Assembly: GCA_942493075.1 (NCBI GenBank)
Contig: OW818681.1
Span: 4,156,964-4,188,963, forward strand
Direction of reading: 5' to 3'
Length of the DNA: 32,000 nt
Origin: an uncultured Verrucomicrobiota bacterium
GTDB taxonomy: Bacteria; Verrucomicrobiota; Verrucomicrobiia; Limisphaerales; UBA8199
Positions 1-32,000 of the stretch are shown here, piece by piece. Positions within the stretch are counted from its first letter, which is position 1; each line of letters opens with the position of its first letter. The position numbers and the translations under genes were made by a program. A model generated the notes under the pieces. It made no database searches. It saw only the letters and a list, made by a program, of their open reading frames with translations, and was not told the origin of the DNA.

Positions 1-96
1 TAACTCTCGGCCCTGATGACCTGCTCAAGCACCACGCGTGTGATTGCCTCGTAGATTTCACCTATGGCTGCTCCTGCCAGAGGTTGTGAATGTTGG

Positions 97-3000
97 TTAG
101 GTCTGCTCGGGTGGTTGCATTCGGCGGGTGTCGGGCTCCTGGGCCTGTTGCCAACCGTCGTCGTAAAAAAACTGGTCCACTTTGCCCGCCGGATTTTGGA
201 TGCAATGGATTTTGAAATCCGCAGTCTCGGCGTGCTCCACGATGTAAAGCCAGTAGAGGTCGCCCAGTTCCTGAGCTTTCAGAAACTCGGTGCGAGTGAG
301 ACCGACCCCGGTGTCGGTCCAAATATCAGAGAGGGACTTGACCTCGATGTAGCGCAAGATGCCCCCCGTGGCGGGGTCGCGACTTTCGATGTCGTATCCC
401 GGATGGGTGTGTGGCATTTCGTGGGGTTCGCACTGCAAGCTCTTCTCGAACTCGAGGACTCGCTGGATACCTGCATTGTTGATGGCCTGCCGACGCTGCT
501 GCAACTCAGGATCGGGGTCCTCGTCTGAGGGGGTGGGATCTTTGACTACGTAACTGCGCAGTTTTCCGCGGCGTGGTTGGCGAGGTTGCTGCCTCCCTGG
601 ACATTCCCCTGCCCCTCCCTCGCCATTACCATGCCGGGGTGAGGTTCCTGTCATCGTGAGAGTTGAACCGCCATGAACACCCGTGCCGTTCCGCCCCCCT
701 CCATTGTCCTTCTGAGGCGAAGGCGAACTGGTAGGTGGATTCAAGGGGGACTGGATTGACACTGAGGGCTGGGCGGGGGGAGGACTGTCAGGTGCACCGG
801 CCGGCTGTGGGTTGGTTACAGAAAAATCCTGGGCGGATTGATCACCGATGGTCCTTATGGCCTGCCCGGCCGGAGCCGACTCCGCAGGCGGAGACTCCAG
901 GTTTGGGAAACCAAGTGCGTCGAGCATGGCGGCGGCTTCAGCCAACGACTCGGCGGCCAAGACGTCTCTTAAGCCGGGAGCCAAGCGACCGGGTTCCTCG
1001 TCGGGGTAGAGAGCGAGAGCCAATTCCCGGGCGATCTGTGCCCACGGAATGCTATCGTCATGTGAAACGAAGAGAAGCAGGTTTCCGTCCGACCGAAATA
1101 GGGCCGGACAATCCTCGGGAGTTGAAGCGAGTTTACTGCCGAATGCATCCAACTCATAGGAAATGCGGAGGGTCACGACAGACTCGAAACGGATCGACTT
1201 GAGCTTCGCCAGTTTATCTGCGGGATTGGAATGCGCGAGTTGAGCATCAAGCACGCGTGCGAGCTGAAGAGAACGTTCCTCAATGCGTGCAACCAGTTCC
1301 AGGTTGGGGGTGGGGTACGAGCATTCGAGGAGTAGAATGTTGACAGTTCCGGCGAGAGTTCGAACCCCGGCGGCGGTCATGGCTTTGGCCGTGCCTAGCA
1401 AGCGCGGGATCGCATTCGATTTGAGAAAACCCTGGAACTTTGATGCCAAACCAGCACGGTCCTCAAAAAACAGCCACGTGGGAGGAGCCAGGACATGAGT
1501 GCTATTGGGGATGCATTTGACTTCAGCCAGGGAAGCAAGGTCGGAGGTGGTGCACTGACCATGTTCGAGAGTTGACTCAAGCATAGCCCAGCAAGCGAGG
1601 CATACGGCACGTGCCTCGTCATCCAGTTGCCGGTTTTTGGAACCGAACTCGTCGGCCAACCCGGCTAGGACGCGAAAAGCATCTTTGTGGGTGGGAGTCT
1701 CTCGGACGCCAATTGCATTAAAAAGGTCATTGAACTTGCGGAGTTCAGGCCCAAGTTGATGGCGGAAGCGGCCAAAGGGATGGGCAGTCCAAAAGACGGA
1801 AGCAGGCCTAACGTAATGGCCATCGGGCAAGCGAAGGCATGGTTGTCCTCTCAGGCGCAGGATGTCGGAATCGTCCGCGTTGTTGTTGAGGAAGTTGTAA
1901 ACCTCCTGGTTTACAGTGTTGCCGGATGAGGCGCAGTGAAGAAGATGATCCACGACTAAAGCCAAGGGAGGCGTGGACTTCAGGCCAAGAGCGCTAAACA
2001 AAGCCGAGGCAGTATTTTGAACAGAGCGATCAACATCCAGGAACTGAGCCTGCGAACTGAAGAGATAATCCTGAAATGTGGCATAAAGCTCAGAGGGGCT
2101 GAACCACTGAGTGGCGTTGCCTCGAGCAGGGAGCCACGCTAAGGACTTGAGAGGGGACAAGGCGTCGGTTCCGGTAGAAGTTGTCTGCAGGCGTGCAGCA
2201 AGGTGGGCAAAGATGGTACGTATGGCAGTGGCTGTGCTGTCACTTGGGGGAGATTGAACTATTTCCTGAACATGGGTGACGATGTTCTCGAAACGAGGGC
2301 TTTCCACGATGCCCAACCAAGAGAATAACTCGTTGGTAACAGTGGCATGCTCCGTCGGCACAAGGGCCTGCGGAACGTGATTCCCAAGGACCTCGACAAT
2401 AATTGCACTTGGGAAGTAGACTTCAGCGGGGCGGCGGAACTGGCCGTCGGCACACTCGATTAGGGGCAACTGAGCCAAGGCAGAACGGATCTCCGGGTCC
2501 TCAGCAATCTGGCTCCGATTTGTAGCGAGAAGCAATGTGGCTGCTCTAAGTTTATCTGCCGCCAAGTCGTCCTGCCTCAAAGCAGGGATCAGGTGCCGTG
2601 ACACGTAGACTGAGAAGGATAAATCCTGAATCCCCAGTTCACGGAGGAAATCATGATGTGAAGATAAGGCCTTAACATCCAAAATGGCGGCGAGTTGAAG
2701 GGGATCAGCAAAATCCCCGGGCAGTGAGAGTTTTGTCAGGGGATTGTAACCGCCGGCGCTTGGAAAAACGGGGAGGTCGGCGAGTCCTGTGATCAGTGTT
2801 TTATTATCGAGAATTTCCGTCCGGCGATCCACAAACCAGGCGATGAGTTTAGGCACTGTGATGCGGCCTTCCTTTACTGCCAAAGCAAAACCTTCTGCTC
2901 CGAGGTTGTGAATTACACCGATGGCCTCCGAAGAGCCAAAACGAGGACAAAGGGATACAAAAAGATCGAAAGTGGTCGTTTCTGTCGAGGCGAAAAGCAG

Positions 3001-4692
3001 TGTTGAGCCCAAATCCAGGAACATCGTTTCGGTGGCCTTATCGGAAGTGCGGTAAACCAAATTGCACGGACACAGACTGCCGTCGCGACTGACAGCAAGG
3101 GAGAGGTTAGCCAGAGAGTTGACGACGGTAACGGCCAGATGATGTTGATGCGGGCCGAAGGAGCGGCGACCCAGCAGGAGATTGATTTCATCCCAGAGAG
3201 CACGGATAGCGCCAGGAGTTTGCAACCATGAGGGCCATTCGCCTTTGGAAAAAGTCCTGGTGAGTCCGGCGAACTGTAACTGCCTAATCAGGACGTCAAT
3301 AGTCAGTTGGCGCACGCCAACTTCTTTGGATATGAGGAGGTTCTGATGGGGACGCAGATCCTCGTGGACACAGTTAATGCCGATTGACTGCAAAACGGGC
3401 AAGGCGTTTTTTTCCTCCGACTGCTGAAGGTAGTAAACCTCAGCAGGACTGCACCACTGGTTCAAATGATTGAAGACGAGAGGCTGGGTGCCAAGCGAGG
3501 GGGCGAGTTTAGTCCAGAATTGCTTGAACATCTTCTCGGCGCGACCGGCATCCGCCTCCTGCGCGACCTGAAAGATGCGTGAGAGGAGAGACCAGACCCT
3601 CTGGTGGCCGAGGGTGTCGCGCAGTTGGTAAAACGAGGAGGCGAAGGCGTCAGCGGCGGCGGCCAGAGCTGCTTTGTTCCACTGGGATTGGTAATCCTGC
3701 TCGAAGATAATGCGTTTGCGATCTTCAGAGGGGTAGAAGTCGGCATTGATGTGAAAAGGCAGACCGGTTCTTTGCTGGGTAGGCAACGTGGCGCAAAGCA
3801 GGCCGGATTGTAGTTCGCCGGCCGGAATGGCGATGAGAATGCCGGAGGAACGCTTAGGCTCGATCCGAGTTGGATGCTGAGTACGAATTTCATCTGCTCG
3901 TGCTGCGAAGCCACCCCGGAGCAGATGCCAGATGACGTCGGGGGAACCGTCCCCCAGGCTCAAAACAAGTGTATTTCCTTGCTTCACCCGTTCCAGATGG
4001 CGAATTAGATTGCCGTTCCTCTTGATGTGGACAGTGTCGATACTCTTCAGGAAGAGCATCGCAGTGGAAAGGGCCGTCTCCAACTCGGCCAAGAGGGCGA
4101 CCGGCGTGTCTCGGGTGACGGGTTCGGCGCGGAGGCCCTGGCGCATGGAAGAATGGGCGTCGAGGGCCCAGGGCAGGTAGAAGCGTGTGCCGGGCAAGTC
4201 CACGGGTAGGCAGCGTGAACAACCGCCACACTGTGCGATGCGTTTGTCGGGCGCTGCAGTCTCGTCGATGATCCAATGACGGCCAGACGAGATAAGTTCC
4301 GGGCGGTCTGTAATCTGGTAAACGGAGATGAAGCCGATGCCGAAGGCACCCGTGGTGTTGGCTTCGTGGCGTTTGTCTGCGCCCGCAACAATCCTGAAGC
4401 GATGGAAATCGCAACGGTGGGAACCGTGTGACGGTTCATTTCTCCAGTGGCATTCTTGTTCCTCGGGCTTAAGGCAGTCACTGAACTGGCCATTGTTTTC
4501 GACGATCAAAGCGTCGCCGCAAATGTTGAAGGTGAAGTGGGTGACGCCCGCGACGTCATCGGCATTCTGGAGCAACTCGTGAGCAAGAGTCGCGAAACCC
4601 TTTAGGTTGCGGAGCTTGGCGCCGAGGTCCTCGAGGTAATCGAGTTCGCGGCCAAAGTGAATGAGAGGTGCTGGAGCAGGTGGGTCAGGCAT
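97..4692 (-). CDS. Sacsin-like GHKL/HSP90-type ATPase-domain protein with C-terminal DUF3883 (NO VEIN C-terminal-like) domain, 1531 aa
   Basis: N-terminus reads FATLAHELLQNADDVAGVTHFTF...LIVENNGQFS...TTGAFGIGFISVYQITDRPEL, a GHKL ATPase N-box/G-box pattern typical of sacsin-like proteins. C-terminus reads HPGYDIESRDPATGGILRYIEVKSL..TRTEFLKAQELGDLYWLYIVE, DUF3883-like. Stop TAA at 97-99, ATG at 4692, 2 bp after the upstream gene's stop. Confidence 0.85.
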   Translation of the reverse strand: MPDPPAPAPLIHFGRELDYLEDLGAKLRNLKGFATLAHELLQNADDVAGVTHFTFNICGDALIVENNGQFSDCLKPEEQECHWRNEPSHGSHRCDFHRFRIVAGADKRHEANTTGAFGIGFISVYQITDRPELISSGRHWIIDETAAPDKRIAQCGGCSRCLPVDLPGTRFYLPWALDAHSSMRQGLRAEPVTRDTPVALLAELETALSTAMLFLKSIDTVHIKRNGNLIRHLERVKQGNTLVLSLGDGSPDVIWHLLRGGFAARADEIRTQHPTRIEPKRSSGILIAIPAGELQSGLLCATLPTQQRTGLPFHINADFYPSEDRKRIIFEQDYQSQWNKAALAAAADAFASSFYQLRDTLGHQRVWSLLSRIFQVAQEADAGRAEKMFKQFWTKLAPSLGTQPLVFNHLNQWCSPAEVYYLQQSEEKNALPVLQSIGINCVHEDLRPHQNLLISKEVGVRQLTIDVLIRQLQFAGLTRTFSKGEWPSWLQTPGAIRALWDEINLLLGRRSFGPHQHHLAVTVVNSLANLSLAVSRDGSLCPCNLVYRTSDKATETMFLDLGSTLLFASTETTTFDLFVSLCPRFGSSEAIGVIHNLGAEGFALAVKEGRITVPKLIAWFVDRRTEILDNKTLITGLADLPVFPSAGGYNPLTKLSLPGDFADPLQLAAILDVKALSSHHDFLRELGIQDLSFSVYVSRHLIPALRQDDLAADKLRAATLLLATNRSQIAEDPEIRSALAQLPLIECADGQFRRPAEVYFPSAIIVEVLGNHVPQALVPTEHATVTNELFSWLGIVESPRFENIVTHVQEIVQSPPSDSTATAIRTIFAHLAARLQTTSTGTDALSPLKSLAWLPARGNATQWFSPSELYATFQDYLFSSQAQFLDVDRSVQNTASALFSALGLKSTPPLALVVDHLLHCASSGNTVNQEVYNFLNNNADDSDILRLRGQPCLRLPDGHYVRPASVFWTAHPFGRFRHQLGPELRKFNDLFNAIGVRETPTHKDAFRVLAGLADEFGSKNRQLDDEARAVCLACWAMLESTLEHGQCTTSDLASLAEVKCIPNSTHVLAPPTWLFFEDRAGLASKFQGFLKSNAIPRLLGTAKAMTAAGVRTLAGTVNILLLECSYPTPNLELVARIEERSLQLARVLDAQLAHSNPADKLAKLKSIRFESVVTLRISYELDAFGSKLASTPEDCPALFRSDGNLLLFVSHDDSIPWAQIARELALALYPDEEPGRLAPGLRDVLAAESLAEAAAMLDALGFPNLESPPAESAPAGQAIRTIGDQSAQDFSVTNPQPAGAPDSPPPAQPSVSIQSPLNPPTSSPSPQKDNGGGRNGTGVHGGSTLTMTGTSPRHGNGEGGAGECPGRQQPRQPRRGKLRSYVVKDPTPSDEDPDPELQQRRQAINNAGIQRVLEFEKSLQCEPHEMPHTHPGYDIESRDPATGGILRYIEVKSLSDIWTDTGVGLTRTEFLKAQELGDLYWLYIVEHAETADFKIHCIQNPAGKVDQFFYDDGWQQAQEPDTRRMQPPEQT

Positions 4693-4694
4693 GG

Positions 4695-5636
4695 CTAGAC
4701 GGGGTCGCGGAGGGGATACTTATTGGGCTGTGAGGGGCAGTTCCAGCGAATGTCACAGATGTCGCAGGTCTTATCGTCTGGCAAACTAGCGCCAGTTGGC
4801 GCGGGCCATGATTGGGTTTGGCAGCAGGTCGCAATGTCTGCCGCCGTGATGTCAAAGGCTGCCAGTGCCTGCTGAACAAGAACGGGGGTGCCGTCAGTTG
4901 CCACACCGGCGCGCATGAAATCCACCACGTGGACCGCCGGCAATGGGCGAGTGGTAATCGGAGGTTGGCCGGGCTTCTGTTTCAGTTCGTTGAGAAAATA
5001 CAAGACTGCCCGGCGGGGGTAGTTACCCGTTTTGACCCGATAGAGTTGAGCGTAGACACTCATCTGCCATTCATAATCCAAGAGGGATGTGGAAGAGAGG
5101 GGTGGTTTGTCCGTGCCCTTGTAATCCCAGATCTCCCTCTCCCCTACGGCATCTGAGGCCAGAACATCGACTACCCCTCGAAGGATATAGGTGCTCCGTT
5201 CTGATTCGAGGCGGTATTCGGTGTCCAGCACACGGGGATACAAGGTCGGGCCTTCGATGTTGTTGAAGGCTTTGAGCACCTCCCTGGCCTGCTCGGCCAC
5301 GCGAGGTGAGGCTGGCCGAACGCCGTGGGCGCGCATGGCGCGATCCACTTCGAAGAAGTAAGCATCAATGTCGGTATCCGTGGGAAACGTTCCAGGGGGA
5401 TGGCCGAACAAACCGCTGAAGTGACGATGACATCGGTCTAGCACCTGATGGATCATCTGGCCGAAGTAGACCTGAACGGCTTGGGCCGGAACGAAGCCAT
5501 CATTTCCGAAGTAGCCGTATTGGCGGCGACACTTGCGGAAAGAGATGATGTCGGATGTGAGACTGAGCCGGGGACGAATCAAGGTGGCAGCGCGGGGGGT
5601 GACGAGTCCCGCAGGAAATAGATTGGCAGCGCTCAT
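4695..5636 (-). CDS. PD-(D/E)XK nuclease-family protein (RecB/AddB/Cas4-like) with probable Fe-S cysteine cluster
   Basis: The 328-aa ORF extends to 5681, but an ATG at 5636 overlaps the helicase stop (ATGA). Motifs: SFRKCRRQYGYF near the N-terminus, GVVDVLASD..EIWDYKG nuclease core, and C-terminal CDICDIRWNCP, giving C...CxxCx5C as in Cas4/AddB. Confidence 0.85.
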   Translation of the reverse strand: MSAANLFPAGLVTPRAATLIRPRLSLTSDIISFRKCRRQYGYFGNDGFVPAQAVQVYFGQMIHQVLDRCHRHFSGLFGHPPGTFPTDTDIDAYFFEVDRAMRAHGVRPASPRVAEQAREVLKAFNNIEGPTLYPRVLDTEYRLESERSTYILRGVVDVLASDAVGEREIWDYKGTDKPPLSSTSLLDYEWQMSVYAQLYRVKTGNYPRRAVLYFLNELKQKPGQPPITTRPLPAVHVVDFMRAGVATDGTPVLVQQALAAFDITAADIATCCQTQSWPAPTGASLPDDKTCDICDIRWNCPSQPNKYPLRDPV

Positions 5637-7894
5637 AAGACGTTTGTTCTGTGTTTCAGCCAACCCGCGCTGGGGCCGCACGGGATGGCGTCCTTGTTGA
5701 AGTGCGTGGCGGTTCCCAGGAAGATCAAAGCGTATTCCGCACGAGAGTAGGCGACGTAATACTGCCGGACCATATCCATTTGGGCGCGTTCGCCTTCGGG
5801 CCTACGGAGAAAACTTCGGGCCGGATTGGCGGGATATTGAGAGAACAGTGTTTCGAGGCGATGACTCTTGCCGACCTCGGCGCCTTCCCCCATGTGGCCC
5901 ACGAAGACATACGGGAATTCCAATCCTTTGGACTGGTGCATGGTCATGATAGGCACCATGCCCGCCGGGCATATCACTTCATCGTTTTCCTCATCGTTCA
6001 TGCCCACATCCATGATGTAGGTGAGGAAGAGATGGTAGAATGAGTTTAACCAACCGCCGACCACTTCGCCCGGGTAGGTGCTGGAGGCTCGCATGGTACC
6101 GCGAGTGACATTGGGCCGTGCCAAACCAGTAGCCGGATCCAAGACAGGGGTGGAGTTGTAAGCCTCCAAAAGCTTGGTCAGGCGTGCGAAACGAACCCGG
6201 CGCACGGGGTCGTTCTGCCACGTGGAGAACGGTTCACAACTCATTAGGTAATAGGTCAACTCTTGCAGGTTGCAGTCGAAGTATTCACCGGGTTTCGCGA
6301 GGATGGCGGCGCGGCATTGGGCGACATAAGCGGTGAGGGCGGGGTTGGCGGCCGCAAGGGCGTCGTAGGTGGTGCGAAAATCCGCCTCAGCGGCTGGAAT
6401 AGAATTCTTGTTAGCCGGATCCTGGGCGTAACGGCGTTGGGGGTCCACGACTGCCAGAATGGCACCCAGCAAACCCTGAACCTCCTCCTGCTCCATGAAG
6501 GTTTTGTTGCGCGGGTTATAGACGGAGAGCCCCCGTGCTTGCAAAGCGGCAGCAAAGGGGCCGGCATTGCGAGGAGACTCTTTGGTGCTCTTGAGCAGGA
6601 GACAGCACTCGTTGGGATCGTTTACCTTGCCAGTGCTGATCAAGTCAGCGACGGTTTGAGCAAACAGATCGGCGACGTCGCCGAGTTTAGCGCCAACGAG
6701 TCTGCCGATCGCCGGATAGGTTTGAGGAATGAGCTTGCGAGCAACGACCGGAGGTTTGGGCGACCGCGCTCCGGGGGTCAGCATTAATGGGAATGCGGTA
6801 ATGTAGTCGTTGATGAAATCAACGATATCGGTATGGGAGCGGAAGTTATCAACCAGACTGTAGCGCGCAACCGTGGAAGGATTCAGGCCGAGGAACGCCT
6901 GACAGGCTCGATCGAACGTGACCATGCACTCGACCGAGCCGCCCCGGAAGCGATACATGGCCTGGTCATCGTCACCCACAACAACGAGATTATGAGGCGC
7001 GCGACGGGCGAGTTGGAAGTAAATTTCCTCCTGCATGGGGTTGGTATCCTGGTATTCGTCCACGAGGACCCACTGGATGCCCGGGTTGGCAGGGGATCCG
7101 TCGCCGGTGAGAAAGGACTGGCCCAAGGGGGTGCTGAGGAAGCTCAGGAAACGGCCCTGGAGTTGTGAGAAATCGCAACGATAATTGTTAAGCAGGTGCT
7201 TAACATATTCGTCGTAGAGATCGGCCAACCGAGCCAATTGTCCGCCGACCGCCCGCAAGCCCGTGACTGAAACGCGATCTTCAACCATGCGGTTGAGCAG
7301 CACAATCAGGGCACTGGTGGTATTCCAACGGCTGGGGGGGTAAGCCCTCGTAGGTTGCCATTGCAACGGAGTAAACATCCAAGGGAAGGCGCCCCAGAAA
7401 GTGATTTCAGCGGGAGCATTGGGTGCCTTGACCAGACTCATGTGTTCGCGGACAAAGAGCGCCTGCTCGAACTCATCCATGAGGCGGACGTTCTGATAAT
7501 TGGGCGCGCGGAATTCCTGCAGGAGATCGTTGGCCAATCCATGCAAAGTGCCGACGCGCAATTTGGAAACGTCGATCACCACCAAAGAGGGATCGGCAGC
7601 CACCAGCCGAGCGCGGTAGTTAAGAATGCGGTCTTCGAGATTCTTAGCAGCCTTTTCTGTGAAGGTAGTGACAAAAACAGATTCCGGCGGGACGCGTTGG
7701 GCTTGCAGAGGATCGCCACTGACGTAGAGGAGGCGAAGGACCATGACGGTAAGGACTTCGGTCTTGCCTGAACCCGGGCCGGCGAGGACCCAGGCCGGGC
7801 CTTGCGGATGGCGGACAATGGCCTCCTGCTGGGGCGTGAGTTGTTTGGTTGCACCAGGCGGGTAGAGAATGGCGAGGAGTTCGGTGATGGTCAT
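5633..7894 (-). CDS. UvrD/Rep-like superfamily 1 DNA helicase, 753 aa
   Basis: LTPQQEAIVRHPQGPAWVLAGPGSGKTEVLT (Walker A), WVLVDEYQDTNPMQ (Walker B), VVGDDDQAMYRFRGG, TMHQSKGLEFPYVFV. Confidence 0.95.
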   Translation of the reverse strand: MTITELLAILYPPGATKQLTPQQEAIVRHPQGPAWVLAGPGSGKTEVLTVMVLRLLYVSGDPLQAQRVPPESVFVTTFTEKAAKNLEDRILNYRARLVAADPSLVVIDVSKLRVGTLHGLANDLLQEFRAPNYQNVRLMDEFEQALFVREHMSLVKAPNAPAEITFWGAFPWMFTPLQWQPTRAYPPSRWNTTSALIVLLNRMVEDRVSVTGLRAVGGQLARLADLYDEYVKHLLNNYRCDFSQLQGRFLSFLSTPLGQSFLTGDGSPANPGIQWVLVDEYQDTNPMQEEIYFQLARRAPHNLVVVGDDDQAMYRFRGGSVECMVTFDRACQAFLGLNPSTVARYSLVDNFRSHTDIVDFINDYITAFPLMLTPGARSPKPPVVARKLIPQTYPAIGRLVGAKLGDVADLFAQTVADLISTGKVNDPNECCLLLKSTKESPRNAGPFAAALQARGLSVYNPRNKTFMEQEEVQGLLGAILAVVDPQRRYAQDPANKNSIPAAEADFRTTYDALAAANPALTAYVAQCRAAILAKPGEYFDCNLQELTYYLMSCEPFSTWQNDPVRRVRFARLTKLLEAYNSTPVLDPATGLARPNVTRGTMRASSTYPGEVVGGWLNSFYHLFLTYIMDVGMNDEENDEVICPAGMVPIMTMHQSKGLEFPYVFVGHMGEGAEVGKSHRLETLFSQYPANPARSFLRRPEGERAQMDMVRQYYVAYSRAEYALIFLGTATHFNKDAIPCGPSAGWLKHRTNVL

Positions 7895-8097
7895 GGCAGC
7901 AAATCCTTTGTAGGGACCTTGAGGGCCTTGGCGATTTTGGTGAGGGTAGAGAGGCGGACATCCACATCGCCGCGCTCGATGCGGCCGATGGTGCGGACGG
8001 GAAGAGCGGCGGCCTTGGCGAGGTCGCGCTGCAGCCAGGCGCTGCCCTCACGTCGTTGTTTAATGGATTGGCCGACTTGTTGGGCGAGGGGTTTCAT
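7891..8097 (-). CDS. XRE-family HTH transcriptional regulator, 68 aa
   Basis: GQSIKQRREGSAWLQRDLAKAAALPVRTIGRIERGDVDVRLSTLTKIAKALKVPTKDLL is a classic Cro/C1 HTH. Its TGA overlaps the helicase ATG (ATGA). Confidence 0.9.
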   Translation of the reverse strand: MKPLAQQVGQSIKQRREGSAWLQRDLAKAAALPVRTIGRIERGDVDVRLSTLTKIAKALKVPTKDLLP

Positions 8098-8184
8098 AGA
8101 AAAAGCAAAAACCCGAGGGACATTTGTGTCCTTCGGGTGGGTGGTTGAGATTTATTATTTAGCGGAGGTAGTAATCTGGGCGCG

Positions 8185-10050
8185 TCAAGCTCCATTCGTG
8201 CGTGTGATGAGCCCAAGGTTAGCAAGCGATTGTGTCACAGTCGCCAGCGTGCATACCTCGAAACCAGCTAGTTGGAATGCTTGCTTTTCCTCGGGGCCGT
8301 AACCTCCTTCTAAGACGGCGATGCCTTGCTTCACTTGATTGGATTTGAGTCCATCTGCCGATAGGCGGTAGCGGGCCATGGAAAGGTGTGCGCAAAACTC
8401 CCGCGTCTTATGTCCACAATCGGCTGGCGCCTTCATGCCTGATATGAAAACAGGGATTAATTGGTCCGCCCTGCGGACGCAAAGGCTTACGCGCCAGTTT
8501 CCGGCCTGGTCGCTTTGCGAGCAGTCCGTCACGAGTGTCGGTATTTCCTCGTCCTCTAGAACCGATACGCCATCTGCCCAGCGGCACTTCTTGAAGATAG
8601 CGCGCACTAGTTCTTCTAAGGGATTTATTGCCGATTGTGGGCCAATAATCCTGTGCGTCTTGCGGAGGAGGTAGCTCGTCCTCAGGTTCTGGGTGTCGAG
8701 GTCTTTAGGAATCAGACGGGCGATTGCGCGCAGCAGTAGGGCATATCGTGGCGCACCCTTTATGGGGCGTCTGTTGCTGTAGATCCCACGAATGTCATTG
8801 CGCGTTGCTTTTAGGGTGGCGTCTGAATTGTTGATCGCGGTTACGAGAGGGTAGGTGCCTAGGCCAGTCGCTTCGATTAACATCTCCGCAAACTGATTGT
8901 ACTCGTATGACGGTGTTACGGATGTGTACTGTGCCCAGAGTGCCTTAGCAGAAGCTTGGCGCAGCTTTGTGATGTCCTTTACGGAAGGTGCGCTTTTGAT
9001 TGCTTCCAGTGCCTCTAGGACTTGGGCCGAAGCGGCGAAAAGTGTGCGGGTGCGATCAAGGGCTTCCGAGAGAGCCTCGTGGTTGACCCCCAGGGTGTTT
9101 GCCTTCCGGGCAGCGAGGAAGAGTTCGAGGTCCTCTGAGGGGTGGGCAACAGTTTCGCCTGCCATGCCCTCCTCTATATGCTTGATGAGAAAGGCAAATT
9201 GCCCGTTTCTGTCCTCAATAGGAAGGCGGTGCAGAGCCTTTAGTACCTTGAGGTGGTTTGGGTCTTTAACTTCTATGGTCCATGCTTCTAAGGTCCTAAC
9301 AATCGCGTCGCATGAACCGAGTTCTGGGAACAGGAGACTTACGAGCGCGATTTGGAGCATCGCATTACGCAAACGCTCAAAGTTGTTCGACAAGTGAGTA
9401 TGGAGTTGAATTTTTGAGCAGAAGAGTCTCTCCGACGTCCAAAGGTCGAGTTTAGCATTTTTCGGGAAGGCCGTCGGAGTTAGTGGTGTGCGGATCGAGG
9501 CACGCAGTGGGGCGAGCGAGCCAAGATCGGTTTTGATGCTACGGAGCGCTGCGTGAATCTTATCTGTGCCGGTTACGCGTAGCGACTCGGCCCTGGATAG
9601 GTCTGCTTGTAGTTTCTGGTGGTTGAATAGAACGCATTCGTCGAACAGTTCGCGAAAGGAACGAAGAAAGTCGGGGTACCAACCGGCAGCGCGGTATTCG
9701 TTGCCTGAGAATTCTGCCTCAAATACTACGCATGTGCTCGTTGATTTTGGAATATAGCGTTTGAGGTCACACAGTTCTGAAACGGTTCTCCAAAATTTCG
9801 CGTGACTGGTCTCTTTGCTGTCCCAGTAGCAGACATGAAGGAAGTTCGAAGACGTTGTGTCGACAAGGAAGTCCGGGATAGTATAGATAAGCCGCTTATA
9901 CTGGTGGGGCTTGTGGCAGATTGTCGCGTGCTTGCAGAGGGATTGGCAGTTATGGCGCTCGCGATTGGGCTCGTACTCAATATTTCTGGTGTAAATGCCC
10001 TCGAGCGCCAACCACGTCAGCGCTTCGTAAAAATCAGCTCTGAAGCTCAT
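8185..10050 (-). CDS. Uncharacterised 621-aa protein; N-terminal Cys-rich stretch and possible restriction-endonuclease-like motif
   Basis: Long intact ORF. N-terminus has CQSLCKHATIC then IPDFLV..(x)..FLHVCYWDSKETSHAKFWRTVSELCDLKR, loosely like the PD..x..D/E-x-K arrangement of some REase-fold enzymes. No confident family. Confidence 0.7.
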   Translation of the reverse strand: MSFRADFYEALTWLALEGIYTRNIEYEPNRERHNCQSLCKHATICHKPHQYKRLIYTIPDFLVDTTSSNFLHVCYWDSKETSHAKFWRTVSELCDLKRYIPKSTSTCVVFEAEFSGNEYRAAGWYPDFLRSFRELFDECVLFNHQKLQADLSRAESLRVTGTDKIHAALRSIKTDLGSLAPLRASIRTPLTPTAFPKNAKLDLWTSERLFCSKIQLHTHLSNNFERLRNAMLQIALVSLLFPELGSCDAIVRTLEAWTIEVKDPNHLKVLKALHRLPIEDRNGQFAFLIKHIEEGMAGETVAHPSEDLELFLAARKANTLGVNHEALSEALDRTRTLFAASAQVLEALEAIKSAPSVKDITKLRQASAKALWAQYTSVTPSYEYNQFAEMLIEATGLGTYPLVTAINNSDATLKATRNDIRGIYSNRRPIKGAPRYALLLRAIARLIPKDLDTQNLRTSYLLRKTHRIIGPQSAINPLEELVRAIFKKCRWADGVSVLEDEEIPTLVTDCSQSDQAGNWRVSLCVRRADQLIPVFISGMKAPADCGHKTREFCAHLSMARYRLSADGLKSNQVKQGIAVLEGGYGPEEKQAFQLAGFEVCTLATVTQSLANLGLITRTNGA

Positions 10051-10074
10051 ATTTCATATCGTGTAAGCAACCAT

Positions 10075-10254
10075 TCACAACCGATCTTCAGGTGAATCTG
10101 CGTATTGCACCGGCAACGCCACGCCCTTATGACAGGCAGACAGAAGTCCAGATTCTGCGCCAAACCTATGCAATTCTCGTTTGAATGGCCAGATACCGTG
10201 AAAAGAGATGTTTGACAGTGAGTTGGTCTTGAGTGGGTATGTGGTTGGGTTCAT
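10075..10254 (-). pseudogene. 59-aa ORF resembling the C-terminal tail of the adjacent HerA-like ATPase; possible herA remnant or micro-protein
   Basis: Manual translation gives MNPTTYPLKTNSLSNISFHGIWPFKRELHRFGAESGLLSACHKGVALPVQYADSPEDRL. Compare the HerA tail ...SNDIFPFKRELQVMGIGQAILSASYKGVPLPVQIPEF. ATG at 10254 overlaps the preceding ORF's TGA (ATGA). Confidence 0.5.
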
Positions 10255-10469
10255 TTATTCTTGAGGAATCCCGTAGGAACATACTTGCGCAGGTACTGGC
10301 GGTAGAGAGTTTTGAAGCGTTCTTGCGAACAAGAAAACTTGAGTGTAACCCGCAAGTGTTTTAGAAGGGCAGTGGGCGTCTTTAGGTTCGGACCGTAATG
10401 GTCAATCAGAAAGGCCATGACTTGGTGGTCCTCGAGCGATCGAGGATTGTGTCTGGTATTCGCTTTCAT
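10251..10469 (-). CDS. Small uncharacterised protein, 72 aa from ATG at 10469 (ORF extends to 10559)
   Basis: MKANTRHNPRSLEDHQVMAFLIDHYGPNLKTPTALLKHLRVTLKFSCSQERFKTLYRQYLRKYVPTGFLKNK. Lies between herA and the 621-aa gene in the same orientation. Confidence 0.45.
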   Translation of the reverse strand: MKANTRHNPRSLEDHQVMAFLIDHYGPNLKTPTALLKHLRVTLKFSCSQERFKTLYRQYLRKYVPTGFLKNK

Positions 10470-10564
10470 GGCTTTCAGAAGGAAAGAACGACAGCACGAC
10501 TGAGCCTGCTTTCGTGAGTGATGAGGGCGTCTTACCTTGGCTGTACCTCTACTTCGCATAAATG

Positions 10565-12355
10565 TCAGAATTCCGGAATTTGCACAGGCAACGGCACGCC
10601 CTTGTAGCTCGCCGAAAGTATGGCCTGACCGATCCCCATGACCTGCAATTCCCGCTTGAACGGGAAGATGTCGTTGCTGGCCGTGTGGACAGCGGCCTGG
10701 CGTTCGTCCTCGTTGCCGAGGGCCATGGTAATCTCCGTGTTGATCTGGCTGAGGATGCCTTGGTCAATTTCGGTGACCTGCTGCGAAACGACAGTGAGGC
10801 CGAGGCCGAACTTCCGGCCCTGGCGGGAGATGTCGCGGAAGACGGAACCGAATTTCATCCGGGCCGGATTCAAAATGGAGGGAGCTTCCTCGATGATGAT
10901 ATTGACGGCAGGAAGATCGTTGATGTTCCGCAACGTGCCGTCCGGCCCACGGTAAGGTGAATCCGGCGCGGACAACCGTTCCTTCAGGATGTTTTTCAGG
11001 GTGTCCTGCAGGGGAATATGGCGGTCAATCTCACCTGGTTGGCCGTTTGCGCCGACGAAACTTGGCCAGTCACGCGCGCTCTTGAGAGCCTTGCGAAGCG
11101 CAAAGATGGTGCGGGCAACGACGGTGGTCAGCAGAAACTGTTCGGTCTCGGTCATCAGAGACGTATCCACATCCAGCACCCGCCCACGTTCTAGTGCGAG
11201 GACGATGTCCGCCAACGAGGAACTGTATTGCTGGGCGTTGGGGACAAGGTTGGACCGGTTGCCGCTCAGGAAACCCAACCGGCGGTTGATGCCTGCCAGT
11301 GAGGTTTTGTGAATCACGTTGTCATCAGCGACGACATCGCCATTGAGCACACCGGAGATCCAGTTCTCACCCTGCATATCGCCTATGATCTCGGCGGCAG
11401 CAGACATGATATCGGTGAACTCCATGATGGAGATGATATCCTGCGGGGTGATGTCGCGCCGGTGGAGGCGAACGCGACGGCCGTGGGTGCCGATGACGGT
11501 ATCGGCCTGGATGGCGGTTTCATCACGACAGGAAAGGTAGAAGAAGGGTTCGACAAGGCCGGTGCGTTGCTCGGGGTTCATAGCCGCCACGATGCGGGTA
11601 ATGCCGCCGGGGGAACCGGGTTTCCATTTGGCGAACTCATCGTGCGGGTCCACGGCGAACAGTGAAACCAAACGGTCCTTGGGTCCCCACTGAGCGCGGG
11701 CCGTGCCGAACAGGCGGAGGTTATTGGCGTAGATGCTATCAATGAGCACCATGAGGTTGTTGCTCTTGCCCGTACCCGTCCGACCAAAGATGCCAAGGTG
11801 GTGCGCGAAGTATTCGCCGGGAATTGAGATCCTGACAGTGGACAAGGAATGCTCGCCAGCTAGGAGATTGCCGATGAAAACACCCGTGCCGAGTTGGGAT
11901 TGCAGGATAGCGGCGAGGCAGAGCTCCTGGCGTTGGGCGGCCTGCGGGCCGCCGAAACCAACCTTGTAAACTTTGGTGAGGTGGGCCGGAAGTTTGCGCG
12001 GCGTGCGGAAATGCCAACGGCCGTTTTCATCCACTTCGGCATAGCCAAGCAGAGAACCGGTAAGGCGAAGCAATTTATCGCGGTCGAAGTCATCCGCGTA
12101 AAAGGCATCGGCGAGAGAAATCTCGTTCTTGGCCATGAAGTCCATGTCCTCATCGCGGCGAAGGACGTTGGCGTATTCCGTCATGCGGAACAGGTAAACG
12201 CGGTCGCCGCCACGGTCGGACGGGATGAGAAAAAGGTCGCCGATAGAGGTATCGAGGTTGCGGGCGAATACCGTTATCTGGGTGGTAGAAGCCATGGCCA
12301 GCACGCCGAAAAACTGGTCCTGCGCCAACGTTTGGGTGAGTTCCTGGTAGGTCAT
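10565..12355 (-). CDS. herA: HerA-like ATPase/translocase (HerA/FtsK superfamily), 596 aa
   Basis: HLGIFGRTGTGKSNNLMVLIDS (Walker A), VNIIIEEAPSILNP (Walker B with EE), GLGLTVVSQQVTEIDQGILSQINTEITM, N-terminal HAS-barrel-like region. Directly downstream of a NurA-like gene. Confidence 0.92.
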   Translation of the reverse strand: MTYQELTQTLAQDQFFGVLAMASTTQITVFARNLDTSIGDLFLIPSDRGGDRVYLFRMTEYANVLRRDEDMDFMAKNEISLADAFYADDFDRDKLLRLTGSLLGYAEVDENGRWHFRTPRKLPAHLTKVYKVGFGGPQAAQRQELCLAAILQSQLGTGVFIGNLLAGEHSLSTVRISIPGEYFAHHLGIFGRTGTGKSNNLMVLIDSIYANNLRLFGTARAQWGPKDRLVSLFAVDPHDEFAKWKPGSPGGITRIVAAMNPEQRTGLVEPFFYLSCRDETAIQADTVIGTHGRRVRLHRRDITPQDIISIMEFTDIMSAAAEIIGDMQGENWISGVLNGDVVADDNVIHKTSLAGINRRLGFLSGNRSNLVPNAQQYSSSLADIVLALERGRVLDVDTSLMTETEQFLLTTVVARTIFALRKALKSARDWPSFVGANGQPGEIDRHIPLQDTLKNILKERLSAPDSPYRGPDGTLRNINDLPAVNIIIEEAPSILNPARMKFGSVFRDISRQGRKFGLGLTVVSQQVTEIDQGILSQINTEITMALGNEDERQAAVHTASNDIFPFKRELQVMGIGQAILSASYKGVPLPVQIPEF

Positions 12356-12358
12356 ATT

Positions 12359-13549
12359 CTAGATGCCAGTCATGTGAACCTGCTCGGGGTCTTCGAGAAA
12401 TGCGCCCCGCAGCAACCCTTCCTGCTGGGCGTACTGAAGGAGCAAATCGCGAGCGGTTTTGCGCTCCTGTTTGGTGAGGCTGGCGCGCCGATGGGCGGCG
12501 TGCATGGGATACGGGTAACCGTAACTGCGCACCTCATGACAGGTGAAGTCCAGCTCCTCAAAGAACCGTGCTTCTTTTTCATCGTCGCCGGCCAAATGGG
12601 TCTGCCACCAGGCAGCGTCCACGTCCACGCGCATGGGAAAGGCCGTGGCCTCGAACTTGAACAGGTAAGACACACTGAGTTTGGGTGGGATTTCCCGGTC
12701 TTTGAGGAAAGAGAGGGGCGTGTCACCTAAGGCCTCGGAGGGGAGACGCAAAAACCAGTGCGATTTGAGACCGTGTTTATCGCGGGCCAGCCGACCGATG
12801 AAATCGCCGTTGGGGATGTTGTGTGATTTGCACAACGCGACGATGCCGGTGTTTTGTTCGTTCGCCTTGGTGATCAGGTAGCGCTTCAAGAGTTCAGGCA
12901 GATAAGGGGAATCGCCGAGAAGGAAATAGACCAAGGACGTATCCATGATCAGATACCTGGGTTTCTGCTGAAGGAGATGAATGGCCATACCCAATTCCGC
13001 CAGCGAACGGAGGAGGTAAGCGTGCGTCGCAACCTGCGAAGCATGAGAGATGGCGAAGTTGGCCCAAGTCACCTGCGACGGCTTGAGCGACTTGCCAAAC
13101 TGAGAGTAAACGGCGCAATAGTCCGACTCTTTGACCAATTCTTCTAGGCCCAGTCCGACGAGCGACTCTAAAAATGTTTTGTAAGCATCGGTCAACGCCT
13201 TGGGTTGATCCTGCAAAACAATGTGGCGTTTCAGCAGTGGCCCAAGACCACCCACCGCCGCCATCTTGCTTTGACGGGCACTCTGGGTATCGTAGGTGAC
13301 GCCGGCCGCGGTGGCGAAATGAACGAACACATCATCTTGTTGGATGATGGGGAACTCTCCTGAACCATCCACGGCACAAATGCGAAAATCCTGATCGAGG
13401 GTCGTGGTGTGCCGATACGGTCGGATGCGCTGAGCAAGAGTGTTGATCTCCTTATCCGTGGGTTTTGCGCCCTCGATGGCTCGCTTGAACTGCAGAATTG
13501 CTGCTCGCGAGGAGTCCAGCAAAGCCCGGTCTAGGAGGTCGAAGTCCAT
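12359..13549 (-). CDS. nurA: NurA-domain nuclease-like protein, 396 aa
   Basis: FRICAVDGSGEFPIIQQDDVFVHFATAAGV matches the NurA VDGSG motif. YLIMDTSLVYFL and adjacency to HerA support the call. The gap to the HerA start is 3 bp. Confidence 0.8.
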   Translation of the reverse strand: MDFDLLDRALLDSSRAAILQFKRAIEGAKPTDKEINTLAQRIRPYRHTTTLDQDFRICAVDGSGEFPIIQQDDVFVHFATAAGVTYDTQSARQSKMAAVGGLGPLLKRHIVLQDQPKALTDAYKTFLESLVGLGLEELVKESDYCAVYSQFGKSLKPSQVTWANFAISHASQVATHAYLLRSLAELGMAIHLLQQKPRYLIMDTSLVYFLLGDSPYLPELLKRYLITKANEQNTGIVALCKSHNIPNGDFIGRLARDKHGLKSHWFLRLPSEALGDTPLSFLKDREIPPKLSVSYLFKFEATAFPMRVDVDAAWWQTHLAGDDEKEARFFEELDFTCHEVRSYGYPYPMHAAHRRASLTKQERKTARDLLLQYAQQEGLLRGAFLEDPEQVHMTGI

Positions 13550-13559
13550 GATTACATGC

Positions 13560-15776
13560 TCAGTTTGGTGTTCCTGTGAGTTTGCTGAAAAGTCGGAAGA
13601 ACCACCAGGTATTGTGAAACCCCCTCCGCCGGTTGCGATTGTTGCGGCGGAAGATCACAACGTCGATACCGGTGGATTTGCAAACGGCGCAGGGACAATT
13701 GCGCCAGGGTGCATCTTCAAGAAGGCGGCGATAATGAGGCTCGTTGCGAGGGTCGCCCCCCATGAGTTGGTCATATGCGACCACCTGTTTGAGGGTCGAG
13801 TCGATGTCGAGTTTGCCTTGATCAAAAGCGCGTAACGCCTGAAGTGATTTCTGCTCCTCCTTGCGCAGTCGTTCGAGGGTCCACCCTTTCTGAGTTAACT
13901 TGGATGCCTTGGCCGTGAACGAATCGCCACCCTCGCGTTGGAGTGGAGGCACGCGAAGTGCCGCGTAACGCCATTTCTCCTCCAACTCTGCTTCTTCGCC
14001 ATTGCTGGTTTTGGGATTGAGCGTGGCGATAAACCGGTCCACGTCACCAACGTAGTAGTTTGAAGTGGCAGACAACCACGCCTGGCGGAGAAAACGAGCG
14101 CTATCAATGCTGTTCACCCCGGCATCAGAAAAGGCCGTGATGGCTTCAGGGCGGGCGACGCCGAAAAGGTGAATTTGAACGCCCGGTTTACGAATACGAT
14201 TTACGCCTTCGAGCACCGAAAGGATCTCGGTTGTCTTCGAGCGGACCAATCCGCCAAGAGCAATGTATTTGTATCCCATGTCCTGCTGCTGCTTGAACAT
14301 CTCGACTTGGGATTCGACGTCGTATCCCTGACAGCCAGCTATCGGAGTAAAATTGGATCCGCGCTTTTTGTGGGATTGGATAAAATCTTTGGCGTTATCG
14401 AGCGTGATTTTCCAGCGGCGCTTGCCTTCTGTTAAGTCATCTTCCTCATACGCTGCGAGGTGGTCGCGTTTCTCAAATAGGTCACGCGGATAGGTCCGCC
14501 CCTTGACCAAAGGGAGGCCTTCTTTCGTCAGACGTTCGAACTCATCTTTGCTGATGCGCTCTTCGCCACCGCCGGGTTTGAGGATGGCATAGACGGGGCG
14601 ACTCAGATGGGCGGGAATGATAAGGTGATCGATGGAGACGCCGTAGTCGAAATCCAATGATTCATAAAAATCCAATGTCTCCTCGGTCTCGTAGGGCGGG
14701 ACTTCCTCATCAATATAGTTGAATGCGCCACAATCGCCCATGACCGGGAAGTTGCGAGGCACGCGCACATGACGATGGATGCCAATCTTGCGGATGCGCT
14801 CTTTCTTGGTCTGATTATCTTCGATGACAGACTTGCTTACGAGAATGCCATCGTAGTTGGGCGATGGATAAATTTCATGGGCGTAAACATCATGAACGTA
14901 GGGGTCGCGGCCCTCTGTGATGCCGTCGCAGAGAAAATCATAATCCGGATCAACGCGGTCATCCCACTCGGGAATGAAGTATTTCATCCGAGCCTTGGGG
15001 CGGGGAGTGAAGAAGGTGAAGCGCTGGCGCTCCTGCTCCACCAGGTGTGGCGCTTTGGAGGTTTTGACAGATTCGCTTTTGGGTTGATCGAAAAACGCGA
15101 GGACATCGGTAGCCGGGTCGCGCAACTTCTGGGGCAAGTGCGGATCTCCAGCGAGCAACTTCAACAGGCGCGCCGCGAGTTCGCCTTTGAGCCCAACCAG
15201 CCCGCAGGAAAAGCGTTTGGCCTCCGGGTTGGAGAGGGTGACGACGCGGAGGTTGGGCAAGCGCGGAATCTTCTTGGCCGGTCCCTGACCGCAGAATAAA
15301 AGGGTGAGGCCACCGAACTTCACACTGGCATCGAGTTGGCAGGCTTGCAGGTAATTGTCGCCGAGCAAGATCAGTCCCAGATCGTAGGCCTGTGCGACGG
15401 TGTTTCGGAAATCCTGCGGGATATTGAGGGTATCGGCCCAGGAGCGGATCTCTTTGCTCCCCATGGTGGCAAAGGTGCACTCGTAGGGGGCGATCTTGCG
15501 ATTCTCGGGGATTAGGCCGTAGCCGGCGCTGAGAATGAAGAGTTGATGGTTGATTGTTGAGAGTTGAGAGACAGAACTGAGAGACTGGATGCCGCGCATG
15601 AGGCGGACGTGCTGCTCACCAGAGTACAGTTGCCCTGCGGGGGTCAGAAACTGCTTAAGTTCCCGTTCCTTTTGCCGCACGTGCGCAGGTCCCTTCTGAA
15701 AATCCGCGAGGCTGATGGAATTCTCAGGCGCATGGACCTTTTCGCCTGTGCAGGATGTAATGATTAGTAGCCTCAT
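13560..15776 (-). CDS. dpdA: DpdA-like (tRNA-guanine transglycosylase superfamily) 7-deazaguanine DNA transglycosylase candidate with N-terminal DUF6884/YaaA-like domain
   Basis: N-term MRLLIITSCTGEKV...LYSG...FILSAGYGLIPENRKIAPYECTF. The TGT-like core has FPVMGDCGAFNY (cf. SDSGGFQ), YKYIALGGLVRSKT (cf. GGL(A/S)xGE), GVNSIDSARFLRQAW (candidate nucleophile Asp), and a zinc-like cluster WRNCPCAVC...RRRGFHN (CxCxxC...H). The ORF extends to a TTG at 15785; ATG at 15776 is preferred. Confidence 0.85.
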   Translation of the reverse strand: MRLLIITSCTGEKVHAPENSISLADFQKGPAHVRQKERELKQFLTPAGQLYSGEQHVRLMRGIQSLSSVSQLSTINHQLFILSAGYGLIPENRKIAPYECTFATMGSKEIRSWADTLNIPQDFRNTVAQAYDLGLILLGDNYLQACQLDASVKFGGLTLLFCGQGPAKKIPRLPNLRVVTLSNPEAKRFSCGLVGLKGELAARLLKLLAGDPHLPQKLRDPATDVLAFFDQPKSESVKTSKAPHLVEQERQRFTFFTPRPKARMKYFIPEWDDRVDPDYDFLCDGITEGRDPYVHDVYAHEIYPSPNYDGILVSKSVIEDNQTKKERIRKIGIHRHVRVPRNFPVMGDCGAFNYIDEEVPPYETEETLDFYESLDFDYGVSIDHLIIPAHLSRPVYAILKPGGGEERISKDEFERLTKEGLPLVKGRTYPRDLFEKRDHLAAYEEDDLTEGKRRWKITLDNAKDFIQSHKKRGSNFTPIAGCQGYDVESQVEMFKQQQDMGYKYIALGGLVRSKTTEILSVLEGVNRIRKPGVQIHLFGVARPEAITAFSDAGVNSIDSARFLRQAWLSATSNYYVGDVDRFIATLNPKTSNGEEAELEEKWRYAALRVPPLQREGGDSFTAKASKLTQKGWTLERLRKEEQKSLQALRAFDQGKLDIDSTLKQVVAYDQLMGGDPRNEPHYRRLLEDAPWRNCPCAVCKSTGIDVVIFRRNNRNRRRGFHNTWWFFRLFSKLTGTPN
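15541..15590 (-). repeat. Degenerate TTGA(G/A)AGT-type heptad repeat inside the dpdA-like gene
   Basis: agttgatggttgattgttgagagttgagagacagaactgagagactggat, read in frame as IQSLSSVSQLSTINHQL. Confidence 0.7.
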
Positions 15777-15991
15777 GAACAACAAAACAACACATTCTCA
15801 AGAACTTAGAGTTACATAGAGTATTTGTGCAGGAGGCACAAGGATAAGCGGGCGAAGACCCGTAAAACTAGTTAACCGAAACAAGGATGATTAAGGAAGC
15901 TGGTTGGAGATCGCAAGGAGAATAGAATCGTTTGCTGACATTCACCTACCAGAATGGCCCGACAACGACGAAATAGAAGAAACAAATGCGT

Positions 15992-16663
15992 CTAGGGCTG
16001 TAGAAGCTTATTTTGGTCCAAAAGTTTCTGCAAAATGCGAGTTGCTAACTCGGTAGCAGGATCAAACGAACACGGCAGGGTTCCCGCAGCGGCGCAACCC
16101 GCAACGTCCTCGGGGCGGTAGCGAACCCCACCATTCTTTTGCAGCCGCTGGACGTGCTCTTCAGAGACCCCATCTTGCAGGAGTGCTTCGCATATGGATT
16201 TAACCCATTCCGCGTCACCCTCTCTTTCTGCGGGCCAATCTTGGAGAACTGCCAGATCAATTCCGGCATATCTGAACACCGCCAAAACGAACGTTGCACA
16301 TGTAAGACCGACTCCGGTGTCACCCAAGAGCCACCGTCCGGTTTCATCATCGAAGCAGTCGGATGGCGCGCTGAAGCCGTAAGGCATACCAGCGCGATTG
16401 GCTTTAAGAACCTGACGACAGCGGACGGCTACTTGCAGAGCCCTTACTGTGTGGATTGGGGGATCTACCCAAAGGTAATGTGGCTTGGGATTCCGCTCAC
16501 GGAGGTCATGATGCCATGCCAAGTCAGCAAGTTTGATCTCATCCTTTAAATCTGTTTGGAACAGGATTCCTAAATGCTGCTGGCCATTTCCCATTAAGGC
16601 AATGGCTACTGCAGCATTCCGAATCTCATTAAATCCACGCTCCTCCTGTGAGTAGACCCGCAT
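15992..16663 (-). CDS. Uncharacterised 223-aa protein, possible cysteine-hydrolase (NlpC/P60 or YiiX-like) fold
   Basis: PYGFSAPSDCFDDETGRWLLGDTGVGLTCATFVLAVFRYAGIDL resembles a Cys active-site helix ([D/N/T]C[S/T/A]xFV), followed by VRYRPEDVAG. Weak motif evidence only. Confidence 0.5.
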   Translation of the reverse strand: MRVYSQEERGFNEIRNAAVAIALMGNGQQHLGILFQTDLKDEIKLADLAWHHDLRERNPKPHYLWVDPPIHTVRALQVAVRCRQVLKANRAGMPYGFSAPSDCFDDETGRWLLGDTGVGLTCATFVLAVFRYAGIDLAVLQDWPAEREGDAEWVKSICEALLQDGVSEEHVQRLQKNGGVRYRPEDVAGCAAAGTLPCSFDPATELATRILQKLLDQNKLLQP

Positions 16664-16687
16664 TTTGCTTGATACTCCTGTGCTGGC

Positions 16688-17362
16688 CTAGGGCTCAAGC
16701 CCTGTGAGCAAATCATCATCCCACTCCCTGCGCTCTTTGATGAGAGACTCAGCTTGCCGGAACAAGTGCGCGCGCGATGGCAGCTTCGATTTTGCGGGTA
16801 GCGTCGCGGTCAACAAACCCACAAGCAAGTTGGTGGAGAGTGTAGCATAATTCGTGTTTGCAACTATAGAATCCACGTCGGCAAATCGACCCCTACGAAA
16901 GAATTGATCTATGCGTTCATAAAGCAGGTCCAAAGCCGCATGCACGCGACCCTGTTTGTCTAGCCTGATCATCGGCTCAAAGAACTGGCTCCCTGAACGG
17001 TCCGGCGTTTCCGTGCAAACCATCGAGCGCTTAGGTAAATACCTGCGCTCGTACCCCAACTCCAAGAGGCGTGAGGCGTGGAAAATGTTGTGAGACAATT
17101 GTTTTGCGCAGAAGCCGAAGTCTTCATCCTTGGTGAAGACCTCAAAGACATCTTCATCTGGGAGTGCGCAAGTGCAAAATTGGGAGAAAACAGATAGGTA
17201 ATTCTCCTTAGCGGCCTGCTGTTGACGTCCCGGATTTAAGAAAACGACACGGCCAGTGGGTTGTGTTTCTCCGGAACGAGTTCTTCTGGTGGAATCCCGC
17301 CAGAGATCTTTGACAGACAAAGGAAAAAATTCTCTTGTGTAAGATATCGGAACCTCATTCAT
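16688..17362 (-). CDS. Conserved-looking uncharacterised protein, 224 aa from ATG at 17362
   Basis: MNEVPISYTREFFPLSVKDLWRDSTRRTRS... with GGAGG (cctcc at 17373-17377) about 11 nt upstream. Tightly packed with the flanking genes. Confidence 0.65.
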   Translation of the reverse strand: MNEVPISYTREFFPLSVKDLWRDSTRRTRSGETQPTGRVVFLNPGRQQQAAKENYLSVFSQFCTCALPDEDVFEVFTKDEDFGFCAKQLSHNIFHASRLLELGYERRYLPKRSMVCTETPDRSGSQFFEPMIRLDKQGRVHAALDLLYERIDQFFRRGRFADVDSIVANTNYATLSTNLLVGLLTATLPAKSKLPSRAHLFRQAESLIKERREWDDDLLTGLEP

Positions 17363-18053
17363 TGTTACCTTGCCTCCCTGGAATAATTGTTGGGATTTTT
17401 GCCTTAGCTTGGAGTTCACTCTGAGCAGTCCTCGATTTAAGCATTGCGCGCTCGCACTGCTTCATGAGGAGCTGGATGTCATCCTCGTCAATCGAGAGGC
17501 TGAGGACGTGGTCTCCTTGGGGGTCGTCGTAACGGACAATGAGCGTGTGCGAAATGACCGTGCCACGCAGCTGTGTGGCGTCGTCACTGAATACAGGACG
17601 GATATCAGTGAGAATGCGGGCGCGCTGGAGGAGTTCAGCATGCTCATACGAAAGATCGAGGGCTTTGGCTGAGAGATAAATAATCTCTGAGTTGAAGAGG
17701 TTCTTAACTTCTCGCTCTACACCTTTCCAAGCCTCAAATTGCTCGTGTGTCCAACCAGACTCAGACGGGTCCAACGCAAGTCGGAGAGCGCCGAAAATCT
17801 GATTAGGGTTGATATTCAGATTCCTTAGCACCCCGTGCAGTGCTAGCAATTGGCGAAGGATGGGCTCACTTGCAGACCCCGAGGCGGGCCCTAGAGCAGC
17901 GGCGATCGCCTCCTGCAGTTTACCGGGCGAAACTGGCTCTTGAGGCAAGCTGTTGAGGTGTTGAGTCAGCCTTTGGACGGTTTCTGAGCCAAGTTCAGAA
18001 ATCAATGCCAAATCGGCCTTATGCTGCGCTTGCAGCCTAATCTGGGGTTCCAT
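17355..18053 (-). CDS. Uncharacterised protein, 232 aa; likely first gene of the dpdA-herA-helicase operon
   Basis: Intact ORF MEPQIRLQAQHKADLALISELGSETVQRL...TVISHTLIVRYDDPQGDHVLSLSIDEDDIQLLMKQCERAMLKSRT. It overlaps the next start. A 244-bp intergenic gap lies upstream. Confidence 0.65.
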   Translation of the reverse strand: MEPQIRLQAQHKADLALISELGSETVQRLTQHLNSLPQEPVSPGKLQEAIAAALGPASGSASEPILRQLLALHGVLRNLNINPNQIFGALRLALDPSESGWTHEQFEAWKGVEREVKNLFNSEIIYLSAKALDLSYEHAELLQRARILTDIRPVFSDDATQLRGTVISHTLIVRYDDPQGDHVLSLSIDEDDIQLLMKQCERAMLKSRTAQSELQAKAKIPTIIPGRQGNNE

Positions 18054-18083
18054 GTCAGTTATTAAGCATGTCGGTTTAGCCGG

Positions 18084-18111
18084 ATATTACAGTTATTGCG
18101 ACTTCACGCAA
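18084..18111 (-). promoter_or_regulatory. Candidate sigma-70-like promoter upstream of the 232-aa gene
   Basis: Minus strand reads TTGCGT-(16 nt)-TAATAT in the 244-bp gap. A weak match to the consensus, read by eye. Confidence 0.25.
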
Positions 18112-18297
18112 GAGCATGCATGATTTTTCAGAGAACTGCTCTAAATGACCAACAGACAGCTTCATCTCTCGTCAGTTAAGTATTTGGCATAAAGAAAGTC
18201 AAGGCCCTGAAGTTGACCGCCCCAGAGCGAAATTCAAGCTCATTTCCGCACTTTCATACGTAATCGTGGCTCATGAACCGGCTTTGTCAATCCGAGT

Positions 18298-19137
18298 CTA
18301 ATACCTATCCTCGTTCAAGCTCCTGTCGAGTTGCGCTGAGGCAACTATGGCGAAGGCTGAGTGATTGTGGATGCTTTCCTGGTTAACGGCGCGGACTTCG
18401 AACCAGGTGATGCGTTTGTCTTTCTTTAAGAGGTGGGCGGCGTTGCGGACGACGTCCTCGACGAAGACTGGGTTATCGAAAGCTTGCATGGTGACGTGGC
18501 GTTCGTCAGGACGTTTTAGAAGGGGATAGACGGGAGCGGATGCGGAACGTTCGGCGATATCAATGAGTTCCTCGATCCAGATGAGTTCCCATAGACCGTT
18601 CGTGCGCTTGGGACGGACCGTGACGGTGACCTGTCCCCGCTGATTGTGGGCACCGTAGTCACTGATTTCTTTGGAACAGGGGCAAAGGGTGGTGACTGGC
18701 ACTTTGACACGAAGAAGGAAGTCGTCCGTCTTTCCGTTGGACTGGCCGATAAAGGTGCAGCGGTAGTCCATAGGTGCCTGGGACCCAGACACGGGTGCGG
18801 TGCGGGTTAGGAAGTATGGAAATTCGACCTCGATGTGGGCGGCTTCCGAATCGAGATGCTGCTTAAGATCATGGAGGATGGCAGGCAGGGTTCGCATGGT
18901 TACCTCGCCCTGGTGCCGGCTGAGAATTTCGAGGAACCGGCTCATGTGGGTGCCTTTGAAGTGGTGCGGGAGGCTTACCGACATGGAGATAGTGGCGACC
19001 GTTTGTTGCTTTTGATTCTGACGGTCGAGGACGGCAATAGGAAAAGAGAGGTCGCAGATGCCAACGTTATCTATTGGCACGCCGCGGCGGTCTTTGGTTT
19101 TCTGGATGTCGGGTAACTGGCGAGCGGGAGATTTCAT
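18298..19137 (-). CDS. folE2: GTP cyclohydrolase IB (FolE2/MptA family)
   Basis: LPDIQKTKDRRGVPIDNVGICDLSFPIAV, TMRTLPAILHDL, VKVPVTTLCPCSKEISDYGAHNQRGQVTVTVR, MQAFDNPVFVEDVVRN, EVRAVNQESIHNHSAFA. Confidence 0.95.
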   Translation of the reverse strand: MKSPARQLPDIQKTKDRRGVPIDNVGICDLSFPIAVLDRQNQKQQTVATISMSVSLPHHFKGTHMSRFLEILSRHQGEVTMRTLPAILHDLKQHLDSEAAHIEVEFPYFLTRTAPVSGSQAPMDYRCTFIGQSNGKTDDFLLRVKVPVTTLCPCSKEISDYGAHNQRGQVTVTVRPKRTNGLWELIWIEELIDIAERSASAPVYPLLKRPDERHVTMQAFDNPVFVEDVVRNAAHLLKKDKRITWFEVRAVNQESIHNHSAFAIVASAQLDRSLNEDRY

Positions 19138-19140
19138 GAA

Positions 19141-19596
19141 TCAATCCCAGTATTCGGCCCAGGAGCAACTGGTTTCCCAAAGGCGAACTTTCACTACGCG
19201 AACCGTGGAACGTAAAGGATAGGGTGCGGCGGGGTCGGCGGCGTAAGTCGCGAGCTTGGCTTTGACGACGTCATGGATTGTCTTGGCCATGACTTCGGTA
19301 GTGGGATCCATGCATTCAAAAGCCACCACGCGATCACCGAACGCAGCCTTCAGGGGTGTGAAGTTGGGGTCCTGAGTGTTGACGCAGATCGCGTGATCGA
19401 GTGTTTTAAGATAATCGTTAAGGCTGGCTTTGAGAGCCTTGAAATCACAGACCATCTCGTTGGAATCGAGCGTGTCCGCTTCAATTACGACTTCAACTTT
19501 GCGGCTGTGGCCGTGGGGGAATTTGCACAGGTCGGGGTGCTTTGAAAGCATGTGTCCGTTCTCGATTTCGAAGGTTTTACAGATGCGGTATGGCAT
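19141..19596 (-). CDS. queD: 6-carboxy-5,6,7,8-tetrahydropterin synthase QueD-like
   Basis: ICKTFEIENGHMLSKHPDLCKFPHGHSRKVEVVIEAD (Cx3HGH), MVCDFKALKASLNDYLKTLDHAICVN, VRLWETSCSWAEY. Confidence 0.93.
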   Translation of the reverse strand: MPYRICKTFEIENGHMLSKHPDLCKFPHGHSRKVEVVIEADTLDSNEMVCDFKALKASLNDYLKTLDHAICVNTQDPNFTPLKAAFGDRVVAFECMDPTTEVMAKTIHDVVKAKLATYAADPAAPYPLRSTVRVVKVRLWETSCSWAEYWD

Positions 19597-20289
19597 TTAG
19601 GTTCCTCGTGTGTGGCCAAAGAGTTCGACGTGAAGACGGTTGCAATAGCGGTAGCCATGGCGTTTGCAGACGTCCAAAAGGGTTTCGGCTCGACCGCGAA
19701 GCACGGCTGTTGATGTGCCCTCGGGCATGAGCAGGATTTTTGCTGGCGGGACTTTTTGACGGAGGTCGTGCAGGAGGGATTGGATTTCCTGAACATCCGA
19801 GGCGGAGTTGACTACGAACTTGAGCTGATATGTGTAGTGATCGAGCCACTCGGAGATTACGGCTGGGTGCCGCCTTAGGTTTTCATGCTTCTCGCGCCAA
19901 GCCGTCGGCAGCCGGTTATCCGGAGCTGAGTTGCTGAGCTTTGGACTGAGTGACGCGAGATCGCAGATGATGCCATTCGGCGGGACGGTTGCCGCCGTCT
20001 CGATGGTTATATGTTTCCCTGCCTGGCGAAGAGCTGCTGCGAGTTCGTGAATTCCCTTGGCGATCATCGGCTCGCCGCCGGTTAGAACGCAATGCTGAGC
20101 GGGGAAAGAATCCACCTTGCGGAGAATTTCGTCCGGAGCCATGTCTTTGCCTTCCGGGTCCCACGAGGCGTACATGGTGTCGCACCAGTTGCAGCGGAGG
20201 TTGCAACCGGAGGTCCGAATAAAAACGGACGGGACGCCCGTGAGTTCGCCTTCGCCCTGGATGGAATAGAATATCTCCGATATAAGCAT
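19597..20289 (-). CDS. queE: 7-carboxy-7-deazaguanine synthase (radical SAM) QueE
   Basis: MLISEIFYSIQGEGELTGVPSVFIRTSGCNLRCNWCDTMYA gives radical SAM Cx3Cx2C, with VLTGGEPMIAKGI. The track ORF extends to 20562, but the ATG at 20289 fits QueE. Confidence 0.95.
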   Translation of the reverse strand: MLISEIFYSIQGEGELTGVPSVFIRTSGCNLRCNWCDTMYASWDPEGKDMAPDEILRKVDSFPAQHCVLTGGEPMIAKGIHELAAALRQAGKHITIETAATVPPNGIICDLASLSPKLSNSAPDNRLPTAWREKHENLRRHPAVISEWLDHYTYQLKFVVNSASDVQEIQSLLHDLRQKVPPAKILLMPEGTSTAVLRGRAETLLDVCKRHGYRYCNRLHVELFGHTRGT

Positions 20290-20290
20290 T

Positions 20291-20995
20291 TCAGGCCCCG
20301 ATGGTGGGAGCAGGCTTAGGCGGCAGTGGAGATGTTTCTGCGTAGGTGGTTGGGTCAGAGAGACCGGCGAGCATGAACGCCTCCCGACGCTCGACGCAAG
20401 TGCCGCAGGTGCCGCAGTGTATTGCTCCGCCCTTGTAGCAGGACCAGGTTTTGGAAAAATCGACGCCGAGCTCGTAGCCGCGGCGGGCGATTTCCGCTTT
20501 GGTGAAGCGAATGAAGGGGCGGAGAATCTGGATTTGGGCGTAGGTTCCAAGGCGGATGGCATCGGCCATGGCTTTCATGAAATCCTCGCGGCAGTCTGGA
20601 TAGATGGCGTGGTCTCCGGCGTGGGCAGCTATGACGAGGCCCTGGGCCTCAATCGATTCGGCAAACCCGCCAGCAATTGAGAGCATGATGCCGTTGCGAA
20701 AGGGAACAACGGTCTGCTTCATCGTTTGCTCCTCATAGTGACCGTCGGGGACAGTGCCACCTGACTTGAGGAGGTCAGATTTGAAAAGCTGGGAAACGAA
20801 GTCGAGTTGGATGGTACGATGGGAGATTCCGAGTTGGTCGCAGTGGTAGGCAGCGAAAGGGATCTCCCTGTGGTTGTGCTTGGAACCGTAGTCGAAGCTG
20901 AGGGCGCCGACAACTTGATAGGCCTGATTGGCTTCGTAGAGGGCGGCAACCGAGTCCATCCCACCGCTAACAAGAACTACGACTTGGGTTTTCAT
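20291..20995 (-). CDS. queC: 7-cyano-7-deazaguanine synthase QueC
   Basis: MKTQVVVLVSGGMDSVAALYEA (PP-loop SGGMDS), GALSFDYGSKHNHRE, VPFRNGIMLSIAGGFAESI, C-terminal CYKGGAIHCGTCGTCVERREAF zinc site. ATG at 20995. Confidence 0.96.
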   Translation of the reverse strand: MKTQVVVLVSGGMDSVAALYEANQAYQVVGALSFDYGSKHNHREIPFAAYHCDQLGISHRTIQLDFVSQLFKSDLLKSGGTVPDGHYEEQTMKQTVVPFRNGIMLSIAGGFAESIEAQGLVIAAHAGDHAIYPDCREDFMKAMADAIRLGTYAQIQILRPFIRFTKAEIARRGYELGVDFSKTWSCYKGGAIHCGTCGTCVERREAFMLAGLSDPTTYAETSPLPPKPAPTIGA

Positions 20996-20999
20996 CGCA

Positions 21000-21440
21000 T
21001 CATGAATGGAGAGTAGTGACCGGGTCTGGGTGCTCTGCAGTGACGGTAAGGGATAAGCCTCCTCGCGGAACAAATTTGCCTTCGATCTTTATGCGCCGTG
21101 GGCGGCAAGCCTTAACCAGGTCGTCGAGGACGCTGTTTATAACCTGCTCGTTGAACGAGTGCACGTTGCGGTACGAGGACAGGTAGAGCTTGAGGGACTT
21201 GGTCTCGATGCAAAGCTTGTCGGGGATGTAATCTACGAGAATCTCTGCGAAATCGGGCTGGCCGGTGACCGGGCAGAGGGAGGTAAAATCGGGACAGTCG
21301 AGACGGATGGAATAGTCGCGGTTCGGTTTGGGGTTTGGGAACGTTTCGATCGTGGCCGACTGCGGAGACTTGGGGAACGCCGCCTCGGAGTTTCCAAGAA
21401 GCGTCAGACTGGCGTATTTCTTATTTCGGGACCGTTTCAT
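21000..21440 (-). CDS. queF: NADPH-dependent 7-cyano-7-deazaguanine reductase QueF (type I, short)
   Basis: LDCPDFTSLCPVTGQPDFAEILVDYIPDKLCIETKSLKLYLSSYRN (catalytic Cys plus the ExKSLKLY QueF motif), AEHPD. Likely ATG at 21440 (146 aa). Confidence 0.92.
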   Translation of the reverse strand: MKRSRNKKYASLTLLGNSEAAFPKSPQSATIETFPNPKPNRDYSIRLDCPDFTSLCPVTGQPDFAEILVDYIPDKLCIETKSLKLYLSSYRNVHSFNEQVINSVLDDLVKACRPRRIKIEGKFVPRGGLSLTVTAEHPDPVTTLHS

Positions 21441-21593
21441 TTCGTGGCCGTCAGCATGGCATTTTTCTTCGCAAGAGAAAATTGAAATCGCGCGAGGAAT
21501 GGAGGGTGGGCATACGGGCGGGAGGAGGGGGCAGTGCGACAGGGGGACGGGGGTAGGGTGTGACATTTGCTGGCATAACCGGTAGGATCGGGT

Positions 21594-22649
21594 ATGCGAC
21601 AGAAGCGACTCGGCCCAAAACAGGCGGCACGCGGGAAGAATGAGGGGGATTTGTGGGCGCATGGTTACGGTCGGGCGGCGATGGAACGGATGATGCGGAT
21701 TCATCGAAAGATCGAGGATCGCGAATACCCGAACTGCACCAAGATGTCGGCGGAGTTTGAAGTCAGCGTGCGGACGCTGAAGCGGGATATCGAGTTCATG
21801 AGGGATCGGTTGGAGTTGCCGATCGCTTTTGATGTGCCGAAGAATGGCTACTTTTTCACCAAGTCGGTGCCGCATTTCCCGAGGGTTCCCCTGACTGAAC
21901 GGGAGATTGTGGGGTTGTTCGTAGCGCAAAAGACGATCGCGCAGTATCAGGGGACTTCACTTCAGCCGGTTCTGGATTCCGCTTTCCGGAAAATGACGGC
22001 GCAATTGGATGATAGCGTGCAGTTCTCGCTTGATGGGGTGGATGAGGTGATGTCGATCCGTCCGTTTGCACCTGGGGATGCGGAGCTGGAGACGTTTGAG
22101 ATCCTGACCCGAGCGGTTCGCGAGCGGCGCGTGGTGCGGTTTGTGTATCGGAAGCATGGGGAGCAGAAGCAACTGCAGAAGTGTGTGCATCCGTATCGGG
22201 TGGCTTACGTGAATAATCAGTGGACGCTTTTTGCGCGTGACCCTAAGGCGGGTGCGCTGGTGCGGAAGTTCATCCTGGCCCGGCTGAGCAAGCCGGAGTT
22301 GTCGGCGGAAAAGTTTAGCGTTTCTGAGCGGTTCGATCTGGACAAGGAGTTGAGTGGCAGCCTGGGGGTGTTCAAGGGGAAGGATGATTACGAGGTGGTG
22401 GTGGAGTTCGATGCCTGGGGTGCGGATGATGTCCGGGGCCGGCTCTGGCATCCGAGCCAGGAGTTGACCGATCACCCAGGGGGCGGGCTTACCTTAAAGA
22501 TGCGTTTGAACAGTTTGGAGGAGGTGGAGCGGTGGGTGCTCGGTTATGGGAGGCATGCGACGGTTGTGGGGCCGGCGGAGCTGAGGGAGAGGGTGCGGGG
22601 TGTGGCCAGCGATTTGGTGAAGAGGTATGGGGGAAAAGCTAAAAGCTGA
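21594..22649 (+). CDS. WYL-domain transcriptional regulator (DeoR/YafY-like HTH plus WYL), 351 aa
   Basis: RMMRIHRKIEDREYPNCTKMSAEFEVSVRTLKRDIEFMRDRLELPIAFD (HTH_11-type), AVRERRVVRFVYRKHGEQKQLQKCVHPYRVAYVNNQWTLFARD (WYL-like), then the WCX region. Confidence 0.92.
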   Translation: MRQKRLGPKQAARGKNEGDLWAHGYGRAAMERMMRIHRKIEDREYPNCTKMSAEFEVSVRTLKRDIEFMRDRLELPIAFDVPKNGYFFTKSVPHFPRVPLTEREIVGLFVAQKTIAQYQGTSLQPVLDSAFRKMTAQLDDSVQFSLDGVDEVMSIRPFAPGDAELETFEILTRAVRERRVVRFVYRKHGEQKQLQKCVHPYRVAYVNNQWTLFARDPKAGALVRKFILARLSKPELSAEKFSVSERFDLDKELSGSLGVFKGKDDYEVVVEFDAWGADDVRGRLWHPSQELTDHPGGGLTLKMRLNSLEEVERWVLGYGRHATVVGPAELRERVRGVASDLVKRYGGKAKS

Positions 22650-22800
22650 AGGCTAAGGGATGAAGGCTGAGGGCGGAAGGCTGGGGATGGACACGGACAG
22701 GCACGGACGGACACAGAGCGCGAGGGGCGGGGCGACAGTGGGCGGCACGGACTGACACGGACCTGCATGGACAGGCACACGGACGGTGGACAGTGCGACG
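22635..22800. repeat. Low-complexity degenerate repeat region (aGCTGAAGGCTaA and CACGGACaGgCAC type) downstream of the WYL gene
   Basis: aaagctaaaagctgaaggctaagggatgaaggctgag... then gacacggacaggcacggacggacac... ending ggtggacagtgcgacg. Confidence 0.65.
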
Positions 22801-22904
22801 GTAGGCAGTTCGCCAGCGGGAATGCACGGGCGGGGGCATGGGTCCGCCTACGCTGAAGCTTCTGCGCGACACGCGGGTGCAGGGGTTGCTAACTCCTGCC
22901 AGGT

Positions 22905-22919
22905 GCGGACGGAGTCCGC
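22905..22919. other. Short inverted repeat GCGGAC-GGA-GTCCGC
   Basis: Perfect 6-bp stem with 3-nt loop, followed by gaaaaatttt. Confidence 0.6.
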
Positions 22920-22945
22920 GAAAAATTTTCCTCTGTGTCGCGGAA

Positions 22946-22978
22946 GCCGGGCCGACGGGAGGCCCGGCGAAATTTTTT
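22946..22978 (+). terminator. Possible rho-independent terminator downstream of the WYL gene
   Basis: GCCGGGCC-gacggga-GGCCCGGC perfect 8-bp stem (22946-22968), followed by gaaaTTTTTT (T tract 22973-22978). Confidence 0.6.
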
Positions 22979-23077
22979 GGCGTTTGGTGCCTGGTGCTGC
23001 CCACATGCGACCGCCACGGCGGGAGCCGCGCAAATCTGCCAAGGGGGCAGTCACCGGCTGGCAAATTAGATGCCGCA

Positions 23078-23542
23078 CTATCCCGACGGGTCGGGAGGTG
23101 ACTGCCCCTTGGCCAGAGTCATAGGAGGGTCGGCTCTTCGTGGTGGGTGGTGTTTGCATTCCTGAGGTTTGGCGTTCGGGTCGGTGGTGCTCGAAGTAGT
23201 TGAGAGTTCCGAGTTGAGAGTTGAAGGTTGGGCGTGGCACTCCTGCGGTTTCGCGTTTGGGTCGGTCGTATAAACCAATTCCTGGCCGCACTTGTGGCAG
23301 TGGGTCCAACCACTGCCAGCGGGATACCAGTTGATGCCGCACTGGGCGTGCCCGGGCGGGTGCTTTGCCCGGTAGGCGGCCTGGCGTGCGAGGCGGCGGG
23401 AGAGCTTTTCGAATTCCTTTTTTCGTTTGGCCTCGACCTTTGCTTGAAGGGCGTCCGCCTTCGCCTGGCTACGGCGCGACAAGGCGGCTTGCTCGGCGTC
23501 GCGTATGTGCTGTTCGAAAGGGAGGAAGGTTTGGGAGTTCAT
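23078..23542 (-). CDS. Uncharacterised Cys-containing protein with duplicated C-terminal segment
   Basis: MNSQTFLPFEQHIRDAEQAALSRR...HAQCGINWYPAGSGWTHCHKCGQEL (paired Cys motifs), then TTDPNAKPQEC repeated twice. ATG at 23542. Confidence 0.55.
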   Translation of the reverse strand: MNSQTFLPFEQHIRDAEQAALSRRSQAKADALQAKVEAKRKKEFEKLSRRLARQAAYRAKHPPGHAQCGINWYPAGSGWTHCHKCGQELVYTTDPNAKPQECHAQPSTLNSELSTTSSTTDPNAKPQECKHHPPRRADPPMTLAKGQSPPDPSG

Positions 23543-23660
23543 AGGGGTGTGGTGACTGGATTGACCGGATTGACGGGATTTAAGGGCTCGAGCGTAGGAA
23601 CACATGAGAGAGTTGAGCGGGGAGGCGGCTTGCGAGACCGCCTCCCCTGCCCCGTTGCGT

Positions 23661-24116
23661 TTAGTCTTCGTCGGGTAGCATGACGGTGATGGCCGGGGCT
23701 GGGTTGTCGATGTCGAGCGGGCCTGCGGTGGCGATCAGCTTTGTCAGGCGGGCGGGTTTGTTATCGGAGTTGCGGACGTAAAGCGCCACAGGGAGCCTTC
23801 GGCTGGTTGATGGTTGAGTGTTGAAAGTTGAATGTTTCAGGATGGCAAAGCGGAGCATCCAAACGACGTCCCACAAGCGGCCGGCTTCATCTTGGGCAGT
23901 CACTCCAGGCGGAACGGCAACGCATTCTTCATAAACTCCGCGTGTGATGAAGACGGGGAAGCGGATACCGGCTTCCTGTGCGGTCTTGGTGACGTCGATT
24001 TGGAAGCCGTCGGCGATGGCCTGGGCGCGGGTGTAGGTGTAGATGAGTTCAAAGTTGAAGGTTGAAGGTTGATCGTCCGGATCACTAAGGGGCGGTTGAG
24101 GGTCTTGAGAGTTCAT
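23661..24116 (-). CDS. DUF6573-like family protein, 151 aa
   Basis: FELIYTYTRAQAIADGFQIDVTKTAQEAGIRFPVFITRGVYEECVAVPP...DEAGRLWDVVWMLRFAI...LPVALYVRNSDNK. Confidence 0.65.
   Translation of the reverse strand: MNSQDPQPPLSDPDDQPSTFNFELIYTYTRAQAIADGFQIDVTKTAQEAGIRFPVFITRGVYEECVAVPPGVTAQDEAGRLWDVVWMLRFAILKHSTFNTQPSTSRRLPVALYVRNSDNKPARLTKLIATAGPLDIDNPAPAITVMLPDED
23804..24072. repeat. Two heptad-type repeat tracts inside the DUF6573-like gene (about 23804-23836 and 24045-24072)
   Basis: ggttgatggttgagtgttgaaagttgaatg and gagttcaaagttgaaggttgaaggttga. They encode HSTFNTQPST and QPSTFNFEL. Confidence 0.7.
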
Positions 24117-24135
24117 AGAGGGGATTGGTTAGGGG

Positions 24136-24657
24136 TTAGGCGTAGAAGTAGCCGAGTTCGCGCAAGCTGGCGTGGCCGGGGTTTCCCATGATGACATGAT
24201 CGAGGACTTCGACTTTGAGGAGCTGTCCCGAGCGGATAAGGTCGCGCGTGACTTTGATGTCAGCTTCGCTTGGGGTGGGTTCTCCGCTCGGGTGGTTGTG
24301 CATGAGGACAAGCGCGGCGGCGGAAGTCATGACGGCAAGGCGGAACACGGTGACTGGATGAACCAAGAGGGTGTCATGAGTGCCCATGGTGACGATTTGA
24401 TGGGCCTTAATCCGATGACGGGTGTTGAGTAACAACACGGTGAAGCATTCGCATTCGGGGTTGAAATAAGGGTTGGGAGTGACATGGAGGCGCCAGTAGT
24501 CGGCGGCTTTCTGCGGAGTGTCGCAGATCTGCAGGGTTTCTGGCGTGGGGCATTCGCGGAGCGGGACAACCTTATACTCGTGAGGCTGCGCTGCGAATTG
24601 GAACGGCTTAACAATGTCGTCCAGGCCGGGGAGTTGGGGAGTAAAAGCGGTGTTCAT
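24136..24657 (-). CDS. radC: RadC-like JAB/JAMM domain protein (integrative-element type), 173 aa
   Basis: CECFTVLLLNTRHRIKAHQIVTMGTHDTLLVHPVTVFRLAVMTSAAALVLMHNHPSGEPTPSEADIKVTRDLIRSGQLLKVEVLDHVIMG contains the HxHPSGx(n)SxxD JAMM motif. Confidence 0.9.
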   Translation of the reverse strand: MNTAFTPQLPGLDDIVKPFQFAAQPHEYKVVPLRECPTPETLQICDTPQKAADYWRLHVTPNPYFNPECECFTVLLLNTRHRIKAHQIVTMGTHDTLLVHPVTVFRLAVMTSAAALVLMHNHPSGEPTPSEADIKVTRDLIRSGQLLKVEVLDHVIMGNPGHASLRELGYFYA

Positions 24658-24709
24658 GTGAATAATTGATTAAGAGAGGCTGCCTCAGCGAGGCAGCCCT
24701 ACCTTAAAA

Positions 24710-25162
24710 TCAGGCGGCTTGGAGGTCGTTTGCGGTGCGGGCGGCCGTGGCCATGTGGCTGCCGTATTTTTCGCGGGGGTCCTGGTTCGAGCCGGTGCTG
24801 AACTGGCCGCAAGGGTGCTGCCAGCATTTGCGGATGTTGTTCCAGTGGAATCCGAACTGGGAGAGCTGTCCGCGGAGTTGCTCGGCGGGCTGCTCGGGGA
24901 AGGTGACCCAGACCCACTTGCCTACTACTTCGGCAAGCTCGTAGGCCTGGGGAAGCCACTCGCGAAGCATGCCCAGGACTTCATCGGTGGGGAGAGTGCG
25001 GTTGGCCTCGCGCTGTTCGAAGTTCACGTAAGGCCGGGGGCGTTTGCCATGGGCCGTTTGCTGCTGGTGTTGGCTGTTTCCGCTAGACTGCTCGGGACGG
25101 AAGCTGAGCCCTGAAACTGCTGTTCTGTTTTCTGTTTGTTTGTTGTTGGATTTAGTTTTCAT
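24710..25162 (-). CDS. Uncharacterised accessory-element protein, 150 aa
   Basis: ATG at 25162. C-terminal part EVVGKWVWVTFPEQPAEQLRGQLSQFGFHWNNIRKCWQHPCG resembles proteins seen beside RadC in mobile elements. Recollection only. Confidence 0.55.
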   Translation of the reverse strand: MKTKSNNKQTENRTAVSGLSFRPEQSSGNSQHQQQTAHGKRPRPYVNFEQREANRTLPTDEVLGMLREWLPQAYELAEVVGKWVWVTFPEQPAEQLRGQLSQFGFHWNNIRKCWQHPCGQFSTGSNQDPREKYGSHMATAARTANDLQAA

Positions 25163-25581
25163 GGTGTTTTTTTTTGTGGTGTAGCGGCTTTGCTCCGCTT
25201 GCTGCTCGGTCCGGTCTTTCGCCCTTTCACCCCTTGGCACGCGCATTAGGGCGGCACGCGGGAGTAATCTTCAGAGGGCACCGCGGTTTTTGCCCCCTAA
25301 TGAGAAAGCGGGCGGTGAAGGGCGAGAGACTGGACCACCTTGCAGCAGAGGGAGCACACCGCAAAAAAACACCTGAAGAACCTAACAAACTTCAGAAAAG
25401 AGAGCGGGCAGAGTGGAGGCGGAGCCCGATTCTGAAGCTTCGAACAAGGTGAGCTGATCAAAGGTGTTCGGGAAAGAGGGTGAATAAGTTTTATTACGGA
25501 GTGTCATTGGATGTCACACCGGGTGGGGTATCGTGGGCTCAAATACCAGAAAAGCTGGAAGTCTGAGAACCAACTAATGAT

Positions 25582-25845
25582 ATGAAACCGACCAATAGAG
25601 GAACACCAACCAGAAGCCCGGAAACCAGTGACCGGCGGCAGGAGCAGACGCCTGAACAATGGTGGGCGGGATTGAGTCTGTCCGAACGGAGAGCCGTGCA
25701 GATGCTTGGAGGGATGATCGAGGAGGTAACGGAAAAGGCGTGGATTGATATCCGCCGGGAGGGCGGAGTTGTTCGTGTGCGGTTCCTTGAAATCATGCAC
25801 CCGCCAAGGCCGGGCAGTCTCAGAAGGAGGGTGATGGGTTCATAG
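25582..25845 (+). CDS. Small uncharacterised protein, 87 aa
   Basis: MKPTNRGTPTRSPETSDRRQEQTPEQWWAGLSLSERRAVQMLGGMIEEVTEKAWIDIRREGGVVRVRFLEI. Plausible coding composition. Confidence 0.4.
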   Translation: MKPTNRGTPTRSPETSDRRQEQTPEQWWAGLSLSERRAVQMLGGMIEEVTEKAWIDIRREGGVVRVRFLEIMHPPRPGSLRRRVMGS

Positions 25846-25958
25846 CCGGACCGTGAGCATCGAGAAATGAGAATTGCCGAACGCAGGGAGTTGAGGAGTT
25901 GGGTGGGGGTGAGGGATGCTCCTTCTGAAACTGGCGTGCGGCGCATCCCGAGGTCCTT

Positions 25959-27152
25959 ATGTCTAGCCTCATTCAAAAGCGGTTTACGAATCCGGAGACG
26001 TTCCGGAAGATCCGCCCGGACTTGCTCTGGGCGTGGCTGAAACAATCGGAGGGGTATTTCAACAAGCGCGGGCTGGTGCTGCCAGCGAGTGGCGAGAGCC
26101 TGGGTGCGGATGCGTTTAGTCCGCGACTCGATTATGACGGGCTGGCGCGCGTGTTCATGGAGCCGACTGCAGATATGCCGAGCGAGTTGGTGGAGGGTCT
26201 GCACATGGTGCATGAGATGGGGAGGCCGGCGCGGGTGGATCGGATGCTCCAGGAGGCCTGCAGGAGCGGACTCGACTTGGGCCTGGGCGAGGACGCGACG
26301 CCGGCGGATATCGCCGTGAAGTTGCTTTTGCTGGATCCGAAGGCTTTGGAGGATCTGTGCAACTGCGACGTGATGACGCGGCGACGGAGCTTCGAATACT
26401 TCACAACGGATGCGGTGCCGGTGCCACAGTTTGAAGGGCCTACGCTGGAACAGTTGCGATTGCTGGAGGAGAAACTGAACGCGTTTTACGTGGCGTATCG
26501 ACGTGGTGGCGGGACGAGGGTGTTTTCTTATTGTCACCAGAAAGTGGGGCAGCCTAGCCCGGAATGGTTGTTTCTCGTGCGGCATGGGGGCTTGTTCCGA
26601 AGGGAGGAAGCAATGGAGAACGGTGAGCCGACAGCGGTGGTGTACCGTCCGAGGAAGTATGCCGTGCTGAAATATGACGTGAGTCGCGGGGAGATGGGTG
26701 TCTGCTGTGGGGAAAGCCGCGAGCGAAAAATCCTACTGAAGCTGTTTGGGAAGGTGCTTTTCGGGCGGGACAATTTCTTTCCGGGCACAGCGAAGTTTGA
26801 TCTGGGACCGCTGATCGCCCGGGGACGCGCGGCGCTTGCGTGGGCTGATGTGCCGCCGATCGAACAGGTGCGTTTGACGGACCTGGAGTTTTACCGGCGA
26901 GAGGCACCCTGGCGGCGAGTGATTCAGCAGGCGGAGGATTTGTTTTCGTTGATCGAGCATGGAGAGCTTTGCTGGCCGCGTGATGTAGCAGAGATCACGA
27001 GTGCGACTTTCACGGTGAAGTTTTCGCGGCAGAGCCGAGCACGGCGAGTGACGATCGTGCCGTGCAATAGGGCGCTGTATTCACGCGATGAGGATAGTCC
27101 GATCCTGGAGCGGTGGATGGCTGCACGGGGATTAATTCAACCGCTCAATTAG
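25959..27152 (+). CDS. Uncharacterised protein, 397 aa
   Basis: Long ORF with protein-like composition: MSSLIQKRFTNPETFRKIRPDLLWAWLKQSEGYFNKRGLVLP.... No recognised domain. Confidence 0.75.
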   Translation: MSSLIQKRFTNPETFRKIRPDLLWAWLKQSEGYFNKRGLVLPASGESLGADAFSPRLDYDGLARVFMEPTADMPSELVEGLHMVHEMGRPARVDRMLQEACRSGLDLGLGEDATPADIAVKLLLLDPKALEDLCNCDVMTRRRSFEYFTTDAVPVPQFEGPTLEQLRLLEEKLNAFYVAYRRGGGTRVFSYCHQKVGQPSPEWLFLVRHGGLFRREEAMENGEPTAVVYRPRKYAVLKYDVSRGEMGVCCGESRERKILLKLFGKVLFGRDNFFPGTAKFDLGPLIARGRAALAWADVPPIEQVRLTDLEFYRREAPWRRVIQQAEDLFSLIEHGELCWPRDVAEITSATFTVKFSRQSRARRVTIVPCNRALYSRDEDSPILERWMAARGLIQPLN

Positions 27153-27240
27153 TTGATGGTTGAGAGTTGAGGGATCAGGGAGCGGAAGGGTTGAAGGGGC
27201 TAGCCGAACTAACTGGTCGAAAGTTGAAGGTTGAAGGAGG
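27151..27240. repeat. Heptad-type repeat tract between the 397-aa and 415-aa genes
   Basis: agttgatggttgagagttgag...gggttgaaggggc...cgaaagttgaaggttgaaggagg. Confidence 0.7.
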
Positions 27241-27246
27241 ACAGGC

Positions 27247-28494
27247 ATGAAACTGGAAGCCGAAGGCGGGTATGAACAACCTGATCGAGAGCGGAATCGG
27301 GGAAGGAAGGTGAATTTTTGGAGTGGGTTGGAGGGAATGTCGTCTGGTGTGGGGTTGATGGCGGATTGGGAGTTTAGGCTGGGAGCATCGGTGGAGGTGA
27401 TCCGTCCATTCCTGGAGGTGACTGGGGAACGGTCGGAGACACTCCCCTGCCCTGCAGTTGCATCGTGCGGGTGCCGGCATGCTGTCAGGGAGACGCGCCG
27501 GGGTGAGTTGGTGGCGGCTTGTTGCTGTGAGGAGGATTGTGGGACTTACCTGATCGAGGCTGCGGATGTTCTATTTCACGGAATCAATCAGGAGCTGTTC
27601 GGACGCGCAATCTGCCAAGGGCTGGGGTTTGAAGAGCCGGGCGCGGCGGCATACGTGAGCCGTGGGTTGCGAGAGATTGGCAGATACGCGGCTGTGGCGG
27701 TGCCAGTGTATTTCAGCATGGAGGATTCGACTGGGCTGCTGCGGGAGATTGCAAAGATGCTTGGCCAACGAGAGGGTCCGTTTCTGGTGCTGACTCCAAC
27801 TGGGCGCAGTTGGGGCGGCGAAGTGGAGGTCCTGGCACGGCCGCATGCGGGCGGGCACGTGGCGCTGTCGAGTGTGATTGCTCATGAGCAATGCGGCATG
27901 GGAAAGATGGAACGGACTGGACAGATGAACCATGCGGTGTTCCGGGCGAATGGGATGCTTGAGCCGATGCTGCGGGAGTTCGGAAGAAAGATCGCCTCCC
28001 TGCGCGATGCCGGGGGGACGCTGCGGAGTATTCACCGGGAGATCGCAGCGGTGCGGAGCGAGTATGTGGAGCTGCGAAGCGCGAAACAGCAGCTTGAGAA
28101 GTTGCTGGGAGAAGGATTGTTGGCATTCGCGCGGAAGGTGGATGCAACGTCGTTCAAGGTGGTGTGCACCGTTCTGGCCGAGGGCGATGTGGCTAAGGCG
28201 AGTCGAACGCTGGGAATGCCTGATGGCTCGGTGCGATCGCTGATGCGGAGGTGGAACGGGATGGGCAAGGAATACCGAATGATGCTTGAGATGGTGCGCT
28301 GGAGAAAAAGAACGGGGCTCAAAGAGGCGGTTCCGCTCAAGAACCATGTGTTGCTCGGCGAGACGAAGAACTCGGATTATCCCGAGGTGATGGCTGATCT
28401 GCTGGAAAAGGTGACGGAAATGAGTGGCGAGAACTGGCAGGAAAAGGCTGACGAACTTGAGGAAATGCTAAGGGAGATGACGGGGAAAGGCTGA
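27247..28494 (+). CDS. Uncharacterised protein with possible C-terminal HTH, up to 415 aa
   Basis: Long ORF. C-terminal region has VLAEGDVAKASRTLGMPDGSVRSLMRRWNG, an HTH-like segment. Follows the 397-aa ORF in the same direction. Confidence 0.75.
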   Translation: MKLEAEGGYEQPDRERNRGRKVNFWSGLEGMSSGVGLMADWEFRLGASVEVIRPFLEVTGERSETLPCPAVASCGCRHAVRETRRGELVAACCCEEDCGTYLIEAADVLFHGINQELFGRAICQGLGFEEPGAAAYVSRGLREIGRYAAVAVPVYFSMEDSTGLLREIAKMLGQREGPFLVLTPTGRSWGGEVEVLARPHAGGHVALSSVIAHEQCGMGKMERTGQMNHAVFRANGMLEPMLREFGRKIASLRDAGGTLRSIHREIAAVRSEYVELRSAKQQLEKLLGEGLLAFARKVDATSFKVVCTVLAEGDVAKASRTLGMPDGSVRSLMRRWNGMGKEYRMMLEMVRWRKRTGLKEAVPLKNHVLLGETKNSDYPEVMADLLEKVTEMSGENWQEKADELEEMLREMTGKG

Positions 28495-28550
28495 AGGCTA
28501 AAGGCTAAAGGCTGAAGGGGGACAGTGCGGCAGTGCGCCAGTGCGACTGG
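28490..28550. repeat. Same class of degenerate repeat downstream of the 415-aa gene
   Basis: ggctgaaggctaaaggctaaaggctgaagggggacagtgcggcagtgcgccagtgcgactgg. Confidence 0.65.
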
Positions 28551-28566
28551 GGGCGCCTGACTTTTG

Positions 28567-28995
28567 TTAAGCTAACTTGTCGTTGACTCTGCCGGGTAAC
28601 CGGCGGATTGAACTCCAGTATTCTTCCCTGACATCATCATCAATTTCAATCGGGCTGCGGCCTCCGTAAAGCCTATCACTGCCATCTTTCTTCGGACCTG
28701 AAATCCAATAGTCCTCGCCGGATTCGAGATCGTAATAGTTGGACTTGAAACCAGCTCCTTTGAGGCTCTGAAATTTCTTACCACCATAGTAAAGAGTGCG
28801 GCCCGTCTTTGAGAAGGTGACACGGCCGATTCGAGCGGAGCCAGCCAGGTCGCCTGCTTTGCACTCGATGTACATGATGCGCCCGGCATTGGCGGCGCTC
28901 TTCTTTGTGGGTGCAGAGCCGATTCCGCTGCCCTGAGCGCCACTCTCCATCACCTCGGCCAAGGCGGCTGCTTTCCTGGTTGGACCTTTAGGCAT
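28567..28995 (-). CDS. Small conserved-type hypothetical protein, 142 aa from ATG at 28995
   Basis: MYIECKAGDLAGSARIGRVTFSKTGRTLYYGGKKFQSLKGAGFKSNYYDLESGEDYWISGPKKDGSDRLYGG..IEIDDDVREEYWSSIR. A family I recall as common in bacterial accessory regions and sometimes misannotated. Confidence 0.7.
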   Translation of the reverse strand: MPKGPTRKAAALAEVMESGAQGSGIGSAPTKKSAANAGRIMYIECKAGDLAGSARIGRVTFSKTGRTLYYGGKKFQSLKGAGFKSNYYDLESGEDYWISGPKKDGSDRLYGGRSPIEIDDDVREEYWSSIRRLPGRVNDKLA

Positions 28996-29170
28996 GCTCC
29001 ATGGTTTAACGAATCGGAGCGTTGTAGGCAATGCTGTTCAGTTAACGCTTCACGAACTCCAAACGATTTTTTAAACGATTTTTTCAAAAATCGTTAACGG
29101 CTGGTTAGCAGGAAGTTGGCTTCAAATTTCGACCGTTTTTTCGGGTTTCCAAACGATTTCCGGTAAGGGT

Positions 29171-29515
29171 GTGAAGAGCAATGCAGAAAGTAAAAGGCAA
29201 AAAGGAGCGGGCGACACCAATGCACGCCGCGACGGATATCAGATGACGGAGGCTGGGGCGCGGGTATTGGTGGGTCGGCTCGGCCTGGCAATGGCGTTGG
29301 GGGTTTCTCTCCGAACTGTAGATCGAATGCTCGCCTGCGGCGACATCGTCCCGGTGAGGCTTCGAGGGTTGGTTCGGTTCTATGTACCCGATGTAGTGCA
29401 GTCGCTGAGCGAAAGCTCGGATGTGCGCAAGCATGGAAGGAAAGCGGTGGACGGTGGGCGGTGGACTGTGGCCGGTAAGGAAGCGGCGGTGGAAGGAGGG
29501 ATTAAGGGAGTATGA
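29171..29515 (+). CDS. Small excisionase/MerR-like HTH DNA-binding protein (start uncertain)
   Basis: MTEAGARVLVGRLGLAMALGVSLRTVDRMLACGDIVPVRLRGLVRFYVPDVVQSL matches the excisionase-like HTH layout. Confidence 0.6.
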   Translation: MKSNAESKRQKGAGDTNARRDGYQMTEAGARVLVGRLGLAMALGVSLRTVDRMLACGDIVPVRLRGLVRFYVPDVVQSLSESSDVRKHGRKAVDGGRWTVAGKEAAVEGGIKGV

Positions 29516-30006
29516 AAACCATTGTCGCGATAGATCCCGGGATGTCGGGCGGTGTCGCCGTCTGGTGGGGTGGAAGGGTCGAATGCTGGCCGATGCCGGA
29601 AACGCAGGGCGATTTGCTCGAGCGTCTGCGCGAGATCCACAAGGCGGCTCTTCTCGAAGCGGAATCACATGGGGGATCAGAGCTCGCTTGCGTGCTGGAA
29701 GAAGTGGGCGGGTTTGTCGGGAAAGCACAGCCGGGCTCAGCCATGTTCCGATTCGGTGAGCATTGCGGATTTATCAAGGGGGTTGTGCAAGCGCTGGGCA
29801 TTCGGCTGGTCCTGGTGCGTCCCCAGGTTTGGCAAAAGGGCTTTGGACTGGGCACGGCTTCTTCGTGCGCCAGCAAGACGGAGTGGAAAAACAAACTCAA
29901 GGCGGAGGCGCAACGTCGATTTCCTCATCTGAATGTGACCCTCAAAACGGCGGATGCGCTGCTGATACTCGACTACGCGCTACGTGGAGGGGACACGAAG
30001 AGGTGA
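29512..30006 (+). CDS. RuvC-like Holliday-junction resolvase / RNase H-fold nuclease (phage type)
   Basis: MKTIVAIDPGMSGGVAVW..., ACVLEEVGG...FGEHCGFIKGVVQALGIRLVLVRPQVWQKGFG..., KTADALLILDYALR: D, E and D/D acidic residues of the RuvC fold. Confidence 0.85.
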   Translation: MKTIVAIDPGMSGGVAVWWGGRVECWPMPETQGDLLERLREIHKAALLEAESHGGSELACVLEEVGGFVGKAQPGSAMFRFGEHCGFIKGVVQALGIRLVLVRPQVWQKGFGLGTASSCASKTEWKNKLKAEAQRRFPHLNVTLKTADALLILDYALRGGDTKR

Positions 30007-30122
30007 CGGATGGGACTGATGGGACGGACCTAACCGCTAACTACAACACAATTTTGGGAACGGCGCGCTCGGGCGAGCACGCCCTACCAGCAACAAAAAC
30101 AAAGAACAGAAAGACAGGAAAC

Positions 30123-30881
30123 ATGAAGATCAAAGGAAATGGCAGCAACTTCGAGGCGTGCCCGGAATTCACTGGCAAAGCCGTGTGTGTGGACGTGACT
30201 CCTCTGCGGAAGCAGCAAAGTCAATTTGGTGAACGCGATGTGTTCAAGGTGGTGTTCGAGGTGGACATGGATAAGGAGGACGGCAGCCGGTATTGCGTTT
30301 GGTCGCAGAACTTCACGCCTTCACTGAATGAGAAGGCGAACTTCCGCAAATTCCTCCGGTCCTGGTTTGGGCGCGATCTGATGGAGAGCGAGATGGCGGA
30401 GTTTGACACCGAGACGCTGATCGGCAAACCGGCGCAACTGGTGGTGGTGCACGAACACAAGGATGGCCAGGTGTATGCCAACATCGCCGCAGTCCTACCT
30501 GATAAGAGTCCTGATCGAACGGGGCTGAAACCTTCCGGCAAATTCACGCGGCGCAAGGATCGTCCGGCGGATGACGGCGGTCAGAAGCCGGAGAGCGGTG
30601 GGCAAGGCGGGTATCGTCGGGCCCAGGGTGCCAGTCCAGAGAACCGAGGGCAGAACGCGGGTGGCACTGACCACGGGGCTGTGAAGGTGCATGTGGGCAA
30701 GTACAGCGGGATCGAGCTTCGAGACCTGAATCCTGAGGCGGTGCAAGCGCTGGTGGATAAGTGGCTGCCGACGGCAAAGGCAAACGCCAAGCCGACGGCG
30801 GATGATCGGCGACTGATGGCGGCGCTGGAGTGGTGGGCGGCGGAACGCGCGCGTGGAGAGGAGGACAACGTTCCGTACTGA
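30123..30881 (+). CDS. Phage-type DNA replication/recombination accessory protein (possibly DUF669-like), 252 aa
   Basis: MKIKGNGSNFEACPEFTGKAVCVDVTPLRKQQSQFGERDVFKVVFEVD...FRKFLRSWFGRDLMESEMAEFDTETLIGKPAQLVVVHEHKDGQVYANIAAVLP, flanked by RuvC-like and PD-(D/E)XK genes. Confidence 0.6.
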   Translation: MKIKGNGSNFEACPEFTGKAVCVDVTPLRKQQSQFGERDVFKVVFEVDMDKEDGSRYCVWSQNFTPSLNEKANFRKFLRSWFGRDLMESEMAEFDTETLIGKPAQLVVVHEHKDGQVYANIAAVLPDKSPDRTGLKPSGKFTRRKDRPADDGGQKPESGGQGGYRRAQGASPENRGQNAGGTDHGAVKVHVGKYSGIELRDLNPEAVQALVDKWLPTAKANAKPTADDRRLMAALEWWAAERARGEEDNVPY

Positions 30882-30887
30882 AGCGCG

Positions 30888-31022
30888 CGCGCTGGTTGAG
30901 GGTTGAAAGTTGAGTGTTGAAGGACGGAAGACAGTAGGCGGTGCGCCAGTGCGACGGTGGGCAGTGGGACGGAGCGACGGTGGACAGCACACGAACACAA
31001 CACGGACGGACACAAACGAACA
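30888..31022. repeat. Same classes of degenerate repeats downstream of the phage-type gene
   Basis: gctggttgagggttgaaagttgagtgttgaaggacgg...gtgcgccagtgcgacggtgggcagtggg...cacggacggacacaaacgaacacgg. Confidence 0.65.
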
Positions 31023-31088
31023 CGGACTTGGGAATGGCGGGGCGGCAGGTGAGCCGCTCCGCCAAATTTAGAAGAAAGCGAGAATACT

Positions 31089-31976
31089 ATGACATTGATT
31101 GAACGACAGGCGCCGAGCCATTGGTATCTGAGGGATGGACGGCCTTTTCATGAAATTGCGAATGCCAGTGGCACTGGCAATAGACCGGTGACGCTGCGGG
31201 ACGCGCGGAAGGTGATGGCGTTTCCGAGTGTAACGAATGTGCTTGGGGTGCTGGCCAAGCCTGGCTTGGACGCGTGGAAGATCGAGCAAGGAATCATGGC
31301 GGCGTTGACGCTGCCGCGCGTTCCGGATGAGCCGCTGGATGTTTTCGCGCGTCGGGTGGTGGACGACATGGGTGAGCAGGTAGAGAAAGCCGCCGACTTC
31401 GGGACGGCGATTCACAATGCCTGTGAGGTGTACGCGCTCAACAAGCAGATGCCGACTGATCCGAAGCTGCGAGCGCATCTGGAGCCGTGGCGAAACTGGT
31501 TTGATGCGAACGTGGAACGGATCGGGTGCATTGAGCAGGTGTTCGTTCACTCCGAGCACGGCTATGCCGGGCGAGTGGACATGGTGGCACTTCTGAAGAG
31601 CGCCAGCGGCGGCGCTCCCTACTGGGCTGTGGTGGATTTCAAAACGCAGAAGGTGAAACGGTCTGCGAAGGGTGAGCCTAAGCCGGTGTTTTATGAGACC
31701 TGGCCGCTGCAATTGGAAGCGTATCGGCAAGCCGTGCTGGTGAGTGGAGCTAAGAATGTCACGGGGCTGGTGTCAGTTGTGATCGATAGCTCCGTGCCTG
31801 GGCCGGTGCATGTGAAGGTGTGGGGTGAAGGCCGGAAGTCTGAGAGCGGAGATCGGAGGTCAGAAACCGAAGAGTATTTCGGGGCGTTCAGGGCGGCGCT
31901 GGCATTGTGGAAATATGTGAAGGGGTATGACCCGGTGGATCCGCAATTGGGCTGCGGGAATCCGAGCCTGAATTAG
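31089..31976 (+). CDS. PD-(D/E)XK exonuclease-like protein (PDDEXK_1/phage type), 295 aa
   Basis: FGTAIHNACEVYAL...YAGRVDMVALLKSASGGAPYWAVVDFKTQKVKR...ETWPLQLEAYRQAVL: H...GxxD...DxK...QxxxY core. Confidence 0.8.
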   Translation: MTLIERQAPSHWYLRDGRPFHEIANASGTGNRPVTLRDARKVMAFPSVTNVLGVLAKPGLDAWKIEQGIMAALTLPRVPDEPLDVFARRVVDDMGEQVEKAADFGTAIHNACEVYALNKQMPTDPKLRAHLEPWRNWFDANVERIGCIEQVFVHSEHGYAGRVDMVALLKSASGGAPYWAVVDFKTQKVKRSAKGEPKPVFYETWPLQLEAYRQAVLVSGAKNVTGLVSVVIDSSVPGPVHVKVWGEGRKSESGDRRSETEEYFGAFRAALALWKYVKGYDPVDPQLGCGNPSLN

Positions 31977-32000
31977 CGAACGCGGTGGCGCGGCCCGACA

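Follow-up and report, generated by a model that had tools for sequence, protein, structure and literature searches.

The window analysed here is a continuous stretch of 32,000 nucleotides, and the cluster at positions 97–21440 on its minus strand is a real and conserved gene set (Table 1). It contains queF-queC-queE-queD-folE2, a DpdA orthologue, a NurA-fold protein, a HerA ATPase, a 621-aa protein (p621), a UvrD helicase, a Cas4-like nuclease and a giant sacsin/NOV_C protein. By ORF and Pfam checks, all the genes listed in an initial annotation of this DNA are found on that strand with matching coordinates. The close junctions it described are also present: uvrD and the nuclease gene share an ATGA overlap at 5633–5636, and gaps of 3–10 bp separate dpdCA, nurA and herA from one another as well as the que genes. 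Four wider spacers of 244 bp, ~215 bp, 514 bp and 87 bp lie within the locus, which is therefore organised into about five transcription units rather than the single operon that had been proposed.

A divergently transcribed regulator lies beyond queF (Pfam WCX, E=3e-17, and WYL, E=8.3e-13; PADLOC WYL, E=9.2e-33). It was not found beside the related loci when 80 of them were compared, and it is tied to the system by its position only. The flanks carry RadC/JAB and DUF6573 genes, which are typical of mobile elements.

Table 1. Features of the locus by position in the window
Feature	Position	Strand	Basis
Sacsin-like GHKL ATPase with NOV_C/DUF3883 nuclease-like C-terminus, 1531 aa (matches TmtA)	97..4692	-	PADLOC TmtA, Pfam
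Cas4/AddB-like PD-(D/E)XK nuclease (predicted)	4695..5636	-	Pfam PDDEXK_1 E=2.2e-17
UvrD/PcrA-family SF1 helicase	5633..7894	-	Pfam UvrD-helicase E=1.1e-44
XRE/Cro-type HTH regulator, 68 aa	7891..8097	-	Pfam HTH_3 E=9e-11
621-aa protein (p621), c12/c33/p621 superfamily	8185..10050	-	AF2, Foldseek, HMMs
Relic of a second herA 3' end	10105..10194	-	herA-p621 spacer
HerA/FtsK-type ATPase-translocase (predicted)	10565..12355	-	Pfam DUF87 + HerA_C
NurA-fold nuclease (predicted), small dedicated subfamily	12359..13549	-	AF2 + Foldseek
DpdC-DpdA fusion (DpdCA)	13560..15776	-	NCBIfam, PADLOC, Pfam, PDB profile match
Three-gene cassette (232, 243/224, 223 aa), variable cargo	15992..18053	-	tblastn, PDB, phrog
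folE2, GTP cyclohydrolase IB	18298..19137	-	Pfam GCHY-1 E=2.2e-94
queD, CPH4 synthase	19141..19596	-	Pfam PTPS E=1.4e-27
queE, CDG synthase (radical SAM)	19597..20286	-	Pfam Radical_SAM E=8.3e-14
queC, preQ0 synthase	20291..20995	-	Pfam QueC E=1.7e-62
queF, unimodular preQ0 reductase (preQ0 -> preQ1)	21000..21440	-	Pfam QueF E=1.4e-29
HTH-WYL-WCX regulator, BrxR/CapW-like architecture	21594..22649	+	Divergent transcription; Pfam, PADLOC

The DpdC-DpdA fusion and the precursor genes

DpdCA consists of an N-terminal DUF6884/DpdC-like domain (~aa 5-178) and a C-terminal DNA-guanine transglycosylase, DpdA (~aa 260-738). The protein scores 419 bits against NCBIfam DpdA NF041059 (cut-off 200), matches PADLOC DpdA at E=2.3e-114, and aligns at E=6e-116 with residues 19-430 of the 436 of PDB 7ui4, the solved 'DNA-guanine transglycosylase' of Salmonella enterica serovar Montevideo. 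Its catalytic Asp residues and the ligands of the Zn site (D351, D561, C697/C699/C702/H724 in DpdCA) are invariant. A tRNA-acting TGT was rejected on the end-to-end alignment with 7ui4 and the NF041059 score, the arcTGT model reaching just 26 bits. The DpdA-like transglycosylase of the initial annotation is thus of the DNA type, and homology shows it to be a bona fide DNA-guanine transglycosylase.

DpdC, which had not been recognised before, is represented by a DpdC-like N-terminal domain of the same polypeptide (Pfam DUF6884, E=3e-9; PADLOC DpdC, E=2.8e-10; YaaA, E=4e-5); DUF6884 is the DpdC family (bioRxiv 10.1101/2025.02.24.639861). Its nitrile-hydratase activity is assumed, because its matches to PADLOC's DpdC models extend over only ~60% of their length, with modest E-values. 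The fusion is not peculiar to this locus. It forms a large family found in 269 species genomes, and in cyanobacteria and Bacillota it also belongs to loci of canonical Dpd-like type, with DpdB and DpdE/F/G. Outside the present locus it pairs with canonical Dpd restriction genes (DpdG, a DpdH-like protein, and SNF2 and RecQ-like helicases), as would be expected if a single modification module served different restriction modules. DpdB is truly absent, as had been noted: Pfam DndB and PADLOC DpdB/DndB match no window protein, and none of the 317 window ORFs is matched, at E<=1, by an HMM made from 14 DndB-like neighbours taken from related loci. In cyanobacterial loci, the same approach does pick up DndB (E=1.8e-79).

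The full precursor pathway that had been proposed is borne out by Pfam matches for FolE2, QueD, QueE, QueC and QueF. The starts of these genes were refined, that of queE being MLISEIF. By homology, folE2, queD, queE and queC are shown to lead from GTP to preQ0, which QueF could turn into preQ1; QueF contains the motifs CPVTGQPD, with its Cys, and ETKSLKLY. Among 80 related loci, queC adjoins DpdCA in 29 and queE is present in 28; queF is rare, occurring in only 6 of them and in the P0002 contig.

The three genes between folE2 and dpdCA, which had been put forward for a co-occurrence check, are unrelated cargo, with no tblastn match in the 80 related loci. The 232-aa product of the first gene matches the COMMD-like PDB entry 9q6a (E=3.4e-6), and the 223-aa protein matches phrog_11836 (E=7.5e-7). 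In relatives the same slot is occupied by SACS/NOV_C or Adenine_glyco genes.

HerA, NurA and the nuclease genes

The NurA-fold protein has no Pfam match, and its assignment comes from an AF2 model (pLDDT 89.7). Foldseek aligns the model with Sulfolobus solfataricus NurA 2ygk (E=1.7e-10, probability 1.0), D. radiodurans NurA 7f6d_G (E=2e-5) and TM1739/1zup (E=4e-4), which confirms the NurA fold that had been called from the sequence. D61 (DGSG), D203 (LxDTSL) and GYPYP are the conserved motifs of its subfamily, which is tiny (117 representatives among 1.84 billion proteins) and is seen only beside DpdCA in all contexts examined. The gap between nurA and herA is 3 bp. HerA, another call that holds, exceeds the Pfam cut-offs of 23.2 bits for DUF87 (with 46.7) and 22 bits for HerA_C (with 23.8), and both its Walker motifs are intact, A being GRTGTGKS (residue 191) and B being IIIEE (residue 486). 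It is also matched at 1e-18 to 1e-16 by the PADLOC HerA and mad8 models. Orthology to the HerA of double-strand-break repair was rejected (NF040819, 51.8 bits, cut-off 970; NF040937, 51.5 bits, cut-off 800), as were the NCBIfam models of anti-phage HerA (30-43 bits; cut-offs 800-850). The herA relic in the spacer downstream, with 18 of 30 residues identical to HerA 563-592 (E=6e-10), is read as a recombination scar left by a module swap.

The predicted fold of p621 contains two restriction-endonuclease-like (PD-(D/E)XK-fold) domains around a helical middle (AF2 pLDDT 89.1). Its Foldseek matches are weak and at the level of domains, and all are PD-(D/E)XK nucleases, namely Upx, Can2, AF1548, Bax1, NucS, Cas4 and Mrr. 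The protein is matched by the c12 (9.2e-12) and c33 (1.5e-11) HMMs, and hhalign gives 84.7% for the C-terminal domain. The c12/p621 family accompanies DpdA even where DpdC and DpdA are unfused (L082).

The next genes form a cassette headed by a small XRE regulator gene that the initial annotation had overlooked and that overlaps the start of uvrD by 4 bp. Orthologues 60-67% identical to the regulator lie directly upstream of uvrD in loci L084-L086, and another is found upstream of uvrD in the P0002 contig. The UvrD-like and Cas4-like assignments stand: beyond the Pfam matches, the helicase carries the motifs AGPGSGKT and VLVDEYQD, and the nuclease carries IWDYK and a Cas4/AddB-type cysteine pattern (C51, C306xxC309x5C315) that is predicted to be a 4Fe-4S set. 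In locus L087 the helicase and the nuclease are fused into one protein.

The sacsin gene begins 2 bp past the nuclease gene. Its product matches PADLOC TmtA PDLC03969 (E=0, 1497.6 bits) from residue 15 to 1524, over profile positions 11-1509 of 1563, with Pfam matches to SACS (E=4.2e-15), NOV_C (E=1.9e-14) and DUF3684. TmtA is the protein of Tiamat, a single-gene system (bioRxiv 10.1101/2024.10.26.620412). SACS/NOV_C genes occupy several positions in or beside HerA-type Dpd loci, adjoining 7 of 26 such loci vs 0 of 61 other DpdCA loci (p=1e-4). The sacsin protein that the initial annotation had placed in the system is therefore present and enriched at HerA-type loci, but as an optional component and not as part of the core.

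Conservation and modular exchange

The order queC/D/E–DpdCA–NurA–HerA–~600-aa protein–UvrD–PD-(D/E)XK is found in 19 of the 80 species genomes, and its carriers belong to the Proteobacteria, Planctomycetota, Verrucomicrobiota, Acidobacteriota, Bacteroidota, Myxococcota, Chloroflexota and Bacillota. Distances between genes are mostly of -8 to +13 bp across loci. It is also found in six metagenome contigs, among them all four (4/4) that were reached via NurA-like matches and not via DpdA. This bears out the co-occurrence of DpdA with herA/nurA, which the initial annotation had put forward for checking, and extends it to uvrD, the Cas4-like nuclease and the 621-aa family.

In Mantel tests, DpdCA co-varies with NurA (r=0.72, p=0.001) and HerA (r=0.56), and NurA with HerA (r=0.78). 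UvrD and the nuclease co-vary with each other (r=0.82) but not with DpdCA, and the 621-aa family likewise shows no co-variation with DpdCA. The cluster is modular, with two modules evolving independently, rather than the unitary system that had been envisaged: the second module, made up of UvrD and the nuclease, is exchanged independently of DpdCA–NurA–HerA. UvrD/PD-(D/E)XK also accompanies DpdB-type cyanobacterial loci, and DpdCA-NurA-HerA occurs without it in loci L001, L032, L068 and L084. DndB/DpdB-bearing and HerA/NurA-bearing loci show zero overlap among the 80; a replacement of DpdB by HerA is nevertheless not forced, because many DpdCA loci have neither.

Relation to known systems and proposed mechanism

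The closest known system is Dpd of S. Montevideo (dpdA-K; Thiaville 2016, Yuan 2018, Gedara 2023), in which DpdA needs the DpdB ATPase, DpdC acts later, on preQ0-DNA, and dpdD-K restrict (PMC10164549). The two share a DpdA orthologue, a domain resembling DpdC, preQ0 genes within the island, and a modification module accompanied by helicase and nuclease genes, and the identical fusion occurs in cyanobacterial and Bacillota loci with DpdB, DpdG and DpdH-like proteins. In contrast to S. Montevideo, DpdA and DpdC form one polypeptide here, queF is present, and NurA, HerA, p621/c12, UvrD and the Cas4-like nuclease are found instead of DpdB and DpdD-K. No DpdD-K model is among the PADLOC matches listed for the scanned window proteins (for UvrD, the best 25 of 46), and HMMs for the DpdG, DpdH-like, SNF2, RecQ-like and PLD neighbours match none of the window ORFs. 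BREX-related capture (BRC; HerA/FtsK + TGT (+GNAT) + PglZ + DUF6079 + STAND + DUF4007; 2026) likewise brings a HerA/FtsK translocase together with an enzyme of the TGT family in the absence of DpdB, and its authors also propose another NTPase in DpdB's stead (PMC12839542). BRC lacks DpdC, NurA and the UvrD/Cas4-like module, and its TGT is optional, whereas DpdCA is the anchor here; PglZ, BrxC-like DUF6079, STAND, DUF4007 and GNAT have no Pfam or PADLOC match in the window.

The HerA-NurA end-resection complex of archaea and Deinococcus (2ygk, 7f6d) has the same adjacent nurA-herA genes, NurA fold, and DUF87/HerA_C with Walker motifs. The pair described here is not orthologous to it (~51 bits vs 800-970), its NurA is invisible to Pfam, and it lies inside a DNA-modification island with no Mre11/Rad50. 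HerA ATPases beside nuclease-type effectors in a defence context are also known from Sir2-HerA, DUF4297-HerA and DndFGH-type HerA 'capture' (PMC10853773, which makes no mention of TGT, NurA or UvrD); here the partner has a NurA fold and is coupled to a 7-deazaguanine writer. AddAB and RecB-type helicase-nucleases and Cas4 share with the cassette a UvrD-family SF1 helicase, a PD-(D/E)XK nuclease and the C...CxxCx5C iron-sulfur signature, with the two genes overlapping here and fused in L087. The cassette differs from them in scoring far under the cut-offs of the NCBIfam AddA, RecB and PcrA equivalogs and in having a private XRE regulator and a defence-island setting. Tiamat (Millman 2022) shares the full-length TmtA match, the sacsin-like ATPase and the NOV_C/DUF3883 PD-(D/E)XK-like end, and differs in that the gene here directly follows the UvrD-nuclease genes and recurs at HerA-type loci. 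No account of the arrangement was found in the literature searched, which left out the early Dpd papers (PNAS 2016, Mol Microbiol 2018, NAR 2013).

With moderate confidence, we regard the locus as part of a mobile island and as a member of the Dpd family of 7-deazaguanine modification-restriction systems, in which it represents a distinct 'HerA-NurA' subtype. It is apparently a so far undescribed variant of the known Dpd system, which most likely marks the DNA of the cell with a 7-deazaguanine base and degrades DNA that lacks it, and in which the HerA–NurA motor-nuclease pair most likely occupies the place of the usual helper DpdB. DpdA would exchange specific guanines of the host chromosome for preQ0, and the attached DpdC domain would next hydrate the nitrile, giving dADG as the mark of self DNA. 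The translationally coupled and co-evolving NurA-HerA would stand in for the missing ParB-like ATPase DpdB; it is most likely a nuclease-equipped ring translocase, powered by ATP and engaging mark-less DNA, and it may also provide the ATP-dependent DNA handling required by DpdA. The pair may serve DNA restriction, or the writing of the mark by DpdA, or both. The fast-diverging, double-nuclease-fold p621 is a probable discriminator or initial cutter, and the HTH-UvrD-Cas4-like cassette, separately regulated and exchangeable, would unwind and degrade the target; a Tiamat-type sacsin/NOV_C ATPase often appears to come after it. The function of every cluster member is inferred from homology and synteny, and self-marking by deazaguanine with degradation of unmarked DNA by HerA/NurA is what we purely infer. 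Points against this explanation include QueF, for which a preQ0/ADG scheme has no use, and TmtA, which is validated as a system on its own. In addition, UvrD/nuclease and the 621-aa family could be independent neighbours, because they do not co-vary with DpdCA and are set apart by spacers of 87-514 bp.

It is possible, though rather unlikely, that HerA-NurA acts instead on the writing side, the HerA ring loading or opening DNA in an ATP-dependent manner like DpdB, NurA possibly nicking, and p621, UvrD-Cas4-like and/or TmtA restricting. The requirement of DpdA for an ATPase partner in vitro (PMC10164549) would be explained in this way. So would the absence of DpdB here and its mutual exclusion with HerA/NurA across the 80 loci, although other DpdCA loci do without either. 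DpdCA is coupled to, and co-varies most tightly with, NurA-HerA, the other nuclease modules being freely swapped or, in the four loci named above, missing; yet a modification enzyme and the restriction complex that has to read its mark would be expected to co-vary just as much. Phosphorothioate-writing modules include nicking ATPases, a precedent for a writing role, but the nuclease motifs of NurA are strictly conserved, which a pure loader would not need, and the defence HerA-nuclease pairs so far known are effectors. Service to a mobile element, with deazaguanine in element or cell DNA evading the restriction of other bacteria after transfer and the helicase/nuclease genes replicating or recombining the element, is very improbable. 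The neighbours do resemble mobile-element genes, and phage systems in which DpdA comes with que genes of its own, queF included, are described as shielding DNA from restriction (PMC6884629, PMC10516641, PMC5699537). This DpdA is closest to the bacterial restriction-modification type (7ui4), however, its partners belong to defence-type families (HerA, NurA, Cas4-like, TmtA, WYL regulator), and genes for phage structure or conjugation were not seen in the window.

We also consider it doubtful that the locus is an ordinary defence island, in which self-sufficient systems (a restriction-less Dpd module, HerA-NurA, HTH-UvrD-Cas4-like, Tiamat and a COMMD-like cassette) were co-selected as neighbours. 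Cassette shuffling is evident from the relic herA end, and the flanking RadC/JAB and DUF6573 genes are mobile-element-typical, but one gene order recurs across eight or more phyla and in all four unbiased look-ups, and the very small NurA subfamily keeps to DpdCA. UvrD/PD-(D/E)XK has its own HTH regulator, evolves apart from DpdCA and joins DpdB-type loci as well; the c12/p621 family, on the other hand, tracks DpdA even without the fusion, and a costly private precursor pathway would bring no obvious benefit without cognate restriction. The sacsin protein is a full-length match to a validated stand-alone system, but the SACS/NOV_C enrichment is specific to HerA-type loci. Because these genes recur at such loci and the gene here lies 2 bp from the nuclease gene, an accessory rather than a stand-alone role of TmtA is suggested, and this placement together with the enrichment argues, short of proof, for a role linked to the Dpd subtype.

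Gene content of the cluster and its core proteins

The gene cluster proposed in the initial annotation was confirmed by ORF listing and profile searches, and its genes (97–21440) are all co-directional on the minus strand. The tight junctions that had been described are present: uvrD and the nuclease gene share an ATGA overlap, a 2-bp gap separates the nuclease and sacsin genes, and other gaps measure 3–10 bp. Four spacers of 87–514 bp split the array into about five units. One gene had been overlooked, encoding a 68-aa XRE-type HTH protein; its counterparts in the window's clade (related loci L084–L086 and the P0002 contig) show 60–67% identity and lie directly upstream of uvrD. The window's closest relatives are Verrucomicrobiota. 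Searches across the window found no preQ1 riboswitch, tRNA integration site, or any tRNA or Rfam element, and a PHROGs search returned nothing useful for the core proteins.

Genes of the cluster and the adjoining regulator, with supporting evidence
Feature	Coordinates	Strand	Evidence or remark
queF	21000–21440	-	Pfam E=1.4e-29
queC	20291–20995	-	Pfam E=1.7e-62
queE	19597–20286	-	radical SAM
queD	19141–19596	-	Pfam PTPS
folE2	18298–19137	-	Pfam E=2.2e-94
three unannotated genes	15992–18053	-	without core-system homology
738-aa TGT-family protein, DpdC-DpdA fusion	13560–15776	-	DpdA and DpdC profiles
396-aa protein, NurA fold	12359–13549	-	predicted-structure match
HerA	10565–12355	-	DUF87 and HerA_C over cut-off; Walker A/B intact
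621-aa protein (p621)	8185–10050	-	c12/c33 HMM matches
XRE/Cro-type HTH, 68 aa	7891–8097	-	4-bp overlap with uvrD start
UvrD-family helicase	5633–7894	-	Pfam E=1.1e-44
PD-(D/E)XK nuclease	4695–5636	-	Cas4/AddB-type cysteine signature
1531-aa sacsin/NOV_C protein	97–4692	-	PADLOC TmtA match
HTH-WYL-WCX regulator, divergent	21594–22649	+	outside the minus-strand array

The C-terminal ~480 residues of the DpdC-DpdA fusion (DpdCA) reach 419 bits with the NCBIfam DpdA equivalog, whose cut-off is 200; with the arcTGT and general TGT models the scores are 17–26 bits, which rules out a tRNA-type TGT. With 7ui4, the solved 'DNA-guanine transglycosylase' of S. Montevideo, the family profile gives an end-to-end alignment (E=6e-116), but it matches the archaeal tRNA enzyme at E=2e-5 only. 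The two catalytic aspartates are invariant, as is the CxCxxC...H zinc site. In the fusion, the first ~180 residues give matches to Pfam DUF6884 (E=3e-9), which is the family of DpdC (bioRxiv 10.1101/2025.02.24.639861), to PADLOC DpdC (E=2.8e-10) and, at a weaker level, to YaaA. The initial annotation was therefore wrong in regarding DpdC as absent, since a DpdC-like domain forms the N-terminus of the DpdA protein. It was right about DpdB: Pfam, PADLOC and a custom DndB HMM uphold the absence of this protein, and exclude a hidden DpdB among the 223-, 243-, 232-, 621- and 396-aa proteins. The fusion is a large family, with 1767 matches among 8,000 candidates scored, and is carried by 269 of 185,579 species genomes.

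The 396-aa protein has no Pfam match. Its AF2 model (pLDDT 89.7, built from a 43-sequence alignment) finds its best PDB matches in S. solfataricus NurA (E=1.7e-10), the NurA of the D. radiodurans HerA-NurA complex and TM1739, and the NurA motifs YxLxDxSLS and GYPxP are aligned by its sequence profile. Only 117 relatives emerged when 1.84 billion representatives were searched exhaustively by profile; the protein belongs to a small, dedicated NurA subfamily. The window's HerA and NurA differ from the housekeeping HerA-NurA complex, as equivalog scores lie far below cut-off.

For p621, an AF2 model of good quality (pLDDT 89.1) gave no significant full-length structural match. Its weak domain-level matches are all to PD-(D/E)XK nucleases (Upx, Can2, AF1548, Bax1, NucS, MGME1, Cas4 and Mrr). 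HMMs of two clusters of proteins occupying the same slot in related loci, c12 (~600 aa) and c33 (~716 aa), match p621 with E=9e-12 and E=1.5e-11, respectively, so that all of them make up a single, fast-diverging superfamily. Since its N- and C-terminal domains recur in these proteins, p621 is not an unrelated singleton. The 1531-aa protein matches PADLOC TmtA over its full length (1497 bits); TmtA is Tiamat, a single-gene system.

Conserved order and modular composition of related loci

The comparison set comprised the 80 best DpdCA loci with 10-kb flanks, onto which the window proteins were mapped by tblastn and in which all ORFs were clustered. The order [que genes]-DpdCA-NurA-HerA-c12-UvrD-PD-(D/E)XK is common to 19 of the 80, from Beta- and Gammaproteobacteria, Planctomycetota, Verrucomicrobiota, Acidobacteriota, Bacteroidota, Myxococcota, Chloroflexota and Bacillota, and two close metagenomic relatives have the same gene order. 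Singulisphaera sp. GP187, Noviherbaspirillum massiliense JC206 and Spirosoma spitsbergense are examples of native carriers. To avoid selection bias, four further loci were reached from NurA-like hits rather than from DpdA, and all four showed this arrangement. The predicted co-occurrence of the DpdA-like gene with herA and nurA in other genomes is thus borne out by both sets. queF is uncommon, being present at 6 of the 80 loci.

The helicase-nuclease end of the array is likewise recognizable elsewhere. At L086 a 1565-aa SACS/NOV_C gene follows the nuclease gene, exactly the window's layout. At L087 (14788–17643) a single 951-aa protein combines UvrD with the PD-(D/E)XK nuclease, and a sacsin-like ATPase comes next; this fusion favours joint action of the two window genes as one helicase-nuclease. 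SACS/NOV_C giants adjoin at least 7 of 26 loci with NurA and HerA (HerA-type), in three different positions, and none of 61 other DpdCA loci (Fisher p=1e-4), the count being a lower bound because most 10-kb flanks stop at the nuclease gene.

DpdCA is found in other settings as well. Cyanobacterial loci combine it with DndB/DpdB (Pfam E=1.8e-79), DpdG, and SNF2 and RecQ-like helicases, or alternatively with a 1650-aa helicase and a PLD-like protein; Bacillota loci combine it with a second TGT paralogue and a DpdH-like ATPase. On the DpdCA tree, HerA/NurA loci form one main clade that includes the window, plus a Bacillota subgroup, and among the 80 loci HerA/NurA and DpdB never coincide. Within HerA-type loci, Mantel tests correlated DpdCA with NurA (r=0.72), NurA with HerA (r=0.78) and DpdCA with HerA (r=0.56; p<=0.004), and UvrD with the nuclease (r=0.82, p=0.002). 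Correlations across these modules ranged from -0.14 to 0.30, and the c12 family correlated with no other component. The window UvrD is 41–43% identical to that of the HerA-type loci L008 and L014 and of cyanobacterial DpdB-type loci, but only 26–28% identical to that of most other HerA-type loci. The locus can be described as a core, made up of the writer and HerA/NurA, that carries exchangeable helicase-nuclease cassettes.

Several smaller arrangements were also seen. L082 (5794–11824) carries unfused DpdC (248 aa) and DpdA (479 aa) with a DEAD helicase (640 aa) and a p621-like protein (607 aa), and looks like a minimal system; L083 (10001–13419) has a p621-family gene with a DEAD helicase alone. 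These pairings hint that p621 and a helicase form the basic restriction unit. A second TGT/DpdA paralogue of ~300 aa without a DpdC domain occurs at L008, L013, L032, L068 and L085 (L085 20369–21191). This short paralogue, represented by L080 12968–13900 (Pfam TGT E=6.8e-15, PADLOC DpdA E=1.6e-22), adjoins many DpdCA loci, HerA-type ones included, often with a ~790-aa DEAD-type helicase (cluster c17); it may be a second writer, an eraser or a reader.

Relation to Dpd and possible roles of HerA-NurA

Dpd has been described as the largest restriction-modification system and the least understood. The window shares DpdA with it and has a partial DpdC domain; DpdB is missing, and DpdD-K were not among the profile matches listed for the window proteins. 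Of the genomes with dpdA, 8% lack DpdB (PMC5699537). BRC, the 2026 HerA+TGT system, contains PglZ, a BrxC-like protein, a STAND NTPase and DUF4007; the window locus has none of the four and is therefore not BRC. No description of this arrangement emerged from the literature searched for DpdA or deazaguanine in combination with HerA, NurA, UvrD or Tiamat, which did not extend to the founding papers on Dpd or to Iyer et al. 2013. The HerA-NurA Dpd subtype is real, of low frequency but widespread, and experimentally attractive; it is not categorically new.

Synthesis of preQ0, DpdA and the DpdC-like domain are assigned to the window by homology; the mechanism beyond these we infer. In S. Montevideo, DpdA depends on the ATPase DpdB, DpdC works on preQ0-DNA at a later step, and dpdD-K restrict unmodified DNA (PMC10164549). 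We consider it somewhat probable that the window encodes Dpd-type restriction-modification in which HerA-NurA would be an effector on the restriction side, together with the p621-family protein and the HTH-UvrD-Cas4-like cassette, with or without TmtA. HerA-NurA might instead stand on the writing side as a substitute for DpdB, which we judge somewhat unlikely. Co-variation with DpdCA and exclusivity with DpdB fit this placement and the effector role alike, so these data do not separate the two; the strict conservation of the NurA nuclease motifs speaks against a writer and tips the balance toward an effector, which may have a dual role. That the genes are pure neighbours in a defence island seems quite improbable, given that the synteny extends across phyla and that the NurA and p621 families are dedicated ones. 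The earlier reading of the locus as a deazaguanine-based modification and defence system holds in part: it is upheld on the absence of DpdB, and fails on DpdC and on the 223–232-aa genes as components.

A bolder proposal, unlikely in our estimation, is that the HerA hexamer with NurA would not be a restriction effector but a ring translocase replacing DpdB and threading DNA past DpdC-DpdA, so that processive, motor-coupled base exchange would write the 7-deazaguanine marks. In the queF-bearing clade the mark might be dPreQ1, which to our knowledge has so far been seen in phage DNA only. Reading of the mark would fall to the recurrent Tiamat-type sacsin/NOV_C ATPase and to the p621 family with its double nuclease fold; if true, this would give a first mechanistic handle on Tiamat.

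The HerA-NurA subtype represents a simpler, naturally re-wired Dpd, with a one-polypeptide writer, no DpdB, and HerA-NurA and UvrD-Cas4-like pairs from biochemically tractable families. Comparison between subtypes could reveal the part of the ATPase in DNA base exchange and how the deazaguanine mark is read. It also gives a defined context to three orphans: the dedicated NurA subfamily, the p621/c12 double-nuclease-fold family and the Tiamat-type sacsin/NOV_C proteins. Current defence-finder rules based on dpdA-K can be expected to miss or mislabel such loci.

Variable cargo and flanking regions

The 223–232-aa genes (15992–18053) have no counterpart in the 80 related loci and were ruled out as system components; relatives carry a sacsin gene or a Tag-like glycosylase in the matching slot. 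One relative, L081 (72% identical), has a Tag-like 3-methyladenine DNA glycosylase (Pfam Adenine_glyco, 9177–10022) between queD and dpdCA, and two c12-family genes on either side of nurA-herA flank that pair. The 232-aa window protein (17355–18053, minus strand) matches the bacterial COMMD-like MBK5214510 (PDB 9q6a) over the COMM domain (E=3.4e-6). Prokaryotic COMMD-like proteins form ring oligomers (PMC13392464); here the gene heads a three-gene cassette inside a defence island, a context absent from that report.

The 514-bp herA-p621 spacer contains what remains of a second herA 3' end (10105–10194, minus strand), with 18 of 30 residues identical to HerA 563–592 (E=6e-10); it looks like a recombination scar of downstream cassette exchange. 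The cluster flanks (23661–24657, minus strand, and 31089–31976, plus strand) carry a RadC-like JAB gene (E=6.6e-34), DUF6573 (E=3.6e-16) and a weak PD-(D/E)XK ORF, typical cargo of integrative mobile elements. On the plus strand, GC skew stays above zero in almost all 1-kb bins of the window (1–32000) and climbs to 0.2–0.33 past 21 kb, the main genes lying on the minus strand.

Follow-up and report, generated by a model that had tools for sequence, protein, structure and literature searches.

The canonical Dpd clusters (dpdA-K) are among the described systems that come closest to the locus reported here. The Salmonella DNA transglycosylase DpdA requires the ATPase DpdB (PMC10164549), and DpdC converts preQ0 that is already in DNA to the amide ADG (PMC10164549). 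Canonical DpdC, a protein of ~300 aa, acts independently of DpdA/B; activity is known for Salmonella DpdC only. The gene is always linked to dpdA and in canonical clusters lies just upstream of dpdA or of dpdB-dpdA. The Pfam family of DpdC is now DUF6884, the protein having earlier been placed in DUF328, and other DUF6884 members have been proposed to bind DNA lesions (PMC11701544). A second kind of system, BREX-related capture (BRC), combines HerA/FtsK with a TGT (PMC12839542). Published mining for dpd clusters demanded both dpdA and dpdB, and would therefore not pick up loci of the type described below.

The locus described here lies in a 32-kb window, the whole stretch of DNA that was analyzed. 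It resembles the canonical Dpd system in its deazaguanine precursor genes, DNA transglycosylase, DpdC-type domain and nearby helicases and nucleases and, as far as its genes tell, follows the same apparent logic. Where canonical clusters encode DpdB and DpdD-K, however, the window encodes a NurA-like protein, HerA, a 621-aa protein, UvrD and a PD-(D/E)xK nuclease. PADLOC counts none of these five downstream proteins as a Dpd component; its models detected no DpdD-K in the window and matched the neighbors as HerA, GajB/UvrD, DruK-like PD-(D/E)xK and TmtA. A complete ORF (13560..15776, minus strand) encodes a 738-aa protein in which a DpdC-like (DUF6884) domain is fused to DpdA, as indicated by the ORF call, Pfam, NCBIfam, PADLOC, homologues and AlphaFold2 (AF2). 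Our literature search, which did not extend to Thiaville 2016 and Yuan 2018, found no description of a DpdC-like/DpdA fusion or of this gene set. The locus is apparently a so far undescribed, DpdB-less form of the Dpd DNA-marking defense system.

Translation of the fusion ORF opens with MRLLIITSC from an ATG; starting instead from a TTG at 15785 would lengthen the protein by 3 aa. The consensus of homologues begins M-x-I-L-I-I-T-S-C, like the fusion protein, and we therefore consider the ATG start to be right. All sequence motifs quoted in the initial annotation are present in the 738-aa translation, with CTGEK (aa 9), LSAGYG (82) and PYECTF (97) in the N-terminal domain and GDCGAF (347), IALGGL (505), SIDSARF (556), CPCAVC (694) and RGFHN (718) in the DpdA part. 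The AF2 model of the whole protein has a mean pLDDT of 87.9, with values above 90 for the N-domain (aa 1-230) and high values for the C-domain. The inter-domain linker, aa 231-260 (14997..15086, minus strand), was delimited by low pLDDT and by the alignment to Salmonella DpdA, which begins at aa 261; around aa 232-248 the pLDDT falls below 50. The model thus predicts two confidently folded domains joined by a disordered linker.

The C-terminal domain, aa 261-738 (13563..14996, minus strand), was assigned by phmmer and Foldseek matches to 7ui4 and by a residue map. It matches Pfam TGT (PF01702) at aa 449-565 (E 6e-8), the NCBIfam DpdA equivalog NF041059 (419.3 bits against a cut-off of 200) and PADLOC DpdA (E 2e-114). 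By sequence, 7ui4_A is matched at E 1.9e-74 (phmmer), with 33% identity over the C-terminal 478 residues. The AF2 model superposes on 7ui4 with a Foldseek E of 1.7e-36 and a TM-score (target) of 0.89, so that the TGT barrel on which the initial annotation depended is present, as a TGT-type TIM barrel with DpdA-specific insertions. In the residue map, D95, D130 and D256 of Salmonella DpdA correspond to D348, D383 and D558 of the fusion. These residues, together with C694/C696/C699/H721, are invariant in 64 homologues. By the residue roles given in PMC10164549, D348 (fusion numbering) serves as general acid/base and D558 as nucleophile, D383 makes contact with the base, and the Zn site consists of C694/C696/C699/H721. 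By its sequence and its predicted structure, the C-terminal part is a genuine DpdA in which all catalytic Asp residues and Zn ligands are kept.

The catalytic Asp triad, the stacking Phe and the Cys3His Zn site are common to the fusion and Salmonella enterica Montevideo DpdA (PDB 7UI4), as is a large Ins8-type insertion before the RNRRRGFHN motif. Salmonella DpdA differs in lacking the 230-aa N-terminal DpdC-family domain and the linker, and in having a DpdB partner, whereas no DpdB is found near the fusion. Its His181 is Gln483 in the fusion, and other canonical DpdAs also carry Gln. A structured insertion of ~53 aa after the D383 strand (aa 388-443; 14448..14615, minus strand), recognized as a gap in the 7ui4 alignment, is present in 26 of the 64 aligned homologues and is missing from Salmonella DpdA and from most fusions; AF2 models it, at high pLDDT, as a β-hairpin and a helix. 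A rough NJ tree places the fused DpdAs in a clade of their own, apart from four canonical plasmid DpdAs.

In RefSeq and JGI, relatives carry the label "tRNA-guanine transglycosylase" or "queuine tRNA-ribosyltransferase", which would suit a variant tRNA transglycosylase rather than a DNA modifier of a restriction-modification system; alternatively, the fusion could be an artifact of assembly or annotation. We regard either possibility as highly improbable. The tRNA TGT models score far under their cut-offs (TIGR00432, 26 against 350; TIGR00449, 17 against 47.6), in structure nothing comes closer than the DNA enzyme DpdA, tRNA TGTs trailing by ~26 orders of magnitude in Foldseek, and the neighboring genes encode DNA nucleases and helicases. 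Furthermore, the fusion architecture recurs in hundreds of independent assemblies. More than 120 homologues are full-length; nearly all of the best 120 in the database (42-82% identity) carry both PF21818 and PF01702, and full-length copies were found in ~78 species-representative genomes from more than 10 phyla. RefSeq names the fusion simply "DpdA". The architecture is not a one-off and not a frameshift artifact.

The N-terminal domain, aa 1-230 (15087..15776, minus strand), was described in the initial annotation as an extra DUF6884/YaaA-like domain of ~200 residues. That it is a DUF6884/YaaA-like, non-TGT domain attached to a DpdA-like protein was borne out by Pfam, NCBIfam and AF2, whereas its size is closer to 230 residues. 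Modeled alone, the domain is predicted to be well folded (pLDDT 94.9, pTM 0.92), and the N-terminus is thus no unstructured extension, an outcome that would have contradicted the initial annotation. Pfam DUF6884 (PF21818) matches aa 75-147 (E 3e-9; 37.6 bits, cut-off 30). The DUF6884 motifs CxxxK and LSAxxG, as defined in PMC11701544 and described there for B. subtilis YfjM, occur as C9-T-G-E-K13 and L82-S-A-G-Y-G87, and the conserved residues of the domain include C9, K13, Y51, G53, S83, G85, G87, Y98, T101, W113 and Y142. The YaaA models were matched only below their cut-offs (PF03883, 23.7 bits against 29.6; NF002543, 24.5 against 204). In structure, the best PDB match found by Foldseek was YaaA (5caj_A; probability 0.99, TM 0.45), phage DUF6884 proteins matched at probability 1.0, and the N-domain alignment, run as a profile against PDB sequences, returned nothing meaningful. 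The predicted structure has the YaaA-like "cantaloupe" α/β fold, the class to which E. coli YaaA (DUF328, PDB 5CAJ) and B. subtilis YfjM (DUF6884) belong. Those two proteins stand alone and have been linked with oxidative stress or the binding of DNA lesions rather than with deazaguanine clusters, whereas the N-domain is fused.

The N-domain can be placed more narrowly than an unassigned extra domain. PADLOC DpdC models match it at E 3e-10 over profile positions 3-187 of 299, and hhalign aligns it over its whole length with canonical A. vitis DpdC (probability 96.4%, E 1.4e-9, 187 columns). Its divergence from DpdCs is comparable to the divergence between canonical DpdCs: it matches Acetobacter DpdC at E 4e-7, and canonical DpdCs match one another at E 6e-9 to 6e-7. 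The motifs CxxxK, LYxG, SxGxG and P/S-Y-x-x-T are common to both, and the C, K, Y, G, S-x-G-x-G, Y and T positions are invariant in both. Identity to DpdC is ~25%. Canonical DpdC and a set of 795-aa fusions possess a C-terminal module of ~90 aa that the N-domain lacks, the alignment stopping at DpdC residue ~220, and E99 and H56 are kept in the short form of the N-domain only and not in DpdC. On sequence grounds, the N-domain belongs to the DpdC family as a short and divergent DpdC-like module. The protein accordingly joins two partners already known from a single pathway and creates no new functional coupling, and the linkage of DpdC to dpdA is here covalent.

The arrangement of related loci is of the same kind. 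The canonical gene order, dpdC then dpdA, is the domain order of the fusion. In the 795-aa fusions, DpdC is full-length and the DpdA domain shares 45-48% identity with that of the window. In Shewanella a split version is found, in which a 233-aa DUF6884 protein and then a TGT precede the same NurA-like/HerA/UvrD/nuclease module. No separate DpdC was found within 10 kb of any fusion examined.

Downstream of the fusion gene, and on the same strand, lies a set of five genes. A 396-aa divergent NurA-like nuclease (12359..13549, minus strand), 10 bp after the fusion gene, was recognized from synteny and from Pfam NurA matches in its orthologues: 11 of 19 family members match (best E 2.5e-6), and the window copy falls under the cut-off (E 0.015; 15.3 bits against 21). 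Its best PDB profile match, NurA 2ygk, is weak (E 1.1), with a GYPYP motif in common. The nuclease is followed by a syntenic 596-aa HerA/FtsK-type ATPase (10565..12355, minus strand; PF01935, E 5.5e-12, with HerA_C and PADLOC HerA models) and by the 621-aa protein (8185..10050, minus strand), which has no match in Pfam, NCBIfam, PADLOC or PDB profiles. It is the positional equivalent of a ~580-720-aa gene after HerA in related loci, and members of this positional family (A4) are 13-42% identical with few invariant residues. A 753-aa UvrD/PcrA-type superfamily 1 helicase (5633..7894, minus strand; PF00580, E 1e-44) is paired with a 328-aa PD-(D/E)xK nuclease (4695..5681, minus strand; PF12705, E 2e-17). 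The helicase adjoins the fusion in 25 of 86 loci of two context classes, and in 24 of the 86 the nuclease accompanies it. The order NurA-like, HerA, ~600-aa protein, UvrD and PD-(D/E)xK is conserved downstream of the fusion in 23 loci, down to 42% identity, and from this synteny we infer that the set is the restriction arm. BRC systems, like the window, combine a TGT-family enzyme with a HerA/FtsK ATPase and lack DpdB. BRC as the same system was ruled out by its different component set: it includes PglZ, a BrxC-like ATPase, a STAND NTPase, DUF4007 and GNAT, none of which is in the window, and explicitly has no DpdC homologue, whereas in the window the TGT is fused to a DpdC-like domain and has NurA-like, UvrD and PD-(D/E)xK proteins beside it.

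Neither the 32-kb window nor any of the 23 HerA-type loci yielded a DpdB, a DGQHR/ParB-like ATPase, in tblastn with four DpdB/DGQHR proteins, and PADLOC returned no DpdB match. Since the nearest solved fold, YaaA, has been described as a DNA-binding protein (PMC11701544), the N-domain could serve chiefly to bind or open DNA and thereby free DpdA from DpdB, itself carrying out no chemistry. This would fit the suggestion in the initial annotation that a single polypeptide couples DNA recognition or processing to base exchange. The general idea of a DNA-directed activity stands. Pure recognition is weakened, however, because the putative active-site residues are strictly conserved, with near-invariant Cys, Lys, Ser and Tyr across sequences only ~25% identical, and because DGQHR/DpdB proteins accompany fusions in cyanobacteria and a canonical DpdB lies alongside the fusion in Hymenobacter, so that the fusion does not simply replace a DNA-handling partner. 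In addition, the closest characterized relative, canonical DpdC, is an enzyme that needs neither DpdA nor DpdB. We therefore hold a purely DNA-binding N-domain to be quite unlikely.

Upstream of the fusion, a preQ0/preQ1 biosynthesis operon (18298..21440, minus strand) was identified with Pfam and NCBIfam after correction of start codons. It encodes FolE2 (18298-19137), QueD (19141-19596), QueE (19597-20289), QueC (20291-20995) and, as its first gene, a unimodular QueF (21000-21440), all on the minus strand. Around the fusion in related loci, QueC occurs in 30 of 86, QueE in 28 and QueF in 6, and one locus (L003) has a YhhQ/Vut transporter in place of preQ0 synthesis genes. The QueF of the window retains an intact Cys and the NADPH-type motif ETKSLKLY, and scores 161 with TIGR03139 against a cut-off of 87; by these sequence features the first que gene is a true preQ1 synthase, and the amidinotransferase QueF-L was ruled out. 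Three ORFs between folE2 and the fusion (15992-18053) have no family matches and no counterparts in the 86 related loci, and co-transcription of the que genes with the fusion is for that reason uncertain. A scan of 13300-22000 for promoters and terminators gave counts near chance.

The presence of QueF bears on what the N-domain may do. The domain could be catalytic in a different reaction, acting on DNA-borne preQ1 or another 7-deazaguanine derivative, or working as a hydrolase that flips out bases or as an enzyme of repair type, in the manner of other DUF6884 proteins such as YfjM, and the final mark would then not be dADG. The intact QueF at the head of the upstream operon and the QueF genes that adjoin the fusion in 6 loci would suit this alternative, as would the lack of the DpdC C-terminal module, the residues E99 and H56 peculiar to the short form, and the breadth of DUF6884 (2288 representatives at E<=1e-3), with its proposed lesion binders. 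However, QueF is missing from most loci, whereas QueC and QueE occur often. In addition, DpdC has identical core motif residues, and no separate DpdC accompanies the fusions even beside canonical DpdE-H or DpdB. We consider a different reaction unlikely.

Based on these results, we think it probable that the fusion modifies DNA as a bifunctional enzyme within a modular, DpdB-less, Dpd-type (7-deazaguanine) restriction-modification island that works in four steps. From the gene content, FolE2, QueD, QueE and QueC would make preQ0 from GTP. The DpdA domain, given its strong homology and catalytic residues, would then replace a guanine of double-stranded DNA with preQ0 through the double displacement of TGTs, with D558 as nucleophile, D348 as general acid/base and a structural Zn site. 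That Salmonella DpdA requires DpdB counts against this step; with no DpdB at the locus, insertion of preQ0 would be DpdB-independent, as for phage DpdAs, or aided by another ATPase of the cluster. In the third step, suggested by family membership, the N-domain on its flexible ~30-residue linker may flip out the inserted base and process the 7-substituent, most likely by hydration of the nitrile, which would turn dPreQ0 into the amide dADG, the reaction of canonical DpdC, with the invariant Cys9 and Lys13 of CxxxK as the likely catalytic center. With QueF heading the upstream operon, the base supplied could be preQ1, whose lack of a nitrile leaves nothing to hydrate, and this counts against the third step. 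The missing C-terminal module and the low identity to DpdC noted above also speak against the explanation we favor. Finally, as conserved synteny suggests, the NurA-like protein, HerA, the ~600-aa protein, UvrD and the PD-(D/E)xK nuclease would attack unmarked DNA, this downstream set replacing DpdD-K of the canonical system.

The same writer is found in varied company: with DpdE-H (in Ca. Uabimicrobium the fusion lies directly upstream of canonical DpdE-F-G-H), with DGQHR and UvrD/nuclease, with second short TGT paralogues, or with the NurA-like/HerA/UvrD/nuclease set. We put forward, tentatively and with slightly less than even confidence, the broader proposal that the fusion is the writer of a DpdB-independent subtype of 7-deazaguanine restriction-modification, in which the tethered enzyme marks self DNA and a module unrelated to DpdD-K senses and destroys unmarked DNA, and that it serves as a portable "modification cassette" for at least four restriction modules. 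If this is true, Dpd-type self-marking would be modular, with one writer serving several restriction sets. With the same writer in the company of varied partner sets, surveys that demand dpdA and dpdB would overlook part of the diversity of deazaguanine defense. The protein would offer a one-protein route to 7-deazaguanine DNA marks without DpdB, and a simpler tool for writing dPreQ0 or dADG. It would also make a natural "Rosetta-stone" case for DpdC-family DUF6884 domains working right where the base is inserted, and its conserved Cys and Lys would be a tractable entry to the catalytic mechanism of DUF6884.

Two further genes flank the region. A divergently oriented regulator gene with WYL and WCX domains (21594..22649, plus strand; PF13280, PF25583) is not conserved in the 86 related loci, and its membership in the system is uncertain. 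At the other end, 2 bp downstream of the nuclease gene, lies a gene (97..4692, minus strand) for a 1531-aa Tiamat TmtA protein, a sacsin-like ATPase with NOV_C (PADLOC TmtA PDLC03969, 1497.6 bits). A TmtA-like gene also adjoins the fusion in two related loci (L002 and L016), and TmtA is probably a neighboring defense gene.

The fusion gene at 13560-15776 on the (-) strand encodes 738 aa from its ATG, and its start Met coincides with that of the homologue consensus. The motifs quoted for this protein in the initial annotation were all found at their expected positions. Pfam places DUF6884 (PF21818) at aa 75-147 (E 3e-9, over the gathering score) and TGT (PF01702) at aa 449-565, with YaaA (PF03883) scoring below its threshold. 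The NCBIfam DpdA equivalog model gave 419 bits (cut-off 200) and PADLOC matched DpdA at E 2e-114, while aa 2-175 matched several PADLOC DpdC models (best E 3e-10) and also the candidate-system protein PDC-M57A. The protein is a member of both the DpdA and the DUF6884 families; RefSeq labels such fusions just "tRNA-guanine transglycosylase DpdA". Among 5.8 billion proteins searched there were 1439 matches, and the best 120 of these were 663-768 aa long (one exception, 478 aa) at 42-82% identity, nearly all with both Pfam domains. The fusion architecture is no artefact. An origin as artefact or a role as tRNA enzyme is hardly credible, since the architecture recurs in homologues and the NCBIfam tRNA-TGT models scored far below their cut-offs.

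An AlphaFold2 model of the fusion, with 64 homologues as input, reached a mean pLDDT of 87.9, with confident domains at aa 1-230 and about 260-735; in the linker between them pLDDT falls below 50 (aa 232-248). The whole-model pTM was 0.63 because the relative orientation of the domains is undefined. In Foldseek comparisons the model matched the Salmonella DpdA crystal structure 7UI4 at E 1.7e-36 and TM 0.89, with tRNA TGTs next at about 1e-10. By sequence, 7UI4 was the sole PDB match (E 1.9e-74, over aa 261-727). In Salmonella DpdA, D95 is the general acid/base, D130 binds the base, D256 is the nucleophile and F99 provides stacking (PMC10164549). Through an alignment of the fusion with a 95%-identical Enterobacter counterpart of the Salmonella enzyme, these residues were mapped to D348, D383, D558 and F352, and the Zn ligands to C694, C696, C699 and H721; every one of them is invariant across the 64-sequence alignment. 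The His181 position is occupied by Gln483, which we do not regard as a defect because three of the four canonical DpdAs also have Gln there. Following the D383 strand, the DpdA barrel contains a structured insertion of ~53 residues (aa 388-443, window 14448-14615), modelled with high pLDDT as a beta-hairpin and helix. This insertion is subclade-specific, being present in 26 of the 64 homologues and not in Salmonella DpdA.

The N-terminal domain modelled alone gave a pLDDT of 94.9 and a pTM of 0.92. The initial annotation had named the lack of a TGT barrel, or an N-terminus that is an unstructured extension, as evidence against its two-domain reading; given the superposition on 7UI4 and the confident N-domain, neither is the case. 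The nearest solved structure to the N-domain was E. coli YaaA (5CAJ; probability 0.99, TM only 0.45), and annotated DUF6884 proteins among viral models matched at probability 1.0. DUF6884 has been described as a distant YaaA relative, alone or fused, with conserved CxxxK and LSAxxG motifs (Pfam update paper, PMC11701544), and both are present in the fusion as C9TGEK13 and L82SAGYG87. A genome-mining study assigned DUF6884 to DpdC, which converts preQ0 already in DNA to 7-amido-7-deazaguanine without need of DpdA or DpdB.

For comparison, canonical DpdCs were taken from annotated plasmids, among them those of A. vitis (308 aa; PADLOC DpdC E 1.5e-105) and Enterobacter (E 6e-142). The N-domain profile aligned with A. 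vitis DpdC over 187 columns covering the entire N-domain (hhalign probability 96.4%, E 1.4e-9). BLAST E values between the N-domain and canonical DpdCs went down to 4e-7, the same order as those among canonical DpdCs of different lineages (6e-9 to 6e-7). A joint alignment of short N-domains, canonical DpdCs and long fusions conserves C9, K13, Y51, G53, S83, G85, G87, Y98, T101, W113 and Y142. Canonical DpdC has an extra conserved C-terminal module of ~90 residues, which is missing from the N-domain. By these comparisons the N-domain is predicted to work like canonical DpdC, yet it is not a full-architecture member of the family. That it serves instead as a non-catalytic DNA-handling module appears quite improbable.

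In canonical clusters dpdC lies directly upstream of dpdA or dpdB-dpdA, and the same order is seen in the fusion. The same system occurs unfused on a Shewanella contig, in the order QueD, 233-aa DUF6884, 305-aa TGT, 414-aa NurA-like, HerA, 587-aa protein, UvrD and PD-(D/E)xK nuclease; the short TGT is the sole DpdA there. Additionally, 795-aa fusions are encoded by a Hodarchaeota MAG and by a Clostridiaceae MAG (L076:1582-3969 and L079:2687-5071; L numbers denote loci around fusion relatives). The first ~330 residues of these proteins align end to end with canonical (Enterobacter) DpdC (E 1e-19) and in the DpdA part they share 45-48% identity with the window protein. They constitute a second, 'long' fusion form, and in L076 UvrD and PD-(D/E)xK genes lie downstream. 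None of the fusions examined had a separate DpdC-like gene within 10 kb.

Among 1.84 billion representative proteins, the N-domain profile found 2288 relatives at E<=1e-3 and 405 close ones at E<=1e-30, the latter comprising both standalone proteins of ~230 aa and fusions of ~650-740 aa. A 226-aa standalone homologue (47% identity) on Pelobacter propionicus plasmid CP000483 (L004:10001-10681) adjoins an integrase and has no DpdA within 10 kb; thus the short DUF6884 form can occur without a transglycosylase. Short TGT/DpdA paralogues of 305-316 aa (L085:12963-13913, L090:10311-11258, L091:6159-7082 and L005:2988-3905) branch apart from the canonical and fused DpdA clades alike in a rough NJ tree.

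Upstream of the fusion gene lies a complete preQ0/preQ1 operon, all on the (-) strand: unimodular QueF (21000-21440; TIGR03139, 161 bits vs 87), QueC (20291-20995), QueE (19597-20289), QueD (19141-19596) and FolE2 (18298-19137). QueF keeps its catalytic Cys and the NADPH-type motif ETKSLKLY. The fusion gene is separated from folE2 by three (-) strand ORFs of 223, 243 and 232 aa (15992-18053), which had no Pfam, NCBIfam or PADLOC match and no counterpart in 86 related loci, and which may be an insertion parting the que operon from the fusion operon. Downstream, all on the (-) strand, a divergent 396-aa NurA-like protein begins 10 bp after the fusion gene and is followed by a HerA ATPase after a 3 bp gap. 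The top PDB profile match of the 396-aa protein is NurA, and the Pfam NurA model recognises 11 of 19 orthologues (best E 2.5e-6; window copy E 0.015). Next come a basic 102-aa ORF (10251-10559), a 621-aa protein (8185-10050) without a family assignment, then a UvrD-type helicase and a PD-(D/E)xK nuclease. The gap from HerA to the 621-aa gene is 514 bp, usually only 0-70 bp in related loci, where no counterpart of the 102-aa ORF was seen at this position. Members of the ~580-720-aa family, which always follows HerA, share only 13-42% identity and few invariant residues, at both ends (D60, K85, R88, D137, K548 and E551); the protein might be a sensor or nuclease that evolves rapidly.

The same gene order (fusion, NurA-like, HerA, ~580-720-aa protein, UvrD, PD-(D/E)xK) is found in 23 loci at identities as low as 42%, and DpdB is absent from all 23. 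In L001, with a 72%-identical relative, a 281-aa methyladenine-glycosylase-like gene (9177-10022; PF03352, E 1.4e-9) overlaps the fusion start and an extra 603-aa gene separates the fusion from the NurA-like gene. The supply of preQ0 also differs, with QueC/D/E/FolE2 in many related loci and a YhhQ/Vut-type transporter in L003. In cyanobacteria the fusion occurs with a conserved 279-aa protein lacking any family match, a DGQHR (DndB-like) protein, UvrD and a PD-(D/E)xK nuclease; in cyanobacterial locus L088 the first two lie on opposite strands, at 13316-14155 (+) and 14152-15249 (-). The distributions of this DGQHR class and of the NurA-like/HerA class complement each other. Ca. Uabimicrobium has canonical DpdE, DpdF, DpdG and DpdH directly downstream of the fusion and no DpdB or DpdC among the upstream ORFs tested, Hymenobacter pairs the fusion with a UvrD helicase and canonical DpdB (E 1e-138), and Paenibacillus and cyanobacterial plasmids combine it with DEAD/DEAH helicases and an adjoining second, short TGT paralogue. 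Given these several different partner modules, the fused enzyme seems to act as a portable modification cassette of a modular Dpd-like family.

The best-supported reading of the locus is preQ0 marking and restriction in four steps. PreQ0 would be made locally, and the DpdA domain would swap G for preQ0 in DNA, as its strong homology and the retention of its catalytic and Zn residues indicate. The tethered DpdC-family domain would then process the inserted base, most likely from nitrile to amide to give dADG, because of its family membership, the common putative active-site residues, the gene order, the split and long relatives and the lack of a separate DpdC. Finally, the synteny suggests that the downstream nuclease, ATPase and helicase genes may restrict unmarked DNA. 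Since QueF is part of the operon, the base supplied could be preQ1; this and the short N-domain's lack of the DpdC C-terminal module would fit a different chemistry for that domain, which we consider unlikely. With regard to preQ0 insertion, Salmonella DpdA requires DpdB and phage DpdAs insert autonomously. DpdB is missing in the window, so insertion would be autonomous as in phage DpdAs or aided by another ATPase.

DpdB/DGQHR and DpdD-K were looked for in the window and not found, so the locus does not qualify as a canonical Dpd system. The only published TGT and HerA system that we found, BRC, has another component set and is explicitly without DpdC, in contrast to the DpdC-like domain of the window fusion (PMC12839542). 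Published dpd mining needed dpdA and dpdB. No description of the DpdC-DpdA fusion or of its NurA-like/HerA/UvrD/nuclease association was found in the literature, where an early prior mention is possible. That two partners of one pathway should be fused is unsurprising, and such fusions are abundant in databases; the greater novelty lies in the setting, which lacks DpdB and has an unrelated, presumed restriction module.

Relatives were found at 373 loci in species-representative genomes. About 78 of the best 80 of these loci carry full-length short-type fusions, from Cyanobacteriota, Bacillota, Chloroflexota, Planctomycetota, Verrucomicrobiota, Bacteroidota, Desulfobacterota, Acidobacteriota, Deinococcota, Myxococcota and Pseudomonadota. 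A set of 2.9 million viral contigs yielded only two full-length copies. In a rough NJ tree, indicative only, fused DpdAs form one clade separate from four canonical plasmid DpdAs and long fusions nest beside the window protein, which suggests that the fusion may be old.

The flanks of the window locus hold a WYL/WCX regulator (21594-22649, (+)) oriented divergently to queF, then genes for a RadC-like JAB protein and a DUF6573 protein (23661-24657, (-)), and a further PD-(D/E)xK ORF (31089-31976, (+)). The co-occurrence of these genes, together with RadC also flanking the Shewanella and Pelobacter loci, suggests that this region belongs to a mobile or defence island. At the other end, Tiamat TmtA (97-4692, (-); PADLOC 1497.6 bits) lies 2 bp past the PD-(D/E)xK gene, and its presence beside fusion loci may go beyond chance co-location in a defence island. 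A TmtA-like SACS/NOV_C gene stands directly upstream of the fusion in related loci L002 and L016, with weaker matches near L019 and L021.

Follow-up and report, generated by a model that had tools for sequence, protein, structure and literature searches.

A mini-operon of five genes, queF-queC-queE-queD-folE2, is encoded on the minus strand at positions 18298–21440 of the window, a 32,000-nucleotide stretch of DNA from an uncultured Verrucomicrobiota bacterium, where it lies upstream of a gene for a fused DpdC-like–DpdA protein. We propose, with a probability of roughly 0.6, that the operon is the supply cassette of a mobile Dpd-type island, in which preQ0 would go to DNA and QueF would serve tRNA queuosine. 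Most likely, this QueF is the usual enzyme of the lineage's tRNA pathway that has travelled with the operon, and its presence is not in itself evidence of a new DNA base. To our knowledge, no bacterial system other than Dpd islands writes 7-deazaguanines into its own DNA, and we know of only preQ0 and its amide from Dpd-island DNA so far. A recurrent mobile cassette that also makes preQ1 offers a concrete and cheap test of whether bacteria, as some phages do, use preQ1-type DNA bases, and it shows how a defence island and tRNA queuosine synthesis may share a metabolic branch point.

Genes of the operon and the QueF enzyme

The five genes are co-directional, with intergenic gaps of 0–4 nt, and each matches its family, bearing out the first-pass annotation of a complete operon. 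The first, queF (21000–21440, minus strand), encodes a unimodular NADPH-dependent preQ0 reductase (preQ1 synthase) of 146 residues, with 163.8 bits against the NCBIfam preQ(1) synthase model TIGR03139 (cutoff 86.9) and E = 1.4e-29 against Pfam QueF. Its start is placed at 21440 because the homologues and an identical database protein (P0126) are likewise 146 residues long. The queC product (20291–20995, minus strand; 234 residues) is a preQ0 synthase, scoring 184.5 bits against TIGR00364 (cutoff 150.3) and E = 1.7e-62 against Pfam QueC. One nucleotide separates the queC stop from the start of queE (19597–20289, minus strand), which encodes a radical-SAM 7-carboxy-7-deazaguanine synthase of 230 residues with a Pfam Radical_SAM match and the CxxxCxxC motif in the form CNLRCNWC; its top NCBIfam matches are all QueE models, each scoring below its equivalog cutoff. 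The 151-residue 6-carboxytetrahydropterin synthase encoded by queD (19141–19596, minus strand) matches Pfam PTPS (E = 1.4e-27), has CKFPHGH as its CxxxHGH motif and reaches 78 bits against TIGR03367, under the cutoff of 89. Finally, folE2 (18298–19137, minus strand) encodes a GTP cyclohydrolase IB of 279 residues (NF010200, 287.6 bits against a cutoff of 215; Pfam GCHY-1, E = 2.2e-94). FolE2, QueD, QueE and QueC would together convert GTP to preQ0, which QueF would reduce to preQ1. As the first-pass annotation had noted, tRNA-pathway partners are absent from the window: none of queA, queG, queH and bacterial tgt was found among the open reading frames (ORFs) scanned. The DpdA fusion (13560–15785) is the sole TGT-family gene of the window, in which no tRNA genes were found.

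The identification of a genuine QueF holds at the level of individual residues. The window protein aligns with Bacillus subtilis QueF (PDB 4F8B) with 134.5 bits in HMMER (E = 3.3e-38), and its Cys56 (within SLCPVTGQPD), Asp63 and Glu98 correspond to Cys55, Asp62 and Glu97; these three residues are kept in 148–150 of 150 family representatives. In QueF, the catalytic Cys is the nucleophile that forms the thioimide and the Glu binds the substrate. The NADPH-binding motif is ETKSLKLY (family pattern E(S/L)K(S/A)hK(L/Y)(Y/F/W)), with Thr at its second position, a variant found in 17 of the 150 representatives. Asn97 stands where B. subtilis has His96. This position varies across the representatives (His in 82, Tyr in 27, Asn in 22 and Met in 14), so His96 is not a family-defining feature, and among the 120 closest homologues at least 117, core-genome copies included, have Asn there. 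By these motifs, the window protein is a typical NADPH-dependent preQ1 synthase, predicted to reduce preQ0. We also considered the QueF-like amidinotransferase (QueF-L, archaeosine synthase), which is devoid of the NADPH-binding motif and whose substrate is preQ0 that has been built into nucleic acid; this assignment was rejected, given the motif in the window protein and a score of 25 bits against QueF-L (PDB 5JYX), compared with 134 for QueF.

The DpdC–DpdA fusion and the downstream island

In canonical Dpd systems, DpdB is a ParB/DndB-like ATPase that partners DpdA, and DpdC (DUF328/DUF6884 family) converts dPreQ0 to dADG. In the window, a single protein of 741 residues (13560–15785, minus strand) combines a DpdC-like (DUF6884) domain with DpdA. 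The fusion scores 419 bits against the DpdA model NF041059 (cutoff 200) and matches the PADLOC models for DpdA (E = 2e-114) and, over residues 5–178, DpdC (E = 2.8e-10). Its N-terminal domain matches Pfam DUF6884 (E = 3e-9) and contains the motifs CTGEK (CxxxK) and LSAGYG (LSAxxG; compare PMC11701544); DUF6884 is also present in canonical DpdC proteins (PMC12235509). The DpdA domain aligns with the solved DpdA (PDB 7UI4) with 258 bits in HMMER, and a Foldseek search with a predicted model of the fusion gave E = 8e-28 and a TM-score of 0.78. The DpdA domain would exchange genomic guanine for preQ0, and the fused DUF6884 domain would, most likely, then hydrate its nitrile group, yielding the amide ADG in the manner of canonical Dpd.

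Downstream of the fusion lie five more genes on the same strand. A 396-residue protein (12359–13549), with no family match and no PDB match, is a conserved partner: among 80 genome loci, 16 have it next to the fusion, each time with a HerA-like gene. The HerA/FtsK-like ATPase of the window (10565–12355; 596 residues; Pfam DUF87 and HerA_C, PADLOC HerA models) has counterparts with the fusion in 20 of the 80 loci, and the two proteins together may substitute for DpdB. Next is a 621-residue protein without a family match (8185–10050), which has a homologue at the equivalent position in locus L001 (512 bits); in the P0002 locus and in L168, its place is taken by ORFs of comparable length that likewise have no match. 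The restriction side would consist of a UvrD-family helicase (5633–7894; 753 residues; Pfam UvrD-helicase, E = 1e-44), the probable motor, and a PD-(D/E)XK nuclease (4695–5681; 328 residues; Pfam PDDEXK_1, E = 2e-17), the probable effector. This pair is found in 18–21 of the 80 related loci, with scores of up to about 600 bits.

The island shares with the Dpd system of Salmonella enterica serovar Montevideo (dpdA–K, with dPreQ0 and dADG in DNA) a DpdA orthologue, a DpdC-type DUF6884 domain, downstream helicase and nuclease genes and a genomic-island context. It also has preQ0-pathway genes, which accompany about 27% of dpd islands (PMC12235509). It differs in the fusion of DpdC to DpdA and in its other components: searches of the window with PADLOC, Pfam and NCBIfam models found neither DpdB nor ParB, none of the restriction genes dpdD–K was detected there either, and in their place stand the 396-residue protein, the HerA-like ATPase, the 621-residue protein, UvrD and the nuclease. 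A further difference is queF itself. Canonical dpd islands, which according to the first-pass annotation need only preQ0, have been described with preQ0 genes only (PMC5699537, PMC12235509), and a supply operon that includes queF is unreported in the dpd literature examined.

Cassette copies, core-genome relatives and the destination of preQ1

The queF-queC-queE-queD-folE2 cassette recurs in Verrucomicrobia beside three Dpd architectures. It adjoins islands of the DpdE/DpdF/DpdG type in L081, L184 and L194, where these genes follow it, and in L083 a short DpdA with DEAD helicases; the P0002 locus, which holds the closest relative of the DpdC–DpdA fusion (82%), has queF-queC-queE-queD without folE2. 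Integrase, WYL, ARPP-1 or defence genes form the surroundings of every one of these copies. Among the 80 related DpdA loci, 27 have que genes directly upstream of the fusion, and in such relatives these are co-directional with the DpdC–DpdA gene at a distance of about 10 nt (L001), 40 nt (L008) or 160 nt (L011). The dN/dS of cassette queF, calculated with dS saturated, is 0.045–0.07, equal to that of queC, queD and folE2, and queF in mobile cassettes is thus under strong purifying selection. Bona fide QueF also stands beside the fusion's DpdA family in Competibacter, Hymenobacter and Pontibacter, and its recruitment to that family extends over three phyla.

The same genes also occur outside mobile DNA. 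Core-genome Verrucomicrobia operons, with queF first, carry queF-queC-queE (L084–L089) or queF-queC (L195–L198) at 75–85% identity and are without queD, folE2, dpd or mobile-element neighbours. In a tree built from 541 alignment columns, these core-context blocks are inseparable from the cassette copies. Verrucomicrobia keep queF directly before queC, and the cassette has the same layout. Its QueF appears to be the lineage's own; it is 75–90% identical to Verrucomicrobial chromosomal QueFs, and no phage QueF exceeds 59% identity to it. The B. subtilis operon queCDEF (ykvJKLM), which makes precursors of tRNA queuosine, likewise holds these enzymes in one operon with a unimodular QueF; in contrast to it, the window operon begins with queF, includes folE2, has no detected preQ1 riboswitch and lies in mobile defence DNA near a DNA transglycosylase. 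Among the top 120 matches of each protein, which reach down to 72% identity for QueF and 79% for QueC, the source contig (6,534,777 bp) contributes one QueF cluster and one QueC cluster and no further close copy of either. The cassette may be the source genome's only close copy of the preQ0/preQ1 pathway.

The first-pass annotation had offered two readings, a feed to tRNA queuosine and a preQ1-type DNA base. We favour the former, because QueF, QueC and QueE are orthologous with the core-genome blocks and because the source contig contributes no further close copy of queF or queC to the top 120 matches; the tests gave no support to the latter. In the favoured reading, QueF, as a free-base reductase, would turn part of the preQ0 into preQ1 for tRNA queuosine, with tgt encoded elsewhere in the genome. 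Defence islands could then capture a lineage's native operon whole, a finding of more modest value, and the island might even end up as the main supplier of a tRNA-modification precursor in its genome. Some of the evidence pulls the other way: retention of queF across three architectures and its recruitment in three phyla suggest that it matters to the island, and they weigh against a role in tRNA supply, which provides no obvious explanation for either.

One explanation for this retention would be that the cassette boosts preQ0 for DNA while QueF holds down free preQ0 and provides enough preQ1, which would spare the host tRNA transglycosylase preQ0 in place of preQ1; what favoured queF would then be the light burden that the island places on its host, and not a DNA base. 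Bacterial TGT can accept preQ0 besides preQ1, purifying selection in mobile cassettes is as strong on queF as on the genes for preQ0, and QueF was recruited repeatedly to a DpdA family whose pocket loop stayed unchanged. Nonetheless, the idea is entirely inferential and most related islands do without queF, and we consider it unlikely. We hold it still more improbable that the operon is simply the host's housekeeping source of queuosine precursors, alongside which defence genes accumulated with no functional tie. The gene block does occur in core contexts, the source genome yielded no second close copy among the top matches, and folE2, followed by a weak terminator-like hairpin, is 2.5 kb from the DpdA gene on the same strand, with three unrelated ORFs of 232, 243 and 223 residues between them (15992–18053, minus strand). 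These three match nothing in Pfam, NCBIfam or PADLOC, one has a weak PHROG match of unknown function, and their homologues are absent from every related locus surveyed; related loci carry different insertions at the que–DpdA junction. Against mere adjacency, the flanks of the window are mobile or defence DNA (RadC, DUF6573, the WYL regulator and Tiamat TmtA) and not core genes, the blocks in core contexts stop at queF-queC(-queE), every observed copy of the five-gene form (four genes at P0002) neighbours Dpd genes or lies in mobile or defence DNA, and que genes directly precede the fusion in about a third of the related loci.

A preQ1-type base in the island's DNA would require that QueF make free preQ1 and that a specificity-shifted DpdA insert it, with the DUF6884 domain binding or further processing the modified site. 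Besides the retention, recruitment and selection described above, queF is intact and first in the operon, and there are precedents in phages: the clusters of Streptococcus phage Dp-1, Cellulophaga phage phiSM, Vibrio phage VH7D and Halovirus HVTV-1 have, as the window does, a complete FolE-to-QueF set with DpdA, and the DNA of these phages contains preQ1 or derivatives (PMC10516641, PMC6884629). Clustered queF predicts preQ1-type DNA in phages, the VH7D DpdA2 inserts preQ1, and the switch of phage DpdAs from preQ0 to preQ1 has been proposed to have arisen several times (PMC10516641); the Dp-1 layout is also the same, with queF first and dpdA last. The pocket of DpdA can be read both ways. Its loop, GGLVRS, aligns with GGMVPL of S. 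Montevideo DpdA, where the Val excludes preQ1 by a clash with the aminomethyl group (PMC10164549). The Val is retained, there is no Gly, a bulky Arg comes next and a small Ser last, and Pro is absent; the replacement of Pro-Leu by Arg-Ser may leave the backbone more flexible than that of the Salmonella protein. The rule that sets GGhsbb in preQ0-type enzymes against GGhsG/sG in preQ1- and queuine-type TGTs (PMC10164549) comes from modelling of one solved DpdA, in which Pro-Leu and not Arg-Ser follow the Val, and is uncalibrated on the preQ1-inserting phage DpdAs, which are too divergent to align with the window's DpdA, a bacterial type with a DpdC-type domain.

Comparison among relatives counts against a preQ1 base. 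Loci with queF (L006, L011, L016 and L029) and loci without it (L001, L004 and L090) share the same pocket loop, and no residue column convincingly separates the DpdAs of the two groups. Obligate linkage of queF, for which the first-pass annotation had suggested a survey, was contradicted by that survey: queF is present in 4 of the 80 related DpdA loci, 23 of the 27 que-bearing loci do without it, and L168, whose DpdA is 72% identical, has queC, queE and queD and no queF. Because a host's queF usually lies elsewhere in the genome, a locus without queF is on its own no proof that preQ0 is the substrate. The fused DpdC-type domain also argues against preQ1 in DNA, because the known substrate of DpdC is the nitrile-bearing dPreQ0 (PMC10164549), and dPreQ1 is undetected in bacterial DNA (PMC10164549). 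QueF, moreover, is the lineage's ordinary enzyme, present in core contexts too and distant from those of phages. We therefore regard a preQ1-type base as quite unlikely. Its presence would make this bacterial genome the first known to contain dPreQ1; dPreQ1 or a derivative would be the 'self' signal of a restriction-modification-like island and a DpdC–DpdA fusion with shifted specificity, parallel to those of phages, would be fed by a mobile queF cassette.

Upstream region and regulator

The region upstream of queF (21441–21593, minus strand) is a probable promoter or leader, and about 45 nt before the queF ATG are conserved with the cassette locus L081 and the core-genome locus L084. Rfam searches at the gathering threshold gave no preQ1-I, -II or -III riboswitch in the window and six related loci, and positions 21380–21700 had no match to any family, preQ1 riboswitches included, even at E ≤ 10. 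A divergent gene on the plus strand (21594–22649) encodes an HTH-WYL-WCX regulator of 351 residues (Pfam WYL, E = 8e-13; WCX, E = 3e-17). L081 and L082 have a homologue (272 bits) upstream of the cassette, and the P0128 contig has a WYL-WCX gene there; in both cases the regulator gene is separated from queF by further genes (ARPP-1, HSP70).

The que operon and its QueF

The que operon (18298–21440, minus strand) is composed of five genes separated by gaps of 0–4 nt: queF (21000–21440; TIGR03139, 163.8 bits against a cutoff of 86.9), queC (20291–20995; TIGR00364, 184.5 bits against 150.3), queE (19597–20289; radical-SAM CxxxCxxC motif, with QueE models as top matches, each under its equivalog cutoff), queD (19141–19596; Pfam PTPS, CxxxHGH motif) and folE2 (18298–19137; NF010200, 287.6 bits against 215). 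All five are identified by profile or motif matches, confirming the first-pass annotation of a complete preQ0 pathway plus QueF in one operon. The queF start at 21440 agrees with an identical database protein of 146 amino acids. Partners of the tRNA pathway, said to be missing from the window, were indeed not found among the scanned ORFs (bacterial tgt, queA, queG and queH). A scan of the window for tRNA genes returned none, and Rfam families, preQ1 riboswitches included, gave no match there or, in particular, 5′ of queF.

QueF aligns over its full length with Bacillus subtilis QueF (PDB 4F8B; 134.5 bits, E = 3.3e-38) and retains the catalytic Cys, Asp and Glu together with the NADPH-binding motif ETKSLKLY. 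It is thus predicted to be a free-base reductase and not a QueF-like amidinotransferase; a QueF-L-type enzyme is ruled out by the presence of the NADPH motif. Residue 97 is Asn and is equivalent to His96 of the B. subtilis enzyme, which is usually listed as a catalytic residue. This position is variable in the family alignment (H 82, Y 27, N 22 and M 14 among 150 representatives), and among the 120 nearest homologues it is Asn in at least 117, core-genome copies among them. A dpd-specific active-site change from His96 to Asn is ruled out, since Asn is both lineage-wide and a common family variant.

The DpdC–DpdA fusion family and its linkage to queF

The fusion gene (13560–15785, minus strand) encodes a 741-residue protein, the C-terminal part of which is DpdA (NF041059, 419 bits; 258 bits against PDB 7UI4; Foldseek with an AlphaFold model of the fusion, E = 8e-28). 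Its N-terminal 200 residues form a DUF6884 domain with CxxxK and LSAxxG motifs; canonical DpdC proteins match this same Pfam family (PMC11701544, PMC12235509). Only three of the 120 top matches to the fusion do not carry both domains. Scanned across GTDB species representatives, the fusion has 270 confirmed relatives; a metagenome scan yielded few close ones.

We fetched 80 related loci and surveyed them with the window's proteins. QueC lies near the fusion in 27 of them and QueE in 25. At the loci with coordinates listed, the que genes are co-directional with the fusion and directly upstream; the two are about 10 nt apart in locus L001 and some 40 nt apart in L008. Precursor supply to DpdA from a neighbouring que operon is thus the norm in this family. 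The window operon serves as the precursor supply for a mobile Dpd-type island that centres on the DpdC–DpdA fusion. We found no description of a queF-containing dpd supply cassette in the literature searched (PMC5699537, PMC10164549, PMC10516641, PMC12235509).

A QueF match occurs in 5 of the 80 loci and exceeds the TIGR03139 cutoff in four, those of Competibacter (L006), a Verrucomicrobium (L011), Hymenobacter (L016) and Pontibacter (L029). The QueF-like gene adjoining a DUF6884–DpdA gene in Laceyella tengchongensis (L050, 12735–13220) scores 73.9 against the cutoff of 86.9 and has lost its catalytic Cys; it is a QueF in decay or one that has taken on another function. Among close relatives of the window's fusion, the 82%-identical one (P0002) has queF-queC-queE-queD at its locus; that of the 72%-identical one (L168) begins directly with queC. 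With four occurrences spread over three phyla and queF absent from L168, the linkage is recurrent and far from obligate, and the obligate linkage considered in the first-pass annotation does not hold. In Hymenobacter (L016, 6799–7452) and Pontibacter (L029, 5787–6305), the gene for a divergent QueF points away from the queD-queC-queE-DpdA operon; these proteins score 96–103 bits, have Gln at the His96 position and possibly carry an N-terminal extension.

Origin of QueF, its role and the base entering DNA

At least 120 protein clusters are 72–100% identical to the window QueF, the named ones being Verrucomicrobial, and genomic context was examined for eight of them. Five-gene cassettes (queF-queC-queE-queD-folE2) were found in mobile or defence DNA. 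They are followed by DpdE, DpdF and DpdG in L081, in L184/L185 (on 21 contigs) and in L194 (with an integrase upstream); in L083, where folE2 is truncated (141 aa), the neighbours are a short DpdA-like TGT and DEAD helicases; and on the P0128 contig, which stops after queD, WYL, ARPP-1 and HSP70-like genes lie upstream. Core-genome copies occur as queF-queC-queE amid folP, cdaA, glmM, infC and rpsU (L084–L089) or as queF-queC amid glycoside hydrolases (L195–L198). In a QueF+QueC+QueE tree (541 columns), the core block is nested within the clade of cassette copies (99% bootstrap), and both sets therefore form one orthologous family; the direction of transfer between them is not settled by this tree. 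About 45 nt 5′ of queF are conserved among the window, L081 and the core locus L084. Among cassette copies, the dN/dS of queF (0.045–0.07), with dS at saturation, equals that of queC, queD and folE2. QueF has thus been maintained over a long time as a working component of the cassette and is not decaying baggage. Phage QueFs are only distant relatives, and a phage origin of queF is ruled out by a top phage match of at most 59% identity.

The presence of QueF in the operon had led to the proposal that a preQ1-type base is installed in DNA. From models of the solved S. Montevideo DpdA with preQ0 and with preQ1, Gedara et al. proposed that Val209 of the loop GGMVPL blocks the preQ1 aminomethyl group, preQ1- or queuine-accepting transglycosylases having small residues or Gly at that site (PMC10164549). 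The aligned loop of the window DpdA is GGLVRS; it retains the Val, next to which stands an Arg invariant in the family, and has no Gly. The loop does not differ between DpdA loci with adjoining queF (GGLVRT, GGMVRT) and those without (GGLVRS, GGLVRT), and the short DpdA beside the L083 cassette has GGMVPR. The preQ1-inserting DpdAs of phages Dp-1 and phiSM are so divergent that they gave no alignment on which to calibrate the pocket rule. No alignment column convincingly separates DpdAs with adjoining queF from those without. The sole standout, Q499 (6/6 with queF versus 1/23 without), precedes the pocket loop by about 12 residues; as a residue tracking queF it was dismissed as chance, because the queF-bearing set represents four independent lineages and about 700 columns were tested. 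PreQ1 has no nitrile. DpdC of the known Dpd system acts on the nitrile of preQ0 residing in DNA, hydrating it (PMC10164549). Finally, most loci of the fusion family supply the preQ0 genes without queF, although hosts normally encode a queF elsewhere. The pocket loop, judged by a rule derived from modelling, the DpdC-type fusion partner and the queF-less loci are three indirect indicators, none of them decisive, that all favour preQ0, then probably ADG, as the most likely DNA base; entry of preQ1 into bacterial DNA appears quite improbable.

The other proposal, that the operon also feeds tRNA queuosine, fares better. For QueF and QueC alike, the window's own protein is the only one from the source contig (6,534,777 bp) among the best 120 matches, which reach 72% identity for QueF and 79% for QueC, a range covering the core-genome type. 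This hints that the cassette may be the only close que copy in the genome, which would fit a tRNA role for QueF. Most probably the enzyme is the usual preQ1 synthase of this lineage, which stays linked to queC as it does in native operons and serves tRNA queuosine or precursor balance.

Surroundings of the island

The genes 3′ of the fusion encode, in order, a 396-aa protein without family match, a HerA-like ATPase, a 621-aa protein without family match, a UvrD helicase, a PD-(D/E)XK nuclease and Tiamat TmtA. The 396-aa protein and HerA lie 3′ of the fusion in 16–20 of the 80 loci, and UvrD and PD-(D/E)XK in 18–21. The set formed by the fusion, the 396-aa protein, HerA, a protein of about 600 aa, UvrD and PD-(D/E)XK (window 4695–15785) recurs in many phyla (L001, L004, L008, L011, L013 and L168) without DpdB or DpdD–K, none of which was detected in the window either. 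It has the appearance of a Dpd-type system not described so far, and differs from the HerA/TGT 'BRC' system, which contains PglZ, DUF6079, STAND and DUF4007 proteins (PMC12839542). The TmtA gene (97–4692) encodes a 1531-aa sacsin/NOV_C protein that matches the PADLOC Tiamat model TmtA nearly end to end (1498 bits); located at the island end, it is a defence gene in its own right.

Between folE2 and the fusion gene lie three minus-strand ORFs (15992–18053; 232, 243 and 223 aa). No informative family or PDB matches were found for them or for the 396-aa and 621-aa proteins, no counterparts of the three in the related loci surveyed, and no repeats flanking them. This 2.5-kb stretch looks like a local insertion. 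In the closest relative (P0002), a TmtA-like gene occupies the same junction, which therefore appears prone to insertions, a hot spot for them; in L168 a Tag-like glycosylase gene is found there. Two distinct Dpd architectures (L168, 9177–10022; L194, 13141–13986) have, separating que cassette and dpd genes, a protein of about 281 aa that weakly resembles 3-methyladenine DNA glycosylase I (Tag; NF007678, E = 1e-6 to 2e-5); as a second DNA glycosylase within a base-exchange system it would be suggestive. An ORF at the same position in L184 (4149–5009) has no NCBIfam or PADLOC match.

Divergent from the que operon is a gene for an HTH-WYL-WCX regulator (21594–22649). Past it lie RadC and DUF6573 genes (23078–25246) and, up to 32000, numerous small ORFs without assignment, with strong GC skew. 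The region 23078–32000 resembles the leading or anti-restriction part of an integrative element, and the window as a whole is therefore probably mobile DNA. At several related loci the WYL regulator is separated from the que cassette by ARPP-1-domain genes (L081, 9100–9897; L082, 698–1687; the P0128 contig, where the HSP70-like gene has the same placement), and in these loci the regulator may be part of an ARPP-1 module rather than of the que operon.
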